This document shows positions 1 to 64,000 of a stretch of DNA of 64,000 nt, piece after piece. Positions within the stretch are counted from its first letter, which is position 1. Each line of letters begins with the position of its first letter. The translations under genes were made by a program, and so were the position numbers. Under the pieces are notes generated by a model. It saw only the letters and a list, made by a program, of their open reading frames with translations. It had not been told where the DNA came from and did no database searches. Location: IMG/VR virus record IMGVR_UViG_3300042564_002819, positions 62,001-126,000 of that record, one strand, 5' to 3'.

Positions 1-565
1 CTTTACTTAGGCTAATTGAAAACGTCTTGATAGCAGAATGTGACAAATCTATATCAATGTTTTTACACTGTCCTAGCCATGCTGCATCTATGTGAACGTC
101 GATAGAGTTTTTGTAACAAAAGTCTAAGAGTCGATCTATGTCGGGTATATTCCCTGCTGTTTTAACAGAAGGATAAGAAATAACTAGAACTGATCCTGAC
201 GGTATTGCAGAATAATGTGTTACTTTTAAAATTTTTGGATTTAATCTCCAATGATATGCATACTCGCCTTCGAATATTACTAACTTATTACTGTATCTGT
301 AATGCAGTTCGTCTATTTGCTGTGAAACACCTAATATAGCATCAGTAAATTTAAAAGACTCTAAATTTTTAATATTATTTAATTTAGAATTTTTAATCCA
401 AGCTGTAACTTTTTCTATAAAGTATTTTGTATATTGATTGCTATCTGTTGGATATTCTTTCATATCTAGAGAATCTCGAAACCCAATAATTTTACCAACT
501 AACATAGGAGGAATTCTAGATGTTAAAAACTTTTCTACACTTAAGTTATTATAATCCATATACAT
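1..565 (-). CDS. PLP-dependent fold-type-I enzyme (aminotransferase/decarboxylase-like), partial, runs off the left edge; not in the ORF track
   Basis: Manual translation from ATG 565 (or 559): MYMDYNNLSVEKFLTSRIPP...FEGEYAYHWR...LVISYPS...DVHIDAAWLG...TFSISLSK, open to base 1. D-A-A-W and S-L-S-K match the PLP-binding Asp and Schiff-base Lys motifs. Confidence 0.75.
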   Translation of the reverse strand, partial: MYMDYNNLSVEKFLTSRIPPMLVGKIIGFRDSLDMKEYPTDSNQYTKYFIEKVTAWIKNSKLNNIKNLESFKFTDAILGVSQQIDELHYRYSNKLVIFEGEYAYHWRLNPKILKVTHYSAIPSGSVLVISYPSVKTAGNIPDIDRLLDFCYKNSIDVHIDAAWLGQCKNIDIDLSHSAIKTFSISLSK

Positions 566-1916
566 CGCCTTTTAACAATGCCCATGTTTTTTCGCATACA
601 TCTTTTAGTTTTTCTTTTCTTGACTTATCTAATGTATTTGTATAATACCAAAACTTTTCTAAATCTTTAGAATGATCTTCTGAGTTCATAAATTTTATAT
701 ATTGATCTAATATCTTACAAAAATACTTAAAGTTTTCCGATTTTTCTTTTTCGGTTAAATCTAGCAACGAAATCTCTGCTTTAGCTTCAATCTTTTTTTG
801 TTCAAAGTAATTTTCTATCCACTGCTTACTTTCTTTTGGAAATATTTGAATATTTAAGAACTTTGGATTATGTAAAGGATGCGGACTTATTACCGGCTTG
901 TGTTGCACCTCAACATTAATTCTTTTAAATTTTTGTTTGATTTTCCAAAGCATCATATCAGGCAAGTGAACTAGATTATATGCTTGTATAGTAGCAGCCC
1001 ACCATATTTTAAAATCTCCTTCAGCAGCGTCTAATTTTCGCATATTTTCTTCTATCTTGTGCCATTTGCTAGGATTTCTTATATAATCGTTTATTGGTCC
1101 TACAGCATCAACACTCATTCCAATTTGTATACGTTCAAAATGCTTCCAAATATTCCAAGCACGTTCTGGAATATTAGTAATATTTGTATTGTATTCTATC
1201 ACAATAGATTTAGATCTTCCGGCATCTATGCACTTTTGTAAAAACTCGTAATGTTGGTCTATTAATAAAGGTTCCCCTCCAACGATGTATAATCGTTCTA
1301 TTGTAGGAATTTCTTGTTCCATTTCCTTCCAAAAAGCAGGCTTTTCGTACCAAGAATAGATATCAACTTCGGGTTTATGCTTTCCGTTTGCTGTTTTTAT
1401 TAATTTTACAGTTTGCCCGCTATCTTTATATTGATTTCCCCAAAGCAATACGTTGTCATCGTACCACTGACTGCTATCTGTAGGCCCACACATTCTACAT
1501 TTTAAATTGCAAAGATTTCCAAAACGAAGATCCATGTATTTTATAGGATTTTCTTCTAAATCAATTGATCCATCTTGCTTCGTTTTTGATATGGCATCTT
1601 CTTTATTAATTACATGAGCCCATATATCTCTTTCCCAACTAGCTCTACTTTCCATTCCTGATTCTGCTTCACGTTTACATCTAATGCATGATTCGTGATA
1701 TTCATTATTTAACATAGCTAATCTAACTTCTTTCATTAGATTGCTGTTTCTAAATCCGTGTATAGTTTCAGTTGATAGGTTGTAATTCGATCCTGTTTCT
1801 GTTTTTACTAATCCCTGATTAATACTAACATTTGCATTACAACATATTCTTACATCGCCGTTATTTCTTACATTTAAACTCATCCACGGCAGTGGACAAA
1901 ATGCGTTATTTTCCAT
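549..1916 (-). CDS. Radical SAM protein with N-terminal Twitch (half-SPASM) domain
   Basis: N-terminal CPLPW...ICC...CIRC, then CNLKCRMC, GGEP and YNTN. Confidence 0.9.
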   Translation of the reverse strand: MENNAFCPLPWMSLNVRNNGDVRICCNANVSINQGLVKTETGSNYNLSTETIHGFRNSNLMKEVRLAMLNNEYHESCIRCKREAESGMESRASWERDIWAHVINKEDAISKTKQDGSIDLEENPIKYMDLRFGNLCNLKCRMCGPTDSSQWYDDNVLLWGNQYKDSGQTVKLIKTANGKHKPEVDIYSWYEKPAFWKEMEQEIPTIERLYIVGGEPLLIDQHYEFLQKCIDAGRSKSIVIEYNTNITNIPERAWNIWKHFERIQIGMSVDAVGPINDYIRNPSKWHKIEENMRKLDAAEGDFKIWWAATIQAYNLVHLPDMMLWKIKQKFKRINVEVQHKPVISPHPLHNPKFLNIQIFPKESKQWIENYFEQKKIEAKAEISLLDLTEKEKSENFKYFCKILDQYIKFMNSEDHSKDLEKFWYYTNTLDKSRKEKLKDVCEKTWALLKGDVYGL

Positions 1917-1930
1917 TTATAAATCCTATA

Positions 1931-2980
1931 TTAAGAAAGTTGCTTATCGTTTTTATTTTTTCCATGTCCGCTACTAAACTCAAATTTTTTGCCACAAGTT
2001 CTACCGCATGTATATATTCTTTTAAATGTATCGTCTTGATTATTCCAGGAATTGTGTAAATATGAATTAAAAAAGTCATGTTTTAGTACATCCCAACCGT
2101 GTATTCTCATATCATTAAAACTTTCCCCATAAAGATTTTTTATATGATCAAAGCTAGGTTGTTGTTTGTTTTTATGATGGAAGTAACTTGGGGCCCCAAG
2201 CCAACAACACGGCCAAAGTTTCATCGTCATATCAACAAAAACAGTTTTATCAATTTTATATTTACAGCTAATCGGTGTTGTTAAAACATAATTTTCAAAA
2301 TCTTTAATTGAATCTTTATCTTTCTTGTTATGATTAGTAGGAGTATCCTCAACAACGTTGCCTTTTTTTGTAACAGTATTTTTTTGATCTTGATCTGCAA
2401 AACGAGCAGTATATTTAACTGTGAATTTTTTAAATCCAAGACTGTTTGCTAAGTTTTGTGCTTGTTCAATTTGATGATAGTTGTGTTGAAACTCTATAAA
2501 TGCCCATTCTGCATGGCCCCCGGCCGAAATAAATGCTTCTGCATTTTTAATTATTTTATTAAAATCACTACCAACTCTGTATAATTGATTTGTGTCTTCT
2601 AATCCGTCAATACTAAAAATAATTGACAACTTTTCTGCTGACTTTTTGGCTAATTCTGCCCACCATTCTGGCTTACGCATACTTCCATTTGTTGCAATTC
2701 TTACATGCTTTACATTTTTTGTTAAGCAATATTCATGAGCTGCGTCAAAGGTAGGACTTGCAATCACATCGCCGTAATTTCCGCAATGAAAGATTGTTAC
2801 CTGATTCTCTTTGAAAGGTTGCAAAATTATCTCATAGTCTGATACAGTTAGATCAGTTATTGGCATGCTAGGATTTAATGTATTGTTAAACATCCTAGCA
2901 CATTGAGGACATGCACAATTACATCTACTTGTATGATCTATTTGTATTTTTTGAATTTCTTCTAAATTTAAATAGTTCAC
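1931..2980 (-). CDS. Radical SAM protein with C-terminal Twitch-like domain
   Basis: CNCACPQC near the N-terminus, GNYGD, TNG, FSIDG; C-terminal C...WPCCW...CGRTC. Confidence 0.88.
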   Translation of the reverse strand: MNYLNLEEIQKIQIDHTSRCNCACPQCARMFNNTLNPSMPITDLTVSDYEIILQPFKENQVTIFHCGNYGDVIASPTFDAAHEYCLTKNVKHVRIATNGSMRKPEWWAELAKKSAEKLSIIFSIDGLEDTNQLYRVGSDFNKIIKNAEAFISAGGHAEWAFIEFQHNYHQIEQAQNLANSLGFKKFTVKYTARFADQDQKNTVTKKGNVVEDTPTNHNKKDKDSIKDFENYVLTTPISCKYKIDKTVFVDMTMKLWPCCWLGAPSYFHHKNKQQPSFDHIKNLYGESFNDMRIHGWDVLKHDFFNSYLHNSWNNQDDTFKRIYTCGRTCGKKFEFSSGHGKNKNDKQLS

Positions 2981-3630
2981 AGTCTATCAAATCCCCATCG
3001 ACGTTCAGCACAAAACCAGCAATTACCACAATGTTTTTCAAAGTTGTCAGTGTATTTCTCACAACTTCTAGTCATAGGAAATAATGTATCAAAGACATTA
3101 AAATAACGGTACAATTCTGCTACATCTCTTTTATTAAAGTTAATCAATGGATGACATGCCGTTCCTTCGTAGATGTTTTTTAGTCTTTCTCTGTCTGGTG
3201 GATCAGTCCATCCTCGCCAATATACACTTCTCGGTATTGCGTTTTTTGGAGGATTTTGTGTTATTCCAGCAAAATGAAATTGAATTTTATTGTTTTTATA
3301 TAAGTTATTAGTTAATAGTTGTTGTGTTTTAATATAATTTTCATCTTCTGGCAAAGGGCTATATGCTGTCTCGTGTTCCAAAAAAATATCGCCAAACTCT
3401 TTTTTATAAAACTCGACTATTTTTTTAGCAAACTGAATTTGAAAAGCTTTGCCTTCTTGATCAACAGTTATTGGAACAATTTTTAAGTCAGGCCTTTCTT
3501 CAACTACATATTTAGATAGTATGTATCCTGTAATTGCACTATCTGCACCCCCTGAGATTTTTAATCCCACAGATGAAACATTATTAAAAACTACAATATT
3601 TAGATTGTGTTTGCTATGAGGAATTATCAT
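2977..3630 (-). CDS. QueC-like PP-loop ATPase (7-cyano-7-deazaguanine synthase family)
   Basis: PP-loop ISGGADS; C-terminal Zn motif TRSC-x10-CGNCWFCAER; 217 aa. Confidence 0.75.
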   Translation of the reverse strand: MIIPHSKHNLNIVVFNNVSSVGLKISGGADSAITGYILSKYVVEERPDLKIVPITVDQEGKAFQIQFAKKIVEFYKKEFGDIFLEHETAYSPLPEDENYIKTQQLLTNNLYKNNKIQFHFAGITQNPPKNAIPRSVYWRGWTDPPDRERLKNIYEGTACHPLINFNKRDVAELYRYFNVFDTLFPMTRSCEKYTDNFEKHCGNCWFCAERRWGFDRL

Positions 3631-5042
3631 TGTAAAATCTCGGTAAAGATAGGAAAAACTTTTAAAAATTTATCTTCCCATTGTCGTTGTTTGTTAATAA
3701 GAGATATGTATTCTTTTGTTTCTGGTAATCTTTCCGACCAATCTTCACTGTTCATAAAATTTATAATACCTTTGAATCTTTTAATTCCGTAAGGATTTTC
3801 TAAAAACTGTTCTTTAGAAATGTTGTTTTCTTTTACTCCAGTAAACTGTTGCCAATTGTCTTCTATCCATGGATAAAAATCGTTTTCGTATTTGTCTGTA
3901 ATTTGTTTTTTAACATTTTTCGGCAATACTTTTACATTTAATTGAGGAGGCCAGTACGCAAAGTGCATGTTTATGCCGCCGGCTCCTAGTGGCCAAGAAT
4001 TTATCTTTTTAAAACCTTGTTGAGTTTTCCATTTTACAAACTCCGGTATATAAGCAATATTAAGAGCCATTATAGTAGTTGCCGTTGTTACTTCAACTTG
4101 AGGTGCAGTATTGTCTAGTTTCCAAAACACTTCTTCCTGGTGTTGCCACTGACTAGGATATCGAATATAATCATTGTGTTCTCCGTGTGCATCTATACTA
4201 TAATGAAATCTAACACGTTTAAACTCTGCCCATAGATCAAATAAATCACTACGCCATTCAACTGCATTGCTATTGTAACGTAACTCTATATTCTTTGCAT
4301 ACCCACGTCTAATGCATTCTTCTAATAGATCATAATGTTCATCTATAATAAGACTTTCGCCTCCGGCAAAGTATAGTTGATACATATGAGGAATTTGTTC
4401 AAACAAGTCTTGCCAGAATTTTGGATTATTTTTATGCCAATTATAGCTAGCACCGTGTACTCTGCCTTTATTTTCCCACTGACTAGTACCTTTTAATCTT
4501 TCATTTGTTATTTGAGGGTACAAAGAATTCCATTCTTTTACCCAGCCGCTCGAATCGTGAGGACTACACATTACACAAGCAAGCTGACACTTTGTACCCA
4601 TACGCAAGTCAATATACCGTATTTTCGGGGGTATAGAACCGTCAGCGGCAGTTTCATTAACTAATTCTTGTAGGTCAAAGCGGCTTGCCCAATAATCGGT
4701 TTCCCAATTTCTTTTACTAAGATGTCCAGCTTCTTCTTCTTTGTAACACTTTAGACAACTAGCAGGCTTTTCGCCACGAAGCATCATCTTACGAACATTA
4801 CGCATATATCCGCTGTTCCATGCTTCTTCTAGGCTAGTATGATTAAAATTAGCAGGAACGCCCGAGTCGTTCTTTACGACTCCAACTTCGCCACCACCGA
4901 TTTTGTTACTGCTGTCTGGATCTTGAACACTGCTGGCGTTACTTGTGCAACATGTTCGCATTTTTCCATCCGGTCTACTTGATAAGTGTAGCCACGGCAA
5001 TGCACAAAAGGTAGGCGAAATATGATTGTATTTTTCTGACAT
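3627..5042 (-). CDS. Radical SAM protein with N-terminal Twitch domain
   Basis: CALPW...TCC...CLKC, then CQLACVMC and AGGE; paralog of 549..1916. Confidence 0.9.
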   Translation of the reverse strand: MSEKYNHISPTFCALPWLHLSSRPDGKMRTCCTSNASSVQDPDSSNKIGGGEVGVVKNDSGVPANFNHTSLEEAWNSGYMRNVRKMMLRGEKPASCLKCYKEEEAGHLSKRNWETDYWASRFDLQELVNETAADGSIPPKIRYIDLRMGTKCQLACVMCSPHDSSGWVKEWNSLYPQITNERLKGTSQWENKGRVHGASYNWHKNNPKFWQDLFEQIPHMYQLYFAGGESLIIDEHYDLLEECIRRGYAKNIELRYNSNAVEWRSDLFDLWAEFKRVRFHYSIDAHGEHNDYIRYPSQWQHQEEVFWKLDNTAPQVEVTTATTIMALNIAYIPEFVKWKTQQGFKKINSWPLGAGGINMHFAYWPPQLNVKVLPKNVKKQITDKYENDFYPWIEDNWQQFTGVKENNISKEQFLENPYGIKRFKGIINFMNSEDWSERLPETKEYISLINKQRQWEDKFLKVFPIFTEILQ

Positions 5043-5050
5043 GTTAATAC

Positions 5051-6130
5051 TTATTTAAACTGTTCTGCAAAAGGATCAAACTCGATACCACATTTCATAG
5101 CACAAACTTTTAATTTTCCATTTTCGTAACTGTTTTCATGCCACGACGCTTCTATAAGATCAAAAATTTCTGTAGAAAATACACGTTCTAAACCATGTAT
5201 CTTAGCATTTATTGCATCTTTGCCGCCGGCAAAATTAATAAATTGCCATATTTGTTCTTGTTTAGGATCTTTTTGCCACCATTTGTACATTCGACCAGCA
5301 GTCCAACAACAAGGCATTGCTATCCCTTCTGCTGTAATAAACAAACTGCCTTCGTCTTTTACCTTGCATCTGATAGGAGTTTGTTGATAGTAAGCATCCA
5401 TGCTTCCGTATTTTATTTCTAACAATGTTTGCTTCTTTAATGCATTGTTTACATATTTGTCATCGGGCTTTTTAAGTTCGGTTGTTTGATTACCTTTTCG
5501 ATCAATTGCTTGGTGTGATTCTTTTTTCTTGCTATCTTGCGTAATAAATCTACCAGTTTTTTTAGCAACAAACTTTTCAAAGCCTAATTCCTTTGACAAC
5601 GCTTCTGCGTCTTCGACCTGATGTTGGTTATGTTCAAATATTAAAAAATCCCAACGTGCTCTGCCGCCGGCTGCAATAAATGCTCGCATACTACGTTCGA
5701 CTATATTCCAGTTAACACCTTGACGATACAAATGATTTGTATCACCGAGTCCGTCTACACTAAAAATAACAGTACCTGCTCTTCCAAGTATAGTTGCAAG
5801 TTCTTGCCACCATTCGGGATCACGGGCGCCAGCATTTGTATTCATGCTTAACCACATCTTAGGATTATTTTGTCTAAAATAGCGAAATATTTCTAGTGTG
5901 TCTCGAGCAACAATTGGATCTCCTAAATTACCGCACATATACATGGTGTTTAGCTGTGCTATAAATTCCGGTGTGAATATTTTTTTACAATCATCGAGTG
6001 TTAGTTCACTTAAATCTATATGAGGATTTAGTGCTCCGCCGTTTTGATTACGGTCACACATAGGGCAACTAGCTTGACAGTTTTGTGTTACTTCTAAGTG
6101 TATGGTTTTTATATCTTTATATTCATACAT
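5051..6130 (-). CDS. Radical SAM protein with C-terminal Twitch-like domain
   Basis: CQASCPMC, GNLGD, FSVDG; C...PCCW...CAMKC; paralog of 1931..2980. Confidence 0.88.
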   Translation of the reverse strand: MYEYKDIKTIHLEVTQNCQASCPMCDRNQNGGALNPHIDLSELTLDDCKKIFTPEFIAQLNTMYMCGNLGDPIVARDTLEIFRYFRQNNPKMWLSMNTNAGARDPEWWQELATILGRAGTVIFSVDGLGDTNHLYRQGVNWNIVERSMRAFIAAGGRARWDFLIFEHNQHQVEDAEALSKELGFEKFVAKKTGRFITQDSKKKESHQAIDRKGNQTTELKKPDDKYVNNALKKQTLLEIKYGSMDAYYQQTPIRCKVKDEGSLFITAEGIAMPCCWTAGRMYKWWQKDPKQEQIWQFINFAGGKDAINAKIHGLERVFSTEIFDLIEASWHENSYENGKLKVCAMKCGIEFDPFAEQFK

Positions 6131-6350
6131 CGTATATTAACTCTACATCCTTTCCTGGACCTATTTTACTAGGAAGATCACCGTATTGCTCTATGTACCA
6201 TTTAATTACAGCTATATACCAATTTTGACTATTATGATGTGCCTGTTTATTAAATTGAAAAATATTATTATTAGTTGCTTGTATTGTGCTTAACGCACGG
6301 GCACTTTCTTTTTGTAAATCTCTTAAACTTAACTTTGTTAAATCATTCAT
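6123..6350 (-). CDS. Small hypothetical protein (75 aa)
   Basis: Fills the gap exactly and overlaps both neighbours (ATGA coupling at 6347-6350). Confidence 0.7.
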   Translation of the reverse strand: MNDLTKLSLRDLQKESARALSTIQATNNNIFQFNKQAHHNSQNWYIAVIKWYIEQYGDLPSKIGPGKDVELIYDV

Positions 6351-7030
6351 TCTAATTCTAACATCCCATTAATGTTTTTAATGCCTTCGCTTGAAAAATT
6401 AAACATTCTTTCATTAAAAATTTCTTGTAGTTTGTCTTTATTTAAAACGTTTATTATTTTATATGGAGTTTTTCCAGGTTCGAATGTAGGACGTGGCGGA
6501 GAATCTTCAAATGGTAAATTTAATTTTTTATAATCAGTATAACTATCAAAAGAAAGATCTTCAAAATAAATTATGTCGTTATGAATGTTATTTTTTTTTA
6601 ATTCAGCAAACTTTGTCCAAAGATCAATTTTTCTTTCTAAAACTTCTGTAAATTGATACTCGTCTATACTAATAGTTGTTTTTTCGTAAGGAAAATCGTT
6701 AAAATTTTGTAATTTATTAGCTACAACATGACTAAATGTATTTTGAAACAGATCTTTTCTTAAAAGAAAGATTTTATACCAAATGTTGTTATTTAAAAAA
6801 AATTTAATAGTCTTAGGTCTCTTAATCTCATATATTTGATTTAAGTGAGTTTTTAATATAACATTTTTATGTAACAAACAGGTTTTAATTATACCTTTTA
6901 CATACGTGTCTGGCTGTTCAGTCATAAAGGGTTCTGTAAGAAAAAACGTATTCCTATAAAAATAACGATAGATGGTTCTAGCAAAATAACTACTTCCTGT
7001 TCTTGTACTAGATATTATAAGTATTTTCAT
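6347..7030 (-). CDS. Putative sulfotransferase (Stf0-like P-loop fold)
   Basis: N-terminal SSTRTGSSY resembles the 5'-PSB loop; LLRKDLFQNTFS resembles the 3'-PB motif; late IYFEDL. Confidence 0.6.
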   Translation of the reverse strand: MKILIISSTRTGSSYFARTIYRYFYRNTFFLTEPFMTEQPDTYVKGIIKTCLLHKNVILKTHLNQIYEIKRPKTIKFFLNNNIWYKIFLLRKDLFQNTFSHVVANKLQNFNDFPYEKTTISIDEYQFTEVLERKIDLWTKFAELKKNNIHNDIIYFEDLSFDSYTDYKKLNLPFEDSPPRPTFEPGKTPYKIINVLNKDKLQEIFNERMFNFSSEGIKNINGMLELE

Positions 7031-7878
7031 TATTTTATTCCAATTTTCATAAATCTTGTATACTTAGGTAAAACTAATTCACCCTTAAAAAGTGTATTAG
7101 TCATAGGTGCTTTTTTATCAAACTCGTCTAAATCTGTTGAACAATTAACATGTTCTGCAACTTCAAAATAATTATTTCCTTGTAAAATTACTAATTTTCC
7201 TGTTGGAATTTTTTCATACCAATCTTTAAAATTTTCTATATGCTCGCAACTAGTATTAATAATTGTATTAGGGATATCAGTTATAGGATAACTCATCCTG
7301 TTATTTGCATTGCTCCAATATTGCCAAGTATGTTCTCTGTAATCAATGTCTTGTATATTTTGTATTAATGACTTAAATCTCCACTGATCTGTAAACCAAG
7401 GTTTGTTAAAAACTTCTGCAATATCTACTGTGGTAGGATCAATATCAAAACTTCTAATTTTGTCAATTTTAATTCCGCTTTCAAACAACATTACTGCAAG
7501 TGTACCATACCACCCTGCACATAAAAAAACTGTACCTAACTCAACATCTAGTTTTTTTAATTCATTAACCAACCATAGTTTACTTTGTAATTGACCTCTA
7601 CTAAAACAATCGTTGTCAATCTTTAAATTGTTAACATAAAAGTTTTTGAATGCTGAGACAAATTGAGTATCAACGTAATTGTCTAATAATGGCCAAAGTT
7701 TCCATGCATTGTCTTCTAGAATTAGTTTTCTTAAATCTTCTTTGTTTTGATCATTAACTATGCGAAAAATACTGTTTAAATCTCGGTCAATATAAGCTCT
7801 ACGCAGGTCTGATAATTTATTATTATCAGAATAGAGTAATTCAAATCTATCTAATATCTCAAATATTTCTAGCATCAA
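7030..7878 (-). CDS. Putative class I SAM-dependent methyltransferase
   Basis: VFLCAGWYG (motif I-like), SFDIDP (acidic end of beta2), IINTSCEH. Confidence 0.6.
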   Translation of the reverse strand: MMLEIFEILDRFELLYSDNNKLSDLRRAYIDRDLNSIFRIVNDQNKEDLRKLILEDNAWKLWPLLDNYVDTQFVSAFKNFYVNNLKIDNDCFSRGQLQSKLWLVNELKKLDVELGTVFLCAGWYGTLAVMLFESGIKIDKIRSFDIDPTTVDIAEVFNKPWFTDQWRFKSLIQNIQDIDYREHTWQYWSNANNRMSYPITDIPNTIINTSCEHIENFKDWYEKIPTGKLVILQGNNYFEVAEHVNCSTDLDEFDKKAPMTNTLFKGELVLPKYTRFMKIGIK

Positions 7879-10432
7879 ACTGTTCCTTTAACCAATTAAA
7901 GTCGTTAATTTTTTTCAAAGTTTCGATGCTGTCTTTATTTCTTGCACCAAAAAGTGCACCAAATTTAGCACCATCTATTGCATATTTGCCAAACGGTCTA
8001 TCTTTGCCTGTTGTACACCATGTTTGCAATCTGTTTTGCGTTTCTGTATCTTTTTGCCTATCGATAATTTTACTGCTTAATTTAGTGCATTCTCTAAAAG
8101 CACTTTTCCAAGTATTAAACGGGTCTGTGTTAAATCCTGTGACATTAGAGATTTCTTGCACTGCTTTAAACTTGCTGCTAATGCTAGTTGTCATATCAGG
8201 CTTTGATGTATCCATATTAATAGTTAGTTCTGTAGGAAATAGTTTTATGCCGCCGTATCCATATACAAGATCATTAATCGGATTTACAGATCGCCATACA
8301 TGCACCATTTCTTTATCCCAACGAGGAACTTGATAATCAAATTTAAAATTAGATTCTACAAGTGCGTCGCCGTCGACAATCCAAAACATATCAGTTGAAC
8401 ATAGTTTAGCTGCCTCTATATGTGCCTGATGAATTCCTTTAACTCCGTGAACACGCTTTGCTCTAGGAAATCTGGCTATCAAATATTTGTAATACTCGTC
8501 TGCGTTGGGTTCTTGATAACTAATAAAAACAATGTCGTATAGTGCAGGTGTTGATATAACCACGTTGACTTCTTTTTTATGAGCAATAAATCTATAATCT
8601 AATTCTCTTTTACTGAATTTTGCCTGTTTACTGCAAAGAAGAATACCGTCATTGTACTTTCCATTTAAATATGCATGATTTATTGTTCTGTCATACGTAT
8701 TATCATGCGTAAAATATGTGTCGTATTTAAATCGTGTTGTTGGATTTACATAACTAGGAATAATCCAAAACATTTCAGTTTTAGAATTTTCAAGTGCATA
8801 CAAGTATTCGTCATAAGTGTCAACATTAAACTTTTCGTATTGTACAGGACCACTTGCTACAACAGGCCATTCTTTTCGGTTAAGTATAAACTTATGATTA
8901 ATTTCTTTTTCAGAAATTTTTCTATTTTTACTAAACAAGAAAACACCGTTATAATAGTCTTTATCATTTACTCGATGTATAAACGAATGATTTGTTGTTC
9001 TGTCATATTCGTTATCATGAGTAAAATAGATGTTAAACAAAAAGTTATCATCTATTTTTATATTATTGCTTGTACCCCAAAACATTTCAGTTTTAGAATT
9101 TTCAAGTGCATACAAGTATTCATCATACGTATCTATATTAAATCTGTCATATTGCACAGGACCACTTGCTACAATGGGCCATTCTTTTCTATTTACAATA
9201 AACCTATGTTCTATTTCTCGTTGAGTAAGTTTCTTATTTTTAGATAGTAAAAACACACCATTATATAAGTCATTGCCATCAACACGGTGTATAAAAGCGT
9301 GATTTATTGTTCTGTCATATTCGTTGTCATGAGTAAAGTATACATCAAAATCGAAAGAACTAAAGTCAATGTTATTACTAGTACCCCAGAACATTTCAGT
9401 TTTAGAATTTTCAAGTGCATACAAGTATTCGTTATAAGTGTCAACATTAAACTTTTCGTACTGTATAGGTCCACTTGCTACAATGGGCCATTCTTTTCTA
9501 TTAATAATAAATCTATGTTCTATTTCTTTTTTTGTCAAAACACAATGCTTACTACATAAGAAAACTCCATTGTATAAGTCTTGGTCTTTAACTCTGTGTA
9601 TAAAAGCGTGATTTGTCTTAGAGTCATAATTATCATGAGAAACATATATACGGTTTAACACACTGTCGTCAACACAAATGTTTCTCGACAACATCCAAAA
9701 CATATCAGTATTAGAATTTTTAAGTGCATACAAATATTCATCATACGTATCTATATTAAATTTGTCATATTGCACAGGACCACTTGCTACAATGGGCCAT
9801 TCTTTTCTATTAATAATAAATCTATGTTCTATTTCTTTTTTTGTTAAAGGTCTGTTTTTACTACAAAGAAATATTCCGTTATAGTAATCTGTTCCGTCAA
9901 CGCGGTGTATAAAAGCATGATTTTCATTTCTGTCATAGCTGTTATGATGAGAAATATAAAAATTGATTATTAGTTCGTTATTTTCTTTTACATTTCTTGA
10001 CAACATCCAAAACATTTCAGTTTTAGAATTTTCAAGTGCATACAAATATTCGTCGTAAGTGTCAATATAAAACTTGTCGTATTGTATCGGACTACTAGCT
10101 TTTATATCGACTTCTTTTTTATTAATAAAAAATCTATGAGAGATTTCTTTATTTGATATGTTAGAATTTTTTGGAACTAAACAAATTCCGTCGTAGTCTG
10201 TTCCGTTTAAAAAAACATGAATGTAATCTTTACTCCATTCATCTGGAGTATAAGAAAAATCAAAACTTTCTAATACATCACAGTCGTCCCAAATTACCCA
10301 AAACATTTCAGTCATAGAAATGTTTTGTGCTTGTCGAAAATCCACTGCTACTTTTGCTATAGGAAAACGAGCTTTTATTTTTTTAAAGTTTTCATTTGAA
10401 AACTTTTGTTTAATGTAAATTATGTCATACAT
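7859..10432 (-). CDS. Multi-repeat glycosyltransferase-like protein (tandem degenerate GT-A-like units plus an intact C-terminal DGD domain)
   Basis: C-terminal DIVFISYQEPNA...HGVKG..AH..AAK...FWIVDGD is paralogous to 27367..28299; it is preceded by internal ~103-aa repeats. Confidence 0.7.
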   Translation of the reverse strand: MYDIIYIKQKFSNENFKKIKARFPIAKVAVDFRQAQNISMTEMFWVIWDDCDVLESFDFSYTPDEWSKDYIHVFLNGTDYDGICLVPKNSNISNKEISHRFFINKKEVDIKASSPIQYDKFYIDTYDEYLYALENSKTEMFWMLSRNVKENNELIINFYISHHNSYDRNENHAFIHRVDGTDYYNGIFLCSKNRPLTKKEIEHRFIINRKEWPIVASGPVQYDKFNIDTYDEYLYALKNSNTDMFWMLSRNICVDDSVLNRIYVSHDNYDSKTNHAFIHRVKDQDLYNGVFLCSKHCVLTKKEIEHRFIINRKEWPIVASGPIQYEKFNVDTYNEYLYALENSKTEMFWGTSNNIDFSSFDFDVYFTHDNEYDRTINHAFIHRVDGNDLYNGVFLLSKNKKLTQREIEHRFIVNRKEWPIVASGPVQYDRFNIDTYDEYLYALENSKTEMFWGTSNNIKIDDNFLFNIYFTHDNEYDRTTNHSFIHRVNDKDYYNGVFLFSKNRKISEKEINHKFILNRKEWPVVASGPVQYEKFNVDTYDEYLYALENSKTEMFWIIPSYVNPTTRFKYDTYFTHDNTYDRTINHAYLNGKYNDGILLCSKQAKFSKRELDYRFIAHKKEVNVVISTPALYDIVFISYQEPNADEYYKYLIARFPRAKRVHGVKGIHQAHIEAAKLCSTDMFWIVDGDALVESNFKFDYQVPRWDKEMVHVWRSVNPINDLVYGYGGIKLFPTELTINMDTSKPDMTTSISSKFKAVQEISNVTGFNTDPFNTWKSAFRECTKLSSKIIDRQKDTETQNRLQTWCTTGKDRPFGKYAIDGAKFGALFGARNKDSIETLKKINDFNWLKEQFDARNI
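8543..10084 (-). repeat. Five intragenic tandem repeats of about 300-312 bp (~103 aa)
   Basis: Recurring QYD/EKF..DTYDEYLYALENSKTEMFW...HRF..NRKEWPIVASGP; near-identical DNA blocks such as catttcagttttagaattttcaagtgcatacaa near 8771, 9083, 9392 and 10013. Confidence 0.92.
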
Positions 10433-10435
10433 AAA

Positions 10436-11962
10436 TCACCAATTGTAACGAGAATCTAGAAATATGCTAGCAAATTCCGGAAATGTGTCAATAAAGTTTG
10501 TGCCGCGACGCTGATCGTGTTGCAATACATATTTTACAAAATTTATTTTATTTATATGCATTTCGTTGGGTGAAATATTTGACCTATCTCGAAAAATATC
10601 TAAATTTCTTTCTGCTTTTGCTATTTCAAAATCGTAAAATCCTGCAAAGTTAGATACGTCGGAATTTTTTTTCATAAAGTCAATTCCTTCTTCAAGGTAT
10701 GAAGAAAATTCTAACGGAAGCACATTCATGTTTTGCCATGCAGGATTTCTTAAAATAGGAATGTCAAACCAAATTCTTTGTCTGGGATGAATTTCGTAAT
10801 CCGGATGAGTATAATACGGATCATATATTGGTATGAATTGTATGCCCTGCTTGTCTTTGCTAAATTCCGTTCTTAAATCGAGTATATATTGTAAGTAATC
10901 CTTAAATTTAGGAAAACTTAATGCATTAAATGTATTAATAAATGTAACTGTAGTATTCTTAGTTTCATTTAAAAATCTACTAACGTTTTCTTGCATATAA
11001 GAATAGTTTAAACCTGTACGAATATACTCCGCTTGGGTTCCTACCGAGTCAACACTTACAAATAATGCAAGATTTTTTAGTGCCATATTTACATACCAAT
11101 GATTGTTAGCACCCGGGTTAAAGCGTTCTTTGTCTTCCCATATTTGTATTTCCTCGAGTTTCTTAATTTTTTCTATAAACTTGTCCATTAACTCAGGCTT
11201 TGGAGGAGAAAAATTACTAGTGATACTTAACTCTAACCAAGTGTTAGGATTTTCATATATGTAATCTAAAACTTTAAAAGTATTTGCATCCATAAGAGGC
11301 TCACCGCCTGTAATTCTAAACACTTCTAATTTTTTATATAACTCAGGCCACCATTTCCAAAAAGCAGATATATAAGGATTTTCCGATTGTTTTGATTTTA
11401 AAGGCATTAACCCTGCAGATGCAAGGGCATCTAAATTGTTATGCCCAACTTCATTATTGTTAATATCTAAAATTTTAAACTCGCCTAACTTTTTAACTTC
11501 GTCTTCCCACTCAGTGCTTAAATGCGGAGAACAATACATGCATTTTAAATTACATGCTTGATTAAAGTTAACTTCCATATATCTAGGATTTATGTTACTA
11601 GTGTCAAGAGAATCTATAATATCACTGCGAGAATTTTGTGCCCAATATTCTCCTGATCGATATATCCTGTCACTTCTATTTCCAGAATCTTCAATTTTCC
11701 AGCAATACGAGCATCCTGCCGGTCTTTCGCCTTTGAGCATTAAAGATCGTTCTGCTTTTTTTTCTTGTGTATTATGAAGAGCACTAGGATTTTTTTCTAT
11801 TTCAGGAATACTTATTTTATGTAACGGCGGATGATAGCAGCTATGTGTTGTTCCATTGGTTAAGTGCATCGACACTTGTGCCCATTTAGCATAACACATT
11901 GTTTTACTTATTTTTTTAAGTTGATTTTCGGCTATATCTGCAGATTGGTTATAATCACTCAT
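10436..11962 (-). CDS. Radical SAM protein with N-terminal Twitch domain (CxAKW/HSCYHP subtype)
   Basis: CYAKW...HSCYHP...CSYCW, then CNLKCMYC and TGGEP. Confidence 0.9.
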   Translation of the reverse strand: MSDYNQSADIAENQLKKISKTMCYAKWAQVSMHLTNGTTHSCYHPPLHKISIPEIEKNPSALHNTQEKKAERSLMLKGERPAGCSYCWKIEDSGNRSDRIYRSGEYWAQNSRSDIIDSLDTSNINPRYMEVNFNQACNLKCMYCSPHLSTEWEDEVKKLGEFKILDINNNEVGHNNLDALASAGLMPLKSKQSENPYISAFWKWWPELYKKLEVFRITGGEPLMDANTFKVLDYIYENPNTWLELSITSNFSPPKPELMDKFIEKIKKLEEIQIWEDKERFNPGANNHWYVNMALKNLALFVSVDSVGTQAEYIRTGLNYSYMQENVSRFLNETKNTTVTFINTFNALSFPKFKDYLQYILDLRTEFSKDKQGIQFIPIYDPYYTHPDYEIHPRQRIWFDIPILRNPAWQNMNVLPLEFSSYLEEGIDFMKKNSDVSNFAGFYDFEIAKAERNLDIFRDRSNISPNEMHINKINFVKYVLQHDQRRGTNFIDTFPEFASIFLDSRYNW

Positions 11963-11980
11963 AGGTAATCCTTTTTTACA

Positions 11981-12008
11981 ATTATAACTAATTTATTAAA
12001 AATGTCAA
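11981..12008 (-). promoter_or_regulatory. Sigma70-type promoter TTGACA-N16-TATAAT
   Basis: Perfect consensus hexamers on the minus strand (-35 at 12008-12003, -10 at 11986-11981), followed by SD AAGGA and ATG at 11962. Confidence 0.8.
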
Positions 12009-12850
12009 GCGTTAGGGTATTTTTCTTTAATAAAATTTGCTAGTTCTTCTGCTATTACTTTATATCCATCAACATTAGGATGAATACAATTGGTTAAATG
12101 TTTCTTTGGATAATCTAAATTGCTGTAATGGTTATAGTATTGCGGCTGCATTTCATCTGAAAGCCAGTTATCTTTTCTAACTAATAATTCTACAAATGTC
12201 TTATAATCTCTAAAATTGTGTATATAACATGACCAATCTACTTTATTTGCTAATTTGTCGCAATGCTCATATAAAAAGTCTTTGCCACGGTCATCAAATG
12301 CGTTTGCTAAAACAAATTTTAAATTGTTGGCTTTACAAAAAGTTTGCACTTCTAAAATATTACATAAAGTTTCGATTGCAGTTGCATCCTCGGCATAAAC
12401 TTGTCTTGTGTATATATCCCATAATTTACTGTTGCCTAGGTGCGGCCACACTGTTTGAAAATTATAATGACCTGCATCTTTAGTATCACTTTTATAACAA
12501 ATTTTAGTATTTTTCCAAGAATCTCTAAAAAAATCAAATCGTTCATACCCACTCATCATGAACACTACAATTCCGTTTTCAACTTTTGAAAAATCTATAT
12601 TTGTAAGATACAGACTTCTTGCACTGCCTCTATTTCCTATGCCGCGTTGTCCGAGATTGTAAGGAATGTATTCTGACAAATAATCTCTACATAATACATT
12701 AACCCAACTATTTCTGTGTTCGTGTTCTATAAGATGATAACTTTTGTGCATTGGAAGATTAATTTTTCCATTGTATTCTTTCCAGATCTCTTCTGGATAA
12801 CCGCCTTCGCCTTGTGTCCAACTACATCCTAAGCCAAATAAAACATTCAT
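12005..12850 (-). CDS. SGNH/GDSL-hydrolase-like protein (possible O-acyl transferase/esterase)
   Basis: Block I-like GCSWTQG, NLGQRGIGN, and C-terminal IHPN..GYK.IA. Confidence 0.6.
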   Translation of the reverse strand: MNVLFGLGCSWTQGEGGYPEEIWKEYNGKINLPMHKSYHLIEHEHRNSWVNVLCRDYLSEYIPYNLGQRGIGNRGSARSLYLTNIDFSKVENGIVVFMMSGYERFDFFRDSWKNTKICYKSDTKDAGHYNFQTVWPHLGNSKLWDIYTRQVYAEDATAIETLCNILEVQTFCKANNLKFVLANAFDDRGKDFLYEHCDKLANKVDWSCYIHNFRDYKTFVELLVRKDNWLSDEMQPQYYNHYSNLDYPKKHLTNCIHPNVDGYKVIAEELANFIKEKYPNA

Positions 12851-13890
12851 TATCTAAAATCCTCGTATTTGTCATCACGTACAGTATCTAATGTAACACA
12901 GTGTGGGCCACCGCTTAATGTTCTTGCATGTCGCATTTGTACTGGCATTACATCAAAACCACGTGACTCTAATTGTTTGATTAAAGGAATTTGATTTTTT
13001 TCAACTGCAACTAAATTTTCGCTAATACTTAGCACATTCATACTTAACCAAGGACTTGCAGGAGCCCAGTGATCTATAAATGGTGTAGGAATTGGATCTT
13101 CTGCCCAAATTTTATCCCAAGATTTAAAATAGGCAGGAATGTTATTATTGTTAACTCTGCTCGGATTTAACAATACCTTTCCTGGAGCCAAAGGTAATAT
13201 TGTTGTATCGACATGAACATAAGCATATATGTTATCCATAATATGTACATTATATTTTTCACCCAATGTTGATTGTAACCATTGAGATCCTAATTTATTA
13301 CCAGAATTTGAAACAAGATAAAAAATGTCTCGACCGCATTTAATAACGTTGGCTGCGTCGAACGCAATTTCGTATTCGGTTAAAGTAGGTTTAGACAAAT
13401 CTGATCTGTCATAAAGGTCATCTAACAGTTCAGGTTTTGGAGCAGATATCCATCTGCTACCTTTAGAAAAGTATTCCTTAAAAAGTTTTCTATAACCTAA
13501 GGTTTCAAAGTATCTAGATCTTAACGGCATCGGAGTTTCTATTAGCATATCTCCAATTACTAAAACACTATCTCTAGGACAATACATGTAGTATCCATCA
13601 GACGTCCAGTCCGGTGTTGCACATAGCAACCCTAAGTTTTTTATTTCAGGACGATGAACTGTAACATTAACAGATTCTAATTGTTTTTGAAATGCATCTA
13701 AATCTTCTACAGTTTCGTCTATAACTTGTTCAGGGTATTTTCCTGCTGGCAATCCGGAAACTGTATCGTAATTTGCATAGTCAACACAATGAATGTCATG
13801 TTTTTTTGTTTTAGGTATTTGTGCATTTTCTGCCCGACCTAATATTACTTCTTTTAGAGTTCCCCATTCTGTGTTCGAGTTAACTTTCAT
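12850..13890 (-). CDS. Amidinotransferase (glycine / inosamine-phosphate amidinotransferase family)
   Basis: VNSNTEWGTLKEVILG, YCPRD, and catalytic-type FDAAN (Asp), HVDTT (His), GGPHC (Cys). Confidence 0.9.
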   Translation of the reverse strand: MKVNSNTEWGTLKEVILGRAENAQIPKTKKHDIHCVDYANYDTVSGLPAGKYPEQVIDETVEDLDAFQKQLESVNVTVHRPEIKNLGLLCATPDWTSDGYYMYCPRDSVLVIGDMLIETPMPLRSRYFETLGYRKLFKEYFSKGSRWISAPKPELLDDLYDRSDLSKPTLTEYEIAFDAANVIKCGRDIFYLVSNSGNKLGSQWLQSTLGEKYNVHIMDNIYAYVHVDTTILPLAPGKVLLNPSRVNNNNIPAYFKSWDKIWAEDPIPTPFIDHWAPASPWLSMNVLSISENLVAVEKNQIPLIKQLESRGFDVMPVQMRHARTLSGGPHCVTLDTVRDDKYEDFR

Positions 13891-14536
13891 ATATTCTGTA
13901 AGGCCAAAAGACCTTTTGCTCCTTTAAATCTTTATAGGTTAAGTTACTGCCGGTATCTGGATTTTCATCAGGTAGATTTTCTAAAAGTAATAATCCCGAA
14001 GCTGCTTCTTCCGGAGTCATGTACATGTGATAACCAATACATTCATAATCGTCCTCGTCGTGCTTAACGTATTTGTGACGACCATCGTAAATCATTGGTC
14101 TGCACCAATTTATAAAATCATAATCGTCGGTTAAAATGACACCACCTTTTCCTATTTTAAGAGTTTTTCTATGATGGAAACTAACACAGTAATAAGAACC
14201 TTTTACATACATGCCTCTTTTAAACCTAGTAGCACCATCTATAATAGGGGTAGGTTCTAAGTAATATTCTCCACTCCATTCTTTTTCAACAAATTTAATC
14301 CTATTTCCTGCATGTATTATTTGCATAGGTGTACTTGCGTAAGTATGCGAAGGTATGCTAATTATTTGATTTTTTATGCCTAAGTATTTCATACAAAGAA
14401 ACATAGCATTTGAACAACTGTCAACACAAACAGCGTATTTTGATCCTGCATATTCTGCTAATTTGTTTTCAAAAAGTGTTACTGCATCCCAAGGATCGTT
14501 AATTTCATATCCTTTATTTTTCAGTTGGGATATCAT
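13880..14536 (-). CDS. Short DegT/DnrJ/EryC1/StrS-family PLP aminotransferase
   Basis: FENKLAEYAGSKYAVCVDSCSNA, IIDGA, SFHHRKTLKIGKGG. Likely start ATG 14536 after GGGGA (ORF track starts at 14608). Confidence 0.8.
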   Translation of the reverse strand: MISQLKNKGYEINDPWDAVTLFENKLAEYAGSKYAVCVDSCSNAMFLCMKYLGIKNQIISIPSHTYASTPMQIIHAGNRIKFVEKEWSGEYYLEPTPIIDGATRFKRGMYVKGSYYCVSFHHRKTLKIGKGGVILTDDYDFINWCRPMIYDGRHKYVKHDEDDYECIGYHMYMTPEEAASGLLLLENLPDENPDTGSNLTYKDLKEQKVFWPYRIYES

Positions 14537-15254
14537 AAGGTTCCCCTGTTTCTTCGTCAAACCAATAAAGGCTTCTATGAGGCAAGTCTTTTGAATCGTA
14601 TGCTGCATTGCTTACATAAAAGAAAAGTCTAAATGCATTTCTTGTTATTCCTTCAGGGCATGTTAACGGATCTGGAAATCCATGAAATCCTTTTTTATGG
14701 TGTCTCCATAATACTGCTCTGTTGAATAGCGGAGGTACTCTTTGTATTATATTTTTATTTTGAAAATCATTAAACTGTAAGTGGCCGCCCCACTCATCTT
14801 TCCAGTCACTATTTAAATATATAATAAACGAAAGCATACGATGAACTTTCATTGTATCGTTCCAATTAAAGTCAGTATGTATTTTTAACGACGACCCGGT
14901 TTTAATTTTGCTATATCCGGCTCCAACTAAGTAAGGGTCCGGAATTAAATCTTTAATCCCAGTTATTTCTGTAAGCCATTTCATAAATTGTTGACTATGA
15001 AACTGATTTACAAAATTTTCTGCTACAGGTGCAACATCCATGTTTATACATTCTTTCATGCTGCTACCGCGTCTAGTAAATTCTGTCCAATAATAATCTG
15101 GAATATTATTGCATTCTTTTTCTAAATCGTAGGCTAACTCTAGTGGAAGAAAGTCGTCAAGCACAATCATAGGAAATGGAGGAGTGCCTACAAATGTGTC
15201 ATTTAATTTTTTAGTATTGTTAAATTTTGTTCTAACGTGATCGATTAATTTCAT
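14514..15254 (-). CDS. 2OG-Fe(II) oxygenase
   Basis: PFPMIVLDDFL, HTD (HxD), YLN..W..EWGG.L, distal HGF and Arg. Confidence 0.85.
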   Translation of the reverse strand: MKLIDHVRTKFNNTKKLNDTFVGTPPFPMIVLDDFLPLELAYDLEKECNNIPDYYWTEFTRRGSSMKECINMDVAPVAENFVNQFHSQQFMKWLTEITGIKDLIPDPYLVGAGYSKIKTGSSLKIHTDFNWNDTMKVHRMLSFIIYLNSDWKDEWGGHLQFNDFQNKNIIQRVPPLFNRAVLWRHHKKGFHGFPDPLTCPEGITRNAFRLFFYVSNAAYDSKDLPHRSLYWFDEETGEPYDIPTEK

Positions 15255-15267
15255 CTTAGTACTTTCT

Positions 15268-16506
15268 TTAATATGCGTTGTTAAACCAATGGTCAGGTGG
15301 ATTATTTAATAATAAATTATCAAAATCTTTATTAAATTTTTTGTATGTTATACCCGACTTTATATTAGCTAGTCTATTCATAACAACATTATAATTATGA
15401 GTTGTTTCAGGAATAGTTTTGTAAATAATTTTTTTAAATTCGTTGTCGGACATTCTGTTAAGATGATCTACTTGGTTATGAATATGATAAATTCTTTCCC
15501 ACGCTGTATTTAGTGTATCGTATGATTCATCAAAAACATTAGAAAATGTCTTAAACCCATGTTGACGTGTACGAGATAAATGATTTTCTGTTGCATATAC
15601 AAAAAATGGATGTCTATACATCATAGATTTATAAGTTTTTTCTGTACATTGAAAATGAGATGAGATGTCATAGTTGTTTGTTTCTACTAATAAACTCATA
15701 GCAGAATTTATAAATGCATCTTGAAGTGTATTAGAAATAAATTGTTGCCCTGGCGGTATTTCTTTAGACTCATTTTCTAAGAGACACGGCATAGATCTTA
15801 CAATTTCTGTTTTTTCGTCGTTCCAGTATTCGTTTAATTCATTTCCCCAGATAGGATTTTTTGCAGATATATCAGCTATGCTATTTTTAAAAATAGTATC
15901 AATTTCTTCTAAAGAATAGTATTGGCGAGGTTCTATTCTATTATCAGCATATATATTTTTAACATTAAAAAATGAATAATAAGAATTGTTTAATATTCCT
16001 CGGCGTCGTAAATCAACAAATGATACAAGTCTTGTGTTATGCCAATTTCTACTTAAAAATAGAAAACGTTTTTTAAATTTTTTAGTTAAAAATTCATGTA
16101 ATACAATTAGTAAAGGTCCCGGTACTATAGCAAAATTTATGTTTGTTTTTATTATACTTTTTATTAAATCTACATCATGCTCAGAATGAGCCATTACTAG
16201 TATCTTTTCTTCAGAAATTTGATTTATTTCTATCCATTTTTTTAATTTTTCAATAGTGTAAATTGACGTGCCATCAGAGAAATTTACTAAAAATAATGCA
16301 TTTAATTTTTTAAATCTTTCGTCATTAAACAACGAATCATTGGCTACTTTATGTTCTTCTAAATAAACAACCTTTTTTAAAGAACTCGAATCTTTAACAA
16401 ATTTTTTAAAATCGTATATTATTTCTACTTTTTCCATGTCAAAGTGTCGCTGAAACGGAGGAGTTGCCTCCGAAGCTAACACTGTATAGAATAAGTATTC
16501 TTTCAT
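15268..16506 (-). CDS. Hypothetical protein of the EKT-motif family (putative GT10-like glycosyltransferase)
   Basis: VET...CTEKTYK...HPFF...GFKTF...DESYD shared with three other genes in the cluster. Confidence 0.55.
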   Translation of the reverse strand: MKEYLFYTVLASEATPPFQRHFDMEKVEIIYDFKKFVKDSSSLKKVVYLEEHKVANDSLFNDERFKKLNALFLVNFSDGTSIYTIEKLKKWIEINQISEEKILVMAHSEHDVDLIKSIIKTNINFAIVPGPLLIVLHEFLTKKFKKRFLFLSRNWHNTRLVSFVDLRRRGILNNSYYSFFNVKNIYADNRIEPRQYYSLEEIDTIFKNSIADISAKNPIWGNELNEYWNDEKTEIVRSMPCLLENESKEIPPGQQFISNTLQDAFINSAMSLLVETNNYDISSHFQCTEKTYKSMMYRHPFFVYATENHLSRTRQHGFKTFSNVFDESYDTLNTAWERIYHIHNQVDHLNRMSDNEFKKIIYKTIPETTHNYNVVMNRLANIKSGITYKKFNKDFDNLLLNNPPDHWFNNAY

Positions 16507-17678
16507 TTTCTTGTATTTCCATAATGTATTGTATAATAATTATTGCACGGTGCAATATGTCTCCATGGATCTATCACTGTGCAACCTTCGGGCCACAATA
16601 TGTTTTCAACCCATTCTTCCCAATACCCGATTAAATAAACATCTGCGATAGGAAAAATAGTATCTCCTGTGTTTGGATCATAATACTGCACTGTACCACC
16701 GTGCTTTTCAATATAATGTCCTGTTAACATACTCGACGAGCCTATAGTATAAGAAACTCCCGGTTTATAAGCTTTGCCTACAATGCATACATTGTTTCCA
16801 ACAGTTAAACAACGTTTAGCTATATTTTCTGCTTGAATCTCTCTTGCTGTCATAATAGAATCAAAAAGATCATAACCTAAATCAAGTTTTTCAGCAAGAT
16901 ATCTAAGAGCAATGTTGTCTCTAGGATGACAAGCACCTCCGTCGCCCATTCCTGCTTTCATATATCCAGGGCCCATAATCCTGCGTGTTGACTTTGTTAA
17001 TGCATCTGTGACTATATCTACATTGATGTTACCGTTGCGTTCAGCAACATCCTGTATCATATTAACTAACCCTAATTTTGCAGAAATAAAAGTATTATAA
17101 AAAATCTTAATACTTTCTGCTTCATCCCATGTTCCTACTTCATATCTAGGATTATTTTCCATTATAGGTTTATAAAATTCAATTAATTCTTGTGCGTCAG
17201 TTGTTAGACTGCCATCTTTGGTACCGATAATAACCATTTCAGGATTTATCATATCCCATTTTACAGTACCCATTGCTATTAAATACGGATTATATATAAA
17301 TCTTGCATTGTTTATTAAATCTATAAAATGCGTTCTAACAGTTCCTGGTAAAACTGTGCTTATTAACACTACTAGTTGAGATTTGTTAACATATCTATTA
17401 ACTTCTGTTAATACTTCTTTAACTATAGTATAGTCAAAGTCTTTATTAGGTAAATGACTAGTCGGAGTTTCGCCGCCGTATTCAGATTCATGCGGGGTAG
17501 GAACAGCAATAAAAATTATATCACGATCTGCAACTGCTTCTTTAATAGTCGATGCCATATTGAAATTTTTAGGAGATCTTGTTTCAATGTCATATCCTAT
17601 TACATTGTAAAATTCGGCTATTACTTCGGCACAATCTTGTCCGAGCTTGCCACATCCTATCATTGCTACGTTCTTCAT
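16503..17678 (-). CDS. UDP-glucose/GDP-mannose dehydrogenase family protein (atypical)
   Basis: GCGKLG, AVPTP, STVLPGT, KIFYNTF, GGACHPRD (catalytic Cys), GKAYKP. Confidence 0.88.
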   Translation of the reverse strand: MKNVAMIGCGKLGQDCAEVIAEFYNVIGYDIETRSPKNFNMASTIKEAVADRDIIFIAVPTPHESEYGGETPTSHLPNKDFDYTIVKEVLTEVNRYVNKSQLVVLISTVLPGTVRTHFIDLINNARFIYNPYLIAMGTVKWDMINPEMVIIGTKDGSLTTDAQELIEFYKPIMENNPRYEVGTWDEAESIKIFYNTFISAKLGLVNMIQDVAERNGNINVDIVTDALTKSTRRIMGPGYMKAGMGDGGACHPRDNIALRYLAEKLDLGYDLFDSIMTAREIQAENIAKRCLTVGNNVCIVGKAYKPGVSYTIGSSSMLTGHYIEKHGGTVQYYDPNTGDTIFPIADVYLIGYWEEWVENILWPEGCTVIDPWRHIAPCNNYYTIHYGNTRK

Positions 17679-19738
17679 TTTTGTTCCTCGTTTATGTTAG
17701 TGTTTAAAATACAAAAATACTTGTTTAATCTTCCGTGATCAGTAAGTGGTGCCGGTTGAATTTTTTTGAGACAGTTTTTTATTTCACTAGGTATAAAACT
17801 TCTATCGTTAATTATTTTTAGAAAATTTCGATAATTAAATTCTATTTTTGGTTTTAACAAATCATATACTTCTCTGAAGTTAGTTATTTTACTAACTGTT
17901 TCTATATTTTTTACATATAAATGAGCACGCTCATCTATATCAGCTACATCATCGAAGGTATAATCTATTATTTCGTCGTACAAAACAAATCCTAACTTTT
18001 GTAAATACTTATTAAAATGCATCGACGAAAGTGTTACAAACGGTTTTTCTAAAATAATAGGCGTTATAGTTTTTTCACTAATCATTATTGTTTCATGTGA
18101 GCATTCTGTAACAAAATCAAATAAACTTTCGTGGTACTGATGCGGAAGTAAAAACGAGTCAAGTTTTGTATCAAAATCGTCATCAATTTTTTTAACAGTA
18201 TTATCAAAATATTTAAATTCAAAATTAGAATTTTCTTTTAAAAAGTTATGCCAAGTTACAATTCCTTTATCAAATAAATTATATTTCGAAATGTAATCTA
18301 TTGTATAGCATCGATGTAAGTGCCCACGATTATTAAAACACACAAACGGATACAAAAAATTCTTATTGTTTTTTAATTCTTTTATATTACGAGGTTTTAA
18401 TACTGATAAAGTATAATTAAACCAATATGTAGGATAATGTTTTAATTTAAAATTTTTAATGCCAAAACTATTTACTAGATCTGTAAGATATTTGGATTCA
18501 GGTGCACCTGTAATCCAAATAACACTAACATTATAGGAATTTACTACGTCAACAAATTCTTTAGTAACCCAAGGGTGCCATTCGTTTTCTCCATAGATCG
18601 TAACTAATTCAGGTTTTGTATTTTTAATACTTTGAATTAAATTGTCATAGTTAAAGTTATGCCACAAGTCTGCTTCGAGCTCGTAAACTTTGTGTTTATA
18701 GTGATCTATATTAATATTATAAATTTTAAACTTAGAAAAAAACTCTAAAAGTTCTCTGTTATATTCGCTTACTTGAGTTTGTTTTTTAAGATTAATATTA
18801 ACAAATGTTTTTACAATCTTAGGAACATAGTTGTCTGATTTTGTTATATCCAATGCTAGACTTTTATTGTAATCAATTTTCTCTTTTATTTTATTATATA
18901 AGTCATTCAAGTTATTTTTTTGATCAATAACGTTAGTTACATTTACCATTAACTTTTGTATGCGTTTTTCAACATCGGGTTCTGAATCGAACGAATAATC
19001 AAAAATTTCGTCATATAGTTTAAATCCTAGATCTTCAAGATTTTTATGATAGTACTGAGACCCAAGAGTTAATGTAGGTAATCCACATAAGATAGGATTA
19101 GCAGTTTTTTCAGACAAAAGAAATGTATCAGTAGTAGTTTCTGTTGGAATATGCAAAAAAGATTCCAAAAAAGTTTTATTAAAATGATAACTAGAAAAAT
19201 GATTTTCAAACCCGTCTCCGGATAGTAATATCTCCCCTGTATAATATTTCCAATTTTCTTTTAACTCGTTATTAGGAATTTGCTGGTACGATACTATGCC
19301 TTTATCAAGATAGTTATTTTTTGCTAATTCATCTATCCATTGTGTTCTATGAAGTCGAGTACGACCATTAAACGTTAAAAAAGGATTTACAAAATTAAAT
19401 TTGTAATTTTCAATATTATTAAAAAGATCATTATTTTTTTCAAGTTCTTTAGCAGTTTTTAAAAACCAAAACGTCGGCCATGTAATAACTTTTTTTATTA
19501 AATCCTTATTAATTCCGGTCTTAAGTACATTAGAAAAAAGCCATTTTTTGTCTTTTACACAAACTACAACAGTTATTGTAATTAAATTTTCATTGATATA
19601 ATCAACTATTTTTTTTGTTAGATTTAATTCATATTCGTGCATATAAAAAAAATTTATATGTTTTAAATTTTTTATTTTTATATAGTTGTATAATTCGTCA
19701 TCGACAAATTCCCATGCATAAATTGTATTATCGATCAT
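17675..19738 (-). CDS. Two-domain EKT-motif protein (putative glycosyltransferase, internal duplication)
   Basis: Both halves contain PF..FN.R..LHR, DKGIV, SEKT..PI and LGF.LYDEI.DY.FD. Confidence 0.55.
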   Translation of the reverse strand: MIDNTIYAWEFVDDELYNYIKIKNLKHINFFYMHEYELNLTKKIVDYINENLITITVVVCVKDKKWLFSNVLKTGINKDLIKKVITWPTFWFLKTAKELEKNNDLFNNIENYKFNFVNPFLTFNGRTRLHRTQWIDELAKNNYLDKGIVSYQQIPNNELKENWKYYTGEILLSGDGFENHFSSYHFNKTFLESFLHIPTETTTDTFLLSEKTANPILCGLPTLTLGSQYYHKNLEDLGFKLYDEIFDYSFDSEPDVEKRIQKLMVNVTNVIDQKNNLNDLYNKIKEKIDYNKSLALDITKSDNYVPKIVKTFVNINLKKQTQVSEYNRELLEFFSKFKIYNINIDHYKHKVYELEADLWHNFNYDNLIQSIKNTKPELVTIYGENEWHPWVTKEFVDVVNSYNVSVIWITGAPESKYLTDLVNSFGIKNFKLKHYPTYWFNYTLSVLKPRNIKELKNNKNFLYPFVCFNNRGHLHRCYTIDYISKYNLFDKGIVTWHNFLKENSNFEFKYFDNTVKKIDDDFDTKLDSFLLPHQYHESLFDFVTECSHETIMISEKTITPIILEKPFVTLSSMHFNKYLQKLGFVLYDEIIDYTFDDVADIDERAHLYVKNIETVSKITNFREVYDLLKPKIEFNYRNFLKIINDRSFIPSEIKNCLKKIQPAPLTDHGRLNKYFCILNTNINEEQK

Positions 19739-21653
19739 TTACTTTTGTTATCCACGATTTTCCAAAATTTCGCCGTCTAGCAAAAAATATTTGTTCACAA
19801 AACTTTTGTAGACTAATATCTTTATCCTCAGGAAAATCAAATTTGTATCTTACTTTATTTTTTAAAATTTCGTTAGATTGTATGTATCCTATAAAGTCAA
19901 AGTCAAAATTTAAAATCTTTGGATAGTGTGTTGTTTGAGAATAGTCAATAATATAATTTCTTTGCAATTGTATTAATTGATCCGAGAGTTCTTTATCTAA
20001 GTCGAAATTTTCTTTTAAAAATTTATCTATTAAATCAAATACATGTTGACTTTTATTTTCGCTATGAATATTAATTATGGTACTGTGAATCAAATTCCAA
20101 CCATGTATTTCAATTCCTTGAATAGGAACATGATTTATTAAACCGTAATCTGACCAATTTTTATAATGTTTTCTAATTCTATTAATTTCAGAATTAAGCC
20201 AAGGATCTTGTTTTATATAATCAAAAAGCTTTTCATAAAAATCTTCGTACAAAACATTTGAATGCTTATAAAGAAATCTGCTAATATAATTAGTTATACC
20301 GTTGATGTGAAAGGTATTCATAAACCAACTAAAAACTTGAGCATCTAGCATTGTTTCTATTGGTAAATCTTTAGTAGAAATTACAACTTCTACTCCTTCT
20401 TTTAATTCATTTTCATTATATGTTCCAACAAGATAATCGTAAACAATTCTACCTTTTAAATTGTACTCTTCTCTTTGTACCAGATTCATTTCAGCATTTT
20501 CAAGAAGCTGTGCTTGATAGATTGTTATTCCTGTGTGATTTCCTGCTCTATATAGTTTATAAAAGTTGTCTTTCCAAGATTTTAGTGTTTCGCCAGGTAG
20601 GCCTAGAATTAATTCTGTGTACAGAGGAATGTTGCTTTCTTCGCAAAGTTCAAAAACTTCTTCAATTTTGTTTGTATCGAGATTTTTTCTTTTTATGATT
20701 TCAAGAACATTTTCATCCATAGTTTGTACACTTAGATTTAACCCTATCTTAGCACCGCCATCATAGATTAATTTTTTAACAATATCAACTATTTCTTTTT
20801 TTTGATTTTTTGCCCAGCTTATTGTATAAGCTTTTGGATTATTATAGGTTTTTTGAACTTCTATTAATTTGTCGGCTATTAACGAATCTCTGTCTGGAAA
20901 TATTCCAAAATTGGCATCGGTTATACTAACAAAATCGCATCGATTTTCGCCGATCCATTCGAGCTCCTTGTAAACCCTTTCAAGGTCAAACTTTTTAACT
21001 TTGTTGTATGTTAAACTACCCCAGTCACAGAATGTACAAGCATACGGACAGCCTCTATTAGTTTCTAAAGTTGCGTTCCATGTTATCTCAGGATACTTTT
21101 TCATTAAGTTGTCAAATATCCCAATTAAATAAGGACTAGGAATTTCGTCTAATTCATTTATTCTTAAACTCGGCCCTGTGTCAATTGTTTTATTATCAAC
21201 ATTAACTAAGAGTCCTGGTATTTTTAATATTTCTTCTTTGCTGCTAGCTTCTAACAACTTCTTAAAAGATATTTCGCCTTCTTGTTTAAAACAAACGTCA
21301 ATATAAGGATAAATTTCAAAAAAATTAGGATTTTCAATTGACGGTTCAGGCCCGCCGAACAATATCATTATATCAGGATTTATTTTTTTTAGTTCTCTTG
21401 CTAAAACATTATTATAGCTTTTATTCCATATATAAGTGCTAAATCCTACTATAGAAGAATCTTTTAACTGTTCAACTGCTTCTTCTATAGGGTCTCTTCT
21501 CCAAATAAAGTCACCCAAGTAATAATTATTTTTTATACTTTCAAATTGTTGTGCATATGCCCATACAACCGCAGGACTGTATGGAAGATAATATGCATTA
21601 AATTCCTTAGGACCTTGCTGAAAGTTCGGGCTTACAAAACTTACTTTTTTCAT
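19728..21653 (-). CDS. Cobalamin-binding radical SAM protein (class B methyltransferase-like)
   Basis: N-terminal B12-binding-type VGFSTYIWN...LFGGPEP...EGE; ETNRGCPYACTFCDWG; DANFG; ILGLPGET. Confidence 0.88.
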   Translation of the reverse strand: MKKVSFVSPNFQQGPKEFNAYYLPYSPAVVWAYAQQFESIKNNYYLGDFIWRRDPIEEAVEQLKDSSIVGFSTYIWNKSYNNVLARELKKINPDIMILFGGPEPSIENPNFFEIYPYIDVCFKQEGEISFKKLLEASSKEEILKIPGLLVNVDNKTIDTGPSLRINELDEIPSPYLIGIFDNLMKKYPEITWNATLETNRGCPYACTFCDWGSLTYNKVKKFDLERVYKELEWIGENRCDFVSITDANFGIFPDRDSLIADKLIEVQKTYNNPKAYTISWAKNQKKEIVDIVKKLIYDGGAKIGLNLSVQTMDENVLEIIKRKNLDTNKIEEVFELCEESNIPLYTELILGLPGETLKSWKDNFYKLYRAGNHTGITIYQAQLLENAEMNLVQREEYNLKGRIVYDYLVGTYNENELKEGVEVVISTKDLPIETMLDAQVFSWFMNTFHINGITNYISRFLYKHSNVLYEDFYEKLFDYIKQDPWLNSEINRIRKHYKNWSDYGLINHVPIQGIEIHGWNLIHSTIINIHSENKSQHVFDLIDKFLKENFDLDKELSDQLIQLQRNYIIDYSQTTHYPKILNFDFDFIGYIQSNEILKNKVRYKFDFPEDKDISLQKFCEQIFFARRRNFGKSWITKVNDR

Positions 21654-22912
21654 CGTTGTTTATATTTTCCTGAAAATATTTCTTCTACAGTATTAAACAA
21701 TCTTTTGTGAGATTCATATACATAATCATGTTGCATATAATTTAGTTGATTTTGTTTTACCATTTTTAATGATTCTCTAATAAAAGACTCTTTGTGTTTT
21801 CTACTTGTATTTACCCACTTGGTCAACGACTCATGTGCTGCATAAAATCTATCAACTGGACTTTGAATATCATCATACGATTGATCTAACCCAGGAAAGT
21901 CTGTTTGATAGCCCATACTTCTTAATTCTTTTAAAATATTGTATTGTCCTAGAATTATAAACGGATGACCGGCAACAATCGGTTTAAATGTTTTTTCAGT
22001 AATAAACATTCCCGGTTGTTGAAATGCTGTTTCTGTTACAAAACTTAATAAACTATTTTTATAAATAGAATGATTAAAAATTGTTTCGTTGTTAAAGTCT
22101 GGATTTTCTACTGTAAAATCTTTGTCAACAATTAACGGTAAGTTTTTTGTTAACGTATTTTTATATTGATCATCATCTATATTTAACACTGTACTCGGAG
22201 GTACTTGAGTACTATTAGGATCATTACGATAATTACCGCTTACTAATCCATGTTGTGCAAGATTTTTTGTAATCAAATAATACAAATGATCAATTCTATG
22301 ATTTCTAGCTGTTCTATTTAAACTATTAAAGTCTTTTGAGTCCGATGACTTTAAAGCATCAAGTATCAATGGTTGCTTTGGAATGCGATCTTGAAAATAG
22401 AAAAATCCTGTTAAAAAGTATACATGTGCAACACTTTGTTTCTGTCTATTATTAATACACCATTGCTCGTATTGACTTGAGAACCATGAATTATTGTCTA
22501 CTAATATCACGCTGTATCTAGGAAGATGTAAATTTTTTATTGCCTCATGAAGTTCAAAAAATCCATCAACTAATCCGTTAATTGTTTCTCTAATTAAAGG
22601 AAACCCTTCTGACTGATTGTCAATGACTATAAGAACTTTTCCTTTTCTAGCTGCCTGAATAACGTCTAAAGGTATTTCATATAATACATGTCTAGGAGGA
22701 CCGTAGCGTTCTTTTCCAGACCAAGTTTCAGCATAACATCTTACACTAACAAGATATATACCCGGATTATCGTATTCATTTGTTTCTGCAATTTCAAAAC
22801 CTGCTTGCTTAAAAGAATGAAATGCGTTAGTATTGTCAAACGTAAGAGGGTGCGGTCCATCTGATAATTCATGCAAGTTGCTATGATTTAGGTCGTCGAC
22901 ATAGAATCTCAT
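21650..22912 (-). CDS. EKT-motif protein (putative GT10-like glycosyltransferase)
   Basis: FNSLNRTARNHR, VTET...FITEKTFKPI...HPFIILG...DQSYD. Confidence 0.55.
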   Translation of the reverse strand: MRFYVDDLNHSNLHELSDGPHPLTFDNTNAFHSFKQAGFEIAETNEYDNPGIYLVSVRCYAETWSGKERYGPPRHVLYEIPLDVIQAARKGKVLIVIDNQSEGFPLIRETINGLVDGFFELHEAIKNLHLPRYSVILVDNNSWFSSQYEQWCINNRQKQSVAHVYFLTGFFYFQDRIPKQPLILDALKSSDSKDFNSLNRTARNHRIDHLYYLITKNLAQHGLVSGNYRNDPNSTQVPPSTVLNIDDDQYKNTLTKNLPLIVDKDFTVENPDFNNETIFNHSIYKNSLLSFVTETAFQQPGMFITEKTFKPIVAGHPFIILGQYNILKELRSMGYQTDFPGLDQSYDDIQSPVDRFYAAHESLTKWVNTSRKHKESFIRESLKMVKQNQLNYMQHDYVYESHKRLFNTVEEIFSGKYKQR

Positions 22913-23874
22913 TATTTACTTTTTTCTATTTGTTCAAGTATCCACTTGTAAGTTTTTAACAATCCGTTTTCTAAATTATCCGGAGGAGACCAATTTAGTT
23001 GTTCTTTGATTAACTGATTATGACTTGTTCTTCCTGCTACTCCTATAGGACCGTCAACGTTTTTTATTTGTATATTTTTGTTTGTTAGTCTTCCTACTAG
23101 CATTGCTAACTCGTTAATGGAAATCATTCTTTCGCTACCTAAGTTTAAAGGAAGACTGTAATCTCCGTCTACAATTTTTTTAATTCCAACAATACATTCA
23201 TCTATATACAAATAACTACGAGTTTGTGTTCCTGGGCCCCATACTTCGATCTCTCCTGTTTCTGTTTCAGCAACTTTTCTACATATTGCAGCAGGAGACT
23301 TTTCTTTGCCACCAGTCCAAGAACTTTCTGGACCAAAGACATTATGAAATCTTGCTATTCGAACACGTATTCCATAGTTTTTAGCAAATGACAAAAACAA
23401 ACGCTCACTAAACAACTTTTCCCAGCCGTATTCGGAATCAGGATTTGCAGGATATGCACTGTCTTCACTTAAAAGAGGATTGGACGGATCTGCTTGATTA
23501 TGTTCAGGATACATGCAGGCACTGCTAGAATAAAAAATTCTGTTAACTCCCTTTTCTACCATTTCTCTAAGTATATTAAGATTAATTATAGAACTATTAT
23601 ACATAATATTTGCATCGTTGTCGCCTGTAAATATGTATCCAGCACCACCCATATCGGCTGCAAGTTGATAAATTTCATATAAATCGCTTGTAACTATCTT
23701 ACTTACATGTTCTTGATTTCTTAAATCAGCTATATGAAATTCGTCGGCAGTTGTTTGAGAAAATTCAGGATATCTTAAATCTACTCCTATTACATAAAAA
23801 CCTTGACTTTTTAAATCATTGACTAAGTGTACACCGATAAACCCGCCTGCACCGCAGACTAAAACTTTTTTCAT
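22912..23874 (-). CDS. NAD-dependent epimerase, GDP-mannose 3,5-epimerase-like
   Basis: GAGGFIG, LAADMGGAGYI, SSACMYP, YGWEK, RFHNVFGP, GGKEKSPAAICRK and QTRS closely follow the GME signature. Confidence 0.88.
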   Translation of the reverse strand: MKKVLVCGAGGFIGVHLVNDLKSQGFYVIGVDLRYPEFSQTTADEFHIADLRNQEHVSKIVTSDLYEIYQLAADMGGAGYIFTGDNDANIMYNSSIINLNILREMVEKGVNRIFYSSSACMYPEHNQADPSNPLLSEDSAYPANPDSEYGWEKLFSERLFLSFAKNYGIRVRIARFHNVFGPESSWTGGKEKSPAAICRKVAETETGEIEVWGPGTQTRSYLYIDECIVGIKKIVDGDYSLPLNLGSERMISINELAMLVGRLTNKNIQIKNVDGPIGVAGRTSHNQLIKEQLNWSPPDNLENGLLKTYKWILEQIEKSK

Positions 23875-25169
23875 ATATTTGCACCGTACTTTTCTACAAA
23901 GTTATTTAATTCAATAGGTTTTAAATTTGCAAGATTTTTGAAATTATATTCTCTTATTTCTTTCGTTCTTGCATAAAATGTGTGTAATTCCATAGGACTC
24001 CATTTTGAAATAGTTCTACAGAGCGAAATTATCTTTTTCATTCTTTTTTTAGGGTCTGATTCATTATCGTAGCCTTCATCCCAGAAATCCGAAAACGTTT
24101 GAAATCCTAATTTTCTTAAAGATTCTAAAGTTTTTGCTGGACCAACAATAATAAAAGGTTGTTTAAAAATTATAGGTTTAATAGTTTTTTCAGTCATATG
24201 TATGATGTTATTCTCAAAGTTAGTTTCAGAAACTATACTTATATAAGTTTTATCATACCAACTTATTGTGTCCTCAAGTCGATCTTCCATAGGAAATCTT
24301 GAAAAGTCGTGAGTATCTAAAACATAGGGCAACGAATCGTACACTTGGTATAACTCGTCAATCTTTAATCTTATATCGTATTCTGCTACTGCCCGTTGTG
24401 CGTCGTGAATCCAATGTTCCACTGGAACATCTCTTGAAAAACTCATATGTGTACGTTTTAGCAAATCATGCTCAAAAAACTTTAATAATAAAATGTATCT
24501 ATGCAATCTGTGACGTCTATTGAAATTTAGAAATAATTTTTCTTTTTTAACATTTGCATCTGTTCTCTTTGAGAATACAGGATCTTTGCATACCACACGT
24601 TGCTGCAAGACATATAATCCTGCATATTCACAGTTTATTCTTTCTTCGATACAATATTTATTGCAATATTTTTCATAAATTTCTTGTGAATTTGCACAAT
24701 TATTTAAGTATATTACTTTATTCAAAGGTATTTGATTTTCTTTAAAATAATCATGTATACTTTTAAAAGTTGCATTATCAACAAAGCTTTCATATTTGTT
24801 AGAAAGTAAAATAAAACCATTCCTATTTCTTACAGCATCTAAAACAGTTTGGCTTACAGGAGTTGTTTGAAAAACACCCAAGTGACTGTTTAATGTAATT
24901 TCTGTAAAAAACTTTCTAGGAGAAAGTAATATTTCATACATAAATGGAGTGTCTCCAAGACTTTCAACGTCGTACGAAGGAACAAATCTACATTTAACAT
25001 AATCTTTTATTAACATCGAAATCGGATCTTGCTCATCTGTTACAGAATTGCTGTCCCATCTTAAATACGGCAATCGTTTTATTAAATCATACAGGTCCGG
25101 TACCTTGTAGTTATTCAACGGACCTTCTGGTCCTATCCAGTCATATACAAAAACCAGTTCTTTATTCAT
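23871..25169 (-). CDS. EKT-motif protein (putative GT10-like glycosyltransferase)
   Basis: FLNFNRRHRLHR, VSET...MTEKTIKPI..KQPFII.G...GFQTF..FWDEGYD. Probable start ATG 25169 after AGGA (ORF track 25187). Confidence 0.55.
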   Translation of the reverse strand: MNKELVFVYDWIGPEGPLNNYKVPDLYDLIKRLPYLRWDSNSVTDEQDPISMLIKDYVKCRFVPSYDVESLGDTPFMYEILLSPRKFFTEITLNSHLGVFQTTPVSQTVLDAVRNRNGFILLSNKYESFVDNATFKSIHDYFKENQIPLNKVIYLNNCANSQEIYEKYCNKYCIEERINCEYAGLYVLQQRVVCKDPVFSKRTDANVKKEKLFLNFNRRHRLHRYILLLKFFEHDLLKRTHMSFSRDVPVEHWIHDAQRAVAEYDIRLKIDELYQVYDSLPYVLDTHDFSRFPMEDRLEDTISWYDKTYISIVSETNFENNIIHMTEKTIKPIIFKQPFIIVGPAKTLESLRKLGFQTFSDFWDEGYDNESDPKKRMKKIISLCRTISKWSPMELHTFYARTKEIREYNFKNLANLKPIELNNFVEKYGANI

Positions 25170-26004
25170 AGTCATTCCTACAGTCAAGTGCTTTTTTAAA
25201 ATTTAATAATTTTTGATTTGTTGAAAGTCTTTTTTCTAACATAATTAAATTAATCTGTGTTTGAAAGTCAAAATTTGTCATTACTTCGTCGACATATTCT
25301 TCCATTTTTACAATATTTAAATCTAATATTTTTAAAGATACTATTTCTTTAATATACATTAGTGTGTAATTTGTTAATGGGTGATCGTCGTGATAGTGTT
25401 GCATTTTTTTATCATTGTCTACATAGTAACAATTTTTTATTGGCATTTTTTTACTACGAAAAAAAACCGTCATTGTTTTACTATCAATAAAATGATTTTT
25501 ATATAATGAGAGCTTTTTAATTAACGAATTATAAAAATAAGAAAGAGTTGTATCTATAAACAATTTTGAAATTTCGTTAGAATAAACCATACTATCAGGA
25601 GACATAAACATAAAATACCATTTACAACCTGTATTTTCTAATAAATTTATTAAATTAACCATATACGTTAGTGTTTTTATTATTGAAGTTTTATCTGAAA
25701 TTAAAAAATCTAATTTAGCTTTTGTTAACTGTTCAGATGTTAAACTTCCTAAACACACCCAATCTCCATTTTCATTGATGTAATCAGTTCTGTTTGGTTC
25801 TGTCCACTGTATTATTACCGTATCAGTATTTTTTACTTTATTACTGAGTAATACGTTGGTTGCTTTGTGAAATATATAAAAATTTCCACATCCTGGATTT
25901 CCATAATTTTTTGTCACATTGTAACTTTGTGCCACAATGTCTGGCCACATCGGCCACGAATATTGAGCAAAACTGCATCCAAACGTATATAGGTTACCCT
26001 GCAT
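25162..26004 (-). CDS. SGNH-like protein
   Basis: FGCSFAQ, NYGNPGCGN, IQWT..NR.D, late DDHP; same motif layout as 12005..12850. Confidence 0.55.
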   Translation of the reverse strand: MQGNLYTFGCSFAQYSWPMWPDIVAQSYNVTKNYGNPGCGNFYIFHKATNVLLSNKVKNTDTVIIQWTEPNRTDYINENGDWVCLGSLTSEQLTKAKLDFLISDKTSIIKTLTYMVNLINLLENTGCKWYFMFMSPDSMVYSNEISKLFIDTTLSYFYNSLIKKLSLYKNHFIDSKTMTVFFRSKKMPIKNCYYVDNDKKMQHYHDDHPLTNYTLMYIKEIVSLKILDLNIVKMEEYVDEVMTNFDFQTQINLIMLEKRLSTNQKLLNFKKALDCRNDYE

Positions 26005-27370
26005 TGGTAGTAGTATCCTTACATAGATTATAAAAATTTTCCATTTCAGGAAATGTTTCTAAAAAGTTTACATTTCTTCTTCTATCGTACTCTTTAAACC
26101 AGTTATAAAAGTCTTTTCTACCTTCGACAATTTTATTTTCTTCGTATGCTACCGATGCAAAATAGTTTCTAACACGACGAAATCTTTCATATTCTAAATC
26201 AGAGAATTTAGTAGTATCTTTTTCGTCTGTATTGTCTTCTATAAATTTTAATATTTTATCAAAATAAGGAAGAAATTCTTCCTTAGGAAGAATATGCATA
26301 TCATATTGCAACGGTTCTTTTAAATACGGAGTATCAAACCTAATTCTTCTTCTCGACGGATGATGATATTGTTTACGCCATTCTAGTATTTTTTCTAAAA
26401 ACAAAGTAAAACTAGTAACACTTAAAATATTAAAGGTACACATGAAAGTAATATCTGCACCAGTAACGTCTAAGTAGTTTTTCATATTTGATTCCCACAA
26501 ATCGACATCTAATCCGGTTCTCATATACTCAGCACGTTTTCCAAAAGAATCTATACTTGAATAAAGTTTAAACTTTTTTATGGAGTTTGTTTCTAATAGC
26601 TCGTTAACACTGGTTGATAACTTTGTTACTAATCTCGGACTTATACCCAAGTTACTATTTAAATTAAGTTCAAGGTGAGGACGGGGATCTTTTTTCAATC
26701 TCTCAAATAAATTCCATGTGCTTTTATGCATCAACGGTTCGCCACCTGTAATTCTTAAAATATTTAGAGTTTTTGAAAGCTCAGGCCACCATTCCCACCA
26801 TGCTTTAATGTAAGGATTGTTATCTTCTTCCATTGGCTTAAACCAGTCAATGTCTAGTGCATGGTTGTTAACACCTTCGACTTTTCCAAACTTTTTAATT
26901 TCAGCATGATAAGAACTACTTGCCATTGGGTGGCAATATCCACATTTAAAATTGCATTCATTTGAAAATGCAACTTCAACATATTCAGGATTAACGTTAA
27001 AATCCCACGGCTTTGTTAGAATTTCTTCAACTCTCTCAGGCTTATAAATTGATTGGTTTCTAATCATTCTATCTGAGATGTGATCGTTACCAAGAGATTC
27101 TACATTCCAACAGTATTTACAGCCTTCAGGTTTTTCACCAATAAGCATCTTTGCACGTTCTTTTTTCTTTGTTAGAGTGTTGTGCAAAGCACTAGGATTA
27201 TTTTTTATTTCCGACAAAGAAATAGCGTGAGGAGCAGGATGATAACAACTGTGGGTATCACCTGTGTGCAAGTATATTGTTGTATGATGCCATTTAGCTA
27301 AACAAAACGTTGGACTTATTTTGTCCATTTCTGTATTTTGTTGCTTGATTAAGTCTGTTTCTGAAGTCAT
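25994..27370 (-). CDS. Radical SAM protein with N-terminal Twitch domain (CxAKW/HSCYHP subtype)
   Basis: CLAKW...HSCYHP...CKYCW, CNFKCGYC, TGGEP; paralog of 10436..11962. Confidence 0.9.
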   Translation of the reverse strand: MTSETDLIKQQNTEMDKISPTFCLAKWHHTTIYLHTGDTHSCYHPAPHAISLSEIKNNPSALHNTLTKKKERAKMLIGEKPEGCKYCWNVESLGNDHISDRMIRNQSIYKPERVEEILTKPWDFNVNPEYVEVAFSNECNFKCGYCHPMASSSYHAEIKKFGKVEGVNNHALDIDWFKPMEEDNNPYIKAWWEWWPELSKTLNILRITGGEPLMHKSTWNLFERLKKDPRPHLELNLNSNLGISPRLVTKLSTSVNELLETNSIKKFKLYSSIDSFGKRAEYMRTGLDVDLWESNMKNYLDVTGADITFMCTFNILSVTSFTLFLEKILEWRKQYHHPSRRRIRFDTPYLKEPLQYDMHILPKEEFLPYFDKILKFIEDNTDEKDTTKFSDLEYERFRRVRNYFASVAYEENKIVEGRKDFYNWFKEYDRRRNVNFLETFPEMENFYNLCKDTTTNAG

Positions 27371-28299
27371 TGTTCTCTATCTATAAATTGTTGATCGAAT
27401 GTCCTTGCAGGATTTTGATATACTGTTTTAAAAAACTTACTTTGTTCTGCTTCTAGTGGATAAGCCGCAATAGGTAAATCCAACACCGGAATAAGTGCAT
27501 CAGCTAAGTCCTCGCATTTACGGATAATGTTTTCTTCATTGACATTTTTAGTAACAGTATTGTTCCAGTAATCATTAAGCCAGTCAAAGTCTCTAACATT
27601 TACATAATCCCAATCGGATAACATTGTCTTATGTAATCCTTCTCGAGCACCGTAAATAGCCCACATACCGTTTTCTACATCAGCACCTATCATTAACCAA
27701 ATATAAAGTCTGTGTAAATTTTTCCAATGGTTCTTTTTAAAATCTTCTATCGATGGCTTAATGCCGCGGTCGAGCGACATTTTAACGCCTTCGCGAAAAC
27801 CTGCACGCCATGCTTGTTGTGGAGTTGCGTTATTAAAAATTTCACTGTAACAGCTATTCATTTGAATGTATTCTACATCCCAACAAAAATCTACTTGTGC
27901 GTGAGGGTTGTTTGGGTCTGCATTTTCATGAGTTTTCATGTTAAGAACGTATTCTTTTGGCCAGCATTTAAGGCCGCCGTTTCCGTACATAAGACCATTA
28001 ATAGTATTTCGAGCAGTCCAACTAATAACGCACTTTTCTAAATCTTTATTTTCATCAAAGTCAAACTCCTTTGTTAAAAACTCCGATTTAATAGTGTTGT
28101 CGCCGTCAACGGTGATAAATCTATCCGTTTCAGAGAGTTTAGCACATGCCTTATGTGCTGCATCTGAGCCTTTGACTCCGTGAACACGTTTTGCCCATGG
28201 AATTTTTTTGCACAAGTCTGCATAATTTTTTTCTGCATTAGGTTCATCATAACTTAAGTATATAATGTCGTAATCAAGAACTCTAAATTTATTTCCCAT
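27367..28299 (-). CDS. Putative GT-A glycosyltransferase (DGD motif)
   Basis: DIIYLSYDEPNA...HGVKG..AH...FITVDGD...YGNGGLK...AWRAGFRE. Start ATG 28299 after GAGG (ORF track 28347). Confidence 0.65.
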   Translation of the reverse strand: MGNKFRVLDYDIIYLSYDEPNAEKNYADLCKKIPWAKRVHGVKGSDAAHKACAKLSETDRFITVDGDNTIKSEFLTKEFDFDENKDLEKCVISWTARNTINGLMYGNGGLKCWPKEYVLNMKTHENADPNNPHAQVDFCWDVEYIQMNSCYSEIFNNATPQQAWRAGFREGVKMSLDRGIKPSIEDFKKNHWKNLHRLYIWLMIGADVENGMWAIYGAREGLHKTMLSDWDYVNVRDFDWLNDYWNNTVTKNVNEENIIRKCEDLADALIPVLDLPIAAYPLEAEQSKFFKTVYQNPARTFDQQFIDREQ

Positions 28300-28882
28300 T
28301 AATAACCTCGTGATAATATGTTTCAAGTCGTTTAATAGTATATACACTTAATAATCCAACAGTGTGTTCTATTTGATTTTCAAATAAAATTTCATAGTCA
28401 TTGTAAATTAAATCTGTTAAATTAACAATAATGCATCTTTCCAATTGATGCGGATCATTAAATCTAGTAATGCTAAACATTAAGGGTCTGTCTAAAGATA
28501 CTTTTTTTGTTTTTAAGTTTTCTTTTATAGACTCATCTAGTTTAAAAACCCATTTTTTATTTTCAATGTCTTGTACTATAGTTAAGTCTGGCCTAGAACT
28601 ACTCTTATATTCTGGTATTTTATGTACCTGTGTATTAATATCAAAGACAACTTCTTCGTTGTTAAATCTATGCTTTAATATATAGTTCTTTTTTATTGTA
28701 TCAAAGATTACTTGATAAGTGTGAAACTGTTCCTGACCTGTGATTAAATTATAAACTTCGTCAACGTCTACCTCAATATACAATCCTTCGCTGTCGTTAG
28801 AATTTCCTACTGAGAGTAAATTTCCCAAATCGTCAAAATAAACAAATTTTTTGTTTGAAACATATAGATTATCTGTGTTCAC
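28289..28882 (-). CDS. Hypothetical protein
   Basis: 197-aa ORF filling the operon gap; no recognisable motif. Confidence 0.7.
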   Translation of the reverse strand: MNTDNLYVSNKKFVYFDDLGNLLSVGNSNDSEGLYIEVDVDEVYNLITGQEQFHTYQVIFDTIKKNYILKHRFNNEEVVFDINTQVHKIPEYKSSSRPDLTIVQDIENKKWVFKLDESIKENLKTKKVSLDRPLMFSITRFNDPHQLERCIIVNLTDLIYNDYEILFENQIEHTVGLLSVYTIKRLETYYHEVINGK

Positions 28883-28883
28883 G

Positions 28884-29726
28884 CTATATTCCTAAAAACT
28901 TTTCGTATATAGATATTATTTCGTCCGAAGCAAAATCTTTTTCTGTATAATGAAATATACCCGATTGCTTGTAATTACCAATTTTTAAGTTTAAATTTTT
29001 ATCTAAATACACGCCAACTTTGTCTTGCCATCGGTCAGTCTGAATTAATTTCCAATCTTGACACCTAGCTTTCATGTGAACGAAGTACGGATAACTAGTA
29101 TTCGGACTAGCTATTTTATTTTCGCAATTCAAAATCTTTGTTACAATTGCTGCACTTAAATCAACACTAGGAAATTTTTGAAAATATTTTCCGCCGGCGT
29201 ATTGTCCATAAAATAATTCCCAATTGTTCATCACTAATTCTAACCACTTGTAAAAGTTATGTGCTTCGTCACTTTTTTCAAAATAGTTAAATGCACTATA
29301 CAAGTTTGGCAAATTATGATTTATAAAGGCTTTACGATAATAAGGACTGGTAATTTCGTCGCCGCGATAAGTGATAACTTTTTTTGTAAAAAATACATTG
29401 TATCCTTTTAAAAAGTCCCACCAATGACTTATGTTTTCTAATACTAATACATCAGAATCAAGAACTATTGTGCGAGAATATGGAGTAGCATGATATATTT
29501 TCCATCTATTTTCTATTTTCCAGCTTGATGATTGTGCAGTATCTTCCCAAGGAATATTAACTATGTCATCAAAAACAGACTTTGTTTTAGTATCAATGCT
29601 ATCGTTAGTAATTAAGCAGATTTTGCTATCTGGATTTGTTGATCGTATGCTTAATGCTGCTAAGTATGCCTGTTTAACATAATTATGCTCACTGTTTTGT
29701 GCTAAAATAGTAAAATTAAGACTCAT
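28884..29726 (-). CDS. Putative GT8-like glycosyltransferase
   Basis: YHATPYSRTIVLDSDV (DxD), FVHMK; paralog of the next gene. Confidence 0.65.
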   Translation of the reverse strand: MSLNFTILAQNSEHNYVKQAYLAALSIRSTNPDSKICLITNDSIDTKTKSVFDDIVNIPWEDTAQSSSWKIENRWKIYHATPYSRTIVLDSDVLVLENISHWWDFLKGYNVFFTKKVITYRGDEITSPYYRKAFINHNLPNLYSAFNYFEKSDEAHNFYKWLELVMNNWELFYGQYAGGKYFQKFPSVDLSAAIVTKILNCENKIASPNTSYPYFVHMKARCQDWKLIQTDRWQDKVGVYLDKNLNLKIGNYKQSGIFHYTEKDFASDEIISIYEKFLGI

Positions 29727-30564
29727 TGTCGATAATCCTATTTAAGTTTATCTTATTCATTATGTGTACATTACTTTGTTTAATCTTAACAGGAAAATAA
29801 TTAGTCGAACTTTTATTGTTTTCGACTAAAAATAAAAACTCCTCGTCTTTAATTTCAAGAATCAAATCTCTGTCAAGTGTATAATACATAGTGCCTGGTA
29901 AACTTTTTACAAAGTTTCCTGATTTATATCCATTCATAACATGTACAGCTATACTAAATGCATAGTCATTCCTAAACGTAGCATAAGGCAACTGATAAAT
30001 GTTTTTGTAATGATACCAATTTTCTTGTATGTGCTGAATTAAATTAAAAAATATTTTATTTTTTTCTGTTTTTCTAAAAAAAACTACAGTTGCCCAATAA
30101 AAGTTAGGGCCTGTTTCACTAATTTTAGAAAATTCACTAACATCTCTCCATCCTGACAATTCAACTGCGTCTTTGTACATCATTAAATCGTGAGGTTGAT
30201 TGAAACAGTTTAGTAAGTCTGCGTTAGAAATTATAAAATCTGTATCAAGTAAAATAGTTTCGTCGTACGGAGACAGATCATATGCACGACTTCTAGAATC
30301 ATTTTTATACTCTAAATTTTTTCTTACATAAATCCCGTCATTGTATTTTTTATATTGAATCGTTTTTTCGTTTTTTATTTCGATAACTTGATCAAAGATT
30401 GTTTTGTAATTGCTAAACGATTTTTTTAAATACGCTGCATTGTCTGTAATAATGCTAACAGGTAAATTTAAATATTTTTTAATACGATTTGCAGCATAAA
30501 CCGCTTGTTTTGTATAATCTACTTCGCTATTATTTCTTGCTATTAATAATGCTCCGCTAGTCAT
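29716..30564 (-). CDS. Putative GT8-like glycosyltransferase
   Basis: YDLSPYDETILLDTDF (DxD), FRNDYAFSIA, VHIMNK. Confidence 0.65.
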   Translation of the reverse strand: MTSGALLIARNNSEVDYTKQAVYAANRIKKYLNLPVSIITDNAAYLKKSFSNYKTIFDQVIEIKNEKTIQYKKYNDGIYVRKNLEYKNDSRSRAYDLSPYDETILLDTDFIISNADLLNCFNQPHDLMMYKDAVELSGWRDVSEFSKISETGPNFYWATVVFFRKTEKNKIFFNLIQHIQENWYHYKNIYQLPYATFRNDYAFSIAVHVMNGYKSGNFVKSLPGTMYYTLDRDLILEIKDEEFLFLVENNKSSTNYFPVKIKQSNVHIMNKINLNRIIDNES

Positions 30565-30908
30565 AAATCAATAATACCTTCAATACTTCTATTGCTTCGT
30601 AACTTATTGTATGCAACTAGATAAGTATTGGCAGCTTTCCAGTAAACATTAACAATATCGCTTGTAAACTTTTCAAGATCTTCGACCTCGATAGGAATGT
30701 CGTTGTCATCTATCAAAATAGTGTTGTTTTGATTCAATTGTTTCAAACTTTGACAAAAGCTTAACAATTGTTGAGTTACTGTAAACCTACCGCCACTAAA
30801 ATAAAATATAATATTGTCTTGATACTGTTCTTTTAAAATTCTTTTTTGATTTTCAAGAGTAATCATGTAATTACTAAAATCAAGTGCTTTTTCTAAACGT
30901 TCATCCAT
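30561..30908 (-). CDS. Hypothetical protein (115 aa), first gene of the enzyme operon
   Basis: SD AGGAG before the ATG; ATGA overlap with the downstream gene. Confidence 0.75.
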   Translation of the reverse strand: MDERLEKALDFSNYMITLENQKRILKEQYQDNIIFYFSGGRFTVTQQLLSFCQSLKQLNQNNTILIDDNDIPIEVEDLEKFTSDIVNVYWKAANTYLVAYNKLRSNRSIEGIIDL

Positions 30909-30918
30909 AGAAAACTCC

Positions 30919-30943
30919 TATTGTATCTTTTAATGATACAATA
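30919..30943. repeat. Perfect 9-bp inverted repeat TATTGTATC-N7-GATACAATA
   Basis: Arms at 30919-30927 and 30935-30943; overlaps the -10 box and abuts the SD. Confidence 0.7.
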
Positions 30944-30961
30944 TTTTTTTAAAAAAGTCAA
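30933..30961 (-). promoter_or_regulatory. Sigma70-type promoter TTGACT-N17-TATCAT
   Basis: -35 at 30961-30956, -10 at 30938-30933, 17-bp spacer, in the gap between the structural and enzyme modules. Confidence 0.65.
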
Positions 30962-30968
30962 TGTAAAT

Positions 30969-31973
30969 TTATGCTGGTGGGCTAGCATTATCCGCTGTCA
31001 TAGCAACTGCTGTTGCAATTGTCGGTGCAGCTATGCTAACTGCTGTATATGTGACAGTATTGTATACAAAAGAACTATCGGGTTGAAATGTATTAACGCT
31101 ACTAGTAACCGTACCGTTGACTGATTCGTCTACCGATACTCCAGTGTTGTCGTCGTTTAACGAGATTCTAAAGCGTAACACTGTGCTACTAACTGTTCTG
31201 CCTTCTATAATATAATCGTTACTTGCATATAACCCAGAACCGGCTTTAATAAATAGTTGACGGTATGAAGATGTTAAGCTATCGTATCCACTTCCGCCCG
31301 AGCCAGACGGAGTTGGTGTACCCGAACTTGCTGTTAATGCATATTTTCCAAATCTTACTGTTCCCATAGCTGACAACAAAGATGCCCAATCAGTAGACTT
31401 CGAACCCGAACCTCCGGTAAGTGTACTAGAAAATCTTATTTCTCCGCCAGCATTAAAAAAACAGTTCATTACGGTTGAACTTGAAAAAGTTACAGTAATT
31501 ACATGATAGATTGACTTAGCAACATCTGCTGACCCACCCCACGAAGTGCTTCTTGCACTACTTGTAGCAGTTCCAAGTGTAAAATTTCCTATCGGAAATG
31601 CTGTTGTGCTCGGATTAAAATTTGAAATATTAGTAATTAACGTCGAATAATCATTTACACCTTGTTTTGTTCCATCTGCCGGAGTTGCTTTTGCCCCAGT
31701 TGATTGGTTAAACGTTTGCGATGTGTCTGCTCCAATAGTTTGTCCAGAAGGAGGTACAGCTATAGCTGTACTAATTGCTCCTTGTTGATGCACATATGCA
31801 CCTTGTGCATCTAAAAATAAGTTAAGCATTTGTTGTGATGTAACAGAATTAACCGATGCGGTAACTGCCGATGATCGCATAGTTTGTCCATACAATGTAG
31901 AATAAACAGATGCTAGAGATGTTCTCACATTGTTATATTGTGCGGCAGTAATAGAATCACCTACTAACGGCAT
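30969..31973 (-). CDS. Ser/Thr-rich putative virion structural protein
   Basis: S/T/G/A-rich; FFNAGGEIRF...W..LLSAMGTVRF shared with the adjacent paralog; late promoter upstream. Confidence 0.7.
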   Translation of the reverse strand: MPLVGDSITAAQYNNVRTSLASVYSTLYGQTMRSSAVTASVNSVTSQQMLNLFLDAQGAYVHQQGAISTAIAVPPSGQTIGADTSQTFNQSTGAKATPADGTKQGVNDYSTLITNISNFNPSTTAFPIGNFTLGTATSSARSTSWGGSADVAKSIYHVITVTFSSSTVMNCFFNAGGEIRFSSTLTGGSGSKSTDWASLLSAMGTVRFGKYALTASSGTPTPSGSGGSGYDSLTSSYRQLFIKAGSGLYASNDYIIEGRTVSSTVLRFRISLNDDNTGVSVDESVNGTVTSSVNTFQPDSSFVYNTVTYTAVSIAAPTIATAVAMTADNASPPA

Positions 31974-31992
31974 TAAACTCTCCTAATAGCAT

Positions 31993-32000
31993 TATTTATT
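31993..32000 (-). promoter_or_regulatory. T4-like late promoter box AATAAATA, inside an imperfect inverted repeat (31985-32016)
   Basis: Matches the TATAAATA-type late -10 element about 20 nt upstream of ATG 31973. Confidence 0.55.
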
Positions 32001-32020
32001 AAAATAAATTGCTATTTAAA

Positions 32021-32938
32021 TTAGCTTGACAAATTGATAGTTGTTTGATATGTAGGTGTTGGAACACTAACATAATTACCTGTAGGTCGTAATTGAGTAA
32101 TTGTACTAGTAATTGTTCCTACTACTTGTTCGTCAAGACCGCCTACATTTGCATCGTCAAAAATAACTAAAAATGTTATAACATTTGCGTTTTGAGCACC
32201 TTTGGCTCGAATTCTTATATAGTTTTGAGAATATAAACCAGAACCATATTTTTCAAATACTGTTTGATATGTTGACGTTAAGTCAAAGTTTCCTAAATTG
32301 AAAGATGTACCAGATCCTGTTGCTATTGCAGTGGTGTAGTTAAATTTTACTGTGCCCATGTTTGATAGCATAGTAACCCAGTCATTAAACTTAACACCCG
32401 ACCCTCCGGTTGCCGAAGCTGCAAATCTTATTTCGCCGCCACCATTAAAAAAGTGTCTTCTATGATCAACTCCAGTAGATAACACATTGTTTCCAGAAGT
32501 GTTAGTTGTTTGATAACCGCCTGGAAATGTAACTGTAAACTCATGCATGATTGGGCCCGAGGTTCCCCAAGGAGACGATCTTACACTGCTTGCTTTCGAT
32601 TCTGCTGTTACTCTACTAGGATGTACTGAATTTTTTGCAGCATATACAGTATCAACTTCTGATTCGTATGCGGCATACACTGCTTCAGTTATTTGATCTG
32701 TTGCTGCAACTGTTGGCACTGTGGTAGATATGTTTGTTTGATGAACTTTTGCTATATTGATGTCGGATTTTAAATTATTAATATGTTGAGCTTCAACTAT
32801 GTCAACAGGCGGCGTGTTTCTTACTTGTCGACTCGACAAGGCTTGTCCGTAACCAAACTCCCCCGAACCATTACCTAAAATGGTTCGTATTTTTGCTTGC
32901 ATACTGTTATAGCGACTTGCCTCAATGTTACGTGCCAT
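32021..32938 (-). CDS. Putative virion structural protein, paralog of 30969..31973
   Basis: FFNGGGEIRF...W..MLSNMGTVKF...GSGLY..NY. Confidence 0.7.
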   Translation of the reverse strand: MARNIEASRYNSMQAKIRTILGNGSGEFGYGQALSSRQVRNTPPVDIVEAQHINNLKSDINIAKVHQTNISTTVPTVAATDQITEAVYAAYESEVDTVYAAKNSVHPSRVTAESKASSVRSSPWGTSGPIMHEFTVTFPGGYQTTNTSGNNVLSTGVDHRRHFFNGGGEIRFAASATGGSGVKFNDWVTMLSNMGTVKFNYTTAIATGSGTSFNLGNFDLTSTYQTVFEKYGSGLYSQNYIRIRAKGAQNANVITFLVIFDDANVGGLDEQVVGTITSTITQLRPTGNYVSVPTPTYQTTINLSS

Positions 32939-32963
32939 TAAATACCTCTTAAACTTATAGTTT

Positions 32964-32971
32964 TATTTATA
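32964..32971 (-). promoter_or_regulatory. T4-like late promoter TATAAATA
   Basis: Exact T4 late consensus overlapping the upstream stop codon, about 25 nt before ATG 32938. Confidence 0.7.
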
Positions 32972-34457
32972 CCTTTAAAACGCATTCAACTAGCTTTTCT
33001 TCATTCGATTCATTAGTCTCTAGTGCAACACCAACTAATCCGTTAGTTGCTAATGTTGAGCAAACTCCGTCTTGCCATGCATATACTGCTTGTCCTTTTT
33101 TTACAGGACCAGTTATTCTAACCGGAACTCTTCCTTTAAGAGCAATAGCTTGCCCGTCGATATGAGAATTCATTAAATACGCCGGTTTTTCTGATATGAC
33201 ACCTATACAAACATTACTTGAGTTTGCAGGGCATGTTTCATGCTCACCGTTATAAGAAACTGCCATTGCAGTTCCAACTGGATGTGAAAATTCAACTGTA
33301 TACTTTTCAGCTAAGTCGGCATATTGTGCAACTGTGGCTGTTCCTACAAAGAAAGTTGCCTTTAATGCACCAGCTGTGATAGTTTGGCCGCCAATTGTTT
33401 CATTTGCTGCTGTTCTAGATGCAACAGTATCTGCTGTTGCAGATACAGATGCAGTTTTGTAAGATGAACCTACCTTTAATGTATCAGCTTGTGTTGCAAT
33501 TCCATTAAAAGTAGTTGCATATACAGTTTGCCACTTTTCGGAAGACTTTCCTAAGTCAAAAGTATTTGTTGCACCTGGATGTATACCTGTACTGTCAATA
33601 TAGGATATTAAGCTATTGCTTGCATTTTTAATTCTTAATAAATTTCTAACTAACTTTATAACCGGAGTTTGTAAGTCAGTATCTATATTAATAATTAAAT
33701 CGTTATCACTTCCGAGTGTGATACCGCTGTCATCAAAACTTACTACGCTAGCAAACGATGTGTTGTCAGTAGTTAGGTAATCCGATGCTGCTCTTCCGTT
33801 TAGTTTTACAGCATTTGATGCTGTTCCCCAAAATCTATAATTTGATGATGTGACCCCTGCGGTGCTTGCTCTTGTGTCTATTAATGTAACACCTTGCTTA
33901 ATTACATCAAAGCCTGTTATAGCAGTGCCAGTTGAGTTGGTAAAGTCGGCATCTTTACTAATAACAAAAACAACTGTATCGTTAATGGTGCCCGTAATTA
34001 CGTTGTGTGATGCGGCTCCAGTGTCTGTTAGCGTTATACTTTTCATTTGTGTTTCGCCAACACCCGGTGCTGTTTGTGGTCCAACTAATATCCATTCATT
34101 TAATGAATTTTTTACATATAGTTGTTCTGTTGAATTATTCCACCAAAACTCGCCCTCAACAAATCCAGATGGTTGTGTCGCACTTATTTCTGTACCACCT
34201 GTAGTTTTCCATTTTGTTCCATCGTAGACTTTTAATTTACTTACGGAGGTGTCAAACCAGATCATTCCAGAAACTGGTTTTGGTGGAGCAGATGATCCTG
34301 CAAAATTTTCTAATAAAAACATAAAGTTTTCATTTTGAGCTTCACCGTACCCAGCATAGTTTTTGCCGATGAATTTTAATTCAGTTGATGTATTTACTGT
34401 ACCATCGTCAACTGTTGTTTGTACTGTACCGTTATATTTGTTAATAATGTATGCCAT
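32967..34457 (-). CDS. Tail fibre/spike protein with C-terminal intramolecular-chaperone-like domain
   Basis: Shared fibre N-terminus (GKNYAGYGE..NENF..LLENF); C-terminal YADLAEKY...GVIS..PAYLMN...ALKGRVPV. Confidence 0.7.
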   Translation of the reverse strand: MAYIINKYNGTVQTTVDDGTVNTSTELKFIGKNYAGYGEAQNENFMFLLENFAGSSAPPKPVSGMIWFDTSVSKLKVYDGTKWKTTGGTEISATQPSGFVEGEFWWNNSTEQLYVKNSLNEWILVGPQTAPGVGETQMKSITLTDTGAASHNVITGTINDTVVFVISKDADFTNSTGTAITGFDVIKQGVTLIDTRASTAGVTSSNYRFWGTASNAVKLNGRAASDYLTTDNTSFASVVSFDDSGITLGSDNDLIINIDTDLQTPVIKLVRNLLRIKNASNSLISYIDSTGIHPGATNTFDLGKSSEKWQTVYATTFNGIATQADTLKVGSSYKTASVSATADTVASRTAANETIGGQTITAGALKATFFVGTATVAQYADLAEKYTVEFSHPVGTAMAVSYNGEHETCPANSSNVCIGVISEKPAYLMNSHIDGQAIALKGRVPVRITGPVKKGQAVYAWQDGVCSTLATNGLVGVALETNESNEEKLVECVLKV

Positions 34458-34484
34458 TATGGAAGAACCCCTAGTGCTTTATGT

Positions 34485-34492
34485 TATTTATC
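34485..34492 (-). promoter_or_regulatory. T4-like late promoter box GATAAATA
   Basis: In the short intergenic gap upstream of ATG 34457. Confidence 0.55.
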
Positions 34493-34495
34493 GCA

Positions 34496-36307
34496 TTATG
34501 GATAAACTGAAGTTGACACATAAGTCCATTGATAGGCCCCGTCAACTTGAAATACTTTTAATGATCTAGCTACAGTCAATGACACAGATTCAACTGTGTC
34601 CGAAAAACCGACATCTTGTAAAACAGATTGATTTTCAACACCGTTTTTATCAACTGCAACAAATGTTTTATTAATTCCATCGGCCCCATTGTATGAGATT
34701 GTTCCAGAATATGCAGTGCAATGAACGTATGCATAAACTCCAACATTTTTAGTAATACCTGGTACTAAATCTTCTATAAATGATGCTAATTGAGTATTGT
34801 TTACTCCTGTAATGTCAAATGTTAAGTATACATTTTGATCTTGGAATTTTTCATCTACGTATGTTTTATTTGCTATAGAACTTCCTGGATCGCTTACATC
34901 TGGTGTTGCTACCCCTGTTATTTTAACGTCTGCTAACAACGGATCACTAAAAACTACTGTGCCATCGCTAACAATGTATAATGGATACCCTGTAGTAGTG
35001 ATTGTTGCACCGTTTAAGTTTATATAATCAACATTTAAATTAGTTAAAACTCCTATAGATGTTAGACCTGGGGCCGAAGTAACCGAAGAACCTAGTGCAG
35101 TAGCAGACAACACTAAAGAATTATTAATTTTGTATTGATATCCAGTAGGTATGTTAAAGTGACTAGTTGCATTCCAATTATTATTTGCATTGTCCCATGT
35201 TAACGATTTATCGCTAACTCCAGATTTTACAACTATACCAGCACCATCGAGTTCTATTTCTGAAAAAGTTGTGCCACCCGAAGTTATACCAAGTTCTATT
35301 GTTTTATCTTCAACTCGTATGTTAGTAACATCAAAATATGATGCTGAGCCGCCTACAATTAAGTCTCCGGTAATTCTCATACTGCCTGTTAAATCTAAAG
35401 AGTATTGCGGAGTTGATTGCCATATACCTATTCTTGAGTTTAAGTTGTCTATCTTAATTGCATCAACATTTGACGAGCCTTGGCGCACTTGTATTTTAAA
35501 ATCAGATCCAGAGATTTGAGATCTCTGTACAACAGTGTTGCTTTCTACTTTAACAGTAAAATCCGAATCGTCTCCAACAACTAGTCCTGTATCATTTTTT
35601 ACATGTAGCCAGCCAGTAGTAGTATTGTTAGATGCAATTTTTAAAAAACTGTTTGGAGTATATAAGTTTCCTAAGCTGTCTATTAATTGTGTTGTTGAGC
35701 TAGCAGGACCGTTAAATTTAAAGTCTGTGTGCTCAGAACTCATATTCCAACCAGCTAGAATGCTTGTTCCAAAGTTAGTAATAGATGTTGCTGCTGTAAA
35801 ACTTTCGCTACTAACAATAGCGACAGTAGTATTTCCGATTAAAAATCTTGCTACAACTCTAGGTTGTCCTGTATTATCTGTAATAGTTGTTATACTAAAT
35901 CCCGATTCTCCTTGCGAATCAGTGTATATAGGACCGGCTAGTATTAAATTGCTTCCATCACTAAAGTAAATCTGTTTATTATTAGTGTCTACCCATATGT
36001 CTCCTGCTAACATTGTTGGTTGAGTTGCAGAAACAATTGTTGCATCAGTTGATCTAAAAATAGATCCATCAAATATTTTTAATCTGTTTTCAGATGTATC
36101 ATACCATAGCTGACCTCTAATAGGATTAGCAGGTGGAGAGGAATTAGAAAAGTTTTCCAATAACTTTATAAAGTTTTCATTAAAATATTCGCCGTATCCT
36201 GTATAATTGCGACCTACTAGTACCAAGTCAGTTGTATCGGTATCTATTCGTCCATCGACCAAGTCAACTAAGAGTGTACCGTCGGCTGTATTAATTTTAT
36301 AACTCAT
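34496..36307 (-). CDS. Tail fibre-related structural protein
   Basis: Shared N-terminus GRNYTGYGEYFNENFIKLLENF...GQLWYD; beta-rich fibre-like body. Confidence 0.7.
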   Translation of the reverse strand: MSYKINTADGTLLVDLVDGRIDTDTTDLVLVGRNYTGYGEYFNENFIKLLENFSNSSPPANPIRGQLWYDTSENRLKIFDGSIFRSTDATIVSATQPTMLAGDIWVDTNNKQIYFSDGSNLILAGPIYTDSQGESGFSITTITDNTGQPRVVARFLIGNTTVAIVSSESFTAATSITNFGTSILAGWNMSSEHTDFKFNGPASSTTQLIDSLGNLYTPNSFLKIASNNTTTGWLHVKNDTGLVVGDDSDFTVKVESNTVVQRSQISGSDFKIQVRQGSSNVDAIKIDNLNSRIGIWQSTPQYSLDLTGSMRITGDLIVGGSASYFDVTNIRVEDKTIELGITSGGTTFSEIELDGAGIVVKSGVSDKSLTWDNANNNWNATSHFNIPTGYQYKINNSLVLSATALGSSVTSAPGLTSIGVLTNLNVDYINLNGATITTTGYPLYIVSDGTVVFSDPLLADVKITGVATPDVSDPGSSIANKTYVDEKFQDQNVYLTFDITGVNNTQLASFIEDLVPGITKNVGVYAYVHCTAYSGTISYNGADGINKTFVAVDKNGVENQSVLQDVGFSDTVESVSLTVARSLKVFQVDGAYQWTYVSTSVYP

Positions 36308-38334
36308 TAAAAGACTCCGTGATAAATGATGTATGTTACAGTAGCAAACGGTGGAACTGTGGTGAATTCGATTTGCGATGTATAATTATAGATACCTTCA
36401 GTCCTTGTAAGTCCAGATCCTGGGTCGCCGCCAACTATCGATACACTTGATGATCCACCGTCAGCAACTCCAGTTACGTTGGTAGTTGCATAGAATTGTG
36501 TACCATCATCGCCCATTAAGCTATGTTTGTGTTCCGGTAATTGATTTTCAATGATAAAATCACTTTCTGATCCACCATATTGTCCTACCGATTCAGACGC
36601 TATATCTTGTAATACTCTGTTTCCGCTTACTGCATCAGCTTTATGACCTAGTAGGAATCTTCCTCTAAGATCCGGTATTTTAAAAAATGCAGTTGAGGAA
36701 CCTGCTCCAAAGTTTGTTCCTATTGCTGTAAATAATGCGGCATAAGAAACTTTTGATTTTTCTGTTCCGTCACAAATAAACCAACCCGGAGGTGCAGTGG
36801 TACCTGCATATGACATAATTGAGCCAACAGGTATAACCGGACCTACAGCAGTATTAGGAATTTTACTAGTCAATGTTTCTTGACTTACTCTTTTTAAACC
36901 TATATCAGCACCGGCTAATCTTCTAATAACAATTTGATCTGTTGAATCAATTGTTGATATAAGTGTTTTTGAAGTAAAATAGCTATCGCTAAGTGTAGTT
37001 GTAAAAGTTTTTGTTGTGCCGCCAGTCTGGCCGTCAAAAACAAAGCTCGGAGCCGTTATGTCTCCTGTCATTACAAACGTAGTAGGACTATTTAATCTTC
37101 CTGTAGTTGTTGAGGATCCTGTAACGTTTCCAGTTAAACTTCCGACAAATGTTCCATAAAAGTTTGTAGCATAAACATTGTTAAATCTTGACAACGATGA
37201 GCCTATGTTCTTGCCTGTTGTTTCTGGCAATATATTACCATTAACAGTTAAAGAACCTTCTAAATCTATGTTACCACCAACATTTAAATTTTTAGCTATG
37301 CCTGCACCACCAGGTACAATTAAAGCACCATTTGAAATCGTTGTGCTTTCTGTAGTACCTCCTAATGTTAGTGTACCAGATGCAACTATATTTCCAACAA
37401 CATCAAGTGCTTCTGTTGGAATTTTAGTTGGACTACCTATTGCAACTTTAGTATCATTATATACTCTAATTGCAGTTGTCGAAACACCTGCATTATTAAC
37501 TTTAAAGTCAATACTTCCGTCACTTGCTTTATGTGAAATTTCACCTACGCTACCACTAACAGAAAACACAAGAGTTTGTGTTTCACCGATGTCAAGGCCG
37601 CCGTTATTTCTTATTCTCAGTGTTCTAGATAAAATATTTTCTGTACTTTTTCTAACAAAGTCTGTTCCTGGAACATTTGTATTAGAAATAACTAAATTTT
37701 CTGCTTTTTCAGCAAGACCATAATACTTTGCAGCTTGGCCGCCGATGTTGCCACTTATGTTAATTCCTGGATATATTGTGCTATATCCTTGAATTACAGC
37801 TTTAGGAATAAATTCTACTGAACTTATTATCGACACCGGAATGTCGCTAACATAATTTATAATAACCGGTATTTCTTGATTTGTAGTCGAAGTAACGGTA
37901 ACAAATTTTGATCCAGTGCTAGCACCTTCGCTATAATCCGGGCCTACTAAAATCCAACCAGAACCGCTATACAAGTATACTTGCTGATTTGCTGTATCTA
38001 CCCACAGGTCACCTATTGTACTTGTTGAAGCTTCGGGTTCTGTAGTAGCTTTTTTTAAGCCGCCGGCACTAACCCATTGTGTACCATCGTAAACTTTGAG
38101 TTGGTCAATACCGTCAGTTGTATCGTACCAAAGTTGTCCTTCGACCGGATTTTCAGGCGATGTAGTATTAGCAAAATTTTCTAACAAATGTAAAAAGTTT
38201 TCTAAAACAATATTTCCAAAATCTGAAAGATTTCTTCCAGGTAGTTGAAGAGAAGTGTCTGTGTTAACAGTATTATCTTCAACTGTTATAGAACCTTTGT
38301 TAACACTGTCAGTAAAGTTTACTTCATATGCCAT
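36307..38334 (-). CDS. Tail fibre protein with phage tail-collar domain
   Basis: Shared N-terminus; C-terminal PVGSIMSYAGTTAPPGWFICDG...Y..LF..IG...F.IPDLRGRF and LPEHKH. Confidence 0.82.
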   Translation of the reverse strand: MAYEVNFTDSVNKGSITVEDNTVNTDTSLQLPGRNLSDFGNIVLENFLHLLENFANTTSPENPVEGQLWYDTTDGIDQLKVYDGTQWVSAGGLKKATTEPEASTSTIGDLWVDTANQQVYLYSGSGWILVGPDYSEGASTGSKFVTVTSTTNQEIPVIINYVSDIPVSIISSVEFIPKAVIQGYSTIYPGINISGNIGGQAAKYYGLAEKAENLVISNTNVPGTDFVRKSTENILSRTLRIRNNGGLDIGETQTLVFSVSGSVGEISHKASDGSIDFKVNNAGVSTTAIRVYNDTKVAIGSPTKIPTEALDVVGNIVASGTLTLGGTTESTTISNGALIVPGGAGIAKNLNVGGNIDLEGSLTVNGNILPETTGKNIGSSLSRFNNVYATNFYGTFVGSLTGNVTGSSTTTGRLNSPTTFVMTGDITAPSFVFDGQTGGTTKTFTTTLSDSYFTSKTLISTIDSTDQIVIRRLAGADIGLKRVSQETLTSKIPNTAVGPVIPVGSIMSYAGTTAPPGWFICDGTEKSKVSYAALFTAIGTNFGAGSSTAFFKIPDLRGRFLLGHKADAVSGNRVLQDIASESVGQYGGSESDFIIENQLPEHKHSLMGDDGTQFYATTNVTGVADGGSSSVSIVGGDPGSGLTRTEGIYNYTSQIEFTTVPPFATVTYIIYHGVF

Positions 38335-38336
38335 TA

Positions 38337-38948
38337 TTAAACCTCGTTAAACCCGCTTAGGCTTTGTACTCTTACAGTATAATCAATCTGGATTAGTCTG
38401 TTTAAACTCTTTTGGACAGGGTGAAAAATTACGTGAGTAATTAATCTTCCTGTACCCGATGAACTGTAGCTCTTAAGTCCTAGTTCATCAAAAACAAATA
38501 ATTGGTCAGTATTTGCTGCTGTATCAAATGCATCCTGACCGTCTGGTTCGCCGTAATCTAACAAACAACTAACTAGTATATCGGTATAGTTTGTGCCCGA
38601 TACGTGTCTTATTTCGGTCTTGTTTCTAGTAGGATCTGTATTGTTTACACTTCTATCATCAACTACTTTGTTATATGTTTGGTTATACAAACTAGCATTT
38701 GTACCAGTTGTATTAGGAGTCAAGTATGTGATTATACCAGTTGGATCTACACTTGTGCCGCCGTTTCCGAACGCCATTTCGTATATAAATCCCTGTCCAG
38801 CATTTGACAAACTTTCGGCCAATGCTAAACTCATGTTTTCGTAATGTATAGCATTACGCTTGTTAATAAATATTTCTCCTGTTTTTGGATCAAATATTTT
38901 GATGTGTCCTTCGACGTGTATTCCATTAAGATCGTTTAAATTTGTCAT
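38337..38948 (-). CDS. Putative baseplate/tail structural protein
   Basis: Sits within the baseplate module; probable start ATG 38948 after AGGTG (ORF track GTG 38957); TAAATA box upstream. Confidence 0.65.
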   Translation of the reverse strand: MTNLNDLNGIHVEGHIKIFDPKTGEIFINKRNAIHYENMSLALAESLSNAGQGFIYEMAFGNGGTSVDPTGIITYLTPNTTGTNASLYNQTYNKVVDDRSVNNTDPTRNKTEIRHVSGTNYTDILVSCLLDYGEPDGQDAFDTAANTDQLFVFDELGLKSYSSSGTGRLITHVIFHPVQKSLNRLIQIDYTVRVQSLSGFNEV

Positions 38949-38965
38949 ATGTTTCACCTATACTA

Positions 38966-38975
38966 TATTTATTTA
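38966..38975 (-). promoter_or_regulatory. Late promoter-like TAAATAAATA
   Basis: Overlaps the stop of the giant gene, about 18 nt upstream of ATG 38948. Confidence 0.5.
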
Positions 38976-41900
38976 GGTAAGAGTATTGTTGCTTCACGCA
39001 AGAATCTGCTTATATTATTATTAGAAGTTGTTAATGATTTGCCACTTTCATTCCATACTTTACCAGTTGATCTTGCAATTACTACCTTAACTCCTGCTGG
39101 CGGTGCTATTGCCAACACCAGGTTATTATCTTCTATAGAAAATTCTGGCGGAATTGTAACATCACCTTCGGGACTATCCTGTGCTATTGTTTGATCAAAC
39201 AACTGTATTGAATTTTTTCTTAGGCGTCGGCCAGCAACAAAAACTTCAATTTCGTCAACGCTTTCAGGAATCATATAATCTCTGAAAGCAAATGTTGTAG
39301 CTGTAGAACTACCATCTGCTATTTCAGTTTGTGTAAGAACAACATCTGAATAGTTAATAGTTTCTTCAGGGCCTTGTCCATAAGCAACTGTGCCAACATT
39401 ATAAAGATTTTTTACACCTGTACCAAGTGTACCTCTTCTTAATTGTTGTAACTTATTTCCAACTACTTCAAAATATTCAATTCTTTCACCGTCAATAAAA
39501 ACTACTCCCGGTATATTTTTTGATTTGTTTGGCTGGAATATACCACTTGTGCTTTCAAGTACAATTCTTAAGTCATAATAATTTAAAGGTTCTGCTAGTA
39601 CATAAGAATTACTTTGATTTAGCCTCTTATAATGTGTTCTGTTTAGCATATCTTTAAAAATTCTAAAACCGTACTTTGGTGAAACAGGTGAATTTCCAAA
39701 TTCAATAACATCTATTTTGTCATTATTAAATGGTAACGACGATAATTGTATTGCATCCATTGTAGGAACTAAAACATAATCTATGTTTGGTGTTAACAAC
39801 TCGCCATTAAGTGCTACCCAAACGTAGTTTGCACTCGATGTAGTGCCGTTTAATTTAATATATCCACTCGATGTAAGATTTCTTGTTATCCAATTTTCTG
39901 TGGTTTCGTCAACATATGTATCTCTAAGTACTTTATATAAAGTTCTCTTAAAGTTGTTAATGTCGTGGTTACTAAATTGATATATTTCAATATCTGTACC
40001 AGAGCTCGGAGGAGTAGCAAAAGTTAAACTGTCACTTAATTCGTAAGTTACATCTAAAATTGTTAACAAAGTTTCGCTTAATTCAAACTCTGGAGAAATT
40101 GTAAATGAATTTCTAATATCATTTCTAAAAGATCTTACAACAATTTCGTCCTCAGAGACTGTTTTAACATACGCAGTATAAGATGAACTGTCGTTAGTAG
40201 ATACCAAAGTAATTTCAGAGTCTGCAACAATCATGCTGTCCACTGCACTTGAAAACTTTATTCTTGAATCTATAAAATAGTAATCTGCATCAGTTATAAT
40301 ATAAACTTCAAGTGTACTTCCTGAAATTCCAATATCTTCTTGCAACAATCTTACAATGCCGACTGTTGAATCAAATGTAAATTCTTCTTTTGTTAATTGT
40401 ATGCCGTTAACAAAAACTAATACGTTTGCTTCATCTATAGTTGTTGTGTCGCTGTATTGCCAAGAATCGATTGCATATTCTCTCTCATCTGTTGTAATAA
40501 ACGACTTACTGTAACCAGGACTTAAAATCTGGTTGTTAGATTTAACAATAAGATTGTATGCTAACGGTTGCTTGTTAAACGGAACAGGATTATCTGTACC
40601 ATCAAAGTCATGATAATCTGTGCTGCCATCTGCTTCGAAAGTTCTGTCAATAATTATTTGACTATAAGTTTTTAATGGTGTATCGTATATCGAATATTGA
40701 ATTAGATCTCCATTTGCAATTGCCGACGACTCGAAAACAATCTTAAGTCTGTTTGGATATTGCTCAGTATCTTGTGTTCTAATTTGATTGTAATCTCTGC
40801 CTTTTTCTTTAACTATTCCGTTAACAGTTACAAATGTTGACAGTGTTTCACTCCAAACTGCCGAAGTTACATAACTAGTTGTACTTCCGTCTGATATAGT
40901 ATATTCAGTGTCTATTAGATTAGCACCGTTAACGCCAATAGTTAAGATTGACAATAATGATCCGGTTGGTATAGTACTATCAGAAAACGAAATTGTTTGA
41001 TCTTCGTAATCAACTGTAAACATATCTGGTTTTAAGATTTGGTTATCAACTTTAACAATTATTCCGTCAGCTGTTTGAGGAATATTAGGAAGATCAAACA
41101 CAGATCTTGTACCATCTATTTTATAGTTTGCAACAGTAACAATTCCAACACCATCTGCAGATCTATGATATACTTTTAAGTCAAGTGTGTCTAGAACTTG
41201 TCCAGGTACTAACTCTTCTGGTCCTCTCGATGATGCAGTAACGAAGCCGTCACCGTCTATAGTTATATCAGCACTTGACAAACCTGTTGCTGTAGTATAT
41301 GCAAAGTTACCTCCTGAGATAGAAGTATCGTAGCTTGTATCTGTTGGTGCAAAGCTTCCGTCACTTGTGCTTTTTCTTATTATAACTATGTCATTAGCAA
41401 CTGTTTCGATTAGCTCTTCATCGATAGTAACAGTATCTGTTACACCATCTCCAATAATAGTAGCCATTTTTGCATTTAGATTACTTAACGGTGTACTAGT
41501 GCCGTAATTCTCGTCATCAAGTCTAATATTATTTAGATAAAAGTTGTATTCAACATTTAATTCTAGTGGCTTACTTAATGTAAGTATTGAAGTACTTCCA
41601 TCTAATATAAAAATTTCATCTTCGTATGTATTGTCAAAAGTATCCCAGGGCATGGATCCGTATCCACCGACACCAAATCCTTGCTCAGTACCAAAATCGA
41701 CACTGTTAACATTTACACCTTCGAATGTAACGCCATCCATTAGTTGAGACAAATCTTTGCCAGCCATGCCTGTGGTTGGATTATAGAAAAAGTTTATTCT
41801 ATCAGCAGCATGTAATAAAGATATGTCTTTTTTATAAGTAATCGATATTTGTGATCCCAATGCTGGTGCATCAACAAATTTTATGTATCCAAGATGACGG

Positions 41901-44900
41901 TCAAATCCTTTTGATTTGTCAATGTCATTTCCGATTACAAATTTGCTACTTAATTGCTGAATTCCATTTATTGTAACAACGTAGCTATCTGTTCTAACAT
42001 TCATTGGCCATTTTAGTACAAATTTTTCTTTTGCTGCTGTTCCTACAAATGATTCTGTTTCTTCTAATTCAGTAAACAGATAAGAACTGCTAATTCTGTC
42101 AAATCTTAAAACAACGTGTGCTGATCTAACAACTCCGTTTCCTAAAATAGCAACAGCAACCGCTGGTTCTCCGCCTTCATCTTGTGTTCCGTTAATAGAT
42201 ATCAATGGTGCTTTATAATATTTTCCACCTTTATTTACTATTTCAATTTTTGACACACGGCCTCTACTTAAGTAAGCTTTTGCTGTAGTTCCGTTCTCGC
42301 CTTCAACTACAACAACCGGTGTTTCTTTGTATTTTGATCCACCGTTAGCTACTTCTATAGATACAATATCGTAACCGTTGTTTTCTGTCCAACTTCTGTA
42401 AGGGTATTGTAAGTATTTGTCAATAACATCTTGAATTTGATTGTTTTCATACTTAGCATAACTAGTTTCTATTTCTTTTGTTATTTCGTTATAGCTAGGA
42501 GGTAAGTCAAAATCTGTAACCAGTGATTCAGTAGGTTCGATAGAAGAATACGCACTTATATATTCTCTTACTTTTGTACTGTATGGCTTTACTTCGTTAA
42601 CATAATCTTGATAATTTTCGAGATTATCGTTTTGGAAGTTAACAGGTTGATGCAAGTTGCCAACATTGTGTTTTACTCTTACAAAGCTAGTTTTAAAGGC
42701 CCAGTCAAGTCCATGCTGCTCGTGTATTGCATATCTTAAACTTGCAAAGAATAGATTTATGTATTCAACTGCTAAATCGCCTATAAATATTTCATTTTTT
42801 AACGCTGATAAAATATTTCTCAATTCGTTTACAGGTTCTTTATCATAGAATGTTAAGTCAAATACGTTTGCATCATATCCGCTGTTGATAGATGCATAAT
42901 CGTATAGCCTTGTAGAAAGCTGTATAGTACCATTTTGTCTACCCACAGTTTTATAATTTACTGTATAATCTTCAGTTGTCGAATCTGCAATTTTTTCTAA
43001 CAATAGCCAACCGCCAGAACCGATGTTATTAATTTTTATAACTTCTCCGATTTCGTCGTCGAGTCCAAATAATTCATAACTTTGATCTACAACATGATCG
43101 ATTTGTGTTAGGCTTGTATAGTCCGATAGATACCAGTCAGCATAGTCCCAATATCTAGTAGTGTCGTAGTTCTGATTGTCTTTTCTATTCCAAGTTTGTG
43201 TTGCTTTGTTCCATTCATAAATTGCCCAACGGCCGCCTATTTCGGCATCAGCCTTAACTAAAACACTGTACTTTCTAACATTCAATTTTACATTGTCAGT
43301 ATAGTTTTTACCAGAAGATCTAATATATGTACTAGTAATTTGTCCAAGATTGTTTATTGTTGTTTTAACAATTGCATTAGTGCCATTGCTGTCAACTATT
43401 TCAACATTCGGTGCAACACGATAACCTCTACCTGGATTGTCAATGTTTATAGAAATAATTTTTCCATTTTCAATCACCGGTGTTAATTGAGCTTGTTCTG
43501 TTTTTGATACTCCTACAAAACGAAGATCGTCTACTGTGTCAACTATGCTGTCATATCGACCTGTAGTTATTGCTGGTTCCTCATCTTTTAAGAATAATGT
43601 AGAAATATCATAGTTGTCAACTATTTGTCTAGTAATTAAAACACTGTTTGTTCTTTCAACAAGTTGTTTGACTGCTTCTAATCTATTTACAAACATTCCT
43701 TGACGTGGAGCATTTAAAATTCCATATTTCTGTCTAACAGTTAATGACGAATCTGGAACATTTTTTGAATTTTGATCATAACCAACTAAACTGTCAACCC
43801 ATTTGTTTTCAATTTCAGAATTTAATATAACATTGTTATATCCTTCAGTTATAAGCTGATATTCTGAATGTATATTTGAATTTAATGTTTCATCTTTGGC
43901 TATAGTAAAGTGGATCGCAGTATTTTTGTCTTCTATAAAAGTTTTTACATTATACAATGCAAAACTATTATCGCTTAACAACACTGCAAAACGATATCCT
44001 TGCCCAGCCGGATCTGCTATTAGATTTTCTATTGCAGATGCAGATAGTTGACGTTTACTATTTTCTGGAACATTCTTTTTACTCTTAACCCAGAAATAGA
44101 ATCTATCTACAAACGATCCTGACACAGGATCATAAACTTTTTTAGAACTGTAAATAGTATCGTCGTATAAAGGCTGACCACTTATGCCTTCGGCAAATCC
44201 AGAAGGAGTATCTGCTAATGCAGCCCATCTTGATGGAATTACTGTTGATTCTACCCATTCATAAACATCGATTGATGCACCTGGTAACAGCTTATTCCAA
44301 TTCGAAATTCTGTATTGATCGTCTCCTTGATAAGGATTAAACCAACTAGCAGTTTCTAATTTCCACCAAAGTTTTCCAACTTGGCTTTCTGTCCAACTGT
44401 TAACTGTATCAACAACAACACCGTCTTGTTGATTTACATTAAATGAATAGATAGCAGGATCGTAGAAGGTCTTCCATGTAATTTCTTGTTCAGCAGGACC
44501 TGGTATTTTTCCTTGACGAGGATCAATTACATCAAGATTTACTAATAAATCATTGGTATTAATCGAATACAAGAAGCATCTTTGTATTTTTTCATTATTC
44601 GGTTTGCCTTCTTGTATTGTTACTTCCGTCCAGCTATTTGAATTCTTTGTAGAACGCAAGTCTGCAAATAATCCTAGAGATGAGTCTTCAGAAGACTCAT
44701 AGTTATAAATTAAAGCAGAATCTTCAGTGTTAGCAGGATTTAGTTTAGGAAAACCTATATATAGATGATTATCTATTAATTTGAAGTTACTAATGTCGTT
44801 ATACTTTGTATTTCGATTGTATGCAACATCCTCGCCATATATATAAGAATCTCCAAGTTTTTGGAATAACGCAATTCTGCCAGTATCTTTCAACACATTG

Positions 44901-47900
44901 ACAAAGTTTGTGTAACCGTTATCAAATGTTGTGTATTCTTTTCTTTCATCAGAAGTCGGGTCGTTTACATACTTCGAATACTTAATGCTTCCGGTTTCTG
45001 TTTTTCCAACCATAATACCATAAAGATTTTCAGTGTATCTGTCAAATGTTGTAACAACTCTTTTGTCTGTATTTTTTCCAGAAATAGCTAATTTATTTCC
45101 ATAAAAATCTAAACCAGTACCAAACGACTCGTTCTTTTCTTCAAACGGGCTTCTTAATGTTTGTAATAATTCATAAGTTGATACATTGTCTGTTGTTACT
45201 TGTTTATAAATGTATACGCATCCGCCGTCTATTTCAATATCATCGTTTCTCGGTGCACCGATACCAATTCTGTCTCCTGTGTCATTTATAGAAACTTTAA
45301 ATCCAAAACTTTCTGACATGTCAGACGTATCGATATGTTGAGAAAACTTCCATCTACTTAAATTATTTCTATATATCGATACTCTTTCTGATCTTATCCC
45401 CGATCCAAGATTTACTGAGCTGGAAAGAATAATGATGTCGCCAAGTGTATTAACATCAAAGTTCTTTCCTATGTTGATTGCATCGTTATACAACGAGCTA
45501 TCGCCTTCGTTGTCAATGATGTTGTTTATTCTTGGTATGTATCCTGTATATTCTACAGTTTCGTCATCAAGTAAGATCCACAATGATGACGCTTCTGGAA
45601 TTGCAGAGCCTGGAGTTATATTTGTATCAGCACGGTATACCTGTCCATTGTAGAATACTATTTCATTTAAGTTATAACTAGCAAAGTCGCTGTATACTCC
45701 TCTATACATTTTATCTTTGCTGTATTCCCATGTATTATCCGAGTTATCAATAAAATAAATTCTTCCACGTGATAATGATTCTGTACCAGGTGCTCCAACA
45801 AATAACTTTACATCTCCAGTTGCTGTTGTTCTAAGCTCAACTTTATATCCAAATCTTTCGTTGTTTTTCGGATCTGGACTTGCTATACAATGTACTAAAT
45901 TATAATATCCAGTAGTTTGTCTTTCATAAAGATATACAACACCTTGATTTGTAAGTCCTGATTCTGTACCGTCGTCAGTGGTTTCTATTATATAGACTGG
46001 TTCCCAGTCTTGATCGGTTGTGCTTATAGTACTGCTTTCATCCCAAGGTGCAAAGGAAGAAATAGCTCTCCATAGCATTCCGTTATCGTTTACAATATCT
46101 CCCATTTGATAAACTGTTCCAGGTGTTAAATCACCTTTAAATTTAGTTTTAATATTGCTTGCATATGGTGCACCTATTGCAAGATACTTACCATTACTGC
46201 TTAATGCAACATCGTATCCAAATGCAGAATATCCACTAACAGTGTCATCTTGTACAAGAGACTGTATTTCTCGTTTATCAATTGACTCTGTAGATCTTGC
46301 ATAAATTCTTACTATACCTCTTTCGAAGTCGTCAGATACAGAACCGATTGCTAGTATAGTGTTAGCTATATTTGAATCAAAGCTAGTAGCAAATCCGTCG
46401 CCGTCTAGTGTAGGATTAATAATTTCTTCTTGAAGAGAAAAAATGTTTTCGTTTGTATAAACACCCCAGGCATTATCACCTTTGTTATCTATCCAAACAG
46501 TATCATTAAATTCTTGCTTAAGAGATTTTATGCTCGAATTCAATGTAGTCGAATCAGCAAATCTTCTAGTAACAAATTTAGCTACTCCTACTTCATTGCT
46601 GTCAGGTAAGCCGACTGAAGAGTTGTTACCCTCTGTTGTTATACTGTTTAAGTTTCCTGCATTTATTACTTGAACTTTGTTTAATGAAACTGCCCAAATT
46701 TTATAAAATTTAGTAATACTATCATTGGTAGACAGTAAGCCTATGATTTCACCTTTTTGATATTGAGTTTCAATGTAATTTTCAAATACAACAGTGAATC
46801 CTTCGATTACGTTTCCGTTTTCGTCAATAACTTCATCGCTGATAAAAGCACTGTCAAAACTTAAAATCTTGTCACCAGTTTTAACTAATCTTAATACATC
46901 CCAAGTTTGATTGTAATTTGTTACCCAAATAAAATCACCTACTCTAATATTAAATGCCGACAGTTCGAGGATTGAATCGTAGCCATTAACAACTGCGGCT
47001 ACATCTTGTTCTCTAATATAACCGTTGTCTTTAGTGTATATTGTGTTTGTTGTATTAGATTCAAACGGAGCATGATTATAGTCGTCTGGTCTCAGATAGA
47101 CTTCGTAAGGTGCAATTTCTTGTACTAGATCTGTTCTAGTGCTAGATTTAGAATCTACCAGTTCGATAATTTGAGGCTCAAGTTTATATTTTAATTCGTC
47201 GATGAGATACTCTATCTCATAAATGTTATCGGTAGAACCGTATTGTCCAAGACGAACTGCCCATTCTTCGTAGAATTCTAGACTTTCTTCTCCCGCAGTG
47301 CTTAATGCATCAAACAGTTTTGTTAAAGCGTTTTTAGTACCTTTTTCGGCTATGTATCCTTGATAAAACTTATATTGGCTTACACTGTCTGTAATAATGT
47401 TTGAAAGATATTCTCTCTTTTGATATCCGATTAAATGTTGTCCAAGACGTTGTTGTTCAGTGTCAAAGTTATCTGTATCCAAATCATAGAAATCAGCAAA
47501 TTGATTAGCTTTATAATCCCAGTTTGCATACAACCTTGATTCCGGCTTTTCAGTTAATCTATTCCAATTATTAGCATCAAAGAATTCATTACTTGTATGT
47601 TTAATGTTAGCACTGTAATAAAATTCTTTATACTTTACTAAATCACCTATTGCATAATCTGTCCAGATACTCCAATTTGTAATCTTCGCTTCATCAAAAA
47701 TAAATCCAGGAATATTTAGACTTCCGTCCCAATTATCTGTTCTGTATCCAACAACTTTGATTCTCTCTTGTCTATACCCTGGAACTTTGTCATAAATTGT
47801 ATCATTAAACACTGTTTGATTATCAATTATTATAACATGTTCTTTTTGTATTAGAGGTAATTTTACTAAGAAAATTCCTTCATCGGAATTTACCGGAGTT

Positions 47901-50900
47901 ACTCCAAATGTATTCGACGAAGTTCTAAAAATATTAGAAAATTCTTTAGATATTCTACTGCCGTTACCGCTTATCAATGAATAATCGTAAAACGAGTCAA
48001 AGATATCATCTACTACAAAATAATCTCTTGAAAATTCAACCTTGTTCGCAACTGGACTTACTGTTAATACAGTTCCGTTATCCCAGTTTTGTGTAACCCA
48101 AAACATATATTCTTTAATGCAAAGTAACATATCTTCTAGGGCTTCTGTGTTTTTATTATAAAAATTAAACACAAATCCTTTACTAACAAGGTATGCTTCA
48201 TAACCTTGCATAAAATCTACAACATCTTGTACAGTTGTTAATATAGATCCGTATGGCATTGCTGTTACTTGAGTTTCAAATTCTTTTCTAAGTAACGCAG
48301 TAACCCCACCCACAACTGGCAATCCTGATAACTTTACAAACTTTAATGGATCGAAAGATTCATCACTTAAATGTGTAACTTTTGTTCTATAGTATTCACT
48401 GTTATATCTAACAACTATACCAATAGTATAATTTTTATTAGAATCCCACTCAACAAATTGCTCACTTATTCCACCAACTGCTATAGCAGAATCTGTTGAT
48501 CTTGTAATCGGTTTATTATAATAAAAAATAGGATCTTCTTTATCGTAGCCCGAAATTAAATATCCTGACTCTATCTTTTCTATAATAATTCCACTAAACA
48601 CAACTGTCTCTAAAACACTGCTCTTAGCTAGTGTAATTTGATAATTTTCGTCCGGAATAAATACAGAGGTTTTATTCAACGGATTTCTGCTATCTAATAC
48701 TAATTTTAACTTAGACTTATCAGCATACCCACTGAGTTTTAATGCTAATTGATTGTCTAAATTAGCTAATTGAGTTTTATAAGTTTCGTATTTCGATGTA
48801 ACCTTACTCGAAATATAACTACTAATATAGTTAACTAATCCAGATGTTAGAACTAAGTTTTCTGTTGTTGTAATTGTTGGGAATTTTAAATCTTTAAGAT
48901 TAATTCTTTTCTTAGTGTCCTTGTAAACCAAGTTTCCAGCATTGTCTCTCAACATTCTGCTTAAATCAAAACCAACGCCAAGCAACTTAGTCGGCTGCAA
49001 TAATACCCATGCTGTAATTAACGAAAATGGATATTCACTGCTTCTTCTCCACGCTGTTTCTACAGGCGAAATATCTCCAAAAACAAAATTATTTTTAGAT
49101 TCAAGTAAAACAAAGTCTTGTGCTAAACTTGAATCTAGAGGACTTAAAAGTTGTCCGTATTCGTTTACAGGAATGTAATCGAGCAATCCTGGGCGAGCAT
49201 ATTTTTTGTTTCTTGATACAGGTTTTCCTGGTTCTCTAATTATACCTTCGGCTAAATCATTCCATAAAATAAGATTATCTTTTGTATACGGAGCAGGACC
49301 GTACAGAGATTCCCACCAAGTTGGCTTTATGTTAAATCCGAGCATTTCCCAAGGATGCGAATGTGGGCGGTCTGTATCAAAATATTCTTTGTAAACATTT
49401 CTCCAGTAACCTTTTAGAGGGTTGCCGTTTCTATCCGACATCGACGAATAATTGTAAGTAAAGCTTACATCTTTATCCCACCAGCTATGATCTGCATAGT
49501 TCGGCGATCCAGCTAATTCTAGCCATTGTGCAAAATCTGACAATAATACATTATCAATATCGGTTTTTGAAAATCCGGTATTTCTGTTTATAGAACCTAC
49601 AAAATCATCCAAGTTAAGTTTGTCTGTATCGTAAAGTATTTTAATATTATTATAAATTCGGGTTTCAAGTTCTAGTAACAGGTCGTCTCTGTAATCGCCA
49701 AACCCAATTGTTAAACTTCCGTCGTGTCCCTGTATTACAATTTTAGGTTCACTGTAAGTATTGTCAACAAATATAGACGGTTCAAACTTCGGATAAAGTC
49801 CGAGTTTAGTTGGTGTTGGAGGGATGTTAGATCCTGCTGTTGACTCATATTCATAAATTTCAACAATATCGCCGTATTGTAAATCTCTATTAATGTACAC
49901 ATAGTTTTCAGTAAATGTGTAATCCTTACTATAAAGAAGTTGATTGCCGTTTAAATAAACTCCAACCGCATTAATAGATAAAGAATCTAAATTAAATACT
50001 TTTGACATTGAAAAATATGCAGGTCCTACATATTCTACAGTATGTATTGTTTTCTTTGCAGCACCAAATCCTAACATATCACTAAAATAGAAAGATTTAT
50101 TGCCAATGTTTTCTTTAACAATTTTATCTATAACTAAGTCAAAATGAGATTTTGTTGGACCAACATAGCCTGTTTGTTCAGATTCAAGTAAGAATTTACG
50201 CTTAAATTTTGCATACTCTTTTCTTGCATATTTTAAAGATTTAATTATATTTGCATTCTTGTCAGTTATGTGATATAGTGCAATATTTAATGGACCACTG
50301 TGTTGAACAAATCTAGTACCATACACAGATGCAGGAGACAAGTCTCTTAAGTTACTTACTCCAGGATAGCTTCCTGTAAACCCTGGAACATTTTCAACTA
50401 TAGAATTTACGTGGTCGTTAACTTCGCCTAGTGTAAAATATGTTACATTATCATTTAATGGATTTCTTTCTAAGTTTGACGGTATCTCGTAAAATCCGTT
50501 TTGATTTTTCGAAGCACTACTATAACACTTTAAAAGTACAATGTCGCCTATTGTTAGATTATTTAAAAATTCAACAAAAGCATATCCATTTTTAACAGAA
50601 ATTACGTAGTCAATATTATTTTTTTGTTTAACGCTGTTAACGTAAACTTTTACTTCTAAATCAGACAAATCACCACTGTTATTGAAAACATCTACTTTGA
50701 ATGATTCGTTAATAGACGATACTGTAAATTGTCTAATTACGTATTGTTTACTATTATTTTTAGCTTTTGTCCATCCGTTAACATATGAAAATGTATTTTC
50801 ATTAGGTTTAAATTTTTTTAAAAACGCAGTATCAGTTGGCAGATCTGTTTCAACTTGTGAATCTGTTTGATATATTATAGAATCGTTTAATAAATTAAAT

Positions 50901-52780
50901 TCAAAAATAATATCGCCAACATTATTGATATTTCTGTAACTTAAAGGAAATCCTAATTCTGGATCAACAGTACCAGTTCCTTCTTTATATGAAAATACTT
51001 TATTTCCACTAAAGTTACTAGAAGTATAAACCGATGTATCGCCGTAGCTATATCCATTTTCGTCAAACAGATCAAATCTTGGAAATTGGTTTACTGATAA
51101 TTTTTCTTGAGACTGTTTCCATGTAGATCCGTCATAATAAAACATTTTTCCTTTATATGTTAGACCATCAGTGATTAAAACTACATCCTCAAATTGAGGT
51201 ACAGAATCAGCAGCTTCTATTAATGATATCTGTCTACGACCGTTGTGTGTAATAAACTTTACTTCATAAACTCTTCCGTTAACTAGTATGTCAGTGTCAG
51301 CAGAAAATATTACACGCATGCCTTCGACTAAATCGATACCATCTATGTTATATCCTAATGCACCTTCTATTTTACTAAATGCATCTTGGGTATAAGTATC
51401 GATTAAGGTAACGTTATTTTTTGCTTTAGTTCCATGTTTCCAAAGCTTTAATCCTCCCTCAAATTCGATAATAGGTCTTTTAGCACGATTGTTTTCATCT
51501 AATTCAACAGGCAAGTTATTTGCAGTAAATGAAGTTTCAATTACTGATCTGTGAAACCAACGATTATATCTTGACCAAGGATTTTTGTCAGCACTAGCAC
51601 GATTTATTACAATATAGTCTTTTGTTCCTGGAAAACTAGTTGCATCTTCAAAAGGTAAGTTGTCAAATCCGTCGTTGTCAAACGGAACTTCGTACTCTTG
51701 AGTAAAAATTGCAGGTACTTCTAGGTTTCTTTCTGATACTAGATATATCTCAGATCCTACACCACTAATGTACCAATATCCAGTTTCGTATTCTTCAGGA
51801 ATAACCGATCCTTGGAAATAAACCTTCATCCCGTTAGAAAGTTCTACACCACTAGATGTTTTATAAGTTTTTTTACCTATTATTTCATTAGTAACATTAA
51901 TTTGTGTGTTTTCAGATATTTCAAATATTGTTACTATACCACTTGTGTTGATATCATTCTGACTAACATAATATAAAACTGCTGGAGCATCATCAGGCAC
52001 TGTAAATTCAATAACACCATTTTCAACATAATCAGAATCCGATGTTATACCTTTTTTGTAAAGAGTGCTTTGATTTAGGTAATCAGTGTTAGATGTAGGA
52101 TCAGTATCTAAGAAATTTCTAGATGTAACAAAAGCAATAGGATGACCAGGAGTATTAACTTCAAATCTATAAGTCTGTCCTTTGAACAACTTAATTGACG
52201 GATTTCTAGTTAAACCATTAGGTGTAAAAATGTATGCAGTGTTGTCACCTTCATCAGAAGTGACTACTGTATATGTACTTACAACATCTCTTGATTGTCC
52301 TGCAATACCAATAGGTTGAGGACCCATAGGCAACCAATAATATTCTCTAAAGTTTACAAACTTATCCCAACAAATATGAGGATCCCATGCATAAAATTCT
52401 TGACTATTTAATAAACTGTGGTTATCGACTGTACCTTTAAAGCTACTAATTTGTCCAATATAGTCGTTATAATTTTTAAAAAATTCAATATTGTTTAAAT
52501 CGTCTTTATACAAAAGAGATGGTTCTAATTGATAATTTTCTCTAGATGGCAAAACATCAGAAAGATAAACATCTGACGATGTTGCTGCTTTTGCATGTCT
52601 TCTTCCTGCAAATGCATTCACCTTCTCAACAACACCCGGCTTAATCATTTGATCCATGGTGCTGCTTAAAAACTTCTTGTTTACAGAAGTTCTAAAATAC
52701 TTTGGCAAAAAGTCTGAAGAAGTTGCATTATTTGATCCTCCAGTTGGAAGAGGAAAATCTGATTGATCATTATGTGCCAT
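38969..52780 (-). CDS. Giant baseplate wedge / adhesin-like structural protein (4603 aa)
   Basis: Coupled (TAATG) to the gp6-like gene; FG-GAP-like repeats (FGYDVALS..G.YLAIGAP), W-x5-Y-x2-G-x2-V-x-Y modules, G.GY...P.V repeats. Confidence 0.75.
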   Translation of the reverse strand: MAHNDQSDFPLPTGGSNNATSSDFLPKYFRTSVNKKFLSSTMDQMIKPGVVEKVNAFAGRRHAKAATSSDVYLSDVLPSRENYQLEPSLLYKDDLNNIEFFKNYNDYIGQISSFKGTVDNHSLLNSQEFYAWDPHICWDKFVNFREYYWLPMGPQPIGIAGQSRDVVSTYTVVTSDEGDNTAYIFTPNGLTRNPSIKLFKGQTYRFEVNTPGHPIAFVTSRNFLDTDPTSNTDYLNQSTLYKKGITSDSDYVENGVIEFTVPDDAPAVLYYVSQNDINTSGIVTIFEISENTQINVTNEIIGKKTYKTSSGVELSNGMKVYFQGSVIPEEYETGYWYISGVGSEIYLVSERNLEVPAIFTQEYEVPFDNDGFDNLPFEDATSFPGTKDYIVINRASADKNPWSRYNRWFHRSVIETSFTANNLPVELDENNRAKRPIIEFEGGLKLWKHGTKAKNNVTLIDTYTQDAFSKIEGALGYNIDGIDLVEGMRVIFSADTDILVNGRVYEVKFITHNGRRQISLIEAADSVPQFEDVVLITDGLTYKGKMFYYDGSTWKQSQEKLSVNQFPRFDLFDENGYSYGDTSVYTSSNFSGNKVFSYKEGTGTVDPELGFPLSYRNINNVGDIIFEFNLLNDSIIYQTDSQVETDLPTDTAFLKKFKPNENTFSYVNGWTKAKNNSKQYVIRQFTVSSINESFKVDVFNNSGDLSDLEVKVYVNSVKQKNNIDYVISVKNGYAFVEFLNNLTIGDIVLLKCYSSASKNQNGFYEIPSNLERNPLNDNVTYFTLGEVNDHVNSIVENVPGFTGSYPGVSNLRDLSPASVYGTRFVQHSGPLNIALYHITDKNANIIKSLKYARKEYAKFKRKFLLESEQTGYVGPTKSHFDLVIDKIVKENIGNKSFYFSDMLGFGAAKKTIHTVEYVGPAYFSMSKVFNLDSLSINAVGVYLNGNQLLYSKDYTFTENYVYINRDLQYGDIVEIYEYESTAGSNIPPTPTKLGLYPKFEPSIFVDNTYSEPKIVIQGHDGSLTIGFGDYRDDLLLELETRIYNNIKILYDTDKLNLDDFVGSINRNTGFSKTDIDNVLLSDFAQWLELAGSPNYADHSWWDKDVSFTYNYSSMSDRNGNPLKGYWRNVYKEYFDTDRPHSHPWEMLGFNIKPTWWESLYGPAPYTKDNLILWNDLAEGIIREPGKPVSRNKKYARPGLLDYIPVNEYGQLLSPLDSSLAQDFVLLESKNNFVFGDISPVETAWRRSSEYPFSLITAWVLLQPTKLLGVGFDLSRMLRDNAGNLVYKDTKKRINLKDLKFPTITTTENLVLTSGLVNYISSYISSKVTSKYETYKTQLANLDNQLALKLSGYADKSKLKLVLDSRNPLNKTSVFIPDENYQITLAKSSVLETVVFSGIIIEKIESGYLISGYDKEDPIFYYNKPITRSTDSAIAVGGISEQFVEWDSNKNYTIGIVVRYNSEYYRTKVTHLSDESFDPLKFVKLSGLPVVGGVTALLRKEFETQVTAMPYGSILTTVQDVVDFMQGYEAYLVSKGFVFNFYNKNTEALEDMLLCIKEYMFWVTQNWDNGTVLTVSPVANKVEFSRDYFVVDDIFDSFYDYSLISGNGSRISKEFSNIFRTSSNTFGVTPVNSDEGIFLVKLPLIQKEHVIIIDNQTVFNDTIYDKVPGYRQERIKVVGYRTDNWDGSLNIPGFIFDEAKITNWSIWTDYAIGDLVKYKEFYYSANIKHTSNEFFDANNWNRLTEKPESRLYANWDYKANQFADFYDLDTDNFDTEQQRLGQHLIGYQKREYLSNIITDSVSQYKFYQGYIAEKGTKNALTKLFDALSTAGEESLEFYEEWAVRLGQYGSTDNIYEIEYLIDELKYKLEPQIIELVDSKSSTRTDLVQEIAPYEVYLRPDDYNHAPFESNTTNTIYTKDNGYIREQDVAAVVNGYDSILELSAFNIRVGDFIWVTNYNQTWDVLRLVKTGDKILSFDSAFISDEVIDENGNVIEGFTVVFENYIETQYQKGEIIGLLSTNDSITKFYKIWAVSLNKVQVINAGNLNSITTEGNNSSVGLPDSNEVGVAKFVTRRFADSTTLNSSIKSLKQEFNDTVWIDNKGDNAWGVYTNENIFSLQEEIINPTLDGDGFATSFDSNIANTILAIGSVSDDFERGIVRIYARSTESIDKREIQSLVQDDTVSGYSAFGYDVALSSNGKYLAIGAPYASNIKTKFKGDLTPGTVYQMGDIVNDNGMLWRAISSFAPWDESSTISTTDQDWEPVYIIETTDDGTESGLTNQGVVYLYERQTTGYYNLVHCIASPDPKNNERFGYKVELRTTATGDVKLFVGAPGTESLSRGRIYFIDNSDNTWEYSKDKMYRGVYSDFASYNLNEIVFYNGQVYRADTNITPGSAIPEASSLWILLDDETVEYTGYIPRINNIIDNEGDSSLYNDAINIGKNFDVNTLGDIIILSSSVNLGSGIRSERVSIYRNNLSRWKFSQHIDTSDMSESFGFKVSINDTGDRIGIGAPRNDDIEIDGGCVYIYKQVTTDNVSTYELLQTLRSPFEEKNESFGTGLDFYGNKLAISGKNTDKRVVTTFDRYTENLYGIMVGKTETGSIKYSKYVNDPTSDERKEYTTFDNGYTNFVNVLKDTGRIALFQKLGDSYIYGEDVAYNRNTKYNDISNFKLIDNHLYIGFPKLNPANTEDSALIYNYESSEDSSLGLFADLRSTKNSNSWTEVTIQEGKPNNEKIQRCFLYSINTNDLLVNLDVIDPRQGKIPGPAEQEITWKTFYDPAIYSFNVNQQDGVVVDTVNSWTESQVGKLWWKLETASWFNPYQGDDQYRISNWNKLLPGASIDVYEWVESTVIPSRWAALADTPSGFAEGISGQPLYDDTIYSSKKVYDPVSGSFVDRFYFWVKSKKNVPENSKRQLSASAIENLIADPAGQGYRFAVLLSDNSFALYNVKTFIEDKNTAIHFTIAKDETLNSNIHSEYQLITEGYNNVILNSEIENKWVDSLVGYDQNSKNVPDSSLTVRQKYGILNAPRQGMFVNRLEAVKQLVERTNSVLITRQIVDNYDISTLFLKDEEPAITTGRYDSIVDTVDDLRFVGVSKTEQAQLTPVIENGKIISINIDNPGRGYRVAPNVEIVDSNGTNAIVKTTINNLGQITSTYIRSSGKNYTDNVKLNVRKYSVLVKADAEIGGRWAIYEWNKATQTWNRKDNQNYDTTRYWDYADWYLSDYTSLTQIDHVVDQSYELFGLDDEIGEVIKINNIGSGGWLLLEKIADSTTEDYTVNYKTVGRQNGTIQLSTRLYDYASINSGYDANVFDLTFYDKEPVNELRNILSALKNEIFIGDLAVEYINLFFASLRYAIHEQHGLDWAFKTSFVRVKHNVGNLHQPVNFQNDNLENYQDYVNEVKPYSTKVREYISAYSSIEPTESLVTDFDLPPSYNEITKEIETSYAKYENNQIQDVIDKYLQYPYRSWTENNGYDIVSIEVANGGSKYKETPVVVVEGENGTTAKAYLSRGRVSKIEIVNKGGKYYKAPLISINGTQDEGGEPAVAVAILGNGVVRSAHVVLRFDRISSSYLFTELEETESFVGTAAKEKFVLKWPMNVRTDSYVVTINGIQQLSSKFVIGNDIDKSKGFDRHLGYIKFVDAPALGSQISITYKKDISLLHAADRINFFYNPTTGMAGKDLSQLMDGVTFEGVNVNSVDFGTEQGFGVGGYGSMPWDTFDNTYEDEIFILDGSTSILTLSKPLELNVEYNFYLNNIRLDDENYGTSTPLSNLNAKMATIIGDGVTDTVTIDEELIETVANDIVIIRKSTSDGSFAPTDTSYDTSISGGNFAYTTATGLSSADITIDGDGFVTASSRGPEELVPGQVLDTLDLKVYHRSADGVGIVTVANYKIDGTRSVFDLPNIPQTADGIIVKVDNQILKPDMFTVDYEDQTISFSDSTIPTGSLLSILTIGVNGANLIDTEYTISDGSTTSYVTSAVWSETLSTFVTVNGIVKEKGRDYNQIRTQDTEQYPNRLKIVFESSAIANGDLIQYSIYDTPLKTYSQIIIDRTFEADGSTDYHDFDGTDNPVPFNKQPLAYNLIVKSNNQILSPGYSKSFITTDEREYAIDSWQYSDTTTIDEANVLVFVNGIQLTKEEFTFDSTVGIVRLLQEDIGISGSTLEVYIITDADYYFIDSRIKFSSAVDSMIVADSEITLVSTNDSSSYTAYVKTVSEDEIVVRSFRNDIRNSFTISPEFELSETLLTILDVTYELSDSLTFATPPSSGTDIEIYQFSNHDINNFKRTLYKVLRDTYVDETTENWITRNLTSSGYIKLNGTTSSANYVWVALNGELLTPNIDYVLVPTMDAIQLSSLPFNNDKIDVIEFGNSPVSPKYGFRIFKDMLNRTHYKRLNQSNSYVLAEPLNYYDLRIVLESTSGIFQPNKSKNIPGVVFIDGERIEYFEVVGNKLQQLRRGTLGTGVKNLYNVGTVAYGQGPEETINYSDVVLTQTEIADGSSTATTFAFRDYMIPESVDEIEVFVAGRRLRKNSIQLFDQTIAQDSPEGDVTIPPEFSIEDNNLVLAIAPPAGVKVVIARSTGKVWNESGKSLTTSNNNISRFLREATILLPK

Positions 52781-55700
52781 TAGTAAATAAAGCCTCCGGT
52801 ATTAGTAGAATTTGTTTCTGTAGAACTTTGAAGTCCTGCTGTTGTAGTTGTATAGCTTGTAACTATATTTCCTGTAGATCTTAAACGCTCTGCTGTAATT
52901 GCTGATATTACTTCAACATCATCAACTGTTGCACTGCTTATAAAAATTTCATCCGATTCTGCTTTTATTTCATGCAAACTACCAAATGAACTTTCTGAAG
53001 ATCTTGGAACAATAACAATGCTACTTAAATCTGGCGATAATTCTTTTATAATATAAGCCGACAATTCGCTCCAATAAAATGTTTCGCCAAAATCCCAGTT
53101 GTCTAATGTAAAGTATTGATTTATAGCTGTTATAACTCGAGACTTTAAATCATTATCATTTACAACTCTTTCAGGATTTTTTACTATTTTAAAAACTGCT
53201 TGCATATTTGTATCACTTTTACTACCAAACAAGACTTTATATCTAACCGAATGGTAAATTATTTCATCACTAATAGATTTTATAGCATTTATTTCAGATC
53301 CGTATGATCTGAAAAGTTGATCTGTGCTAGGTGGATACGGCATCTGAGTAGTAGTTCCTGCGAGCCACTGTCTAAAATTAGTATCATATTGTTTTGTTAA
53401 AATGTATGTATCAATTATATTTGAAGAACTAGGATCTATTCTATTGTTTTCATCACTTGCGTGTATATACTGAAATTTCAACTCCGGTCTTCCGATATAA
53501 GCATAATAATCATAAACTACAGTTAATGTTCTCGAAGCTGTTGTTAACTGATAAAAACGGTCTTCGTCGATAACATAATATATAGGATCATTTTCAACTA
53601 ACATATTTATGTCGGATTTTCTAGTCACTGTTATTATATTTTCGCTCGACGCATCAACATAAATTATAAATTCGTTGTTGTTTATAATAACTTTTTTATT
53701 AAAAATATAATTGCTTTGATTTACAATTTCAGTAAAAATTTGTGGATCGTCGATTACACCATCGTCGTCACTGTCAAAGAAGTTTACTTCTACTTTTTTA
53801 CTATCAATGTATCCGTCACCGTCTCTATAAACTCCTGAAATTTCCCAATCAAAATCTCTAGTAAATGGCGATGTTCCAGTGCCTGTGTTTATATCATTGT
53901 TAATATTAAGAACAGTAATTTTATCTTTAATTATTTTTCCAGACTTACTATCAAATATTTTTTTGTTATTGTCAAAGTAAAATCTTATTTCGTTGTTACT
54001 TTCAAAAACATATCTTAGTGTTCTATATGTTAATTCGTAAGATGATCCATTTGTTTCAAAAAGAATTATCCAACTGCTATCAAGAGACTGACCTGTTTCG
54101 TCGCCAGACAATCCTAAGTTGAAATCGTCAAGCACATTTAGGTTGTCTTGAGTAATTATTTCCCAGCTTCTTGTTTCTCTATCGTATCGTAATCCAAAAG
54201 TTCTATAAGCGAATATTTGATCAACCATAGATACTTTTACATCTTCTGATATTTCTCTTACAAACTTTGGTTTAACTAAAGTTAGAACAGAATTATTAGG
54301 AACAATATCATTAAAAATTATAGGACCTAGCCCTGTTGAAGTAACTGTTGTGCCATCACCTGTTACACTTATTACTTTAATCCACTTATAAGAAGTGGCA
54401 TTTTTTGCATTAGCATTGTTAGTTACAGTTCCGTCTGGTAAGAAATAATATCCAGCTGCTGGAACAAACTTAATCATTGCTCCTGCTTCTATGAATCTCA
54501 AAGGACCTTCTGTGAAACTACCTACTTGATACTTTATCAAGTTTGTATCAGTAAAATAACCTGTTGATCTATTTGTATCCAATGTTACAAGATTCCATTT
54601 TAAATCTAATTCTACATAGTTTTGATCAGGGAATTCTTTTAAATAAAAACTTCTTACATTGTTGTCACTGAGTATATCTGTAATTTTATTTTCAACAATG
54701 CTTTCGATATCTGTTCTAGTTACAAAATTAAAGTTATCTTTTTTATCTTTGTATTCTGTATACAATATGCCGTCGGTGCCAAACAGTGTTGTCTTACTAT
54801 ATTTTCCTGTTGCATCTAACAGATCATAATATCTACTTATACCACTTGATGTTCTGTTAACTGCTTTAACTTTAATAATATCTTGACTTACACCCAATGG
54901 TCCAACATTATAATCTTCAGCTGTTATTAAACGATTTTGAGTATAATAAGTTGACGGAGCATTTGTTTTAATACTTTCGATTGTTTCAGTACTACTTGCA
55001 TTATCAACGGCTGTTTTAAGTTCAAGTGTGCAAGTAATAGTTTCACTTCTTCCAATTTTGCTTATGTAAGGAATTCTAATTGCAACATTCTTTATACTTG
55101 CAGGAAGTATTGTGTAATCTTTATTTGCACTTGTTCTATAATATACTCTAAATTTTCCCTTAGGAAGATTTCCAAATATTCCATCAGAAAAAACGAGACT
55201 TATTCTGTCATCAACACGAGTTAACACACTGTAAATATTTTTTATTTGTTTATTTAAACTGTTATAAACAATGTTATTTCCTTCAACAGCAGAAACTTTT
55301 GTCCATAGCTCTGATTCGTTATTTGAACTGTCAAGGCTATAAAGCCAAACATCTGTGTCATTTATGTTTTGTACATCAACATCGACTTTTTGATTAGGAG
55401 TTGGAAAATCTATTAATAGATCATTTCTTTTTAAAGATCCTTGTCTAAAATGCATAAAGAATCCAGTGGAATTACTTCCTGCACCTTGTCCGTTGTCTCT
55501 GTATAAAAAGGAAAGCTGATTTCCGGGCAACGGTGGTTCTTCTGATATTTCTCCATTTGAAATAGTCGAACTAACTACTTCAAATTCAAAGTTTTGATTG
55601 TTAATCGGTTTTGAAAACGCATATACAGGGATTCCAGTTGTCAAAGACGAAAATCTATATTGTTCTGTTGGTATTCCGCCAACTACTTCGTATTTTACAG

Positions 55701-56217
55701 GACGACCAAATGTATTTTGTACTGGCAATGCTGCATTAATAACTTTAACATATTGTTCGAACCAATCTGGATTTACAGTATCATTCCAATTTATAGTTCT
55801 ATTACTTAAATTGAACCCGTTTGAATCGCTAACATTTTCTGTAGTGCTTACACTAACAATTTTTAACAAACCATTTGCTGATTGATTTCTTGTTGGATTA
55901 TATGAAAGTAATTGTGCTAATCTTAATACACTTTCTTTTCTTTCAGCTAATTCTAAAAAGTTTTCTCTTGCATTTAAGTCAACTCTAAATGCAATGTTTT
56001 GTCCTAAAAATGCAATCATATCAACTAATGCTAAGTATTCCGAAGATTCGATATAGTCGTTAAAATCTTCAGGATAGTTAGTTCGTAAATACGAAATCAT
56101 TGTTCGACGCAGGGTGTCGAAATCATAACTTTTAAAATCTGCAAACTTAAAACTTTGATAGATTTTTTTCCAATCTTCAGCAAGTAACAGTCTGTTTTGT
56201 CTGTCAGTATAAGACAT
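52780..56217 (-). CDS. Baseplate wedge subunit, T4 gp6-like
   Basis: DFDTLR..MI.YL...FNDY.ESS...ENFL..A....SV..LA..L.Y.P and ETIESIK.NAP..Y..QNR..TAEDY. Start ATG 56217 after GAGGA (ORF track 56223). Confidence 0.85.
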   Translation of the reverse strand: MSYTDRQNRLLLAEDWKKIYQSFKFADFKSYDFDTLRRTMISYLRTNYPEDFNDYIESSEYLALVDMIAFLGQNIAFRVDLNARENFLELAERKESVLRLAQLLSYNPTRNQSANGLLKIVSVSTTENVSDSNGFNLSNRTINWNDTVNPDWFEQYVKVINAALPVQNTFGRPVKYEVVGGIPTEQYRFSSLTTGIPVYAFSKPINNQNFEFEVVSSTISNGEISEEPPLPGNQLSFLYRDNGQGAGSNSTGFFMHFRQGSLKRNDLLIDFPTPNQKVDVDVQNINDTDVWLYSLDSSNNESELWTKVSAVEGNNIVYNSLNKQIKNIYSVLTRVDDRISLVFSDGIFGNLPKGKFRVYYRTSANKDYTILPASIKNVAIRIPYISKIGRSETITCTLELKTAVDNASSTETIESIKTNAPSTYYTQNRLITAEDYNVGPLGVSQDIIKVKAVNRTSSGISRYYDLLDATGKYSKTTLFGTDGILYTEYKDKKDNFNFVTRTDIESIVENKITDILSDNNVRSFYLKEFPDQNYVELDLKWNLVTLDTNRSTGYFTDTNLIKYQVGSFTEGPLRFIEAGAMIKFVPAAGYYFLPDGTVTNNANAKNATSYKWIKVISVTGDGTTVTSTGLGPIIFNDIVPNNSVLTLVKPKFVREISEDVKVSMVDQIFAYRTFGLRYDRETRSWEIITQDNLNVLDDFNLGLSGDETGQSLDSSWIILFETNGSSYELTYRTLRYVFESNNEIRFYFDNNKKIFDSKSGKIIKDKITVLNINNDINTGTGTSPFTRDFDWEISGVYRDGDGYIDSKKVEVNFFDSDDDGVIDDPQIFTEIVNQSNYIFNKKVIINNNEFIIYVDASSENIITVTRKSDINMLVENDPIYYVIDEDRFYQLTTASRTLTVVYDYYAYIGRPELKFQYIHASDENNRIDPSSSNIIDTYILTKQYDTNFRQWLAGTTTQMPYPPSTDQLFRSYGSEINAIKSISDEIIYHSVRYKVLFGSKSDTNMQAVFKIVKNPERVVNDNDLKSRVITAINQYFTLDNWDFGETFYWSELSAYIIKELSPDLSSIVIVPRSSESSFGSLHEIKAESDEIFISSATVDDVEVISAITAERLRSTGNIVTSYTTTTAGLQSSTETNSTNTGGFIY

Positions 56218-56240
56218 TAGCACTTCCTCAGTTTATGTTA

Positions 56241-56248
56241 TATTTATG
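56241..56248 (-). promoter_or_regulatory. T4-like late promoter box CATAAATA
   Basis: Intergenic, about 24 nt upstream of ATG 56217. Confidence 0.55.
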
Positions 56249-56268
56249 AGAATTAATAAGTGCGTAGT

Positions 56269-56712
56269 TTAAATAATACTATTATTTCTATCAAATCTAA
56301 ATTGTAAATATTCCGAAATACTATAATCTAAATAGGTTAATTCACACTGTATTTGTATACCGTATTCGTAACTATCTACTACAATTTTATCTACAGTTAC
56401 CCTAGGATCATAGTTAATAATTTCAGTTACGTTTTTTACAATAACTTCTTTTAAGGAATCAGTAAAAGGCTCATACAACACATCCCATATAATAGTTCCA
56501 AAGCTAGGATTTTCTAATTTTTCACCTAATCTTATATGAAAATGATTTACAATGTCCTGTTTTATTAGTGCAATATCAAAAAGTTTATATTCTTTTGTGT
56601 CAGGATCAGTAGTGCTTATTCCTCTATAAGTTCTATTTTCAACAGGACTTACAACCACATTTTGTGGTTGTATTTTTAAATTTTTATATAAATTTTTTTC
56701 TAAAGAACTCAT
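56269..56712 (-). CDS. Baseplate wedge subunit, gp25/GPW-like
   Basis: IKQDIVNHF.IR.GEK..NP.FG..IWD.LYEP...I..I..YDPRV. Confidence 0.88.
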   Translation of the reverse strand: MSSLEKNLYKNLKIQPQNVVVSPVENRTYRGISTTDPDTKEYKLFDIALIKQDIVNHFHIRLGEKLENPSFGTIIWDVLYEPFTDSLKEVIVKNVTEIINYDPRVTVDKIVVDSYEYGIQIQCELTYLDYSISEYLQFRFDRNNSII

Positions 56713-56719
56713 AGTACTA

Positions 56720-56725
56720 TATTTA
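56720..56725 (-). promoter_or_regulatory. Late promoter-like TAAATA
   Basis: 7 nt upstream of ATG 56712. Confidence 0.4.
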
Positions 56726-56733
56726 CCTTAACA

Positions 56734-57879
56734 TTATTTGCGAACAGCATCCGACGGTGAAATAAACCTCCTTGACGTTGTTGTGACTGTTTGCACCTTA
56801 GGTGCTGTAACAGAGGATGCCGATGCGGTTGTTTGAGCCGGTGCTGTATAATTAGACAACCTCGGGCCACCTGGAGTTTCTACGACTTTATATTGTTGAG
56901 TAACTGTTACCAGACCTTTAGGTGTGTCGATTGTTTTTACACCTGTTACTATGTCGCCAACTTGAGCAACTCTATTTGCTACTGCATCATTGAGCTGTTC
57001 TTCAGTTAAGGGTTGTCCGCCAATGTCGGCAACCGGGGGTCTTCCGTTGTTTGATAACGTTCCACTATTTGCAACTGGATTTACTCCATTAATTAATAAG
57101 TCTCTTACTTTTTCACCTGTTCTAAAATCATATCTGTTATCCAGTGCATTTATAAGTTTGTAAGCATAGGGATCGCCAACTGGCGGCAATGACGAATTAG
57201 GTAATGGCTGAAATCCTGCTGATCCGCCAAAAACACGCTGGCCGCCGCCTGCTGCAATTTCTGCTTGAGTTTTTAGAGATGTACCAGTTGGTTGATAAGG
57301 TGCACTTCCATTTTCAATATCAACCGTTGAAAGATTTCCTGGGCCTCCATTTCTAATATCTGCAAGATTGTATGAAAAAACATCGGCATTATGTCCCGAC
57401 GAATTAAGTCCGTCTCCTGAATAATAGCTTTGTCCTTTTCTAACAAACCCATTTGGTCCTTGCGTATCATAAGGTACCGGAACAGATGCAAATTCTCTAG
57501 CTAATTCTAACTGAAAATCTAAATCTGATAAAGATCCAGACTTCCATTGATCGAGCTTTCTTAGATCTTTTAATCTTAAAATAATTAGATAATCTTGAAC
57601 GTCGGGACTAAATCTTATTGTGCCCGGTAGTCCAGAAAGAGTAACAACTTCTCTTAGTGTGCCTCTAATAAATTGATATCTTCCTATTGCCGATGATTTA
57701 AATCCTGCTCTAATTCTATCCGTTTGATATTGATCGATTTGTGCAAGTGTATATTCAGGAATCATTGGATCAGCAGTGCTTGGCCAAAGTGACGAATAAG
57801 GATCTGCTCCCCGAACTGCTTCTCCTTTAGCAACAAGGTCTAATAATTTTCTTTCTTGATCGGAAATCTGTATTGCCAT
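56734..57879 (-). CDS. Baseplate-associated lysozyme-like muramidase/lytic transglycosylase with low-complexity C-terminus
   Basis: LLDLVAKGE (catalytic Glu-like), SSAIGRYQFI..TL, FSPDVQD, LAREFASVP. Confidence 0.75.
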   Translation of the reverse strand: MAIQISDQERKLLDLVAKGEAVRGADPYSSLWPSTADPMIPEYTLAQIDQYQTDRIRAGFKSSAIGRYQFIRGTLREVVTLSGLPGTIRFSPDVQDYLIILRLKDLRKLDQWKSGSLSDLDFQLELAREFASVPVPYDTQGPNGFVRKGQSYYSGDGLNSSGHNADVFSYNLADIRNGGPGNLSTVDIENGSAPYQPTGTSLKTQAEIAAGGGQRVFGGSAGFQPLPNSSLPPVGDPYAYKLINALDNRYDFRTGEKVRDLLINGVNPVANSGTLSNNGRPPVADIGGQPLTEEQLNDAVANRVAQVGDIVTGVKTIDTPKGLVTVTQQYKVVETPGGPRLSNYTAPAQTTASASSVTAPKVQTVTTTSRRFISPSDAVRK

Positions 57880-57888
57880 GTTAAATCC

Positions 57889-60387
57889 TTACTGTGGTCC
57901 ACTAGATGGTTGTTCTTTAGATATATAATCAGAGTTTTTAGGAGCCATAGGAATTATACCGTTTGCAGGAATATCTATAGTCCCGCCTTCGGCTCTAGCA
58001 ACACTAAAATGCATTGCATCATCGATGTTTGGCCAATTGCCTCCCCAACCAAGACCCCATTTTGCAATTAATTGTCTAACTATAGCAACTGGCATATCTG
58101 TTCTTGGCGCATCTGGCGGGCGTGGTGAAAAATACCCGTTAGGATATCCATTTATTATAGGTGTCGGTTTGTTAATATCAAGAGCTGCACCCGATGCATG
58201 ATACGAGAACCCTGTTCCGCCTGTTACACTTCTGTAAGCATATCCGTCTAGTCGTTTTATTACATAACCAGTTGCTTCTAGGTCATCAATAAATCCTTGG
58301 AAAGTATCTTTAAACACCTCTGCAACTTGTGCAGTTAATCCTCTTTTTGACCTAATAGTTGCAAGAGGACCTTGCCCTTCTGCTGGTATAGCTACTGAAC
58401 CGCCAGCGGTTCTAGGATATTCAAGATCTCCGGAATTGCCAAGGCCGACACCTCCACTACCAGGAACCGTCACACTGGATTTTCTTCCAGTTACACTCTT
58501 TTGGAAAGTATCAGGTGTTAACACTCGATCATTCGTCGGCAATTCTCCAGGTAATTCTCTATCTGTTTGTTCGGGTTTAAATGCATATGGGTTCATGTTT
58601 TCGTGTTGAGTCCACGGTTCTCTTTGTGGTGCTCTAGTTACAATACTATCATATGGAACTGGAACTGTTGCACCAGGAAAGTTATAAGGCAAAATTACTG
58701 TAGGCAAAGGTTTTCCTGCATATGCACTTGTTGGTGCTGTAGGAGTGTTGCCGCCGATTGGTTTAATAGCCGGAGCAGGCGCTGTTGAGGTACCGCTGTT
58801 TAAATTAATAGATCCGCTGCCGTCAACATCGAACTTACTGGAAAGAACACTAAACGCATCTTTCGCTTCATTGAGAACTGTGTTGCCAATTTGGTGTACT
58901 TTATCTTTTGCCTGTGAATAAATGCTTGCTTGAGATGTAACGTGTACTTCGCCCGACGCTTGTGTAAAATACGAACCTGCAATGTCGTCAACCATGTCAG
59001 CAAAAGATTTTCTAAACCAACTTCCGACCGCAGTTTGATGTACAGATCCTTCTGCTCTTGAATACATGTTTTGATTAGTATTCATGCTTATATCACCACT
59101 AGCTGTTACCTTAAGTTCTCTAGAGGAATTTATATCTATGCTTTCAACAGATCTAACAGATGTATTTCTTCCTGCATACAAACTTAGATCGTATAAAGAT
59201 TCGATGTGTACGCGGCCACTTTCTTTTCCATCCATGATAGGAGCACCGTCACTCCAACGTGCTGCGGCTTTCATATTGATATTTCTACCAGCTTCGAGAT
59301 TTATGTCTCTTTCTGCTGTTATATTTAGATCCTGGTTGGTCATTATACTAATACTGTCATCAGCATGAATATCTATTTTACCGTCTGAAGTTAATTCTAT
59401 CCATGCAGTGCCTCTGCTGTTTGCAATATAAATCAAATCTTCTGAATTGTGCAATAATATTTGATGTCCAGTTCTAGTTCTAATTCTAATACACTCGTTT
59501 TGAGGAATTGTTTCGTCGCCTCCGGGTTCTCCTGCTTCTTTGTTTATATAAAAAGGAGGACCATCAGCAGCATGTGTAGCTCTAATAAACTTATCATCGC
59601 CGTCGTCCATAACAATAGAACTTCCACCTAATCTACTCTTTGGTAAAGAAACTTCGTTGTTTGTTGTACCAGATTTTTTAGTAGGTGATTTTAATCTTTT
59701 ATCTAAAGGTCCCGGAGTGTTTATACCAAACACTGCACTCGGAACTTCACGTCTTGCCGAACTAGTAGTTAAACCTCTAACTTCGTCATACAGTAATCCC
59801 TGAACTTCTAGTATTTCAGTAAAATCTTTATTATAAGGTTTAGTATATTGTGTAGGATCGTTGTTGACTTTGGTTTCTAAAGCCTTGTTATATTCGCCAA
59901 CTGGTAGCTTTTTTCCTTTTAAGTTTTGAGGTGTTGCTGGAGATGTTAACTCAGTTGCTGCTCGACCGTCCGGAACCATAAAATTCATGTACGGCTCAGG
60001 AACACAGGCAAACCAATATCCTAAGTCTCGTCGACCTTCCACAAACATAACTAGTACTTTCGATCCTACATCTGGAGGAACTGCCCAAAAACCGTAACTT
60101 TGCTGAGTATGACGATATGCGTCTACACCTTCTGTATCAGTATATGGGGTTACTCCGTAAAACGGTGTTGCATAACTTACAACTACTGTTTCGTTTTCTG
60201 CTTTTTCACTGCGGAAGTCAGCATCACCAAACATACTTGTTTTTAAGAGCCTTACTTTTAAGGCTCCCATATAATTTCTATCTAAATGTCCAACAACTTC
60301 GGCAATAAATGGGCCAGGATTTCCAGACATTACTGCATCATTCGGAGAACGCGAAGTCTTGTTTGTTACTCTATTATTTACGCTCAT
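57889..60387 (-). CDS. Baseplate central spike (gp5/VgrG-like) with C-terminal M15 Zn peptidase
   Basis: OB-fold-type SYGFWAVPPDVGSKVLV.F..G; RTRTGHQILL; beta-helix repeats; SYHASGAALDIN...WGG.W...DAMHF. Confidence 0.82.
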   Translation of the reverse strand: MSVNNRVTNKTSRSPNDAVMSGNPGPFIAEVVGHLDRNYMGALKVRLLKTSMFGDADFRSEKAENETVVVSYATPFYGVTPYTDTEGVDAYRHTQQSYGFWAVPPDVGSKVLVMFVEGRRDLGYWFACVPEPYMNFMVPDGRAATELTSPATPQNLKGKKLPVGEYNKALETKVNNDPTQYTKPYNKDFTEILEVQGLLYDEVRGLTTSSARREVPSAVFGINTPGPLDKRLKSPTKKSGTTNNEVSLPKSRLGGSSIVMDDGDDKFIRATHAADGPPFYINKEAGEPGGDETIPQNECIRIRTRTGHQILLHNSEDLIYIANSRGTAWIELTSDGKIDIHADDSISIMTNQDLNITAERDINLEAGRNINMKAAARWSDGAPIMDGKESGRVHIESLYDLSLYAGRNTSVRSVESIDINSSRELKVTASGDISMNTNQNMYSRAEGSVHQTAVGSWFRKSFADMVDDIAGSYFTQASGEVHVTSQASIYSQAKDKVHQIGNTVLNEAKDAFSVLSSKFDVDGSGSINLNSGTSTAPAPAIKPIGGNTPTAPTSAYAGKPLPTVILPYNFPGATVPVPYDSIVTRAPQREPWTQHENMNPYAFKPEQTDRELPGELPTNDRVLTPDTFQKSVTGRKSSVTVPGSGGVGLGNSGDLEYPRTAGGSVAIPAEGQGPLATIRSKRGLTAQVAEVFKDTFQGFIDDLEATGYVIKRLDGYAYRSVTGGTGFSYHASGAALDINKPTPIINGYPNGYFSPRPPDAPRTDMPVAIVRQLIAKWGLGWGGNWPNIDDAMHFSVARAEGGTIDIPANGIIPMAPKNSDYISKEQPSSGPQ

Positions 60388-60396
60388 TGTTATCCT

Positions 60397-62781
60397 TTAA
60401 AATAATTTAAATTTGCCGAGCGAACTTTGAATAGTGTTCGGCAAAGACTTTACAGTACCTGATATTTGATTTATTGAGGTGGAAATTGCACCTATATTTT
60501 CCGAAAAGGATGAAAGTCCTGAAATAACTCCAGGAAAGCCGCCCGTTTTTATTTGATTTATACTATTTTGTAAATTTCGAAAATCTGACTGTATTTGGTT
60601 AAACGGTGCAGCAATACCGTTAATGGTACTTATAAAATTGTTTTGTATTAATTGAAAACTATTAATAAAATTGTTCGCCGATTCTATTGCTTGAAATATA
60701 GAAGTTTCTCCTAACGACTGGAATAATTCTACTTTCATTAAGTCTAAATTAAAACTTTGATATTGTTCGGGCAAGATTTGTAAAAATGGTTGTATTATCT
60801 GACTTACAGATTGTATAGATTGATTTAATGCAAATTCTGCTGCTTCAAGATTAATTGCCGATACAAACGCACTCGTTACCATGTTTGAAGTATCAATTGA
60901 TTCCGATGTTTGATTCGGTCTTCTAAGTAAAGACAACTCTTGTGTAAATTGACCTTTTGAAAAAGTTGATGTTAGAGTAACTACTCTGTATATTCCATTA
61001 AAACCGTTTGCAGGATCTAATGTCATTAAACCTGTATTTTTATTATAATCTATTCCACTTTTAATTTGTAATAAAACATCAACCTCTGACGATATATAAT
61101 CCACTGTGCCATCTTCGTTTAAGTATATAGAATCTGGGCCTGATCTATAATTTCCAGCATCGCTGTCATTTAGATAATAAGGGTCGCCTAGTATTTTTAA
61201 ATTTAAAGACACGTTATCAACACTGCTGTTTAATATCATATCATTAAATGCTCTAGCAATTATATTTTTTCTGTCAAACGACCCTAGACCACCTGCTAAC
61301 ATTATTTCTTTAGCTGTTTTTTCAACTCTTTTGTAGATATTAAAAGCTATCCAGGATACAGACGATTCTAACGGAACTATTTCCGGAGGTAATGTGTTTT
61401 CTCCGATAATGTTTTTCATATAAGCATCTTGTCCTGCTTCTGTATTAAACGAAGGATTATAAAACCCGTTATCAATTGAAAATTCAAAATCAAGTACTTC
61501 GGTATTTTTGCCTGTATACGAATAATAATAAGCTTTAACACAATCTGCAATGTTTGAAGCGTAGTTAAATGGTGTAGTAGATGTACTAAATTTAGAAAAA
61601 TGAACTTTGTAAGGAATTACAATATATTCAATTTCATATGCTGGTCGACTTGATATCGATTCGTCTCCTAAAGTTAAAATTCTAACCTTAGAATCAATTC
61701 TAAACCAGTTTACCATTCCTCTGCCATCTGGTTGTGACAAACTCTGTGTTAAGTTTTTTCCCCATGCACTACTTAAAATAACTTCTTTTATTACTTCTTC
61801 TATTTTTGTTCCTTCATTAAAAGTATAAACTTTTTCACTAGGGTCAATAGTAATCGGTCCTCGTTGTGCTATATTATCAACTACTACATCTTCATCATTT
61901 GCAACGTTGTCTTTTGCAAAATCATTTAAATTTTCAATGATATAAGAATTACCAAGTTCGTTTACATCTGTATTAAATGACGCACCTGTAGGTGTCGATA
62001 TTATTCTTGTAGAATTACCGTTATTAGGAAAACTTATAATATATCGATCTCCAGTTTTTTGATTTTTTTGTGCGGCAGCAGCTAGACCTGGGTCAACAGT
62101 GCCTTCGCCGTATCCTACTGGAATTATTTCTCTTCTGTTAAGTTCGTTTGCCAAACTATTCTCAGCAGAACTTAACATTTCACCAACTGTTGTTCCTTTA
62201 ATAGATGTAGTCTTCTTTAATCTTGATATTTCATCCGTATACGCAAGATGATTGTAAGAAATAGCACTTACGTTATAAATTGTGCCGCCGGCGTCAACTT
62301 TAAAAGTAACATTTGTTAACTTTATAACAAAGCAGCGTCTTGAAACAAATTTTTCAATATTATTTTCTGAATCCCATCCTATAAAATCTAAAGATAACAA
62401 AAATGGTGCTTCGATATAATTTTTATAACCAGCTGCATCTGCTGCAACAAACAAAGACTGAAAAAACAATCCAACGCTGTATGGCTCAGTAACTGTAAAT
62501 TCCATTGTCGTAACTGTAGTAACCCCAGTACCTGGGTTAGGAGAAACCAATGACGAAATCATAACATCGTCAATAAAATACTCTACATTTATTCCTAAGC
62601 TAGATTCTATTGCTGTCTTGGTTGGTTTATCTGGAAGACCCCCTGACCTTATTATAGGCAAATTTCCTCCAGTAGATCTATACAAATCAGGATTGTTAAG
62701 TTCGTCTGGTCTAAGCGGTCCAAAAGTCCACCGATAGTTGTAAGATCTAAACTTACTTAACTCGTTTTTTTGTACAGCCAT
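60397..62781 (-). CDS. Putative baseplate hub protein
   Basis: Position upstream of the spike gene; LKILGDPYYL and GIYRVV...STFSKGQFTQEL.L.R. Confidence 0.6.
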   Translation of the reverse strand: MAVQKNELSKFRSYNYRWTFGPLRPDELNNPDLYRSTGGNLPIIRSGGLPDKPTKTAIESSLGINVEYFIDDVMISSLVSPNPGTGVTTVTTMEFTVTEPYSVGLFFQSLFVAADAAGYKNYIEAPFLLSLDFIGWDSENNIEKFVSRRCFVIKLTNVTFKVDAGGTIYNVSAISYNHLAYTDEISRLKKTTSIKGTTVGEMLSSAENSLANELNRREIIPVGYGEGTVDPGLAAAAQKNQKTGDRYIISFPNNGNSTRIISTPTGASFNTDVNELGNSYIIENLNDFAKDNVANDEDVVVDNIAQRGPITIDPSEKVYTFNEGTKIEEVIKEVILSSAWGKNLTQSLSQPDGRGMVNWFRIDSKVRILTLGDESISSRPAYEIEYIVIPYKVHFSKFSTSTTPFNYASNIADCVKAYYYSYTGKNTEVLDFEFSIDNGFYNPSFNTEAGQDAYMKNIIGENTLPPEIVPLESSVSWIAFNIYKRVEKTAKEIMLAGGLGSFDRKNIIARAFNDMILNSSVDNVSLNLKILGDPYYLNDSDAGNYRSGPDSIYLNEDGTVDYISSEVDVLLQIKSGIDYNKNTGLMTLDPANGFNGIYRVVTLTSTFSKGQFTQELSLLRRPNQTSESIDTSNMVTSAFVSAINLEAAEFALNQSIQSVSQIIQPFLQILPEQYQSFNLDLMKVELFQSLGETSIFQAIESANNFINSFQLIQNNFISTINGIAAPFNQIQSDFRNLQNSINQIKTGGFPGVISGLSSFSENIGAISTSINQISGTVKSLPNTIQSSLGKFKLF

Positions 62782-62782
62782 A

Positions 62783-63085
62783 TTAAATCCCTATAACAGT
62801 AGTAAGTGTTGATTTTTTAGGCAAGTATATTTGAGTTCCTGCAACAAAGTCAAATATAGGATCTTTAATTACTTCGATGTTTCTTACTGAAAATACCCAC
62901 CAAAGTTTAGAACTTCCGTATAAGTCAAATGCTAACAAGTCAGGTCTATATGTGTATTGTGGTTGTATAGAATACACAATGTCATCTGCTTGTGGCGGTA
63001 TTGATCTTTTAACATAAAAATCTAAATAGTTACCAATATTTACTTTTGTATTTGCCCAAGGACTTGATTTTGAATACACCGACAT
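62783..63085 (-). CDS. Baseplate wedge protein, gp53/LysM-like
   Basis: YRPDLLAFDLYGSSKLWWVF..RN...KDPIFDF.AG..I.LP. Confidence 0.8.
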   Translation of the reverse strand: MSVYSKSSPWANTKVNIGNYLDFYVKRSIPPQADDIVYSIQPQYTYRPDLLAFDLYGSSKLWWVFSVRNIEVIKDPIFDFVAGTQIYLPKKSTLTTVIGI

Positions 63086-64000
63086 TAAATAAATCCTTTA
63101 TTTGTTGTACTTTGTTGACCTATATAACCACCTTGTGCAAATTCATCAAGGTTAAATTTGCTAACATCGTCTCTGCTGTATATTGGTTGGAGTGTTACGT
63201 TTAGATTACTTAAAACCGGAACATAAGAATAGGACGACGAGTTGTTGTCTGTTGAAAAACCGCCATTTATAGGAACTTTAATATAGTCAACGTCGTTTCT
63301 TAAATCTAATGTAAATAATTTTACGACACACGGTACTTTGTTAAAAATAAAATCTCCGTATCCACTCAAATAAACAATAGGTGGCGGTGCTCCTAGGTTT
63401 GTTGAGCTTCCATAAAACATTTTTGTTATAGATCTTAAAAAATGAACCGATGCAATCCAGTAGCGTCCATCCGATTCGTTCTCAACTGGAAACTCGCCAG
63501 TTATAGTGATATCTTCAACTGCCGAGTTTTGGTATTGTAAGAATGGATAATTTGTATGTGTCGGCGATAATGTATTATAATTTGCCGAGTGTGCAACAGT
63601 AATTTGAGGAGTAGTTGGCCATACCATTGCATTACCCGAAAATTTCAATGGTGCAAACATAGAAGAATTTAAAAATTCAGGAGTATTAGGTAAACTTAAT
63701 CTAACACGCCAATCAGCACCTGATGTTTGTGATGCTGCACTGTATGATCCATACGCTCTAGTTTGTTCTGTATATTCTGCACCGGCGGGCAAATTTCCAA
63801 GTCTGATTTGAGATATATATGTTACAGGATTAGAAATATTTTGTATATTAGATGTAAAATTTCCTTGTCTTACGTTACTAAATGTATTTTGAAAATTATT
63901 TTGTAAATTTTGAAAACTATCAACTACTCCGCCAACGGTGTTAGCAAAAGAACTTATTCTATTTGCTGTAGAACTAATACTTTGTGTAATTTGTGTTAAC
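63085..64000 (-). CDS. Putative tail tube initiator/cap-like protein, 5' end beyond the window
   Basis: The frame of the 63085..63792 ORF stays open to the right edge (LTQITQSISSTANRISSFANTVGG...RLGNLPAG); WPTTPQI...HTNY...GAPPPIV.L.GYG...F..VP.VV. Confidence 0.6.
   Translation of the reverse strand, partial: LTQITQSISSTANRISSFANTVGGVVDSFQNLQNNFQNTFSNVRQGNFTSNIQNISNPVTYISQIRLGNLPAGAEYTEQTRAYGSYSAASQTSGADWRVRLSLPNTPEFLNSSMFAPLKFSGNAMVWPTTPQITVAHSANYNTLSPTHTNYPFLQYQNSAVEDITITGEFPVENESDGRYWIASVHFLRSITKMFYGSSTNLGAPPPIVYLSGYGDFIFNKVPCVVKLFTLDLRNDVDYIKVPINGGFSTDNNSSSYSYVPVLSNLNVTLQPIYSRDDVSKFNLDEFAQGGYIGQQSTTNKGFI

What the first reader, a model, noticed from the sequence alone, without database searches (positions are those of the whole stretch)
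549..6130. Duplicated dyad of opposite-architecture radical SAM enzymes flanking a QueC-like gene
Seen: in transcription order [C-terminal-Twitch rSAM 5051..6130, N-terminal-Twitch rSAM 3627..5042], QueC-like, [C-terminal-Twitch rSAM 1931..2980, N-terminal-Twitch rSAM 549..1916]. The same two-gene unit occurs twice with clear paralogy. Known: SPASM/Twitch domains normally lie C-terminal to the rSAM core, and the N-terminal arrangement is functionally uncharacterised to my knowledge. Inference: the two types work as a pair (heterodimer or sequential oxidation/epimerisation), each dyad acting on a different position or sugar.
Basis: partly seen in the sequence, partly recalled or inferred. Interest (0 to 1): 0.7.

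Follow-up and report, generated by a model that had tools for sequence, protein, structure and literature searches.

The report
Radical SAM toolkit island in giant phage
The two gene pairs are real, but they are a small part of a 48-kb, highly variable block of 17 radical SAM enzyme genes beside the tail-fibre genes of a giant T4-like lake phage, and the two enzyme types sometimes work together but are not fixed partners.

Summary
All five ORFs sit at the stated coordinates. Two are N-terminal-Twitch radical SAM (rSAM) enzymes of the catalogued family NF033640. Two are C-terminal-Twitch rSAMs. Between the pairs lies a PP-loop ATPase that is only QueC-like.

The context changes the picture:
- The window comes from a T4-like phage of about 330 kb found in lake water.
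- A roughly 48-kb island next to its tail genes holds 17 rSAM genes, three PP-loop paralogs and nucleotide-sugar enzymes.
- The two architectures look like circular permutations of one enzyme. Cores align at E 4e-21 and Twitch modules at E 1e-4.
- The paralogy is ancient, at 33-34% identity. Each gene has closer relatives (43-60%) in Bdellovibrionota chromosomes, where they sit next to GT2 glycosyltransferases.

Pairing is partly supported:
- For: C-then-N adjacency is enriched (42 observed, 24 expected). The C1 and N1 orthologs co-occur in 47 of 49 loci. Six natural C/N fusion proteins exist, in both orders.
- Against: partners swap freely (Mantel r = -0.07), and most N-types have no C-type nearby.
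- The PP-loop gene follows N-types more consistently than N-types follow C-types (34 observed, 12 expected).

The most likely function is combinatorial tailoring of a sugar or glycan. The substrate is unknown.

The parts
5051..6130 (-). C1: radical SAM enzyme (359 aa) with a C-terminal Twitch domain. It is the most conserved gene of the island.
   Evidence: CxxxCxxC at residue 18; C255, C274, C275, C343 and C347. AF2 model pLDDT 91.8; best PDB matches are BlsE, SkfB, SuiB and anSME. It has 2918 homologs, and the best 120 are 75-92% identical.
3627..5042 (-). N1: radical SAM enzyme (471 aa) with an N-terminal Twitch domain, family NF033640.
   Evidence: 413.9 bits against a cut-off of 170. Pfam SPASM at residues 13-100; CxxxCxxC at 152. 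AF2 pLDDT 87.1. Orthologs at 57-87% identity in nearly all related phages and about 60% in Bacteriovoracaceae.
2977..3630 (-). Q: PP-loop ATPase (217 aa). It is QueC-like only in its SGGxDS motif and C-terminal Cys cluster, and is one of three paralogs in the genome.
   Evidence: TIGR00364 scores 25 bits against a cut-off of 150. Invariant SGG-DS and C190, C201, C204, C207. Its profile matches only the PP-loop region of AsnB, TtuA, ThiI and NadE. N-then-Q adjacency is 34 observed against 11.6 expected.
1931..2980 (-). C2': second C-terminal-Twitch radical SAM enzyme (349 aa).
   Evidence: 33% identical to C1. 52-56% identical to Pseudobdellovibrionaceae and Bdellovibrionia genes that head a C, B12-rSAM, N operon.
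549..1916 (-). N2: second N-terminal-Twitch radical SAM enzyme (455 aa), family NF033640.
   Evidence: 368.3 bits. 34% identical to N1. 42-45% identical to Bdellovibrionota genes.
2..565 (-). Start of a 293-aa protein of unknown function that follows N2. The same N2-like then 293-aa-like order occurs in bacteria.
   Evidence: The ORF runs off the window. No Pfam family. Homologs at 31-39% identity follow N2-like genes in L092, L122, L134 and L144, and a GT2 follows in L134.
6123..6350 (-). Conserved 75-aa helical protein directly upstream of C1, function unknown.
   Evidence: Present upstream of C1 in most related phage loci at 61-85% identity. Conserved along its whole length, with no variable core. 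No Pfam or PHROG family.
7030..10432 (-). Two conserved island core genes of unknown function (282 aa and 857 aa).
   Evidence: Orthologs at 37-73% and 49-65% identity upstream of C1 in most related loci. No family found.
10436..11962 (-). Third N-terminal-Twitch radical SAM enzyme in the window (508 aa).
   Evidence: NF033640, 310.6 bits. 44-48% identical to Bdellovibrionales genes.
11981..12008 (-). Perfect sigma-70-type promoter consensus in the 42-nt gap upstream of the third N-type. It may mark the start of the transcription unit that runs through the dyads.
   Evidence: TTGACA-16-TATAAT, 12 of 12 matches. The overall promoter count is not above the shuffle expectation, so this is a lead only.
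12005..25187 (-). Middle of the island: a DegT-like fragment, a 2OG-Fe(II) oxygenase, a UDP-glucose/GDP-mannose dehydrogenase-like gene, a B12-binding rSAM methyltransferase-like gene, an SDR sugar epimerase/reductase and several unknowns.
   Evidence: PF01041 1.8e-21, PF13640 6e-15, TIGR03026 1.4e-43, NF033712 8e-72 and PF01370 1.5e-37.
25994..27370 (-). Fourth N-terminal-Twitch radical SAM enzyme in the window (458 aa), near the tail-fibre end of the island.
   Evidence: NF033640, 312.8 bits in the six-frame search. CxxxCxxC at residue 139.

Best explanation
The five genes are one stretch of a co-directional, tightly packed gene array. The array lies in a roughly 48-kb hypervariable biosynthetic island next to the baseplate and tail-fibre genes of a T4-like giant phage (about 330 kb) from lake water. 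The island is a combinatorial toolkit. It holds 8 N-terminal-Twitch rSAMs, 4 C-terminal-Twitch rSAMs, 2 other rSAMs with C-terminal Cys clusters, 3 B12-rSAMs, 3 PP-loop ATPases, 2OG oxygenases and nucleotide-sugar enzymes.

Shown: the two Twitch architectures are homologs related by something like a circular permutation. Both keep a four-Cys auxiliary-cluster module.

Inferred:
- Each enzyme is an independent tailoring catalyst that abstracts an H atom from a carbohydrate, either a nucleotide-linked sugar or a glycan. The auxiliary cluster acts as the electron sink or source. The likely chemistry is dehydrogenation, epimerisation, dehydration or decarboxylation, as in BtrN and BlsE.
- The PP-loop enzymes adenylate a carboxylate or carbonyl that results and amidate it.
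- C-types and N-types act in the same pathways and in some lineages physically together, as the fusions suggest. Partnerships are nevertheless facultative and interchangeable, not a fixed cognate dyad.
- Rapid reshuffling of the cassettes between related phages points to a product under diversifying selection, most likely a surface glycan of the virion or of the infected cell.
For: Context:
- The record is viral, and a 330-kb contig of the same phage is 93% complete.
- It encodes a Gp23 capsid protein at E 2e-102 and gp25, tail-collar and VgrG-like genes.
- It holds 17 rSAM genes.

Permutation:
- Cores align at E 3.7e-21.
- The N-type N-terminus aligns to the C-type C-terminus at E 1.3e-4.
- The N-type N-terminus matches the BtrN Twitch domain.
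- SPASM hits occur at opposite ends of the two types.

Sugar link:
- The island has a UGDH-like gene, an SDR epimerase and a DegT-like gene.
- The closest solved relative of the C-type is the sugar-nucleoside decarboxylase BlsE, by sequence profile (9e-10) and by Foldseek (4e-11).
- In bacterial chromosomes, orthologous rSAM sets are followed or preceded by GT2 glycosyltransferases or a carbamoyltransferase.

Linkage without fixed partners: adjacency statistics, Mantel test, co-occurrence counts and fusions.

Hypervariability: 69 N-type and 29 C-type clusters at 70% identity within 80 related loci, and 53 distinct gene orders.
Against: - No substrate is identified, and no rSAM of either family has been characterised.
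- No recognisable glycosyltransferase or nucleotidyltransferase lies in the 122-kb record. The near-complete genome has only one GT1, about 20 kb beyond the island.
- The N-type's best sequence matches in the PDB are peptide-modifying enzymes, TigE and SkfB.
- The island also carries an Asp/Asn-hydroxylase-like gene and a YhhC-like oxygenase, which fit peptide chemistry.
- About half of the island's proteins have no detectable family.
- The adjacency statistics come from related phages and are not phylogenetically independent.
Confidence: 0.5

Rival explanations
1. One reading: each C-type/N-type pair is a cognate two-enzyme unit, either a heterodimer or a strictly coupled two-step reaction. 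The unit was duplicated so that each dyad serves a different position or sugar.
For: - Six natural C/N fusions in both orders, two of them on independent contigs.
- C-then-N adjacency of 42 against 24.5 expected, with a directional bias.
- C1-like then N1-like order is kept in Halobacteriovoraceae operons at 45-47% and 58-60% identity.
- The mutual-best paralogy of both members.
Against: - Adjacent partners do not co-vary (Mantel r = -0.07).
- C1 and N1 are separated by 1-8 genes in 39 of 47 loci.
- N-types outnumber C-types 190 to 108 in phage islands and about 50 to 10 in five Bdellovibrionales genomes, often as N-only tandem arrays of up to 7.
- In L087 and L091 the C2' ortholog is followed by a B12-rSAM and a different N-type, not by N2.
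- Each gene is closer to bacterial genes than to its paralog, so the dyads were not duplicated in place.
Confidence: 0.2
2. The island matures a ribosomal peptide or heavily modifies a phage protein such as a tail fibre. The Twitch rSAMs would act as epimerases or cross-linkers, the B12-rSAMs as C-methyltransferases and the 2OG enzymes as hydroxylases, in the style of proteusins.
For: - SPASM/Twitch rSAMs are typically peptide maturases. The N-type profile's best PDB hits are TigE (1e-15) and SkfB (4e-12).
- The island has a YhhC-like 2OG oxygenase and an Asp/Asn beta-hydroxylase-like gene.
- A conserved 75-aa protein sits directly upstream of C1.
- The island lies next to the tail-fibre genes.
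Against: - The 75-aa protein is conserved along its whole length, with no variable core.
- No PqqD/RRE domain, leader peptidase or exporter was found.
- Small ORFs beside bacterial N-type arrays do not look like precursor peptides.
- Bona fide nucleotide-sugar enzymes and GT2 neighbours are present.
Confidence: 0.17
3. The island hypermodifies phage DNA as an anti-restriction measure. The QueC-like genes and rSAMs would build a deazapurine-like or sugar-type base modification.
For: - QueC-like PP-loop genes occur in several copies.
- Phage DNA hypermodification pathways can use rSAM enzymes (PMC8989533, listed).
- Hypervariability fits an arms race.
Against: - There is no TGT/DpdA in either near-complete genome.
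- There is no QueD in this phage.
- The PP-loop proteins fail the QueC model.
- Orthologous gene sets sit in bacterial chromosomes next to GT2 genes.
- The island lies in the structural and host-recognition region, not the replication region.
Confidence: 0.08

Closest known systems
Hypervariable host-recognition cluster (HRC) of aquatic T4-like myophages: pelagimyophages and cyanomyophages (PMC7029224). Also the multi-rSAM phages CP220/CPt10 (PMC2853527) and a T4-like marine viral genome with 12 rSAM genes (PMC5332604).
   Same: It is a T4-type phage (Gp23). A large non-syntenic island lies beside the tail-fibre and giant structural genes. Cassettes of rSAM genes differ between close relatives.
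   Different: - The genome is about twice as large, 330-382 kb.
- There are 17 rSAM genes in one island.
- The island is dominated by two permuted Twitch families plus PP-loop genes. No glycosyltransferase is recognisable inside it.
- The earlier papers only noted the genes. They did not classify them or propose a function.
NF033640 N_Twi_rSAM (NCBIfam: twitch domain-containing radical SAM protein)
   Same: N1 and N2, two further window genes and three more in the record score above the family cut-off and match over the full model length.
   Different: The family name describes architecture only. I found no characterised member and no paper on an N-terminal Twitch domain.
BtrN and BlsE: Twitch-domain rSAM enzymes acting on aminocyclitol or sugar-nucleoside substrates
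   Same: - Each has a CxxxCxxC core plus one auxiliary Cys cluster module.
- BlsE is the best solved match of the C-type.
- The BtrN Twitch domain matches the N-type N-terminus.
- A DegT-type aminotransferase and a UGDH-like gene lie nearby, as in those pathways.
   Different: - Identity is only 12-20% and TM-scores are about 0.5.
- In the N-type the module order is reversed.
- No evidence bears on the actual reaction.
QueC (7-cyano-7-deazaguanine synthase) and other PP-loop amidotransferases
   Same: It has an SGGxDS PP-loop and a C-terminal Cys cluster. Weak QueC and NAD-synthase hits occur.
   Different: - It is far below the QueC cut-off (25 against 150 bits).
- There is no QueD and no TGT/DpdA in the phage.
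- It is a multi-copy family that follows N-type rSAMs.

Membership tests
NF033640 N_Twi_rSAM | Full-length match above the curated cut-off of 170 bits | tested here: met
   413.9 bits (3627..5042) and 368.3 bits (549..1916), covering model positions 1-397 and 2-396 of 398.
NF033640 N_Twi_rSAM | A Cys-rich Twitch module on the N-terminal side of the CxxxCxxC core | tested here: met
   C13, C31/32, C96 and C99 precede C152/156/159. Pfam SPASM at 13-100 and 7-81. The profile matches the BtrN Twitch domain (residues 185-262) at E 5e-5.
NF033640 N_Twi_rSAM | Binding of an auxiliary [4Fe-4S] cluster | not testable with these tools
   This needs iron/sulfide analysis, EPR or a solved structure.
SPASM/Twitch subgroup of radical SAM enzymes (C-type, canonical order) | An N-terminal CxxxCxxC core followed by a C-terminal Cys-rich domain of the SPASM family | tested here: met
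   CxxxCxxC at residues 18 and 20. The C-terminal domains of 21 of 28 family members hit PF13186, best E 4.2e-9, although the two window proteins do not reach it alone. The best folds are BlsE, SkfB, SuiB and anSME.
SPASM/Twitch subgroup of radical SAM enzymes (C-type, canonical order) | Twitch (one cluster, 3-4 Cys) as opposed to SPASM (two clusters, 7-8 Cys) | tested here: met
   Only five conserved C-terminal Cys: C255, C274, C275, C343 and C347.
QueC (TIGR00364 / PF06508) | Score above the curated equivalog cut-off | tested here: not met
   25.4 bits against 150.3. Only the last 50 residues match.
QueC (TIGR00364 / PF06508) | Pathway partners for preQ0 synthesis and insertion (QueD, TGT/DpdA) in the same genome | tested here: not met
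   No PF01702 in G001 or G002. No PF01242 in G000 or G001.
   Mantel r = -0.07. C1 and N1 are adjacent in 8 of 47 loci. 5 of 181 bacterial N-types follow a C-type.
   Six fusions among the best 150 family representatives, in both orders, on reproducible contigs.
   The one complex job gave no verdict, which is evidence neither for nor against binding.
Host-recognition cluster of T4-like aquatic myophages | A T4-type capsid and a hypervariable island beside the tail-fibre or giant structural genes, with rSAM cassettes | tested here: met
   Gp23 at E 1.9e-102. gp25, tail-collar and VgrG-like genes and a 4603-aa protein lie upstream. There are 53 distinct gene orders in related loci.
Host-recognition cluster of T4-like aquatic myophages | Island bounded by VrlC and gp14, as described for pelagimyophages | not tested
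   The 4603-aa protein was not compared with VrlC, and gp14 was not sought.

The most novel reading that the evidence does not exclude
N-terminal-Twitch and C-terminal-Twitch rSAMs are circular permutants of one catalytic unit. They have radiated into hundreds of paralog families in giant aquatic phages and in predatory Bdellovibrionota. Together with PP-loop amidating enzymes, they form a shuffleable enzyme kit that performs carbohydrate chemistry not yet described, some of it through real C/N two-enzyme complexes. Phages would use the kit to diversify a surface glycan involved in host recognition or exclusion.
Probability: 0.3. Interest if true: 0.8.

Novelty: new variant of a known kind. 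Interest (0 to 1): 0.6.

Why it matters
Radical SAM cassettes in the variable host-recognition regions of aquatic T4-like phages have been noted for more than a decade without explanation. This work contributes four things.

- It sorts the cassettes into a few recurrent families.
- It shows that the unusual N-terminal-Twitch architecture is a permuted relative of a large unnamed C-terminal-Twitch family, which has 1,836 representative clusters.
- It ties both families to Bdellovibrionota gene clusters that carry glycosyltransferases.
- It supplies concrete pairs to test: the C/N fusions, the C1/N1/third-rSAM operon and the N-type/PP-loop pairs.

If the chemistry is new sugar tailoring, this is a large untapped enzyme reservoir. 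It could also explain how giant phages vary their own surface or that of their host.

Tried and rejected
- Complex prediction of C1 with N1: score 0.00, below the mark, controls not run, no verdict. I do not use it as evidence either way.
I repeated it with the narrower alignment A3. That biases the bacterial sample toward relatives of N2.
- Cultured phages: no DNA match and only 22-26% protein matches.
- Island unknowns against PHROGs, Pfam and the Atlas (857, 282, 227 and 75 aa, and others): nothing informative.
- Precursor-peptide-like small ORFs beside bacterial N-type arrays: none convincing.
- 7-deazaguanine DNA modification: rejected, because there is no TGT/DpdA and no QueD in this phage.
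- Glycosyltransferase or nucleotidyltransferase inside the 122-kb record: none found.
- Recent in-place duplication of the dyad: rejected, because each gene has closer bacterial relatives.
- Promoter and terminator scan: counts at chance level.
- RNA runs: none on record that hold the sequence, so expression is untested.
- My early assumption that the phage was marine was wrong. The runs that hold it are lake and river water.

Full report
**Observation.** They are 5051..6130 (359 aa), 3627..5042 (471 aa), 2977..3630 (217 aa), 1931..2980 (349 aa) and 549..1916 (455 aa). They are separated by 8- and 14-nt gaps or overlap by 4 nt.

The 471- and 455-aa proteins score 414 and 368 bits against NCBIfam NF033640, 'twitch domain-containing radical SAM protein', whose cut-off is 170. 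Pfam SPASM hits their first 80-100 residues, upstream of the CxxxCxxC motif. A profile of 40 family members matches the Twitch domain of BtrN with its N-terminal positions 5-78, at E 5e-5.

The 359- and 349-aa proteins carry CxxxCxxC at residues 18 and 20. Their conserved C-terminal pattern is C-x18-CC-x65-CxxxC. The C-terminal domains of 21 of 28 family members hit Pfam SPASM, best E 4e-9. The two opposite architectures are therefore real.

The N-types are mutual best hits in the genome at 34% identity, and the C-types at 33%. Contigs from independent lake-water runs reproduce the gene order without differences.

**Context.** The window is part of a 121,779-bp viral record. A 330-kb contig of the same phage is 93% complete, and a related one of 382 kb is complete.

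The phage has a T4-type Gp23 capsid protein at E 2e-102. The upstream half of the window encodes gp25-like, tail-collar and VgrG-like/M15 proteins and a 4603-aa protein.

Downstream of these lies an island of about 48 kb that runs past the window's start. It contains:
- 17 rSAM genes: 8 N-Twitch, 4 C-Twitch, 2 others with C-terminal Cys clusters and 3 B12-binding;
- 3 PP-loop paralogs;
- a UDP-glucose/GDP-mannose-dehydrogenase-like gene, an SDR sugar epimerase/reductase and a DegT-like fragment;
- two 2OG oxygenases.

The finding is thus a small sample of a much larger feature.

**Relation of the two architectures.** Profile-profile comparison aligns the rSAM cores at E 3.7e-21. It aligns the N-type N-terminal module (residues 19-98) with the C-type C-terminal module (262-345) at E 1.3e-4, including the GxxxPCC hairpin. 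The other pairings that I compared did not align. The two types therefore look like circular permutants of one enzyme.

AF2 models are confident, at pLDDT 91.8 and 87.1. The C-type is nearest to BlsE, SkfB, SuiB and anSME. For the N-type, most of the best solved structures align only from about residue 135 onward.

**Is the pair a unit?** I gathered 80 related viral loci and classed their genes with profiles built from this genome's paralogs.

The diversity is extreme. There are 69 N-type and 29 C-type clusters at 70% identity and 53 non-redundant gene orders.

Within the islands, C-then-N adjacency is enriched (42 observed, 24.5 +- 3.9 by label shuffling) and N-then-C is depleted (13 against 24). 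Even so, only 39% of C-types are followed by an N-type, and only 22% of N-types are preceded by a C-type. These loci are related to one another, so the shuffle test overstates significance.

At ortholog level, C1 (74-100% identical) and N1 (57-87%) are core island genes. They co-occur in 47 of 49 loci with enough downstream sequence, but they are adjacent in only 8 and lie 1-8 genes apart in the rest.

Among 16 distinct adjacent pairs, C-C and N-N identities are uncorrelated (Mantel r = -0.07, p = 0.68). The same C1 sits beside unrelated N-types, and N1 follows unrelated C-types.

The second dyad is found together only in three related loci, and in one of them another gene separates the two.

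**Bacteria.** A scan of species-representative genomes found relatives mostly in Bdellovibrionota. The query alignment was built around N2.
- Of 75 loci with N-types, 13 have any C-type within 8 kb.
- 5 of 181 N-types follow a C-type, and 111 have an N-type neighbour.
- Five Bdellovibrionales genomes carry 4-16 NF033640 copies each, in tandem arrays of up to seven.
- They carry only 10 full-length C-types, four of which lie far from any N-type.

Ortholog-level counterparts do exist, however.
- Halobacteriovoraceae and Bacteriovoracaceae contigs carry an operon of C1-like (45-47%), N1-like (58-60%), a third rSAM (63-65% to the gene at genome position 103061) and a GT2 glycosyltransferase. They also carry N2-like (42%), a homolog of the 293-aa protein and a GT2.
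- Other MAGs carry C2'-like (52-56%), B12-rSAM (65-67%) and N-type (55%) genes in one operon.

Each dyad gene is therefore closer to a bacterial gene than to its in-genome paralog, and the trees interleave phage and bacterial sequences (support values were not examined). The dyads were not duplicated in place.

**Fusions.** A profile search of 1.8 billion representatives found 1,836 C-type family clusters at E <= 1e-30. Six of the best 150 are fusions of a full-length C-type and a full-length N-type: four as C-N and two as N-C.

Two of them recur on independently assembled contigs. The contigs range from 32% to 63% GC. This Rosetta-stone evidence shows that members of the two families do work together in several lineages.

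**The QueC-like gene.** It fails the QueC model, at 25 against 150 bits. It keeps an SGGxDS PP-loop and a C-terminal Cys cluster. Its profile matches only the PP-loop region of asparagine synthetase, TtuA, ThiI and NAD synthetase.

The genome has three such paralogs, and related loci have 83. These genes follow N-types 34 times against 11.6 +- 2.9 expected, and they precede the third rSAM class 13 times against 2.6. That enrichment is stronger than for C-then-N.

Neither near-complete phage genome has TGT/DpdA, and this phage lacks QueD. A deazaguanine role is therefore unlikely.

**Function.** For a carbohydrate substrate:
- the nucleotide-sugar enzymes in the island;
- BlsE as the nearest solved relative;
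- GT2 or carbamoyltransferase neighbours in bacteria.

Against it:
- no glycosyltransferase is detectable in the island;
- the N-type's best PDB sequence hits are peptide maturases;
- peptide-type oxygenases are present.

I rate sugar or glycan tailoring at about 0.5, peptide or protein modification at about 0.17, and DNA modification at about 0.08.

**Literature.** Earlier papers noted rSAM cassettes in the hypervariable host-recognition cluster of pelagimyophages (PMC7029224). Others reported 11-12 rSAM genes in Campylobacter phages (PMC2853527) and 12 in a T4-like marine viral genome (PMC5332604). None of the three offers a function for them. No paper in the library mentions an N-terminal Twitch domain.

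**Verdict.** The feature is a new variant of a known but unexplained kind of phage island.

Noticed in passing
L092, L113, L101, L123, L127 (genomes G003-G007); L087, L091, L122, L134, L144: Bdellovibrionota genomes of 1.9-4.1 Mb carry 4-16 NF033640 genes each, in tandem arrays of up to seven. They share island genes with this phage at up to 67% identity. This points to gene exchange, and possibly to the phage's host range.
   Followed up: partly
P0121, P0131, P0132, P0243, P0179, P0198; loci L169-L172: Natural single-ORF fusions of C-terminal-Twitch and N-terminal-Twitch rSAMs occur in both orders, on AT-rich and GC-rich contigs.
   Followed up: partly
window 38969-52780 (-): A 4603-aa ORF lies between the baseplate and tail-fibre genes. 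It may correspond to the giant VrlC-type structural protein of T4-like aquatic phages. I did not analyse it.
   Followed up: no
window 11981-12008 (-): A perfect TTGACA-16-TATAAT promoter consensus sits in the 42-nt gap upstream of the third N-type rSAM gene. Overall promoter-like counts are at chance level.
   Followed up: no
window 13880-15254 (-): The DegT-like ORF is short, at 242 aa. Only about 70 residues match the roughly 360-residue family model, and the ORF overlaps the upstream 2OG oxygenase ORF by 95 nt. It may be truncated or divergent.
   Followed up: no
window 5100-6112: In independent lake metagenome assemblies, the C1 gene breaks into short unitigs at higher depth, with loose ends at 6112. 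This fits a conserved gene shared by co-occurring phage variants that have different flanks.
   Followed up: partly
L125, L126 (Haliscomenobacter MAG): N-type genes alternate with unknown genes, and a carbamoyltransferase lies nearby. L126 also holds homologs of the phage genes at window 27367-30564, at 28-48% identity. Part of the island's tail-proximal end is therefore syntenic with a Bacteroidota chromosome.
   Followed up: no
window 57889-60387 (-): A VgrG-like spike protein (DUF2345) is fused to an M15 D-Ala-D-Ala carboxypeptidase domain. It is probably a cell-wall-piercing tail tip.
   Followed up: no
G002:C1:150680-151834 and G002:C1:340179-340589: The related 382-kb phage encodes a 1331-aa ORF with both GT2 and GT1 domains, and a QueD-like gene. 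Both lie far from its rSAM island.
   Followed up: no
L088, L097: Short contigs binned as Neisseriaceae and Crocinitomicaceae MAGs carry C1 and N1 at 63-74% and 58% identity, with 32-36% GC. They are probably phage contigs that were mis-binned.
   Followed up: no

Follow-up and report, generated by a model that had tools for sequence, protein, structure and literature searches.

A candidate glycan-tailoring island rich in radical SAM enzymes lies within the tail-fibre module of a jumbo phage

Directly after its tail-fibre genes, a freshwater jumbo phage carries a long run of biosynthetic genes, which raises the question of what these genes make and to what the product is attached. We examined a 64,000-nt window of the viral record IMGVR_UViG_3300042564_002819 (positions 62,001 to 126,000), with coordinates below referring to this window. 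A first-pass annotation had described positions 1-30908 as a cluster of about 29 co-oriented genes comprising seven radical SAM (rSAM) enzymes, eight putative glycosyltransferases (GTs) and a set of tailoring enzymes, proposed to build an elaborately modified glycan, most plausibly on the Ser/Thr-rich fibre or baseplate proteins. We found that the cluster is real and larger than was described, whereas the proposed interpretation was borne out only in part.

Layout and extent of the island

All ORFs in 549-30908 lie on the minus strand, as do all the features given below, and include 27 ORFs of at least 80 aa and a 75-aa ORF at 6123-6350, while a further gene is cut by the window start (1-565), giving 28 complete genes plus one cut gene. 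Most junctions overlap or are at most 14 nt apart, and the only real gaps are 42 nt (11963-12004) and 60 nt (30909-30968). The 42-nt gap holds a perfect sigma-70 consensus promoter (TTGACA-16-TATAAT, 11981-12008), the only 12-of-12 match in window 1-20000, and the 60-nt gap before the first island gene holds a sigma-70-like promoter (TTGACT-17-TATCAT, 30933-30961) scoring 10 of 12, which is common in AT-rich DNA.

The island continues ~19 kb beyond window position 1, an extension missed by the first-pass annotation, and in total spans ~49.9 kb and 47 genes (59,067-108,970 of its own contig) with 17 rSAM enzymes. Beyond the window lie 10 more rSAM genes, three PP-loop ATPases, an Asp/Asn beta-hydroxylase-like oxygenase and a saccharopine-dehydrogenase-like enzyme, followed by a fibre-like gene with Mtd_N and Chlorovirus-glycoprotein-repeat matches. 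At the other end, the island is bounded upstream by five tail-fibre or fibre-like genes (30969-38334) with PHROG tail-fibre hits, one of which (32967-34457) contains a Peptidase_G2 intramolecular-chaperone domain, and three of which are preceded by an ATAAATA motif. The island is thus flanked by fibre-like genes on both sides, which had also been missed. The host of the island is a phage, as its baseplate wedge is 36% identical to those of Atu_ph07, SCTP-2 and PA5oct, and a near-identical IMG/VR record is 330 kb. All 16 PF04055 hits in that 330-kb genome fall inside this one island, excluding chance as an issue.

Enzymes and predicted folds encoded in the island

Profile searches against Pfam and NCBIfam confirmed all seven rSAM enzymes in the window, each of which has CxxxCxxC. 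Four belong to NCBIfam NF033640, termed here N-terminal-twitch rSAMs, with scores of 312.9 (25994-27370), 310.6 (10436-11962), 413.9 (3627-5042) and 368.3 bits (549-1916) against a cut-off of 170. The third, the most conserved member, had 2116 metagenome homologues at E<=0.001, the 120 best of which are 68-88% identical, and no relative was detected by sequence in the PDB. Across the whole island there are eight paralogues of NF033640, a family with no relative detected by sequence in the PDB, and all eight keep four N-terminal Cys, CxxxCxxC and GGE. Two further rSAMs, at 5051-6130 and 1931-2980, form a second family, designated B; the former has an N-terminal CxxxCxxC in ~360 aa, matches PF04055 and is 59-68% identical to homologues in the viral contigs L005, L009 and L029, whereas no NCBIfam subfamily reaches its cut-off. 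The seventh (19728-21653) combines PF02310 and PF04055 and is a cobalamin-binding (class B) enzyme, probably a C-methyltransferase, with its best NCBIfam match (KedN5-type, 242 bits) below the cut-off of 700.

Profile or PDB sequence searches also supported a UDP-glucose/GDP-mannose 6-dehydrogenase (16503-17678; PF03721 and PF00984) with 51-59% identical homologues in related islands, an NAD-dependent sugar-nucleotide epimerase/dehydratase (22912-23874; PF01370, E 1.5e-37), a 2OG-Fe(II) oxygenase (14514-15254; PF13640, E 6e-15) and a StrB1-type amidinotransferase (12850-13890), which matched PDB 1bwd over its full length (E 2.6e-101) and also SxtG, HsvA and AGAT. A PP-loop (QueC/NAD-synthase-like) ATPase (2977-3630) scored 28.3 bits against a cut-off of 22 for PF06508, but only 25 against 150 for the QueC equivalog TIGR00364. 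A DegT/DnrJ/EryC1-like PLP protein (13880-14608; PF01041, 77 bits) is only 242 aa and aligns with just the N-terminal ~110 aa of a 400-aa DegT.

By contrast, the eight GT candidates are supported only at the fold or motif level, as none gave a Pfam hit even at E<=10, and the GT8 and GT10 HMMs missed the whole contig at E<=1. A family of four (23871-25187, 21650-22912, 17675-19738 and 15268-16506), related by blastp paralogy, models as a GT-B fold with Z about 10-11. The model of the first member (pLDDT 72.7) matched OtsA, SPS, TarM and BshA in the PDB by Foldseek with probability 1.0 and gave VIA Z scores of 10-11, including H. pylori alpha1,3-FucT at Z 10.0; it has a GT10-like E...TEK motif and invariant R230, E321, E333 and K334. 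The 687-aa member at 17675-19738 apparently has two GT-B C-terminal-type modules, given two separate blastp matches to paralogues at residues 120-307 and 465-604. A DxD family, consisting of 27367-28347 and the C-terminus of 7859-10432, models as GT-A. The former (pLDDT 81.6), with invariant D81-x-D83, matched by Foldseek WrtF, SunS/ThuS, RmlT and ppGalNAc-T in the PDB and PNAG and hyaluronan synthases among Swiss-Prot models; the latter is an 857-aa protein whose C-terminus is 35% identical to 27367-28347, while its N-terminal ~630 aa stay unexplained. The paralogous GT8-like pair, putatively of GT-A type, at 29716-30564 and 28884-29726 is supported only by a DxD motif in their alignment and by ESM-Atlas neighbours, which for the former are virus-only clusters, a few of which at 0.95-0.96 carry GT8/Mannosyl_trans3.

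The remaining assignments of the first-pass annotation were not verified and rest on short motifs read by eye. These are a sulfotransferase-like N-terminal P-loop motif in a 227-aa protein (6347-7030) without a Pfam, PHROG or PDB hit, Rossmann methyltransferase-like motifs in a 282-aa protein (7030-7878) that is conserved in the core cassette but has no HMM hit, a PLP-enzyme-like SxSK motif in the 293-aa gene whose 5′ part is at 1-565, and two SGNH proteins, for which 12005-12850 (281 aa) gave only PF00657 at E 0.14 and no PDB match. Proteins of unknown function comprise a 115-aa protein, c115 (30561-30908), and a 197-aa protein, u197 (28289-28882), neither with a Pfam or PHROG hit, a 280-aa protein (25162-26004) without a Pfam, PHROG or PDB hit but with homologues in the viral contigs L015-L017, and the 75-aa protein (6123-6350), which is translationally coupled to the next rSAM gene and is 75% identical in L029 and 56% in L053.

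Conservation of the core cassette beside fibre genes

Whether related genomes keep the cluster linked to fibre genes had been named in advance as a test of the proposal, and our survey answered in its favour. The order fibres, c115, the two GT8-like genes, a 197-aa-type protein, GT-A and N-terminal-twitch rSAM is kept at 26-69% identity in the viral contigs L017, L024 and L049-L053, and also in ORFs 354-347 of the cultured Ralstonia phage RsoM2USA. In these contigs, in L048 and in RsoM2USA (ORF354), c115 is always the first gene after the last fibre gene. u197 has a sequence match at 83% in L048 and 37% in L049-L052, whereas in L053 and RsoM2USA only a same-sized 184-aa ORF occupies the position, without a blastp match. 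The island varies from ~8 kb (L049) to ~50 kb in the present phage. The cassette is nevertheless patchy, as only one of 50,697 GenBank phage records has it.

A model for glycan assembly and its possible acceptor

To explore what the main rSAM family acts on, we examined its bacterial homologues. In a bacterial genome (G106, GC 54%), one 854-aa ORF fuses ABC_tran, Wzt_C (the O-polysaccharide exporter ATPase), the twitch domain and the rSAM domain, preceded by a 6-TM, 271-aa protein that we infer is Wzm and followed by three more N-terminal-twitch rSAMs. A pooled scan of the ORFs neighbouring this locus and a second bacterial locus (G177) tallied RmlC, RmlD, epimerase, WbsX, GT2 and TylF families, among them rhamnose-pathway and GT families, although the tally does not say which locus each comes from. 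These observations point to glycan tailoring rather than to peptides or DNA. Together with the NDP-sugar enzymes and the GT-A and GT-B folds, they make glycan chemistry the best reading. The alternative of DNA hypermodification is further weakened because the 330-kb genome has no TGT/DpdA and no thymidylate-synthase-like enzyme.

Taking these observations together, we suggest, with fair confidence, that the locus is an expandable glycan-assembly and glycan-tailoring island built into the host-recognition module of a jumbo myophage. The gene content and paralogy, the modelled GT folds with their invariant catalytic-type residues, the StrB1-type amidinotransferase, the conserved cysteines of the rSAM paralogues and a phage MetK (L002:13022-14116) are shown by the analysis, whereas the following steps and the acceptor are inferred. 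In this view, UDP-glucose dehydrogenase, the SDR epimerase/dehydratase, the DegT-like protein and the amidinotransferase would make uronic, amino and guanidino/amidino sugars or cyclitols, with MetK, encoded ~10 kb away, supplying SAM. Eight soluble GT candidates (four GT-A-type and four GT-B-type) would then assemble an oligosaccharide in the cytoplasm. Subsequently, the 17 rSAM enzymes (8 N-terminal-twitch, 4 of the second family, 2 others and 3 cobalamin-dependent), 4 PP-loop ATPases, 2-3 Fe/2OG oxygenases and several small enzymes assigned by motif alone would introduce C-methyl, keto/deoxy/epimer, amide/amidine and hydroxyl changes, and duplication and loss of rSAM cassettes would vary the product between related phages.

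The acceptor is unresolved and is inferred only from absences and from gene position, and we only tentatively propose, as part of the whole model, the phage's own virion proteins, namely the fibres, the 206-aa protein or the 4603-aa structural protein encoded just upstream, which would be glycosylated in the cytoplasm before assembly such that the glycan is part of the host-recognition surface or shields it. Slightly favouring virion proteins over host envelope glycan, no polytopic membrane protein was found anywhere in the island and no Bac_transf, WecA-type or ABC-2 permease in the 330-kb genome. The GT families also fall in virus-only ESM-Atlas clusters, although the Atlas taxon labels rest on few members, and the same core cassette occurs in a Ralstonia phage from soil, in phages from lake water and in phages from other viral metagenomes whose habitat we did not determine. 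However, a Ser/Thr-rich fibre as acceptor, as first proposed, was not established, since S+T of 21-29% is ordinary for fibres and adjacency alone does not separate modifying the fibre from modifying its receptor. Moreover, the sigma-70-type promoters in the two gaps are of the class that precedes SbcCD-like and 5′-3′ exonuclease genes, and the ATAAATA motif of the structural genes is absent there, which fits early expression, as a host-directed function would also need, although the Chlorovirus capsid GT A064R is likewise reported to be early. No experimental datum exists for the island, with no RNA run listed and the RsoM2USA virion study not having looked for glycans (PMC8504454). The bacterial homologues, in turn, act in a lipid-linked O-polysaccharide pathway, which weighs against this explanation.

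Structural matches of the GT candidates, which include Chlorovirus A075L and peptide/protein GTs, also favour a virion acceptor, but these are weak. Fibre-linked GT/rSAM clusters comparable to the one analysed here, which the first-pass annotation had not mentioned, were already noted, without function, in marine pelagimyophages (PMC7029224).

Anatomy of the island and annotation of its genes

The 64-kb window is the reverse strand of positions 25,975-89,974 of a single 121,779-bp viral contig with 34% GC and no terminal repeat, and every long ORF in the window lies on the minus strand. Window 30,969-63,792 is a myophage tail module containing baseplate wedge and hub/lysozyme genes, a 4603-aa virion structural protein, a conserved 206-aa protein, and five fibre or fibre-like genes, one of which (32967-34457, minus strand) carries a C-terminal Peptidase_G2 intramolecular-chaperone autoproteolysis domain (E 1.1e-5), as in endosialidase-type tailspikes. 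The 4603-aa protein is a single ORF between the baseplate wedge and fibre genes (38969-52780, minus strand) that matches phrog_10938 (virion structural protein) at 1082 bits, and its counterpart in Ralstonia phage RsoM2USA, ORF361, was found in virions by mass spectrometry (PMC8504454). The baseplate wedge protein is ~36% identical to those of jumbo phages Atu_ph07, SCTP-2 and PA5oct, and an IMG/VR record of 330,024 bp, rated 93% complete by CheckV, carries a 100% identical copy of an island gene. The contig is therefore about a third of a jumbo-phage genome. Runs from lake and river metagenomes of at least 17 studies hold one of its rSAM genes, whereas a megablast of window 1-20000 and 52000-64000 against GenBank phages gave no match. 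Just upstream of the tail module and divergently transcribed from it lies an SbcC-like (AAA_23/SMC_N) and SbcD-like (Metallophos) pair (4202-6996, minus strand, of L004, one of four loci, L001-L004, examined outside the window), homologues of which flank a GT-B family gene in viral contigs L019 and L028. A tRNA scan of L001-L004, which did not include the window itself, found none.

Downstream of the last fibre gene lie 27 ORFs of at least 80 aa, a 75-aa ORF and one gene cut by the window start, all co-oriented and mostly overlapping at their stop and start codons. The first-pass annotation had described this stretch as a radical-SAM/glycosyltransferase biosynthetic cluster of at least 31 kb directly downstream of the tail-fibre genes and had proposed that each gene be checked by HMM and structure-prediction annotation. 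With that annotation carried out, the observation held, and the feature is larger than was reported. HMM or PDB sequence searches confirmed seven rSAM enzymes, UDP-glucose dehydrogenase, an NAD epimerase/dehydratase, a 2OG-Fe(II) oxygenase, a short DegT-like protein, a PP-loop ATPase with a QueC-like C-terminus, and an amidinotransferase. The amidinotransferase matches streptomycin StrB1 over its full length, with residues 4-343 aligning with 5-344 of PDB 1bwd (E 2.6e-101), although its catalytic Cys-His-Asp triad was not examined. The DegT-like gene (13880-14608, minus strand) encodes only 242 aa, overlaps the preceding 2OG oxygenase ORF by 95 nt, and aligns with only the first ~110 residues of a full-length DegT from a related contig. 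A 205-aa version exists in contig L022, and the protein may be a truncated or repurposed domain. By contrast, the sulfotransferase, methyltransferase, second PLP enzyme and SGNH assignments of the first-pass annotation rest only on short motifs and found no support in these searches.

The eight putative glycosyltransferases hit no Pfam model even at E<=10, so we tested them by paralogy, alignment and structure prediction. The four-member family (genes starting at 23871, 21650, 15268 and 17675) has invariant R230, E321, E333 and K334 and a fucosyltransferase-like motif in the C-terminal domain (consensus ET..F.TEK..KP), and its model is a GT-B fold, for which Foldseek gave probability 1.0 to OtsA, SPS, TarM and BshA and VIA gave Z 10-11, including Z 10.0 to the H. 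pylori alpha1,3-FucT 2nzw, but other GT-B families scored equally. Whether this family belongs with the GT10 fucosyltransferases is left undecided by the profile PF00852, which had no hit at E<=10 in the protein scan and none in the whole contig, as the contig search detected nothing in any control genome either and its silence shows little. The 687-aa member of this family (17675-19738, minus strand) matches its paralogues in two separate regions (residues 120-307 and 465-604), suggesting an internal duplication or a two-module transferase. The DxD family (27367-28347 and the C-terminus of the 857-aa protein) models as GT-A, close to WrtF, SunS/ThuS, RmlT and ppGalNAc-T. The model of 27367-28347 hit GT-A enzymes at probability >=0.99 and D81 and D83 are invariant, while no Pfam GT2 hit was obtained. 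The pair 29716/28884 has a DxD motif and Atlas neighbours that are virus-only, a few of which carry GT8 or Mannosyl_trans3, but the GT8 profile PF01501 gave no hit at E<=10 in the protein scans or at E<=1 in the whole contig, so that only these neighbours and the DxD motif support a GT8-like fold. The only canonical Pfam Glycos_transf_1 hit in the 330-kb genome (G001:C1:25375-25803, plus strand) lies ~4.4 kb beyond the end of the contig and outside the island, and more glycan genes may lie there. Pfam searches at E<=10, PHROGs and PDB sequence searches returned nothing usable for the 857-aa, 280-aa, 281-aa and 227-aa proteins, the PP-loop ATPase and the N-terminal-twitch rSAM enzyme 3, and only a weak NifB hit for member 1 of the rSAM family B, and an ESM-Atlas search with the N-terminal 625 aa of the 857-aa protein was uninformative.

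Beyond window position 1 the contig carries 10 more rSAM genes, three more PP-loop ATPases, a further 2OG-like protein, an Asp/Asn beta-hydroxylase-family oxygenase, an SDR-like protein and a saccharopine-dehydrogenase-like enzyme, followed on the opposite strand by a fibre-like gene with Mtd_N and Chlorovirus-glycoprotein-repeat matches. The whole island spans contig 59,067-108,970, which is 49.9 kb and 47 genes, and all 16 PF04055 hits in the 330-kb genome fall within it. About 10 kb beyond the island lies a phage-encoded S-adenosylmethionine synthetase (L002:13022-14116, minus strand, contig 119021-120115; all three MetK domains, E 1e-31 to 1e-56), a plausible SAM supply for the rSAM enzymes, whereas searches for phage-encoded Fe-S assembly (IscA-type) or flavodoxin genes that might support them found none. 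In L002, a MoxR-type AAA ATPase also lies next to a DUF2201 metallopeptidase/VWA protein (6672-9153, minus strand), both of unknown function in the phage.

Radical SAM families and their candidate substrates

Adding a weak seventeenth to the 16 PF04055 hits gives 17 rSAM enzymes, comprising 8 N-terminal-twitch enzymes of NCBIfam NF033640 (N_Twi_rSAM), 4 members of a ~360-aa family (family B), 2 others and 3 cobalamin-binding enzymes. The CxxxCxxC motif for the SAM-binding [4Fe-4S] cluster is present in all 17, 7 of them in the window. Scores against the PF04055 gathering threshold (29.5 bits) did not settle superfamily membership by themselves, because in the whole-protein scans only 19728-21653 cleared it in the window (58.5 bits) and the other six scored 20-29 bits, while in the 330-kb genome search 13 of the 16 hits cleared it. 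Seven of the 8 N-twitch paralogues exceed the curated NF033640 cut-off of 170 bits, scoring 195-414 bits over model positions ~1-397, and the eighth (L001:2495-3718) scores 132.6. All eight keep four N-terminal Cys (C13, C31, C96 and C99), CxxxCxxC and GGE, so they look active, and they show the N-terminal Cys-rich twitch domain able to hold an auxiliary Fe-S cluster. Pfam SPASM matches lie at the N-terminus. The three class B enzymes, 19728-21653, L001:8253-9767 and L001:11559-13037, have PF02310 followed by PF04055, both above cut-off, but do not belong to a characterised subfamily (KedN5, PhpK or RiPP C-MT), with best scores of 242 against 700, 103 against 600 and 107 against 282.

NF033640 has no relative detectable by sequence in the PDB, we found no characterised substrate, and the family is rare in the bacteria sampled (3 of 401 Pseudomonadota genomes searched) but abundant in aquatic viral contigs. 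In one of these bacterial genomes (G106, GC 54%), a 271-aa protein with six predicted TM segments, which we infer to be Wzm, is followed by a single 854-aa ORF (8579-11143, minus strand, of locus L042) containing ABC_tran, Wzt_C (the Wzt C-terminal carbohydrate-binding domain), the twitch domain and the rSAM domain, and then by three further N-twitch rSAM genes. We know of no described Wzt-rSAM fusion. A pooled Pfam scan of the neighbouring ORFs of two bacterial loci (G106 and a second genome, G177) tallied RmlC, RmlD, epimerase/dehydratase, WbsX, GT2 and TylF-type sugar O-methyltransferase families, without assigning them to one locus. The MAG 'Gammaproteobacteria bacterium MED685' (L029) and the MAG 'Bdellovibrionales bacterium MAG-22' (L030, L044 and L045) hold 13-14 NF033640 matches each, on low-GC contigs (34-40% in L044 and L045) that resemble the phage island and may be phage contigs binned into bacterial MAGs. 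A fusion to the O-polysaccharide ABC-transporter ATPase is strong contextual evidence that this family tailors glycans or their precursors, and argues against a RiPP or nucleic-acid role.

We therefore considered it unlikely that the rSAM arrays install cross-links, epimerisations or C-methylations on the giant structural protein, the fibres or a small precursor such as the 75-aa ORF, with the sugar genes as a separate neighbouring function. In line with such a role, there are weak NCBIfam similarities to sactipeptide, ranthipeptide and cyclophane maturases and to RiPP C-methyltransferases, the small conserved ORF (6123-6350) is coupled to an rSAM gene, and an Asp/Asn beta-hydroxylase-like oxygenase lies in the island. 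However, those similarities are all far below family cut-offs whereas NF033640 is passed, the one informative cellular context is a polysaccharide export locus, no RRE/PqqD-like domain, leader peptidase or YcaO was found in the Pfam scans, and the 75-aa protein is 75% conserved along its whole length and has no Cys, unlike typical precursors of thioether-forming enzymes.

DNA hypermodification, an alternative named by the first-pass annotation, is less likely still. Phage DNA glycosylation has precedent, the four QueC-like PP-loop ATPases together with rSAM enzymes recall 7-deazaguanine pathways, and early-type promoters are present, but no TGT/DpdA (PF01702) and no thymidylate-synthase-like hydroxymethylase was found in the 93%-complete 330-kb genome, where QueD, QueE and FolE were not searched separately. 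In addition, the PP-loop proteins fail the QueC equivalog TIGR00364 (25.4 bits against 150), with only the C-terminal ~55 residues matching PF06508, the island lies in the fibre module and not with the replication genes, and the bacterial homologues are in polysaccharide loci.

Also unlikely is a free small molecule, in which the island would make a diffusible or intracellular aminoglycoside-like or aminocyclitol pseudo-oligosaccharide that inhibits competitors, host defences or host translation and is attached to no macromolecule. The StrB1-type amidinotransferase sits next to a DegT-family protein and a twitch-type rSAM, BtrN is a twitch rSAM of aminoglycoside synthesis, class B rSAM methyltransferases and soluble GTs are typical of aminoglycoside clusters, and there would be no carrier or exporter requirement inside the cell. 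A trio of DegT-like, amidinotransferase and rSAM genes was called antibiotic-synthesis genes in cyanophage S-SCSM2R (PMC12801897). However, the Pfam scans of the island genes returned no inositol-phosphate or 2-deoxy-scyllo-inosose synthase family, for which no dedicated search was made, and no resistance or efflux gene, eight GTs is far more than known aminoglycoside pathways use, and the conserved position inside the fibre module and the Wzt-fused bacterial homologues point to polymers.

Linkage to the fibre genes and candidate acceptors

To determine whether the linkage to the fibre genes is fixed among related phages, a synteny test that the first-pass annotation had proposed, we compared related contigs. 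The order fibre genes, c115 (a 115-aa protein), GT8-like a, GT8-like b, ~190-aa protein, GT-A, N-twitch rSAM recurred at 26-69% amino-acid identity in several IMG/VR contigs (L017, L024, L049-L053), and also in the cultured 343.8-kb Ralstonia jumbo phage RsoM2USA (MG752970.1; L054:11376-17737), directly after its fibre genes, as ORFs 354-347. These comprise c115, two GT8-like proteins, a 184-aa protein, a GT-A, an N-twitch rSAM, a second GT-A and a Rossmann-like protein, all annotated 'hypothetical protein'. By tblastn, RsoM2USA is the only one of 50,697 GenBank phage records with homologues of the GT8-like and GT-A genes, none being found in its reported sister XacN1. In L049-L052, the region between the last fibre gene and the Mtd_N fibre-like gene is only ~8 kb, compared with ~50 kb here, and in L049 (7506-8492, minus strand) and equivalents in L051 and L052 an rSAM gene 51% identical to one at the far end of this island sits in reverse orientation between two fibre genes. 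A second conserved cassette, comprising a GT-A of ~233 aa, a 282-aa Rossmann-like protein, the 75-aa protein, rSAM family B member 1 and N-twitch rSAM 3, occurs in other contigs with varying numbers of N-twitch paralogues, and members 1 and 3 are 59-82% identical between contigs. N-twitch rSAM 3 alone has 2116 metagenome homologues at E<=0.001, the 120 best of which are 68-88% identical, and homologous cassettes are very common in aquatic metagenomes. The island is thus a modular, expandable part of the host-recognition module.

With DNA set aside, the choice is between the phage's own virion proteins and host lipid-linked envelope glycans exported by host machinery. A hydropathy scan found no polytopic membrane protein in the island, and Bac_transf, WecA-type transferases (Glycos_transf_4) and ABC-2 permeases (ABC2_membrane) were not found in the 330-kb genome, arguing against a self-sufficient polysaccharide export pathway. 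Virion proteins are favoured by this soluble enzyme set, by GT families that appear virus-only, by the presence of the same core cassette in a soil Ralstonia phage and in phages from lake water and other viral metagenomes, and by precedent in mycobacteriophages, chloroviruses and mimivirus. The Ser/Thr richness of the fibres as a clue to O-glycosylation was rejected as uninformative, as S+T is 21-29% with no low-complexity S/T tracts.

Alternatively, the same enzymes could act on the host's undecaprenyl-linked O-polysaccharide, LPS or capsule intermediates at the cytoplasmic face, with host Wzm/Wzt or Wzx/Wzy exporting the altered glycan, which would block superinfection or stop progeny from sticking to debris, and the genes would sit with the fibres because both track the same receptor. 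This reading, which we regard as the strongest rival although unlikely, is favoured by the bacterial N-twitch rSAMs in an ABC-transporter-type polysaccharide locus and fused to Wzt, by early-like promoters, and by the absence of an exporter of the phage's own, as expected if it borrows the host's. Against it, no membrane-associated or lipid-carrier enzyme was found, host exporters are generally selective (not tested here) and a new 8-GT glycan would be hard to export, the GT families appear virus-specific and not recent host copies, NF033640 is rare in cells, and the core cassette occurs in phages of very different habitats.

The promoter evidence points to early expression. The 42-nt gap inside the island carries the only perfect TTGACA-16-TATAAT in window 1-20000 (11981-12008, minus strand), and the 60-nt gap at its head carries TTGACT-17-TATCAT (30933-30961, minus strand). 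On this contig, 12 sites match with at most one mismatch, five of which lie at most 40 nt upstream of a gene start in an intergenic gap, the genes being SbcD-like and its neighbour, a 5'-3' exonuclease, and two rSAM genes. The MoxR-type and DUF2201 genes are likewise each preceded by a sigma-70-like promoter. The motif ATAAATA occurs 28 times on both strands, nine of them within 60 nt upstream of gene starts against about 0.75 expected by our calculation (about 12-fold enriched), including the baseplate wedge gene, the 206-aa gene and three fibre genes, where it sits 15-49 nt upstream of structural genes. Two promoter classes seem separable on this contig, and one ATAAATA also precedes a cobalamin-rSAM gene in the island (contig 97252-98766, minus strand). 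No terminator-like site separates the last fibre gene from the island, so read-through from the late genes is also possible, and no RNA run was listed for the fibre/island junction, only DNA runs from lake and river metagenomes holding the phage.

Taking these observations together, the feature is most likely a glycan assembly and radical-tailoring island tied to host recognition. The gene content and extent of the island, the fold-level assignments and the recurrence next to fibre genes are results of the analysis itself, whereas glycans as the substrate class are inferred from gene context and the acceptor from gene position and absences. The interpretation of the first-pass annotation, an elaborately modified glycan most plausibly on fibre or baseplate proteins, was thus partly supported. 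We consider the acceptor open and favour virion proteins only slightly, and virion glycosylation is not demonstrated here. If the product decorates virions, the known chemistry of viral glycans widens greatly and a new variable is added to phage-host recognition in the plankton; if it remodels the host envelope, this would be an unusually large phage-encoded surface-conversion system. Either way, a first plausible substrate class, glycans, is assigned to NF033640, and a cultured phage, RsoM2USA, is identified in which the question can be tested directly. More speculatively, and unlikely on present evidence although not excluded by it, phage particles of an abundant but almost uncultured aquatic lineage would carry radical-SAM-tailored glycans, including C-methylated, guanidino/amidino and other unusual sugars, on their fibre or giant structural proteins. 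The N-twitch family would then be a new class of carbohydrate-modifying radical enzymes whose tandem paralogue arrays act as a fast-evolving diversity generator for the host-recognition surface, a glycan counterpart of DNA hypermodification.

Comparison with known systems

Radical SAM enzymes acting on sugars are few and mostly known from antibiotic pathways, whereas here 17 rSAM enzymes sit with 8 glycosyltransferase candidates in the host-recognition module of a phage found in many lakes. Aminoglycoside/aminocyclitol pathways (streptomycin StrB1 and StsC, butirosin BtrN, gentamicin GenK) likewise bring together a StrB1-type amidinotransferase, a DegT-family protein, twitch-type rSAMs and class B rSAM methyltransferases, but the rSAMs here carry the twitch domain N-terminally and are not BtrN homologues by sequence, and the context is a phage fibre module. 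Phage O-antigen conversion (Gtr) systems also alter a surface glycan linked to receptor recognition, but consist of the membrane proteins GtrA, GtrB and GtrC, and no polytopic membrane protein is encoded in this island. In virus-encoded virion glycosylation, as in mycobacteriophage capsid/tail glycosylation (Freeman et al. 2023), Chlorovirus PBCV-1 capsid N-glycans and Mimivirus fibril glycans, soluble virus-encoded GTs and sugar-nucleotide enzymes lie near structural genes and act in the cytoplasm without host export machinery, and our GT-B model gives Z 8.6 to Chlorovirus A075L. Those systems use a handful of GTs and conventional sugar enzymes, and to our knowledge none has rSAM, cobalamin-rSAM, amidinotransferase or PP-loop tailoring.

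The closest description is the host recognition cluster of marine pelagimyophages and cyanomyophages (Zaragoza-Solas et al. 2020, PMC7029224), a large hypervariable region after a giant VrlC-type structural gene that holds tail fibres, glycosyltransferases (GT8 commonest), UDP-glucose 6-dehydrogenase, an Asp/Asn beta-hydroxylase and rSAM cassettes that come and go between close relatives. No function has been shown for it, although its authors guessed that it modifies the host O-chain. The region described here matches that anatomy and its variability (8-50 kb between relatives), and the 4603-aa gene may correspond to VrlC, although neither this nor the orthology of the pelagimyophage genes to these was examined. 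The carrier, however, is not a T4-like pelagi- or cyanomyophage but a 330-kb jumbo phage from lakes and rivers, whose best baseplate-wedge relatives are Atu_ph07, SCTP-2, PA5oct, Rak2-like phages and RsoM2USA, and that study states that freshwater pelagimyophages lack LPS and rSAM genes.

Literature searches for jumbo phages with rSAM and GT genes found nothing specific beyond this study and two others. The T4-like marine environmental genome TARA_ERS488813_N000010, with 12 rSAM genes (Nishimura et al. 2017, PMC5332604), which we did not retrieve for comparison, was discussed only as Fe-S-cluster clients, with no glycan link, fibre linkage or family assignment proposed, and the other is the cyanophage trio called antibiotic synthesis (PMC12801897). 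None of these assigns a substrate or a family. This kind of region has been glimpsed before but never explained. New here are a carrier of another lineage, a jumbo phage from fresh water, the scale of ~50 kb with 17 rSAM enzymes in the non-fibre part alone, the assignment of most rSAMs to NF033640 and the link of that family to O-polysaccharide export loci, the fold-level prediction of unannotated families as GT-A and GT-B, fibre or fibre-like genes at both ends of the island, and a cultured phage that carries the core cassette.

What the first reader, a model, noticed from the sequence alone, without database searches (positions are those of the whole stretch)
7859..10432. Glycosyltransferase built from seven tandem homologous units, only the last with an intact DGD
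Seen: an N-terminal unit (TEMFWVIWDD), five highly similar ~103-aa repeats (TEMFW followed by MLS, GTS or IIP in place of IVDGD) and a full C-terminal domain (TDMFWIVDGD). The repeats share long identical DNA blocks, implying recent expansion or homogenisation. Inference: catalytically dead GT-derived modules act as sugar-binding units or a chain-length ruler, and repeat number could vary by recombination to tune the glycan.
Basis: partly seen in the sequence, partly recalled or inferred. Interest (0 to 1): 0.6.

Follow-up and report, generated by a model that had tools for sequence, protein, structure and literature searches.

The report
Phage glycosyltransferase with dead-domain array
A freshwater jumbo phage encodes an unannotated sugar-transferring enzyme whose single active domain sits behind six degenerate copies of its own fold, and related phages carry from none to about seventeen such copies.

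Summary
Window 7859..10432 (-) is one 857-aa ORF with seven in-register T[ED]MFW units; only the last keeps a DxD.

AlphaFold models and fold searches show a GT-A (nucleotide-sugar transferase) core in both the C-terminal domain and the N-terminal unit. Profile comparison links all three unit types. The internal ~103-aa units have lost one alpha-beta element and carry a conserved SxN where the DxD was.

No Pfam or NCBIfam model names the family, which is large: more than 4100 clusters in the 131-416 aa bracket, mainly 227 aa (catalytic domain alone) and 344 aa (one extra unit), plus 831 or more long forms. Long forms step by about 103 aa, from 641 to 2010 aa (4 to 17 units). All 136 long forms I cut into domains end in exactly one catalytic domain.

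Proteins with 99-100% identical catalytic domains differ by one or two units, so the number changes quickly. In this gene the units are old: 63-76% DNA identity, each closer to units in other phages than to its siblings.

An independent 15-kb contig carries the same array, so it is not an assembly artefact.

The sugar-binding or ruler role is untested. I favour a rigid acceptor-docking or spacing arm, by analogy with B3GLCT.

The parts
7859..10432 (-). Whole gene, 857 aa plus stop. Soluble protein, no transmembrane segment.
   Evidence: The highest 19-aa Kyte-Doolittle window is 1.14.
10085..10432 (-). U1, aa 1-116. N-terminal non-catalytic GT-A-like unit of the 'W/P type', with WDD in place of DGD. 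It keeps the alpha1-beta2 element.
9773..10084 (-). U2, aa 117-220. Internal 'S type' unit (MLSRN).
9464..9772 (-). U3, aa 221-323. Internal 'S type' unit (MLSRN).
9155..9463 (-). U4, aa 324-426. Internal 'S type' unit (GTSNN).
8843..9154 (-). U5, aa 427-530. Internal 'S type' unit (GTSNN).
8543..8842 (-). U6, aa 531-630. Penultimate 'adaptor' unit (IIPSY). The unit next to the catalytic domain carries P at this position, as IIPDY, MIPPE or similar, in most of the 120 homologs.
8132..8542 (-). Catalytic GT-A core, aa 631-767.
8366..8374 (-). DxD motif, D687-G688-D689, directly after the MFWIV strand.
   Evidence: D57 and D59 are invariant in the 42-sequence alignment A3. The strand is E63-68 of the model.
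8249..8263 (-). Glycine-rich loop YGYGG, aa 724-728.
   Evidence: Y94, G95, G97 invariant and G98 nearly invariant in A3. Calling it the GT-A G-loop is an inference from its position.
7862..8131 (-). C-terminal helical subdomain, aa 768-857. Specific to the family and present in all forms.
   Evidence: Helices H152-237 of the model. It was barely tested by the fold searches. Invariant F149, R150, E151, K154, R171, W175.
27367..28347 (-). Paralog in the same phage, 326 aa. Catalytic domain only, with VDGD, 39% identical.
10436..11962 (-). Upstream neighbour, an N-terminal-twitch radical SAM protein. The pairing with this GT family recurs in other contigs.
   Evidence: NF033640, E 1.7e-92; contexts

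Best explanation
The gene encodes a soluble phage glycosyltransferase of an uncharacterised, mainly viral GT-A (GT2-like) family.

Anatomy. Catalysis resides only in the C-terminal module: a GT-A core at aa 631-767 with DxD 687-689 and a Gly-rich loop, plus a helical subdomain at aa 768-857. In front of it are six non-catalytic modules that arose by duplication of that GT-A core:
- one complete N-terminal unit (U1);
- four stripped ~103-aa units (U2-U5) that have lost the alpha1-beta2 element and carry SxN where the DxD was;
- one adaptor unit (U6).
The modules are joined by linkers of three residues or fewer and are predicted to pack into one rigid, elongated body.

Proposed role (inferred). 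The arm docks on the acceptor and/or sets the distance between an anchoring point and the catalytic site. This is what the single inactive duplicated GT-A domain of human B3GLCT does for its protein acceptor. The arm's length is an evolvable parameter that changes by gain and loss of whole units through unequal recombination. The donor is probably one of the modified nucleotide sugars made by the surrounding gene cluster. The acceptor is intracellular and unknown; a virion fibre or other virion protein, or a host envelope precursor, are the candidates.

Shown: fold, homology of all units, loss of motifs, single catalytic domain, rapid copy-number change, conserved gene context.
Inferred: enzymatic activity, rigidity, the docking or spacing role, the donor and the acceptor.
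For: - Conserved motifs. The DxD aspartates and the YGYGG loop are invariant or nearly so.
- Weak family signal. 9 of 42 family members give sub-threshold PF00535 hits.
- Bacterial context. The single-domain homolog in Photorhabdus (40% identity) sits between a GT4 gene and two GT2 genes, upstream of ABC/HlyD export genes.
- Only candidate transferases. No PF00535 or PF00534 gene was found elsewhere in the 121.8-kb record (six-frame search), although the window is full of sugar-nucleotide genes: UDP-glucose dehydrogenase, epimerase/dehydratase, DegT aminotransferase, 2OG oxygenase and many radical SAM genes.
- Homology of the units.
- Model of U1-U3. pLDDT 93.9, pTM 0.87, three-residue gaps between the last strand of one unit and the first of the next. 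All 50 listed matches of the Foldseek-independent search on U1 are GT-A or nucleotidyltransferase folds.
- Selection on the internal units. Mean column identity is 62% against 54% for the catalytic domain, with conserved polar residues S29, N31, R52, H56, H60, E84 and R88. They are not mere linkers.
- Architecture. All 120 long homologs of the first search, and the 16 longest of the second, have exactly one catalytic domain, always last. A DxD-like pattern occurs in only 1 of 894 extra units.
- Copy number. It changes between near-identical relatives. The orthologous locus in a 351-kb contig has the same gene order but two units fewer.
- Precedent. B3GLCT has an inactive duplicated GT-A domain that docks the acceptor (PMC13597200).
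Against: - No Pfam or NCBIfam model reaches threshold, and no solved relative is found by sequence.
- Foldseek on the U1-U3 model is not significant (best E 0.05).
- Only U1 of that model was effectively tested by fold search. For U2-U6 the GT-A nature rests on profile homology and secondary-structure order.
- No coordinates were available, so I did not superpose a repeat on the catalytic domain, and I could not check that the DxD sits in a pocket or that the body is a straight rod.
- Nothing shows what the arm binds.
- The conserved SxN, histidines and arginines in the internal units could mean a ligand site or even an activity of their own.
- All copy-number data come from short-read metagenome assemblies.
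Confidence: 0.55

Rival explanations
1. The dead modules are lectin-like sugar-binding units, or a chain-length ruler for a polymerising transferase. They hold the growing glycan, so unit number sets polymer length.
Against: No evidence of polymerising activity. There is no membrane segment and no export partner next to the gene. Known rulers (WbdD, WbbB; my own knowledge) are coiled coils, not domain arrays. The internal units have lost an alpha-beta element of the nucleotide-sugar site.
Confidence: 0.2
2. The protein is mainly structural: a rod or fibre component of the virion, or a receptor-binding protein, built from GT-A-derived modules. The C-terminal domain would bind host glycans rather than transfer sugar.
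For: Modular length variation between near-identical strains is typical of phage host-range proteins. In one lineage the gene lies inside the tail module, next to a giant fibre protein carrying Peptidase_S74 and near T4 gp13, gp15 and sheath genes. In the window it lies about 28 kb from giant fibre and baseplate genes.
Against: An invariant DxD and Gly loop argue for catalysis. The commonest forms are 227-aa and 344-aa proteins. The bacterial homolog sits in a GT operon. In this window and in two other jumbo-phage contigs the gene lies within the sugar/radical-SAM biosynthetic block, not the structural block.
Confidence: 0.12
3. Some or all extra units are active enzymes or cofactor-binding modules in their own right. 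Examples would be metal-independent transferases (bacterial GT6 enzymes have NxN in place of DxD) or units using a single Asp (the WDD, PxD types). That would make a multi-step assembly line.
For: The second Asp of the motif is kept in 111 of 120 first units and in 146 internal units. SxN is conserved in at least 90% of S-type units. A metal-independent GT-A with NxN is described in PMC3516806 (listed, not read in full).
Against: The units are only about 103-116 aa. They lack the helical subdomain and the PDM/TTS block that follow the core in the catalytic domain. The residues conserved after beta1 and beta2 of the catalytic domain (S8, E11, A14, R30, H32, G33, G36, H38, H41 of alignment A3) are not conserved in U1 and are deleted in S-type units.
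Confidence: 0.08
4. The array is an assembly artefact: a chimera or mis-joined repeat.
For: It is a short-read metagenome assembly. No Logan unitig spans the array.
Against: An independent 15,282-bp contig from another record has the identical protein. The longest exact repeat is 65 bp, at 63-76% overall unit identity. All unit-specific unitigs are present without mismatch, at flank-like depth, in three studies. Hundreds of homologs have the same architecture.
Confidence: 0.03

Closest known systems
Human B3GLCT (GT31), a two-domain GT-A glucosyltransferase (PMC13597200)
   Same: An extra GT-A domain arose by duplication of the catalytic domain and was fused N-terminally. It has lost the DxD, the metal and nucleotide binding and the C-terminal elements, and it is used for acceptor docking. 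The 344-aa members of the phage family (one extra unit plus the catalytic domain) have just this layout.
   Different: B3GLCT has one inactive domain, and its paper calls that 'an unusual example'. Here there are six, and up to about seventeen in relatives. They form a tandem array whose number changes between near-identical strains. The internal units are stripped to about 103 aa. The family is different (GT2-like, not GT31), with no detectable sequence relation.
GT2-type GT-A glycosyltransferases (SpsA, RmlT, TarS/TarP, GtrB, ArnC; Pfam PF00535)
   Same: The core fold, the DxD after the fourth strand, and the N-terminal beta1 followed by a conserved acidic/polar motif. Sub-threshold PF00535 and PF13641 hits in 9 and 5 of 42 members.
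   Different: No member reaches the Pfam gathering score. The core is very compact (about 137 aa). It is followed by a family-specific 90-aa helical subdomain.
Minimal viral GT-A enzymes: STIV A197, PBCV-1 A64R domain 1, Mimivirus R655/R699, mycobacteriophage Che8 glycosyltransferase
   Different: Those are single domains, or multi-enzyme fusions in which each domain is active. None has an array of degenerate copies.
Polysaccharide chain-length rulers (WbdD/WbdA, WbbB coiled-coil rulers), from my own knowledge
   Same: The idea that a rigid protein element of defined length sets a distance relevant to glycan synthesis.
   Different: Those rulers are coiled coils in termination or polymerase complexes at the membrane. 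Here the element is a chain of globular pseudo-enzyme modules in a soluble phage protein. Polymerisation is not shown.
ppGalNAc-transferases with a C-terminal ricin-type lectin domain
   Same: A GT-A catalytic domain coupled to a non-catalytic module that positions the enzyme on a repetitive acceptor (the catalytic domains are structural matches).
   Different: The lectin domain has an unrelated fold and is present as a single copy.

Membership tests
GT-A fold nucleotide-sugar glycosyltransferases | Rossmann-like GT-A core (seven-stranded mixed sheet) | tested here: met
GT-A fold nucleotide-sugar glycosyltransferases | DxD metal/diphosphate motif at the end of the fourth strand | tested here: met
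   D687-G-D689 follows strand MFWIV(D) of the model. Both Asp are invariant in 42 sequences and present as DGD or DAD in the C-terminal unit of nearly all long homologs listed. The geometry in the pocket was not inspected, because no coordinates were available.
GT-A fold nucleotide-sugar glycosyltransferases | Gly-rich loop, xED catalytic base and C-terminal His | tested here: inconclusive
   YGYGG (aa 724-728) and the block around D741 and D746 are conserved. Their equivalence to the G-loop and xED was not verified by residue-level superposition. No candidate C-His was assigned.
GT-A fold nucleotide-sugar glycosyltransferases | Transfer of sugar from a nucleotide sugar | not testable with these tools
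   Needs an enzyme assay.
Pfam Glycos_transf_2 (PF00535) / CAZy GT2 | Score above the curated threshold of the family model | tested here: not met
   No hit for P0001 or its domains even at E<=10. 9 of 42 relatives reach at best E 0.0052. It is therefore GT2-like by fold and motif order, but not a recognised member.
Glycosyltransferases with a duplicated, inactive GT-A domain (B3GLCT type) | The extra domain is homologous to the enzyme's own catalytic GT-A domain | tested here: met
Glycosyltransferases with a duplicated, inactive GT-A domain (B3GLCT type) | The extra domain lacks the DxD and the nucleotide-site residues | tested here: met
   A DxD-like pattern is found in 1 of 894 extra units. 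The motif is replaced by WDD/PxD or SxN. The conserved residues after beta1 and beta2 of the catalytic domain are not conserved in U1 and are deleted in S-type units. This is sequence inference, not a binding test.
Glycosyltransferases with a duplicated, inactive GT-A domain (B3GLCT type) | The extra domain binds the acceptor | not testable with these tools
   The acceptor is unknown. No complex was predicted, because no partner is indicated.
Copy-number-variable tandem domain arrays | Whole-unit gain or loss between close relatives | tested here: met
   26 of 37 protein pairs (70%) with 90-99% identical catalytic domains differ in unit number. Pairs at 99-100% differ by 1-2 units: P0183/P0205, P0226/P0269, P0171/P0191, P0216/P0264. 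Caveat: these are metagenome assemblies.
Polysaccharide chain-length rulers (WbdD/WbbB type) | Coiled-coil spacer coupled to a polymerase/terminator at the membrane | tested here: not met
   No long coiled coil in either model. No transmembrane segment. No polymerase or terminator partner was identified.

The most novel reading that the evidence does not exclude
Aquatic jumbo phages have turned a glycosyltransferase's own fold into a stackable building block. A rigid rod of pseudo-enzyme modules, from 0 to about 17 units long, acts as an evolvable molecular ruler. It sets where on a periodic target (a giant tail fibre, another virion lattice, or a host envelope polymer) the single active domain adds its unusual sugar. 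Unit gain and loss between otherwise identical strains would then retune the glycosylation pattern in the phage-host arms race.
Probability: 0.2. Interest if true: 0.8.

Novelty: new variant of a known kind. Interest (0 to 1): 0.6.

Why it matters
- It defines a large, unannotated and mostly viral glycosyltransferase family with thousands of sequence clusters in lakes, rivers and oceans. Current family libraries miss it. In this phage it supplies the only recognisable transferases of a big gene cluster for exotic sugars.
- A single inactive duplicated GT-A domain was recently described as unusual in human B3GLCT. This family shows the same principle run to an extreme, as a tandem array whose length changes between near-identical strains. 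That makes it a natural series for testing what pseudo-glycosyltransferase domains do.
- If the arm positions the enzyme on virion or host structures, copy number would be a new kind of fast-evolving determinant of phage surface chemistry.
- Practically, these genes should be annotated as GT-A glycosyltransferases, not as 'CYTH domain' proteins or transcriptional regulators as in some source annotations.

Tried and rejected
- Family libraries. Pfam, PHROGs and NCBIfam scans of the whole protein and of its parts gave nothing usable. The only hits were four unannotated PHROGs at E 2e-5 to 9e-3 and a spurious sub-threshold aldose-epimerase hit.
- Solved structures by sequence. No match with one sequence or with a profile.
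- Cultured phages. Only Ralstonia jumbo phage RsoM2USA matches, and every gene shown in the 16.7-kb region around the match is annotated as hypothetical.
- ESM Atlas. Only unnamed viral clusters. The nearest named cluster is PF00535 at a score of 0.87, which is a lead only.
- Foldseek on the U1-U3 model. Not significant. The Foldseek-independent search was needed.
- Gene conversion. Codon identity at aa-identical positions is higher at the unit borders (0.8-1.0 against 0.4-0.6 elsewhere). With the strong AT codon bias this does not separate conversion from constraint, so I left it open.
- DNA glycosylation as the target. No thymidylate-synthase-like hydroxymethylase is in the record, but the record is only about 34% complete, so this says nothing.
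- Literature. Searches found no description of this family or of tandem pseudo-GT-A arrays.
- Not used. The large representative-protein search, because the word search and the folds settled the questions it could answer. Complex prediction, because no binding partner is claimed.
- Operator limits.
Full report
**The gene and its units.** Window 7859..10432 on the minus strand is a single 857-aa ORF. The pentapeptide T[ED]MFW occurs seven times, at aa 41, 138, 242, 345, 448, 552 and 680, followed by VIWDD, MLSRN, MLSRN, GTSNN, GTSNN, IIPSY and IVDGD. I cut the protein into these units:
- U1, aa 1-116
- U2 to U5, aa 117-530, each 103-104 aa
- U6, aa 531-630
- a C-terminal domain, aa 631-857

U2-U5 are 67-74% identical in protein and 69-76% in DNA. 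U6 is 45-57% identical to them, and U1 34-38%. Tandem Repeats Finder reports exactly one array in the 64-kb window: 8763..10138, period 309 bp, 4.4 copies, score 1189. There are two nuances. Only four repeats are 'highly similar'. The identical DNA blocks are at most 65 bp; the other longest matches among U2-U6 pairs are 12-45 bp.

**Is the array real?** The window belongs to a 121,779-bp IMG/VR virus record estimated at about 34% complete. A separate JGI contig of 15,282 bp is 99.97% identical over 11.9 kb and encodes the identical 857-aa protein. The stretch is found in lake and river metagenomes of 17 studies. In three lake runs from different studies, unitigs tile every unit without a mismatch and at the depth of the flanks. 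None bridges the array, because the shared blocks of 31 bp or more break k=31 unitigs. With units only 63-76% identical, ordinary reads resolve the array. I reject the artefact reading, while noting that I saw no spanning long read.

**What the C-terminal domain is.**
- No family library names it. Pfam finds nothing even at E<=10, and NCBIfam and the PDB sequence search find nothing.
- An AlphaFold2 model of aa 620-857, built with 43 homologs, is confident (pLDDT 90.7, pTM 0.84).
- Foldseek against the PDB gives 49 matches at E<=0.001, and all those listed are glycosyltransferases: RmlT 3e-5, ppGalNAc-transferases, ArnC, GtrB, WrtF, PBCV-1 A64R.
- Nine of 42 relatives give sub-threshold PF00535 hits.
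- Among viral models it matches GT2-like enzymes, including the mycobacteriophage Che8 glycosyltransferase.
- A 234-aa single-domain homolog (40% identity) in Photorhabdus chromosomes lies between a GT4 gene and two GT2 genes, upstream of a nucleotidyltransferase and ABC/HlyD exporter genes.
- Residues 768-857 form a helical subdomain specific to the family.

The protein has no hydrophobic segment. I conclude it is a soluble GT-A, GT2-like glycosyltransferase. It is not a recognised member of PF00535, and its activity is not shown.

**What the repeats are.**
- A profile of the catalytic domain alone matches U1 at E 4e-15, and each of U2-U6 weakly but in register.
- Profile-profile comparison gives: U1 family vs catalytic domain 99.1%, E 8.5e-19 over 91 columns; S-type internal units vs U1 99.5%, E 2.6e-22; S-type units vs catalytic domain 88.7%, E 2.6e-6.
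- A model of U1-U3 is very confident (pLDDT 93.9, pTM 0.87).
- Foldseek itself is not significant on this model (best E 0.05), though glycosyltransferases lead the list.
- The secondary-structure order of each unit mirrors the catalytic core through its last long strand. Each unit is thus a whole, stripped GT-A core rather than half of one.
- U2-U6 lack the alpha1-beta2 element that U1 and the catalytic domain have.
- The last strand of one unit and the first of the next are three residues apart. Together with pTM 0.87, this suggests a rigid, continuous body. That is an inference, because I had no coordinates.

I could not superpose a repeat on the catalytic domain directly.

**Are the extra units dead?** In 120 long homologs a DxD-like pattern occurs in only 1 of 894 extra units.
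- First units carry [PWYF]xD (111 of 120).
- Internal units are mostly SxN types (401), with some PxD types (146).
- The unit next to the catalytic domain is a distinct IIPDY/MIPPE type.

The residues conserved after beta1 and beta2 of the catalytic domain are not conserved in U1 and are deleted in the S-type units. Yet the internal units are at least as conserved as the enzyme domain (mean column identity 62% against 54%). They keep polar residues S29, N31, R52, H56, H60, E84 and R88. They are therefore functional, almost certainly not canonical transferases, and they may retain a ligand site.

**The family.**
- The catalytic domain alone finds more than 4100 clusters in the 131-416 aa bracket. 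All are unnamed, with peaks at 227 aa (domain alone) and 344 aa (one extra unit), from freshwater and marine metagenomes.
- A search from a 1491-aa member shows forms up to 2010 aa with 16-17 extra units, some with higher-order repeats.
- Unit number and length correlate at r = 0.97.
- All 120 long forms of the first search, and the 16 longest of the second, have exactly one catalytic domain, always C-terminal.
- ESM Atlas clusters are 74-100% viral.
- Among 50,697 cultured phage records only Ralstonia jumbo phage RsoM2USA has a homolog, unannotated.
- The baseplate wedge protein of this phage is most similar (36-37%) to those of jumbo myoviruses such as Atu_ph07, SCTP-2 and PA5oct.

**Dynamics.**
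- In this gene most units are closer to a unit in another phage's protein than to any sibling: 78-82% against 57-74% for U2, U3, U4 and U6, and a tie for U5. Its duplications therefore predate the split from relatives. 'Recent expansion or homogenisation' does not describe this copy.
- Elsewhere in the family sibling units are 95-100% identical, as in P0235, P0175 and P0154. For 134 of 654 internal units, the nearest relative lies in the same protein.
- Most telling, 70% of protein pairs with 90-99% identical catalytic domains differ in unit number. Pairs at 99-100% differ by one or two units: 855 vs 751 aa, 980 vs 876, 958 vs 856, 1300 vs 1124.
- The orthologous locus of a 351-kb contig has the window's gene order but a 645-aa protein that lacks the two GTSNN units.
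- One river unitig joins 9345 to 10004, about two units fewer. This is weak evidence.
- Synonymous sites are more alike at the unit borders. That would fit recombination or conversion there, but it is not decisive in a 31% GC genome.

**Context.** All genes run on the minus strand. Around the gene lie at least seven radical SAM genes. The immediate upstream neighbour is an N-terminal-twitch radical SAM (NF033640, E 1.7e-92). Other genes include a QueC-like PP-loop protein, a DegT aminotransferase, a 2OG oxygenase, a UDP-glucose dehydrogenase and an NAD epimerase/dehydratase. No PF00535 or PF00534 gene was found in the whole record. The only other GT candidate is a 326-aa paralog at 27367..28347. 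Similar sugar and radical-SAM surroundings recur in 351-kb, 374-kb and 206-kb contigs. In another lineage the gene sits in the tail module next to a giant fibre gene. In the window, tail-fibre, giant (4603 aa) and baseplate genes follow from about 33 kb.

**Mechanism.** I commit to this reading: one active GT-A domain that uses a product of the neighbouring sugar pathway, carried on a rigid arm of pseudo-GT-A modules. The arm docks the enzyme on its acceptor and/or spaces it from an anchoring point, and its length is tuned by whole-unit gain and loss. The precedent is B3GLCT, whose single inactive, duplicated N-terminal GT-A domain forms the acceptor cleft; its authors call it an unusual example (PMC13597200). 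Fold, homology, motif loss, architecture and copy-number dynamics are shown. Activity, rigidity, docking, donor and acceptor are inferred. The rivals are lectin or ruler units, a structural or receptor-binding protein, and units with an activity of their own. None is excluded, and the report sections above give a test for each.

**Novelty.** The parts are known kinds: the GT-A fold, a pseudo-GT-A domain, and variable tandem arrays. The combination is not described in the literature I could search. That combination is a large, unannotated viral GT family whose members carry 0 to about 17 degenerate copies of their own catalytic core, changing in number between near-identical strains. I rate it a new variant of a known kind, of moderate to high interest.

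**Limits.** I had no coordinates for superposition. Only U1 of the repeat model was effectively tested by fold search. All copy numbers come from short-read assemblies. The host is unknown.

Noticed in passing
window 27367..28347 (-): A 326-aa paralog made of the catalytic domain alone (VDGD kept, 39% identical) with a roughly 75-aa C-terminal extension. An N-terminal-twitch-type radical SAM gene follows directly (25994..27370). The same GT-then-radical-SAM pairing is seen in L011.
   Followed up: partly
window 549-1916, 1931-2980, 3627-5042, 5051-6130, 10436-11962, 19728-21653, 25994-27370 (all -): At least seven radical SAM genes lie in 27 kb. Three have a SPASM or twitch domain at the N-terminus (one matches NF033640, E 1.7e-92), and one has a B12-binding domain. 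That is unusually dense for a phage. Their substrates are unknown.
   Followed up: partly
window 38969..52780 (-): A 4603-aa ORF with CBM_5_12 and FG-GAP hits lies directly downstream of the baseplate wedge gene (52780..56223). It is probably a giant fibre or adhesin, and a candidate glycosylation target.
   Followed up: partly
window 6347-7030, 7030-7878, 12005-12850, 12850-13890 (all -): Four neighbours have no family hit. By eye they carry motifs reminiscent of a sulfotransferase P-loop, a class I SAM methyltransferase, an SGNH hydrolase (GCSW near the N-terminus) and an amidinotransferase-type C-terminus (GGPHC). This comes from reading the sequence only and is not tested.
   Followed up: no
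L028 5995-6699 (Photorhabdus asymbiotica scaffold); also L027, L030: Three Photorhabdus species carry a 234-aa single-domain homolog (40% identity) inside an operon: GT4, homolog, GT2, GT2, nucleotidyltransferase, ABC exporter, HlyD. This could serve as a culturable model for the catalytic domain.
   Followed up: partly
L012 (335-kb contig), L019 (494-kb contig) and other MAG records: Very large contigs filed under bacterial MAGs (Neomarinimicrobiota, Bdellovibrionia, Rickettsiales and others) carry close homologs at 47-68% identity. They may be jumbo-phage contigs binned into MAGs.
   Followed up: no
window 9345 / 10004, run X9: One river-metagenome unitig (depth 4.5) joins these two places with 31 other letters between. 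That corresponds to an array about two units shorter, either a relative or a population variant.
   Followed up: no
P0270 and P0317, both on a 374,257-bp JGI contig: One jumbo-phage genome carries two long-form paralogs, of 644 aa and 977 aa. Arrays of different length therefore coexist in one phage.
   Followed up: no
source names: JGI names several long forms 'CYTH domain-containing protein' or 'predicted transcriptional regulator'. A Pfam scan of the window protein gives no such hit, so these names look spurious.
   Followed up: partly
window 13880..14608 and 14514..15254 (-): The DegT-like ORF is short (242 aa against a 360-position profile, matched in two stretches). Its 5' end overlaps the 3' end of the upstream 2OG-oxygenase ORF by 95 nt. 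This may be a mis-set start, or a truncated or split aminotransferase.
   Followed up: no
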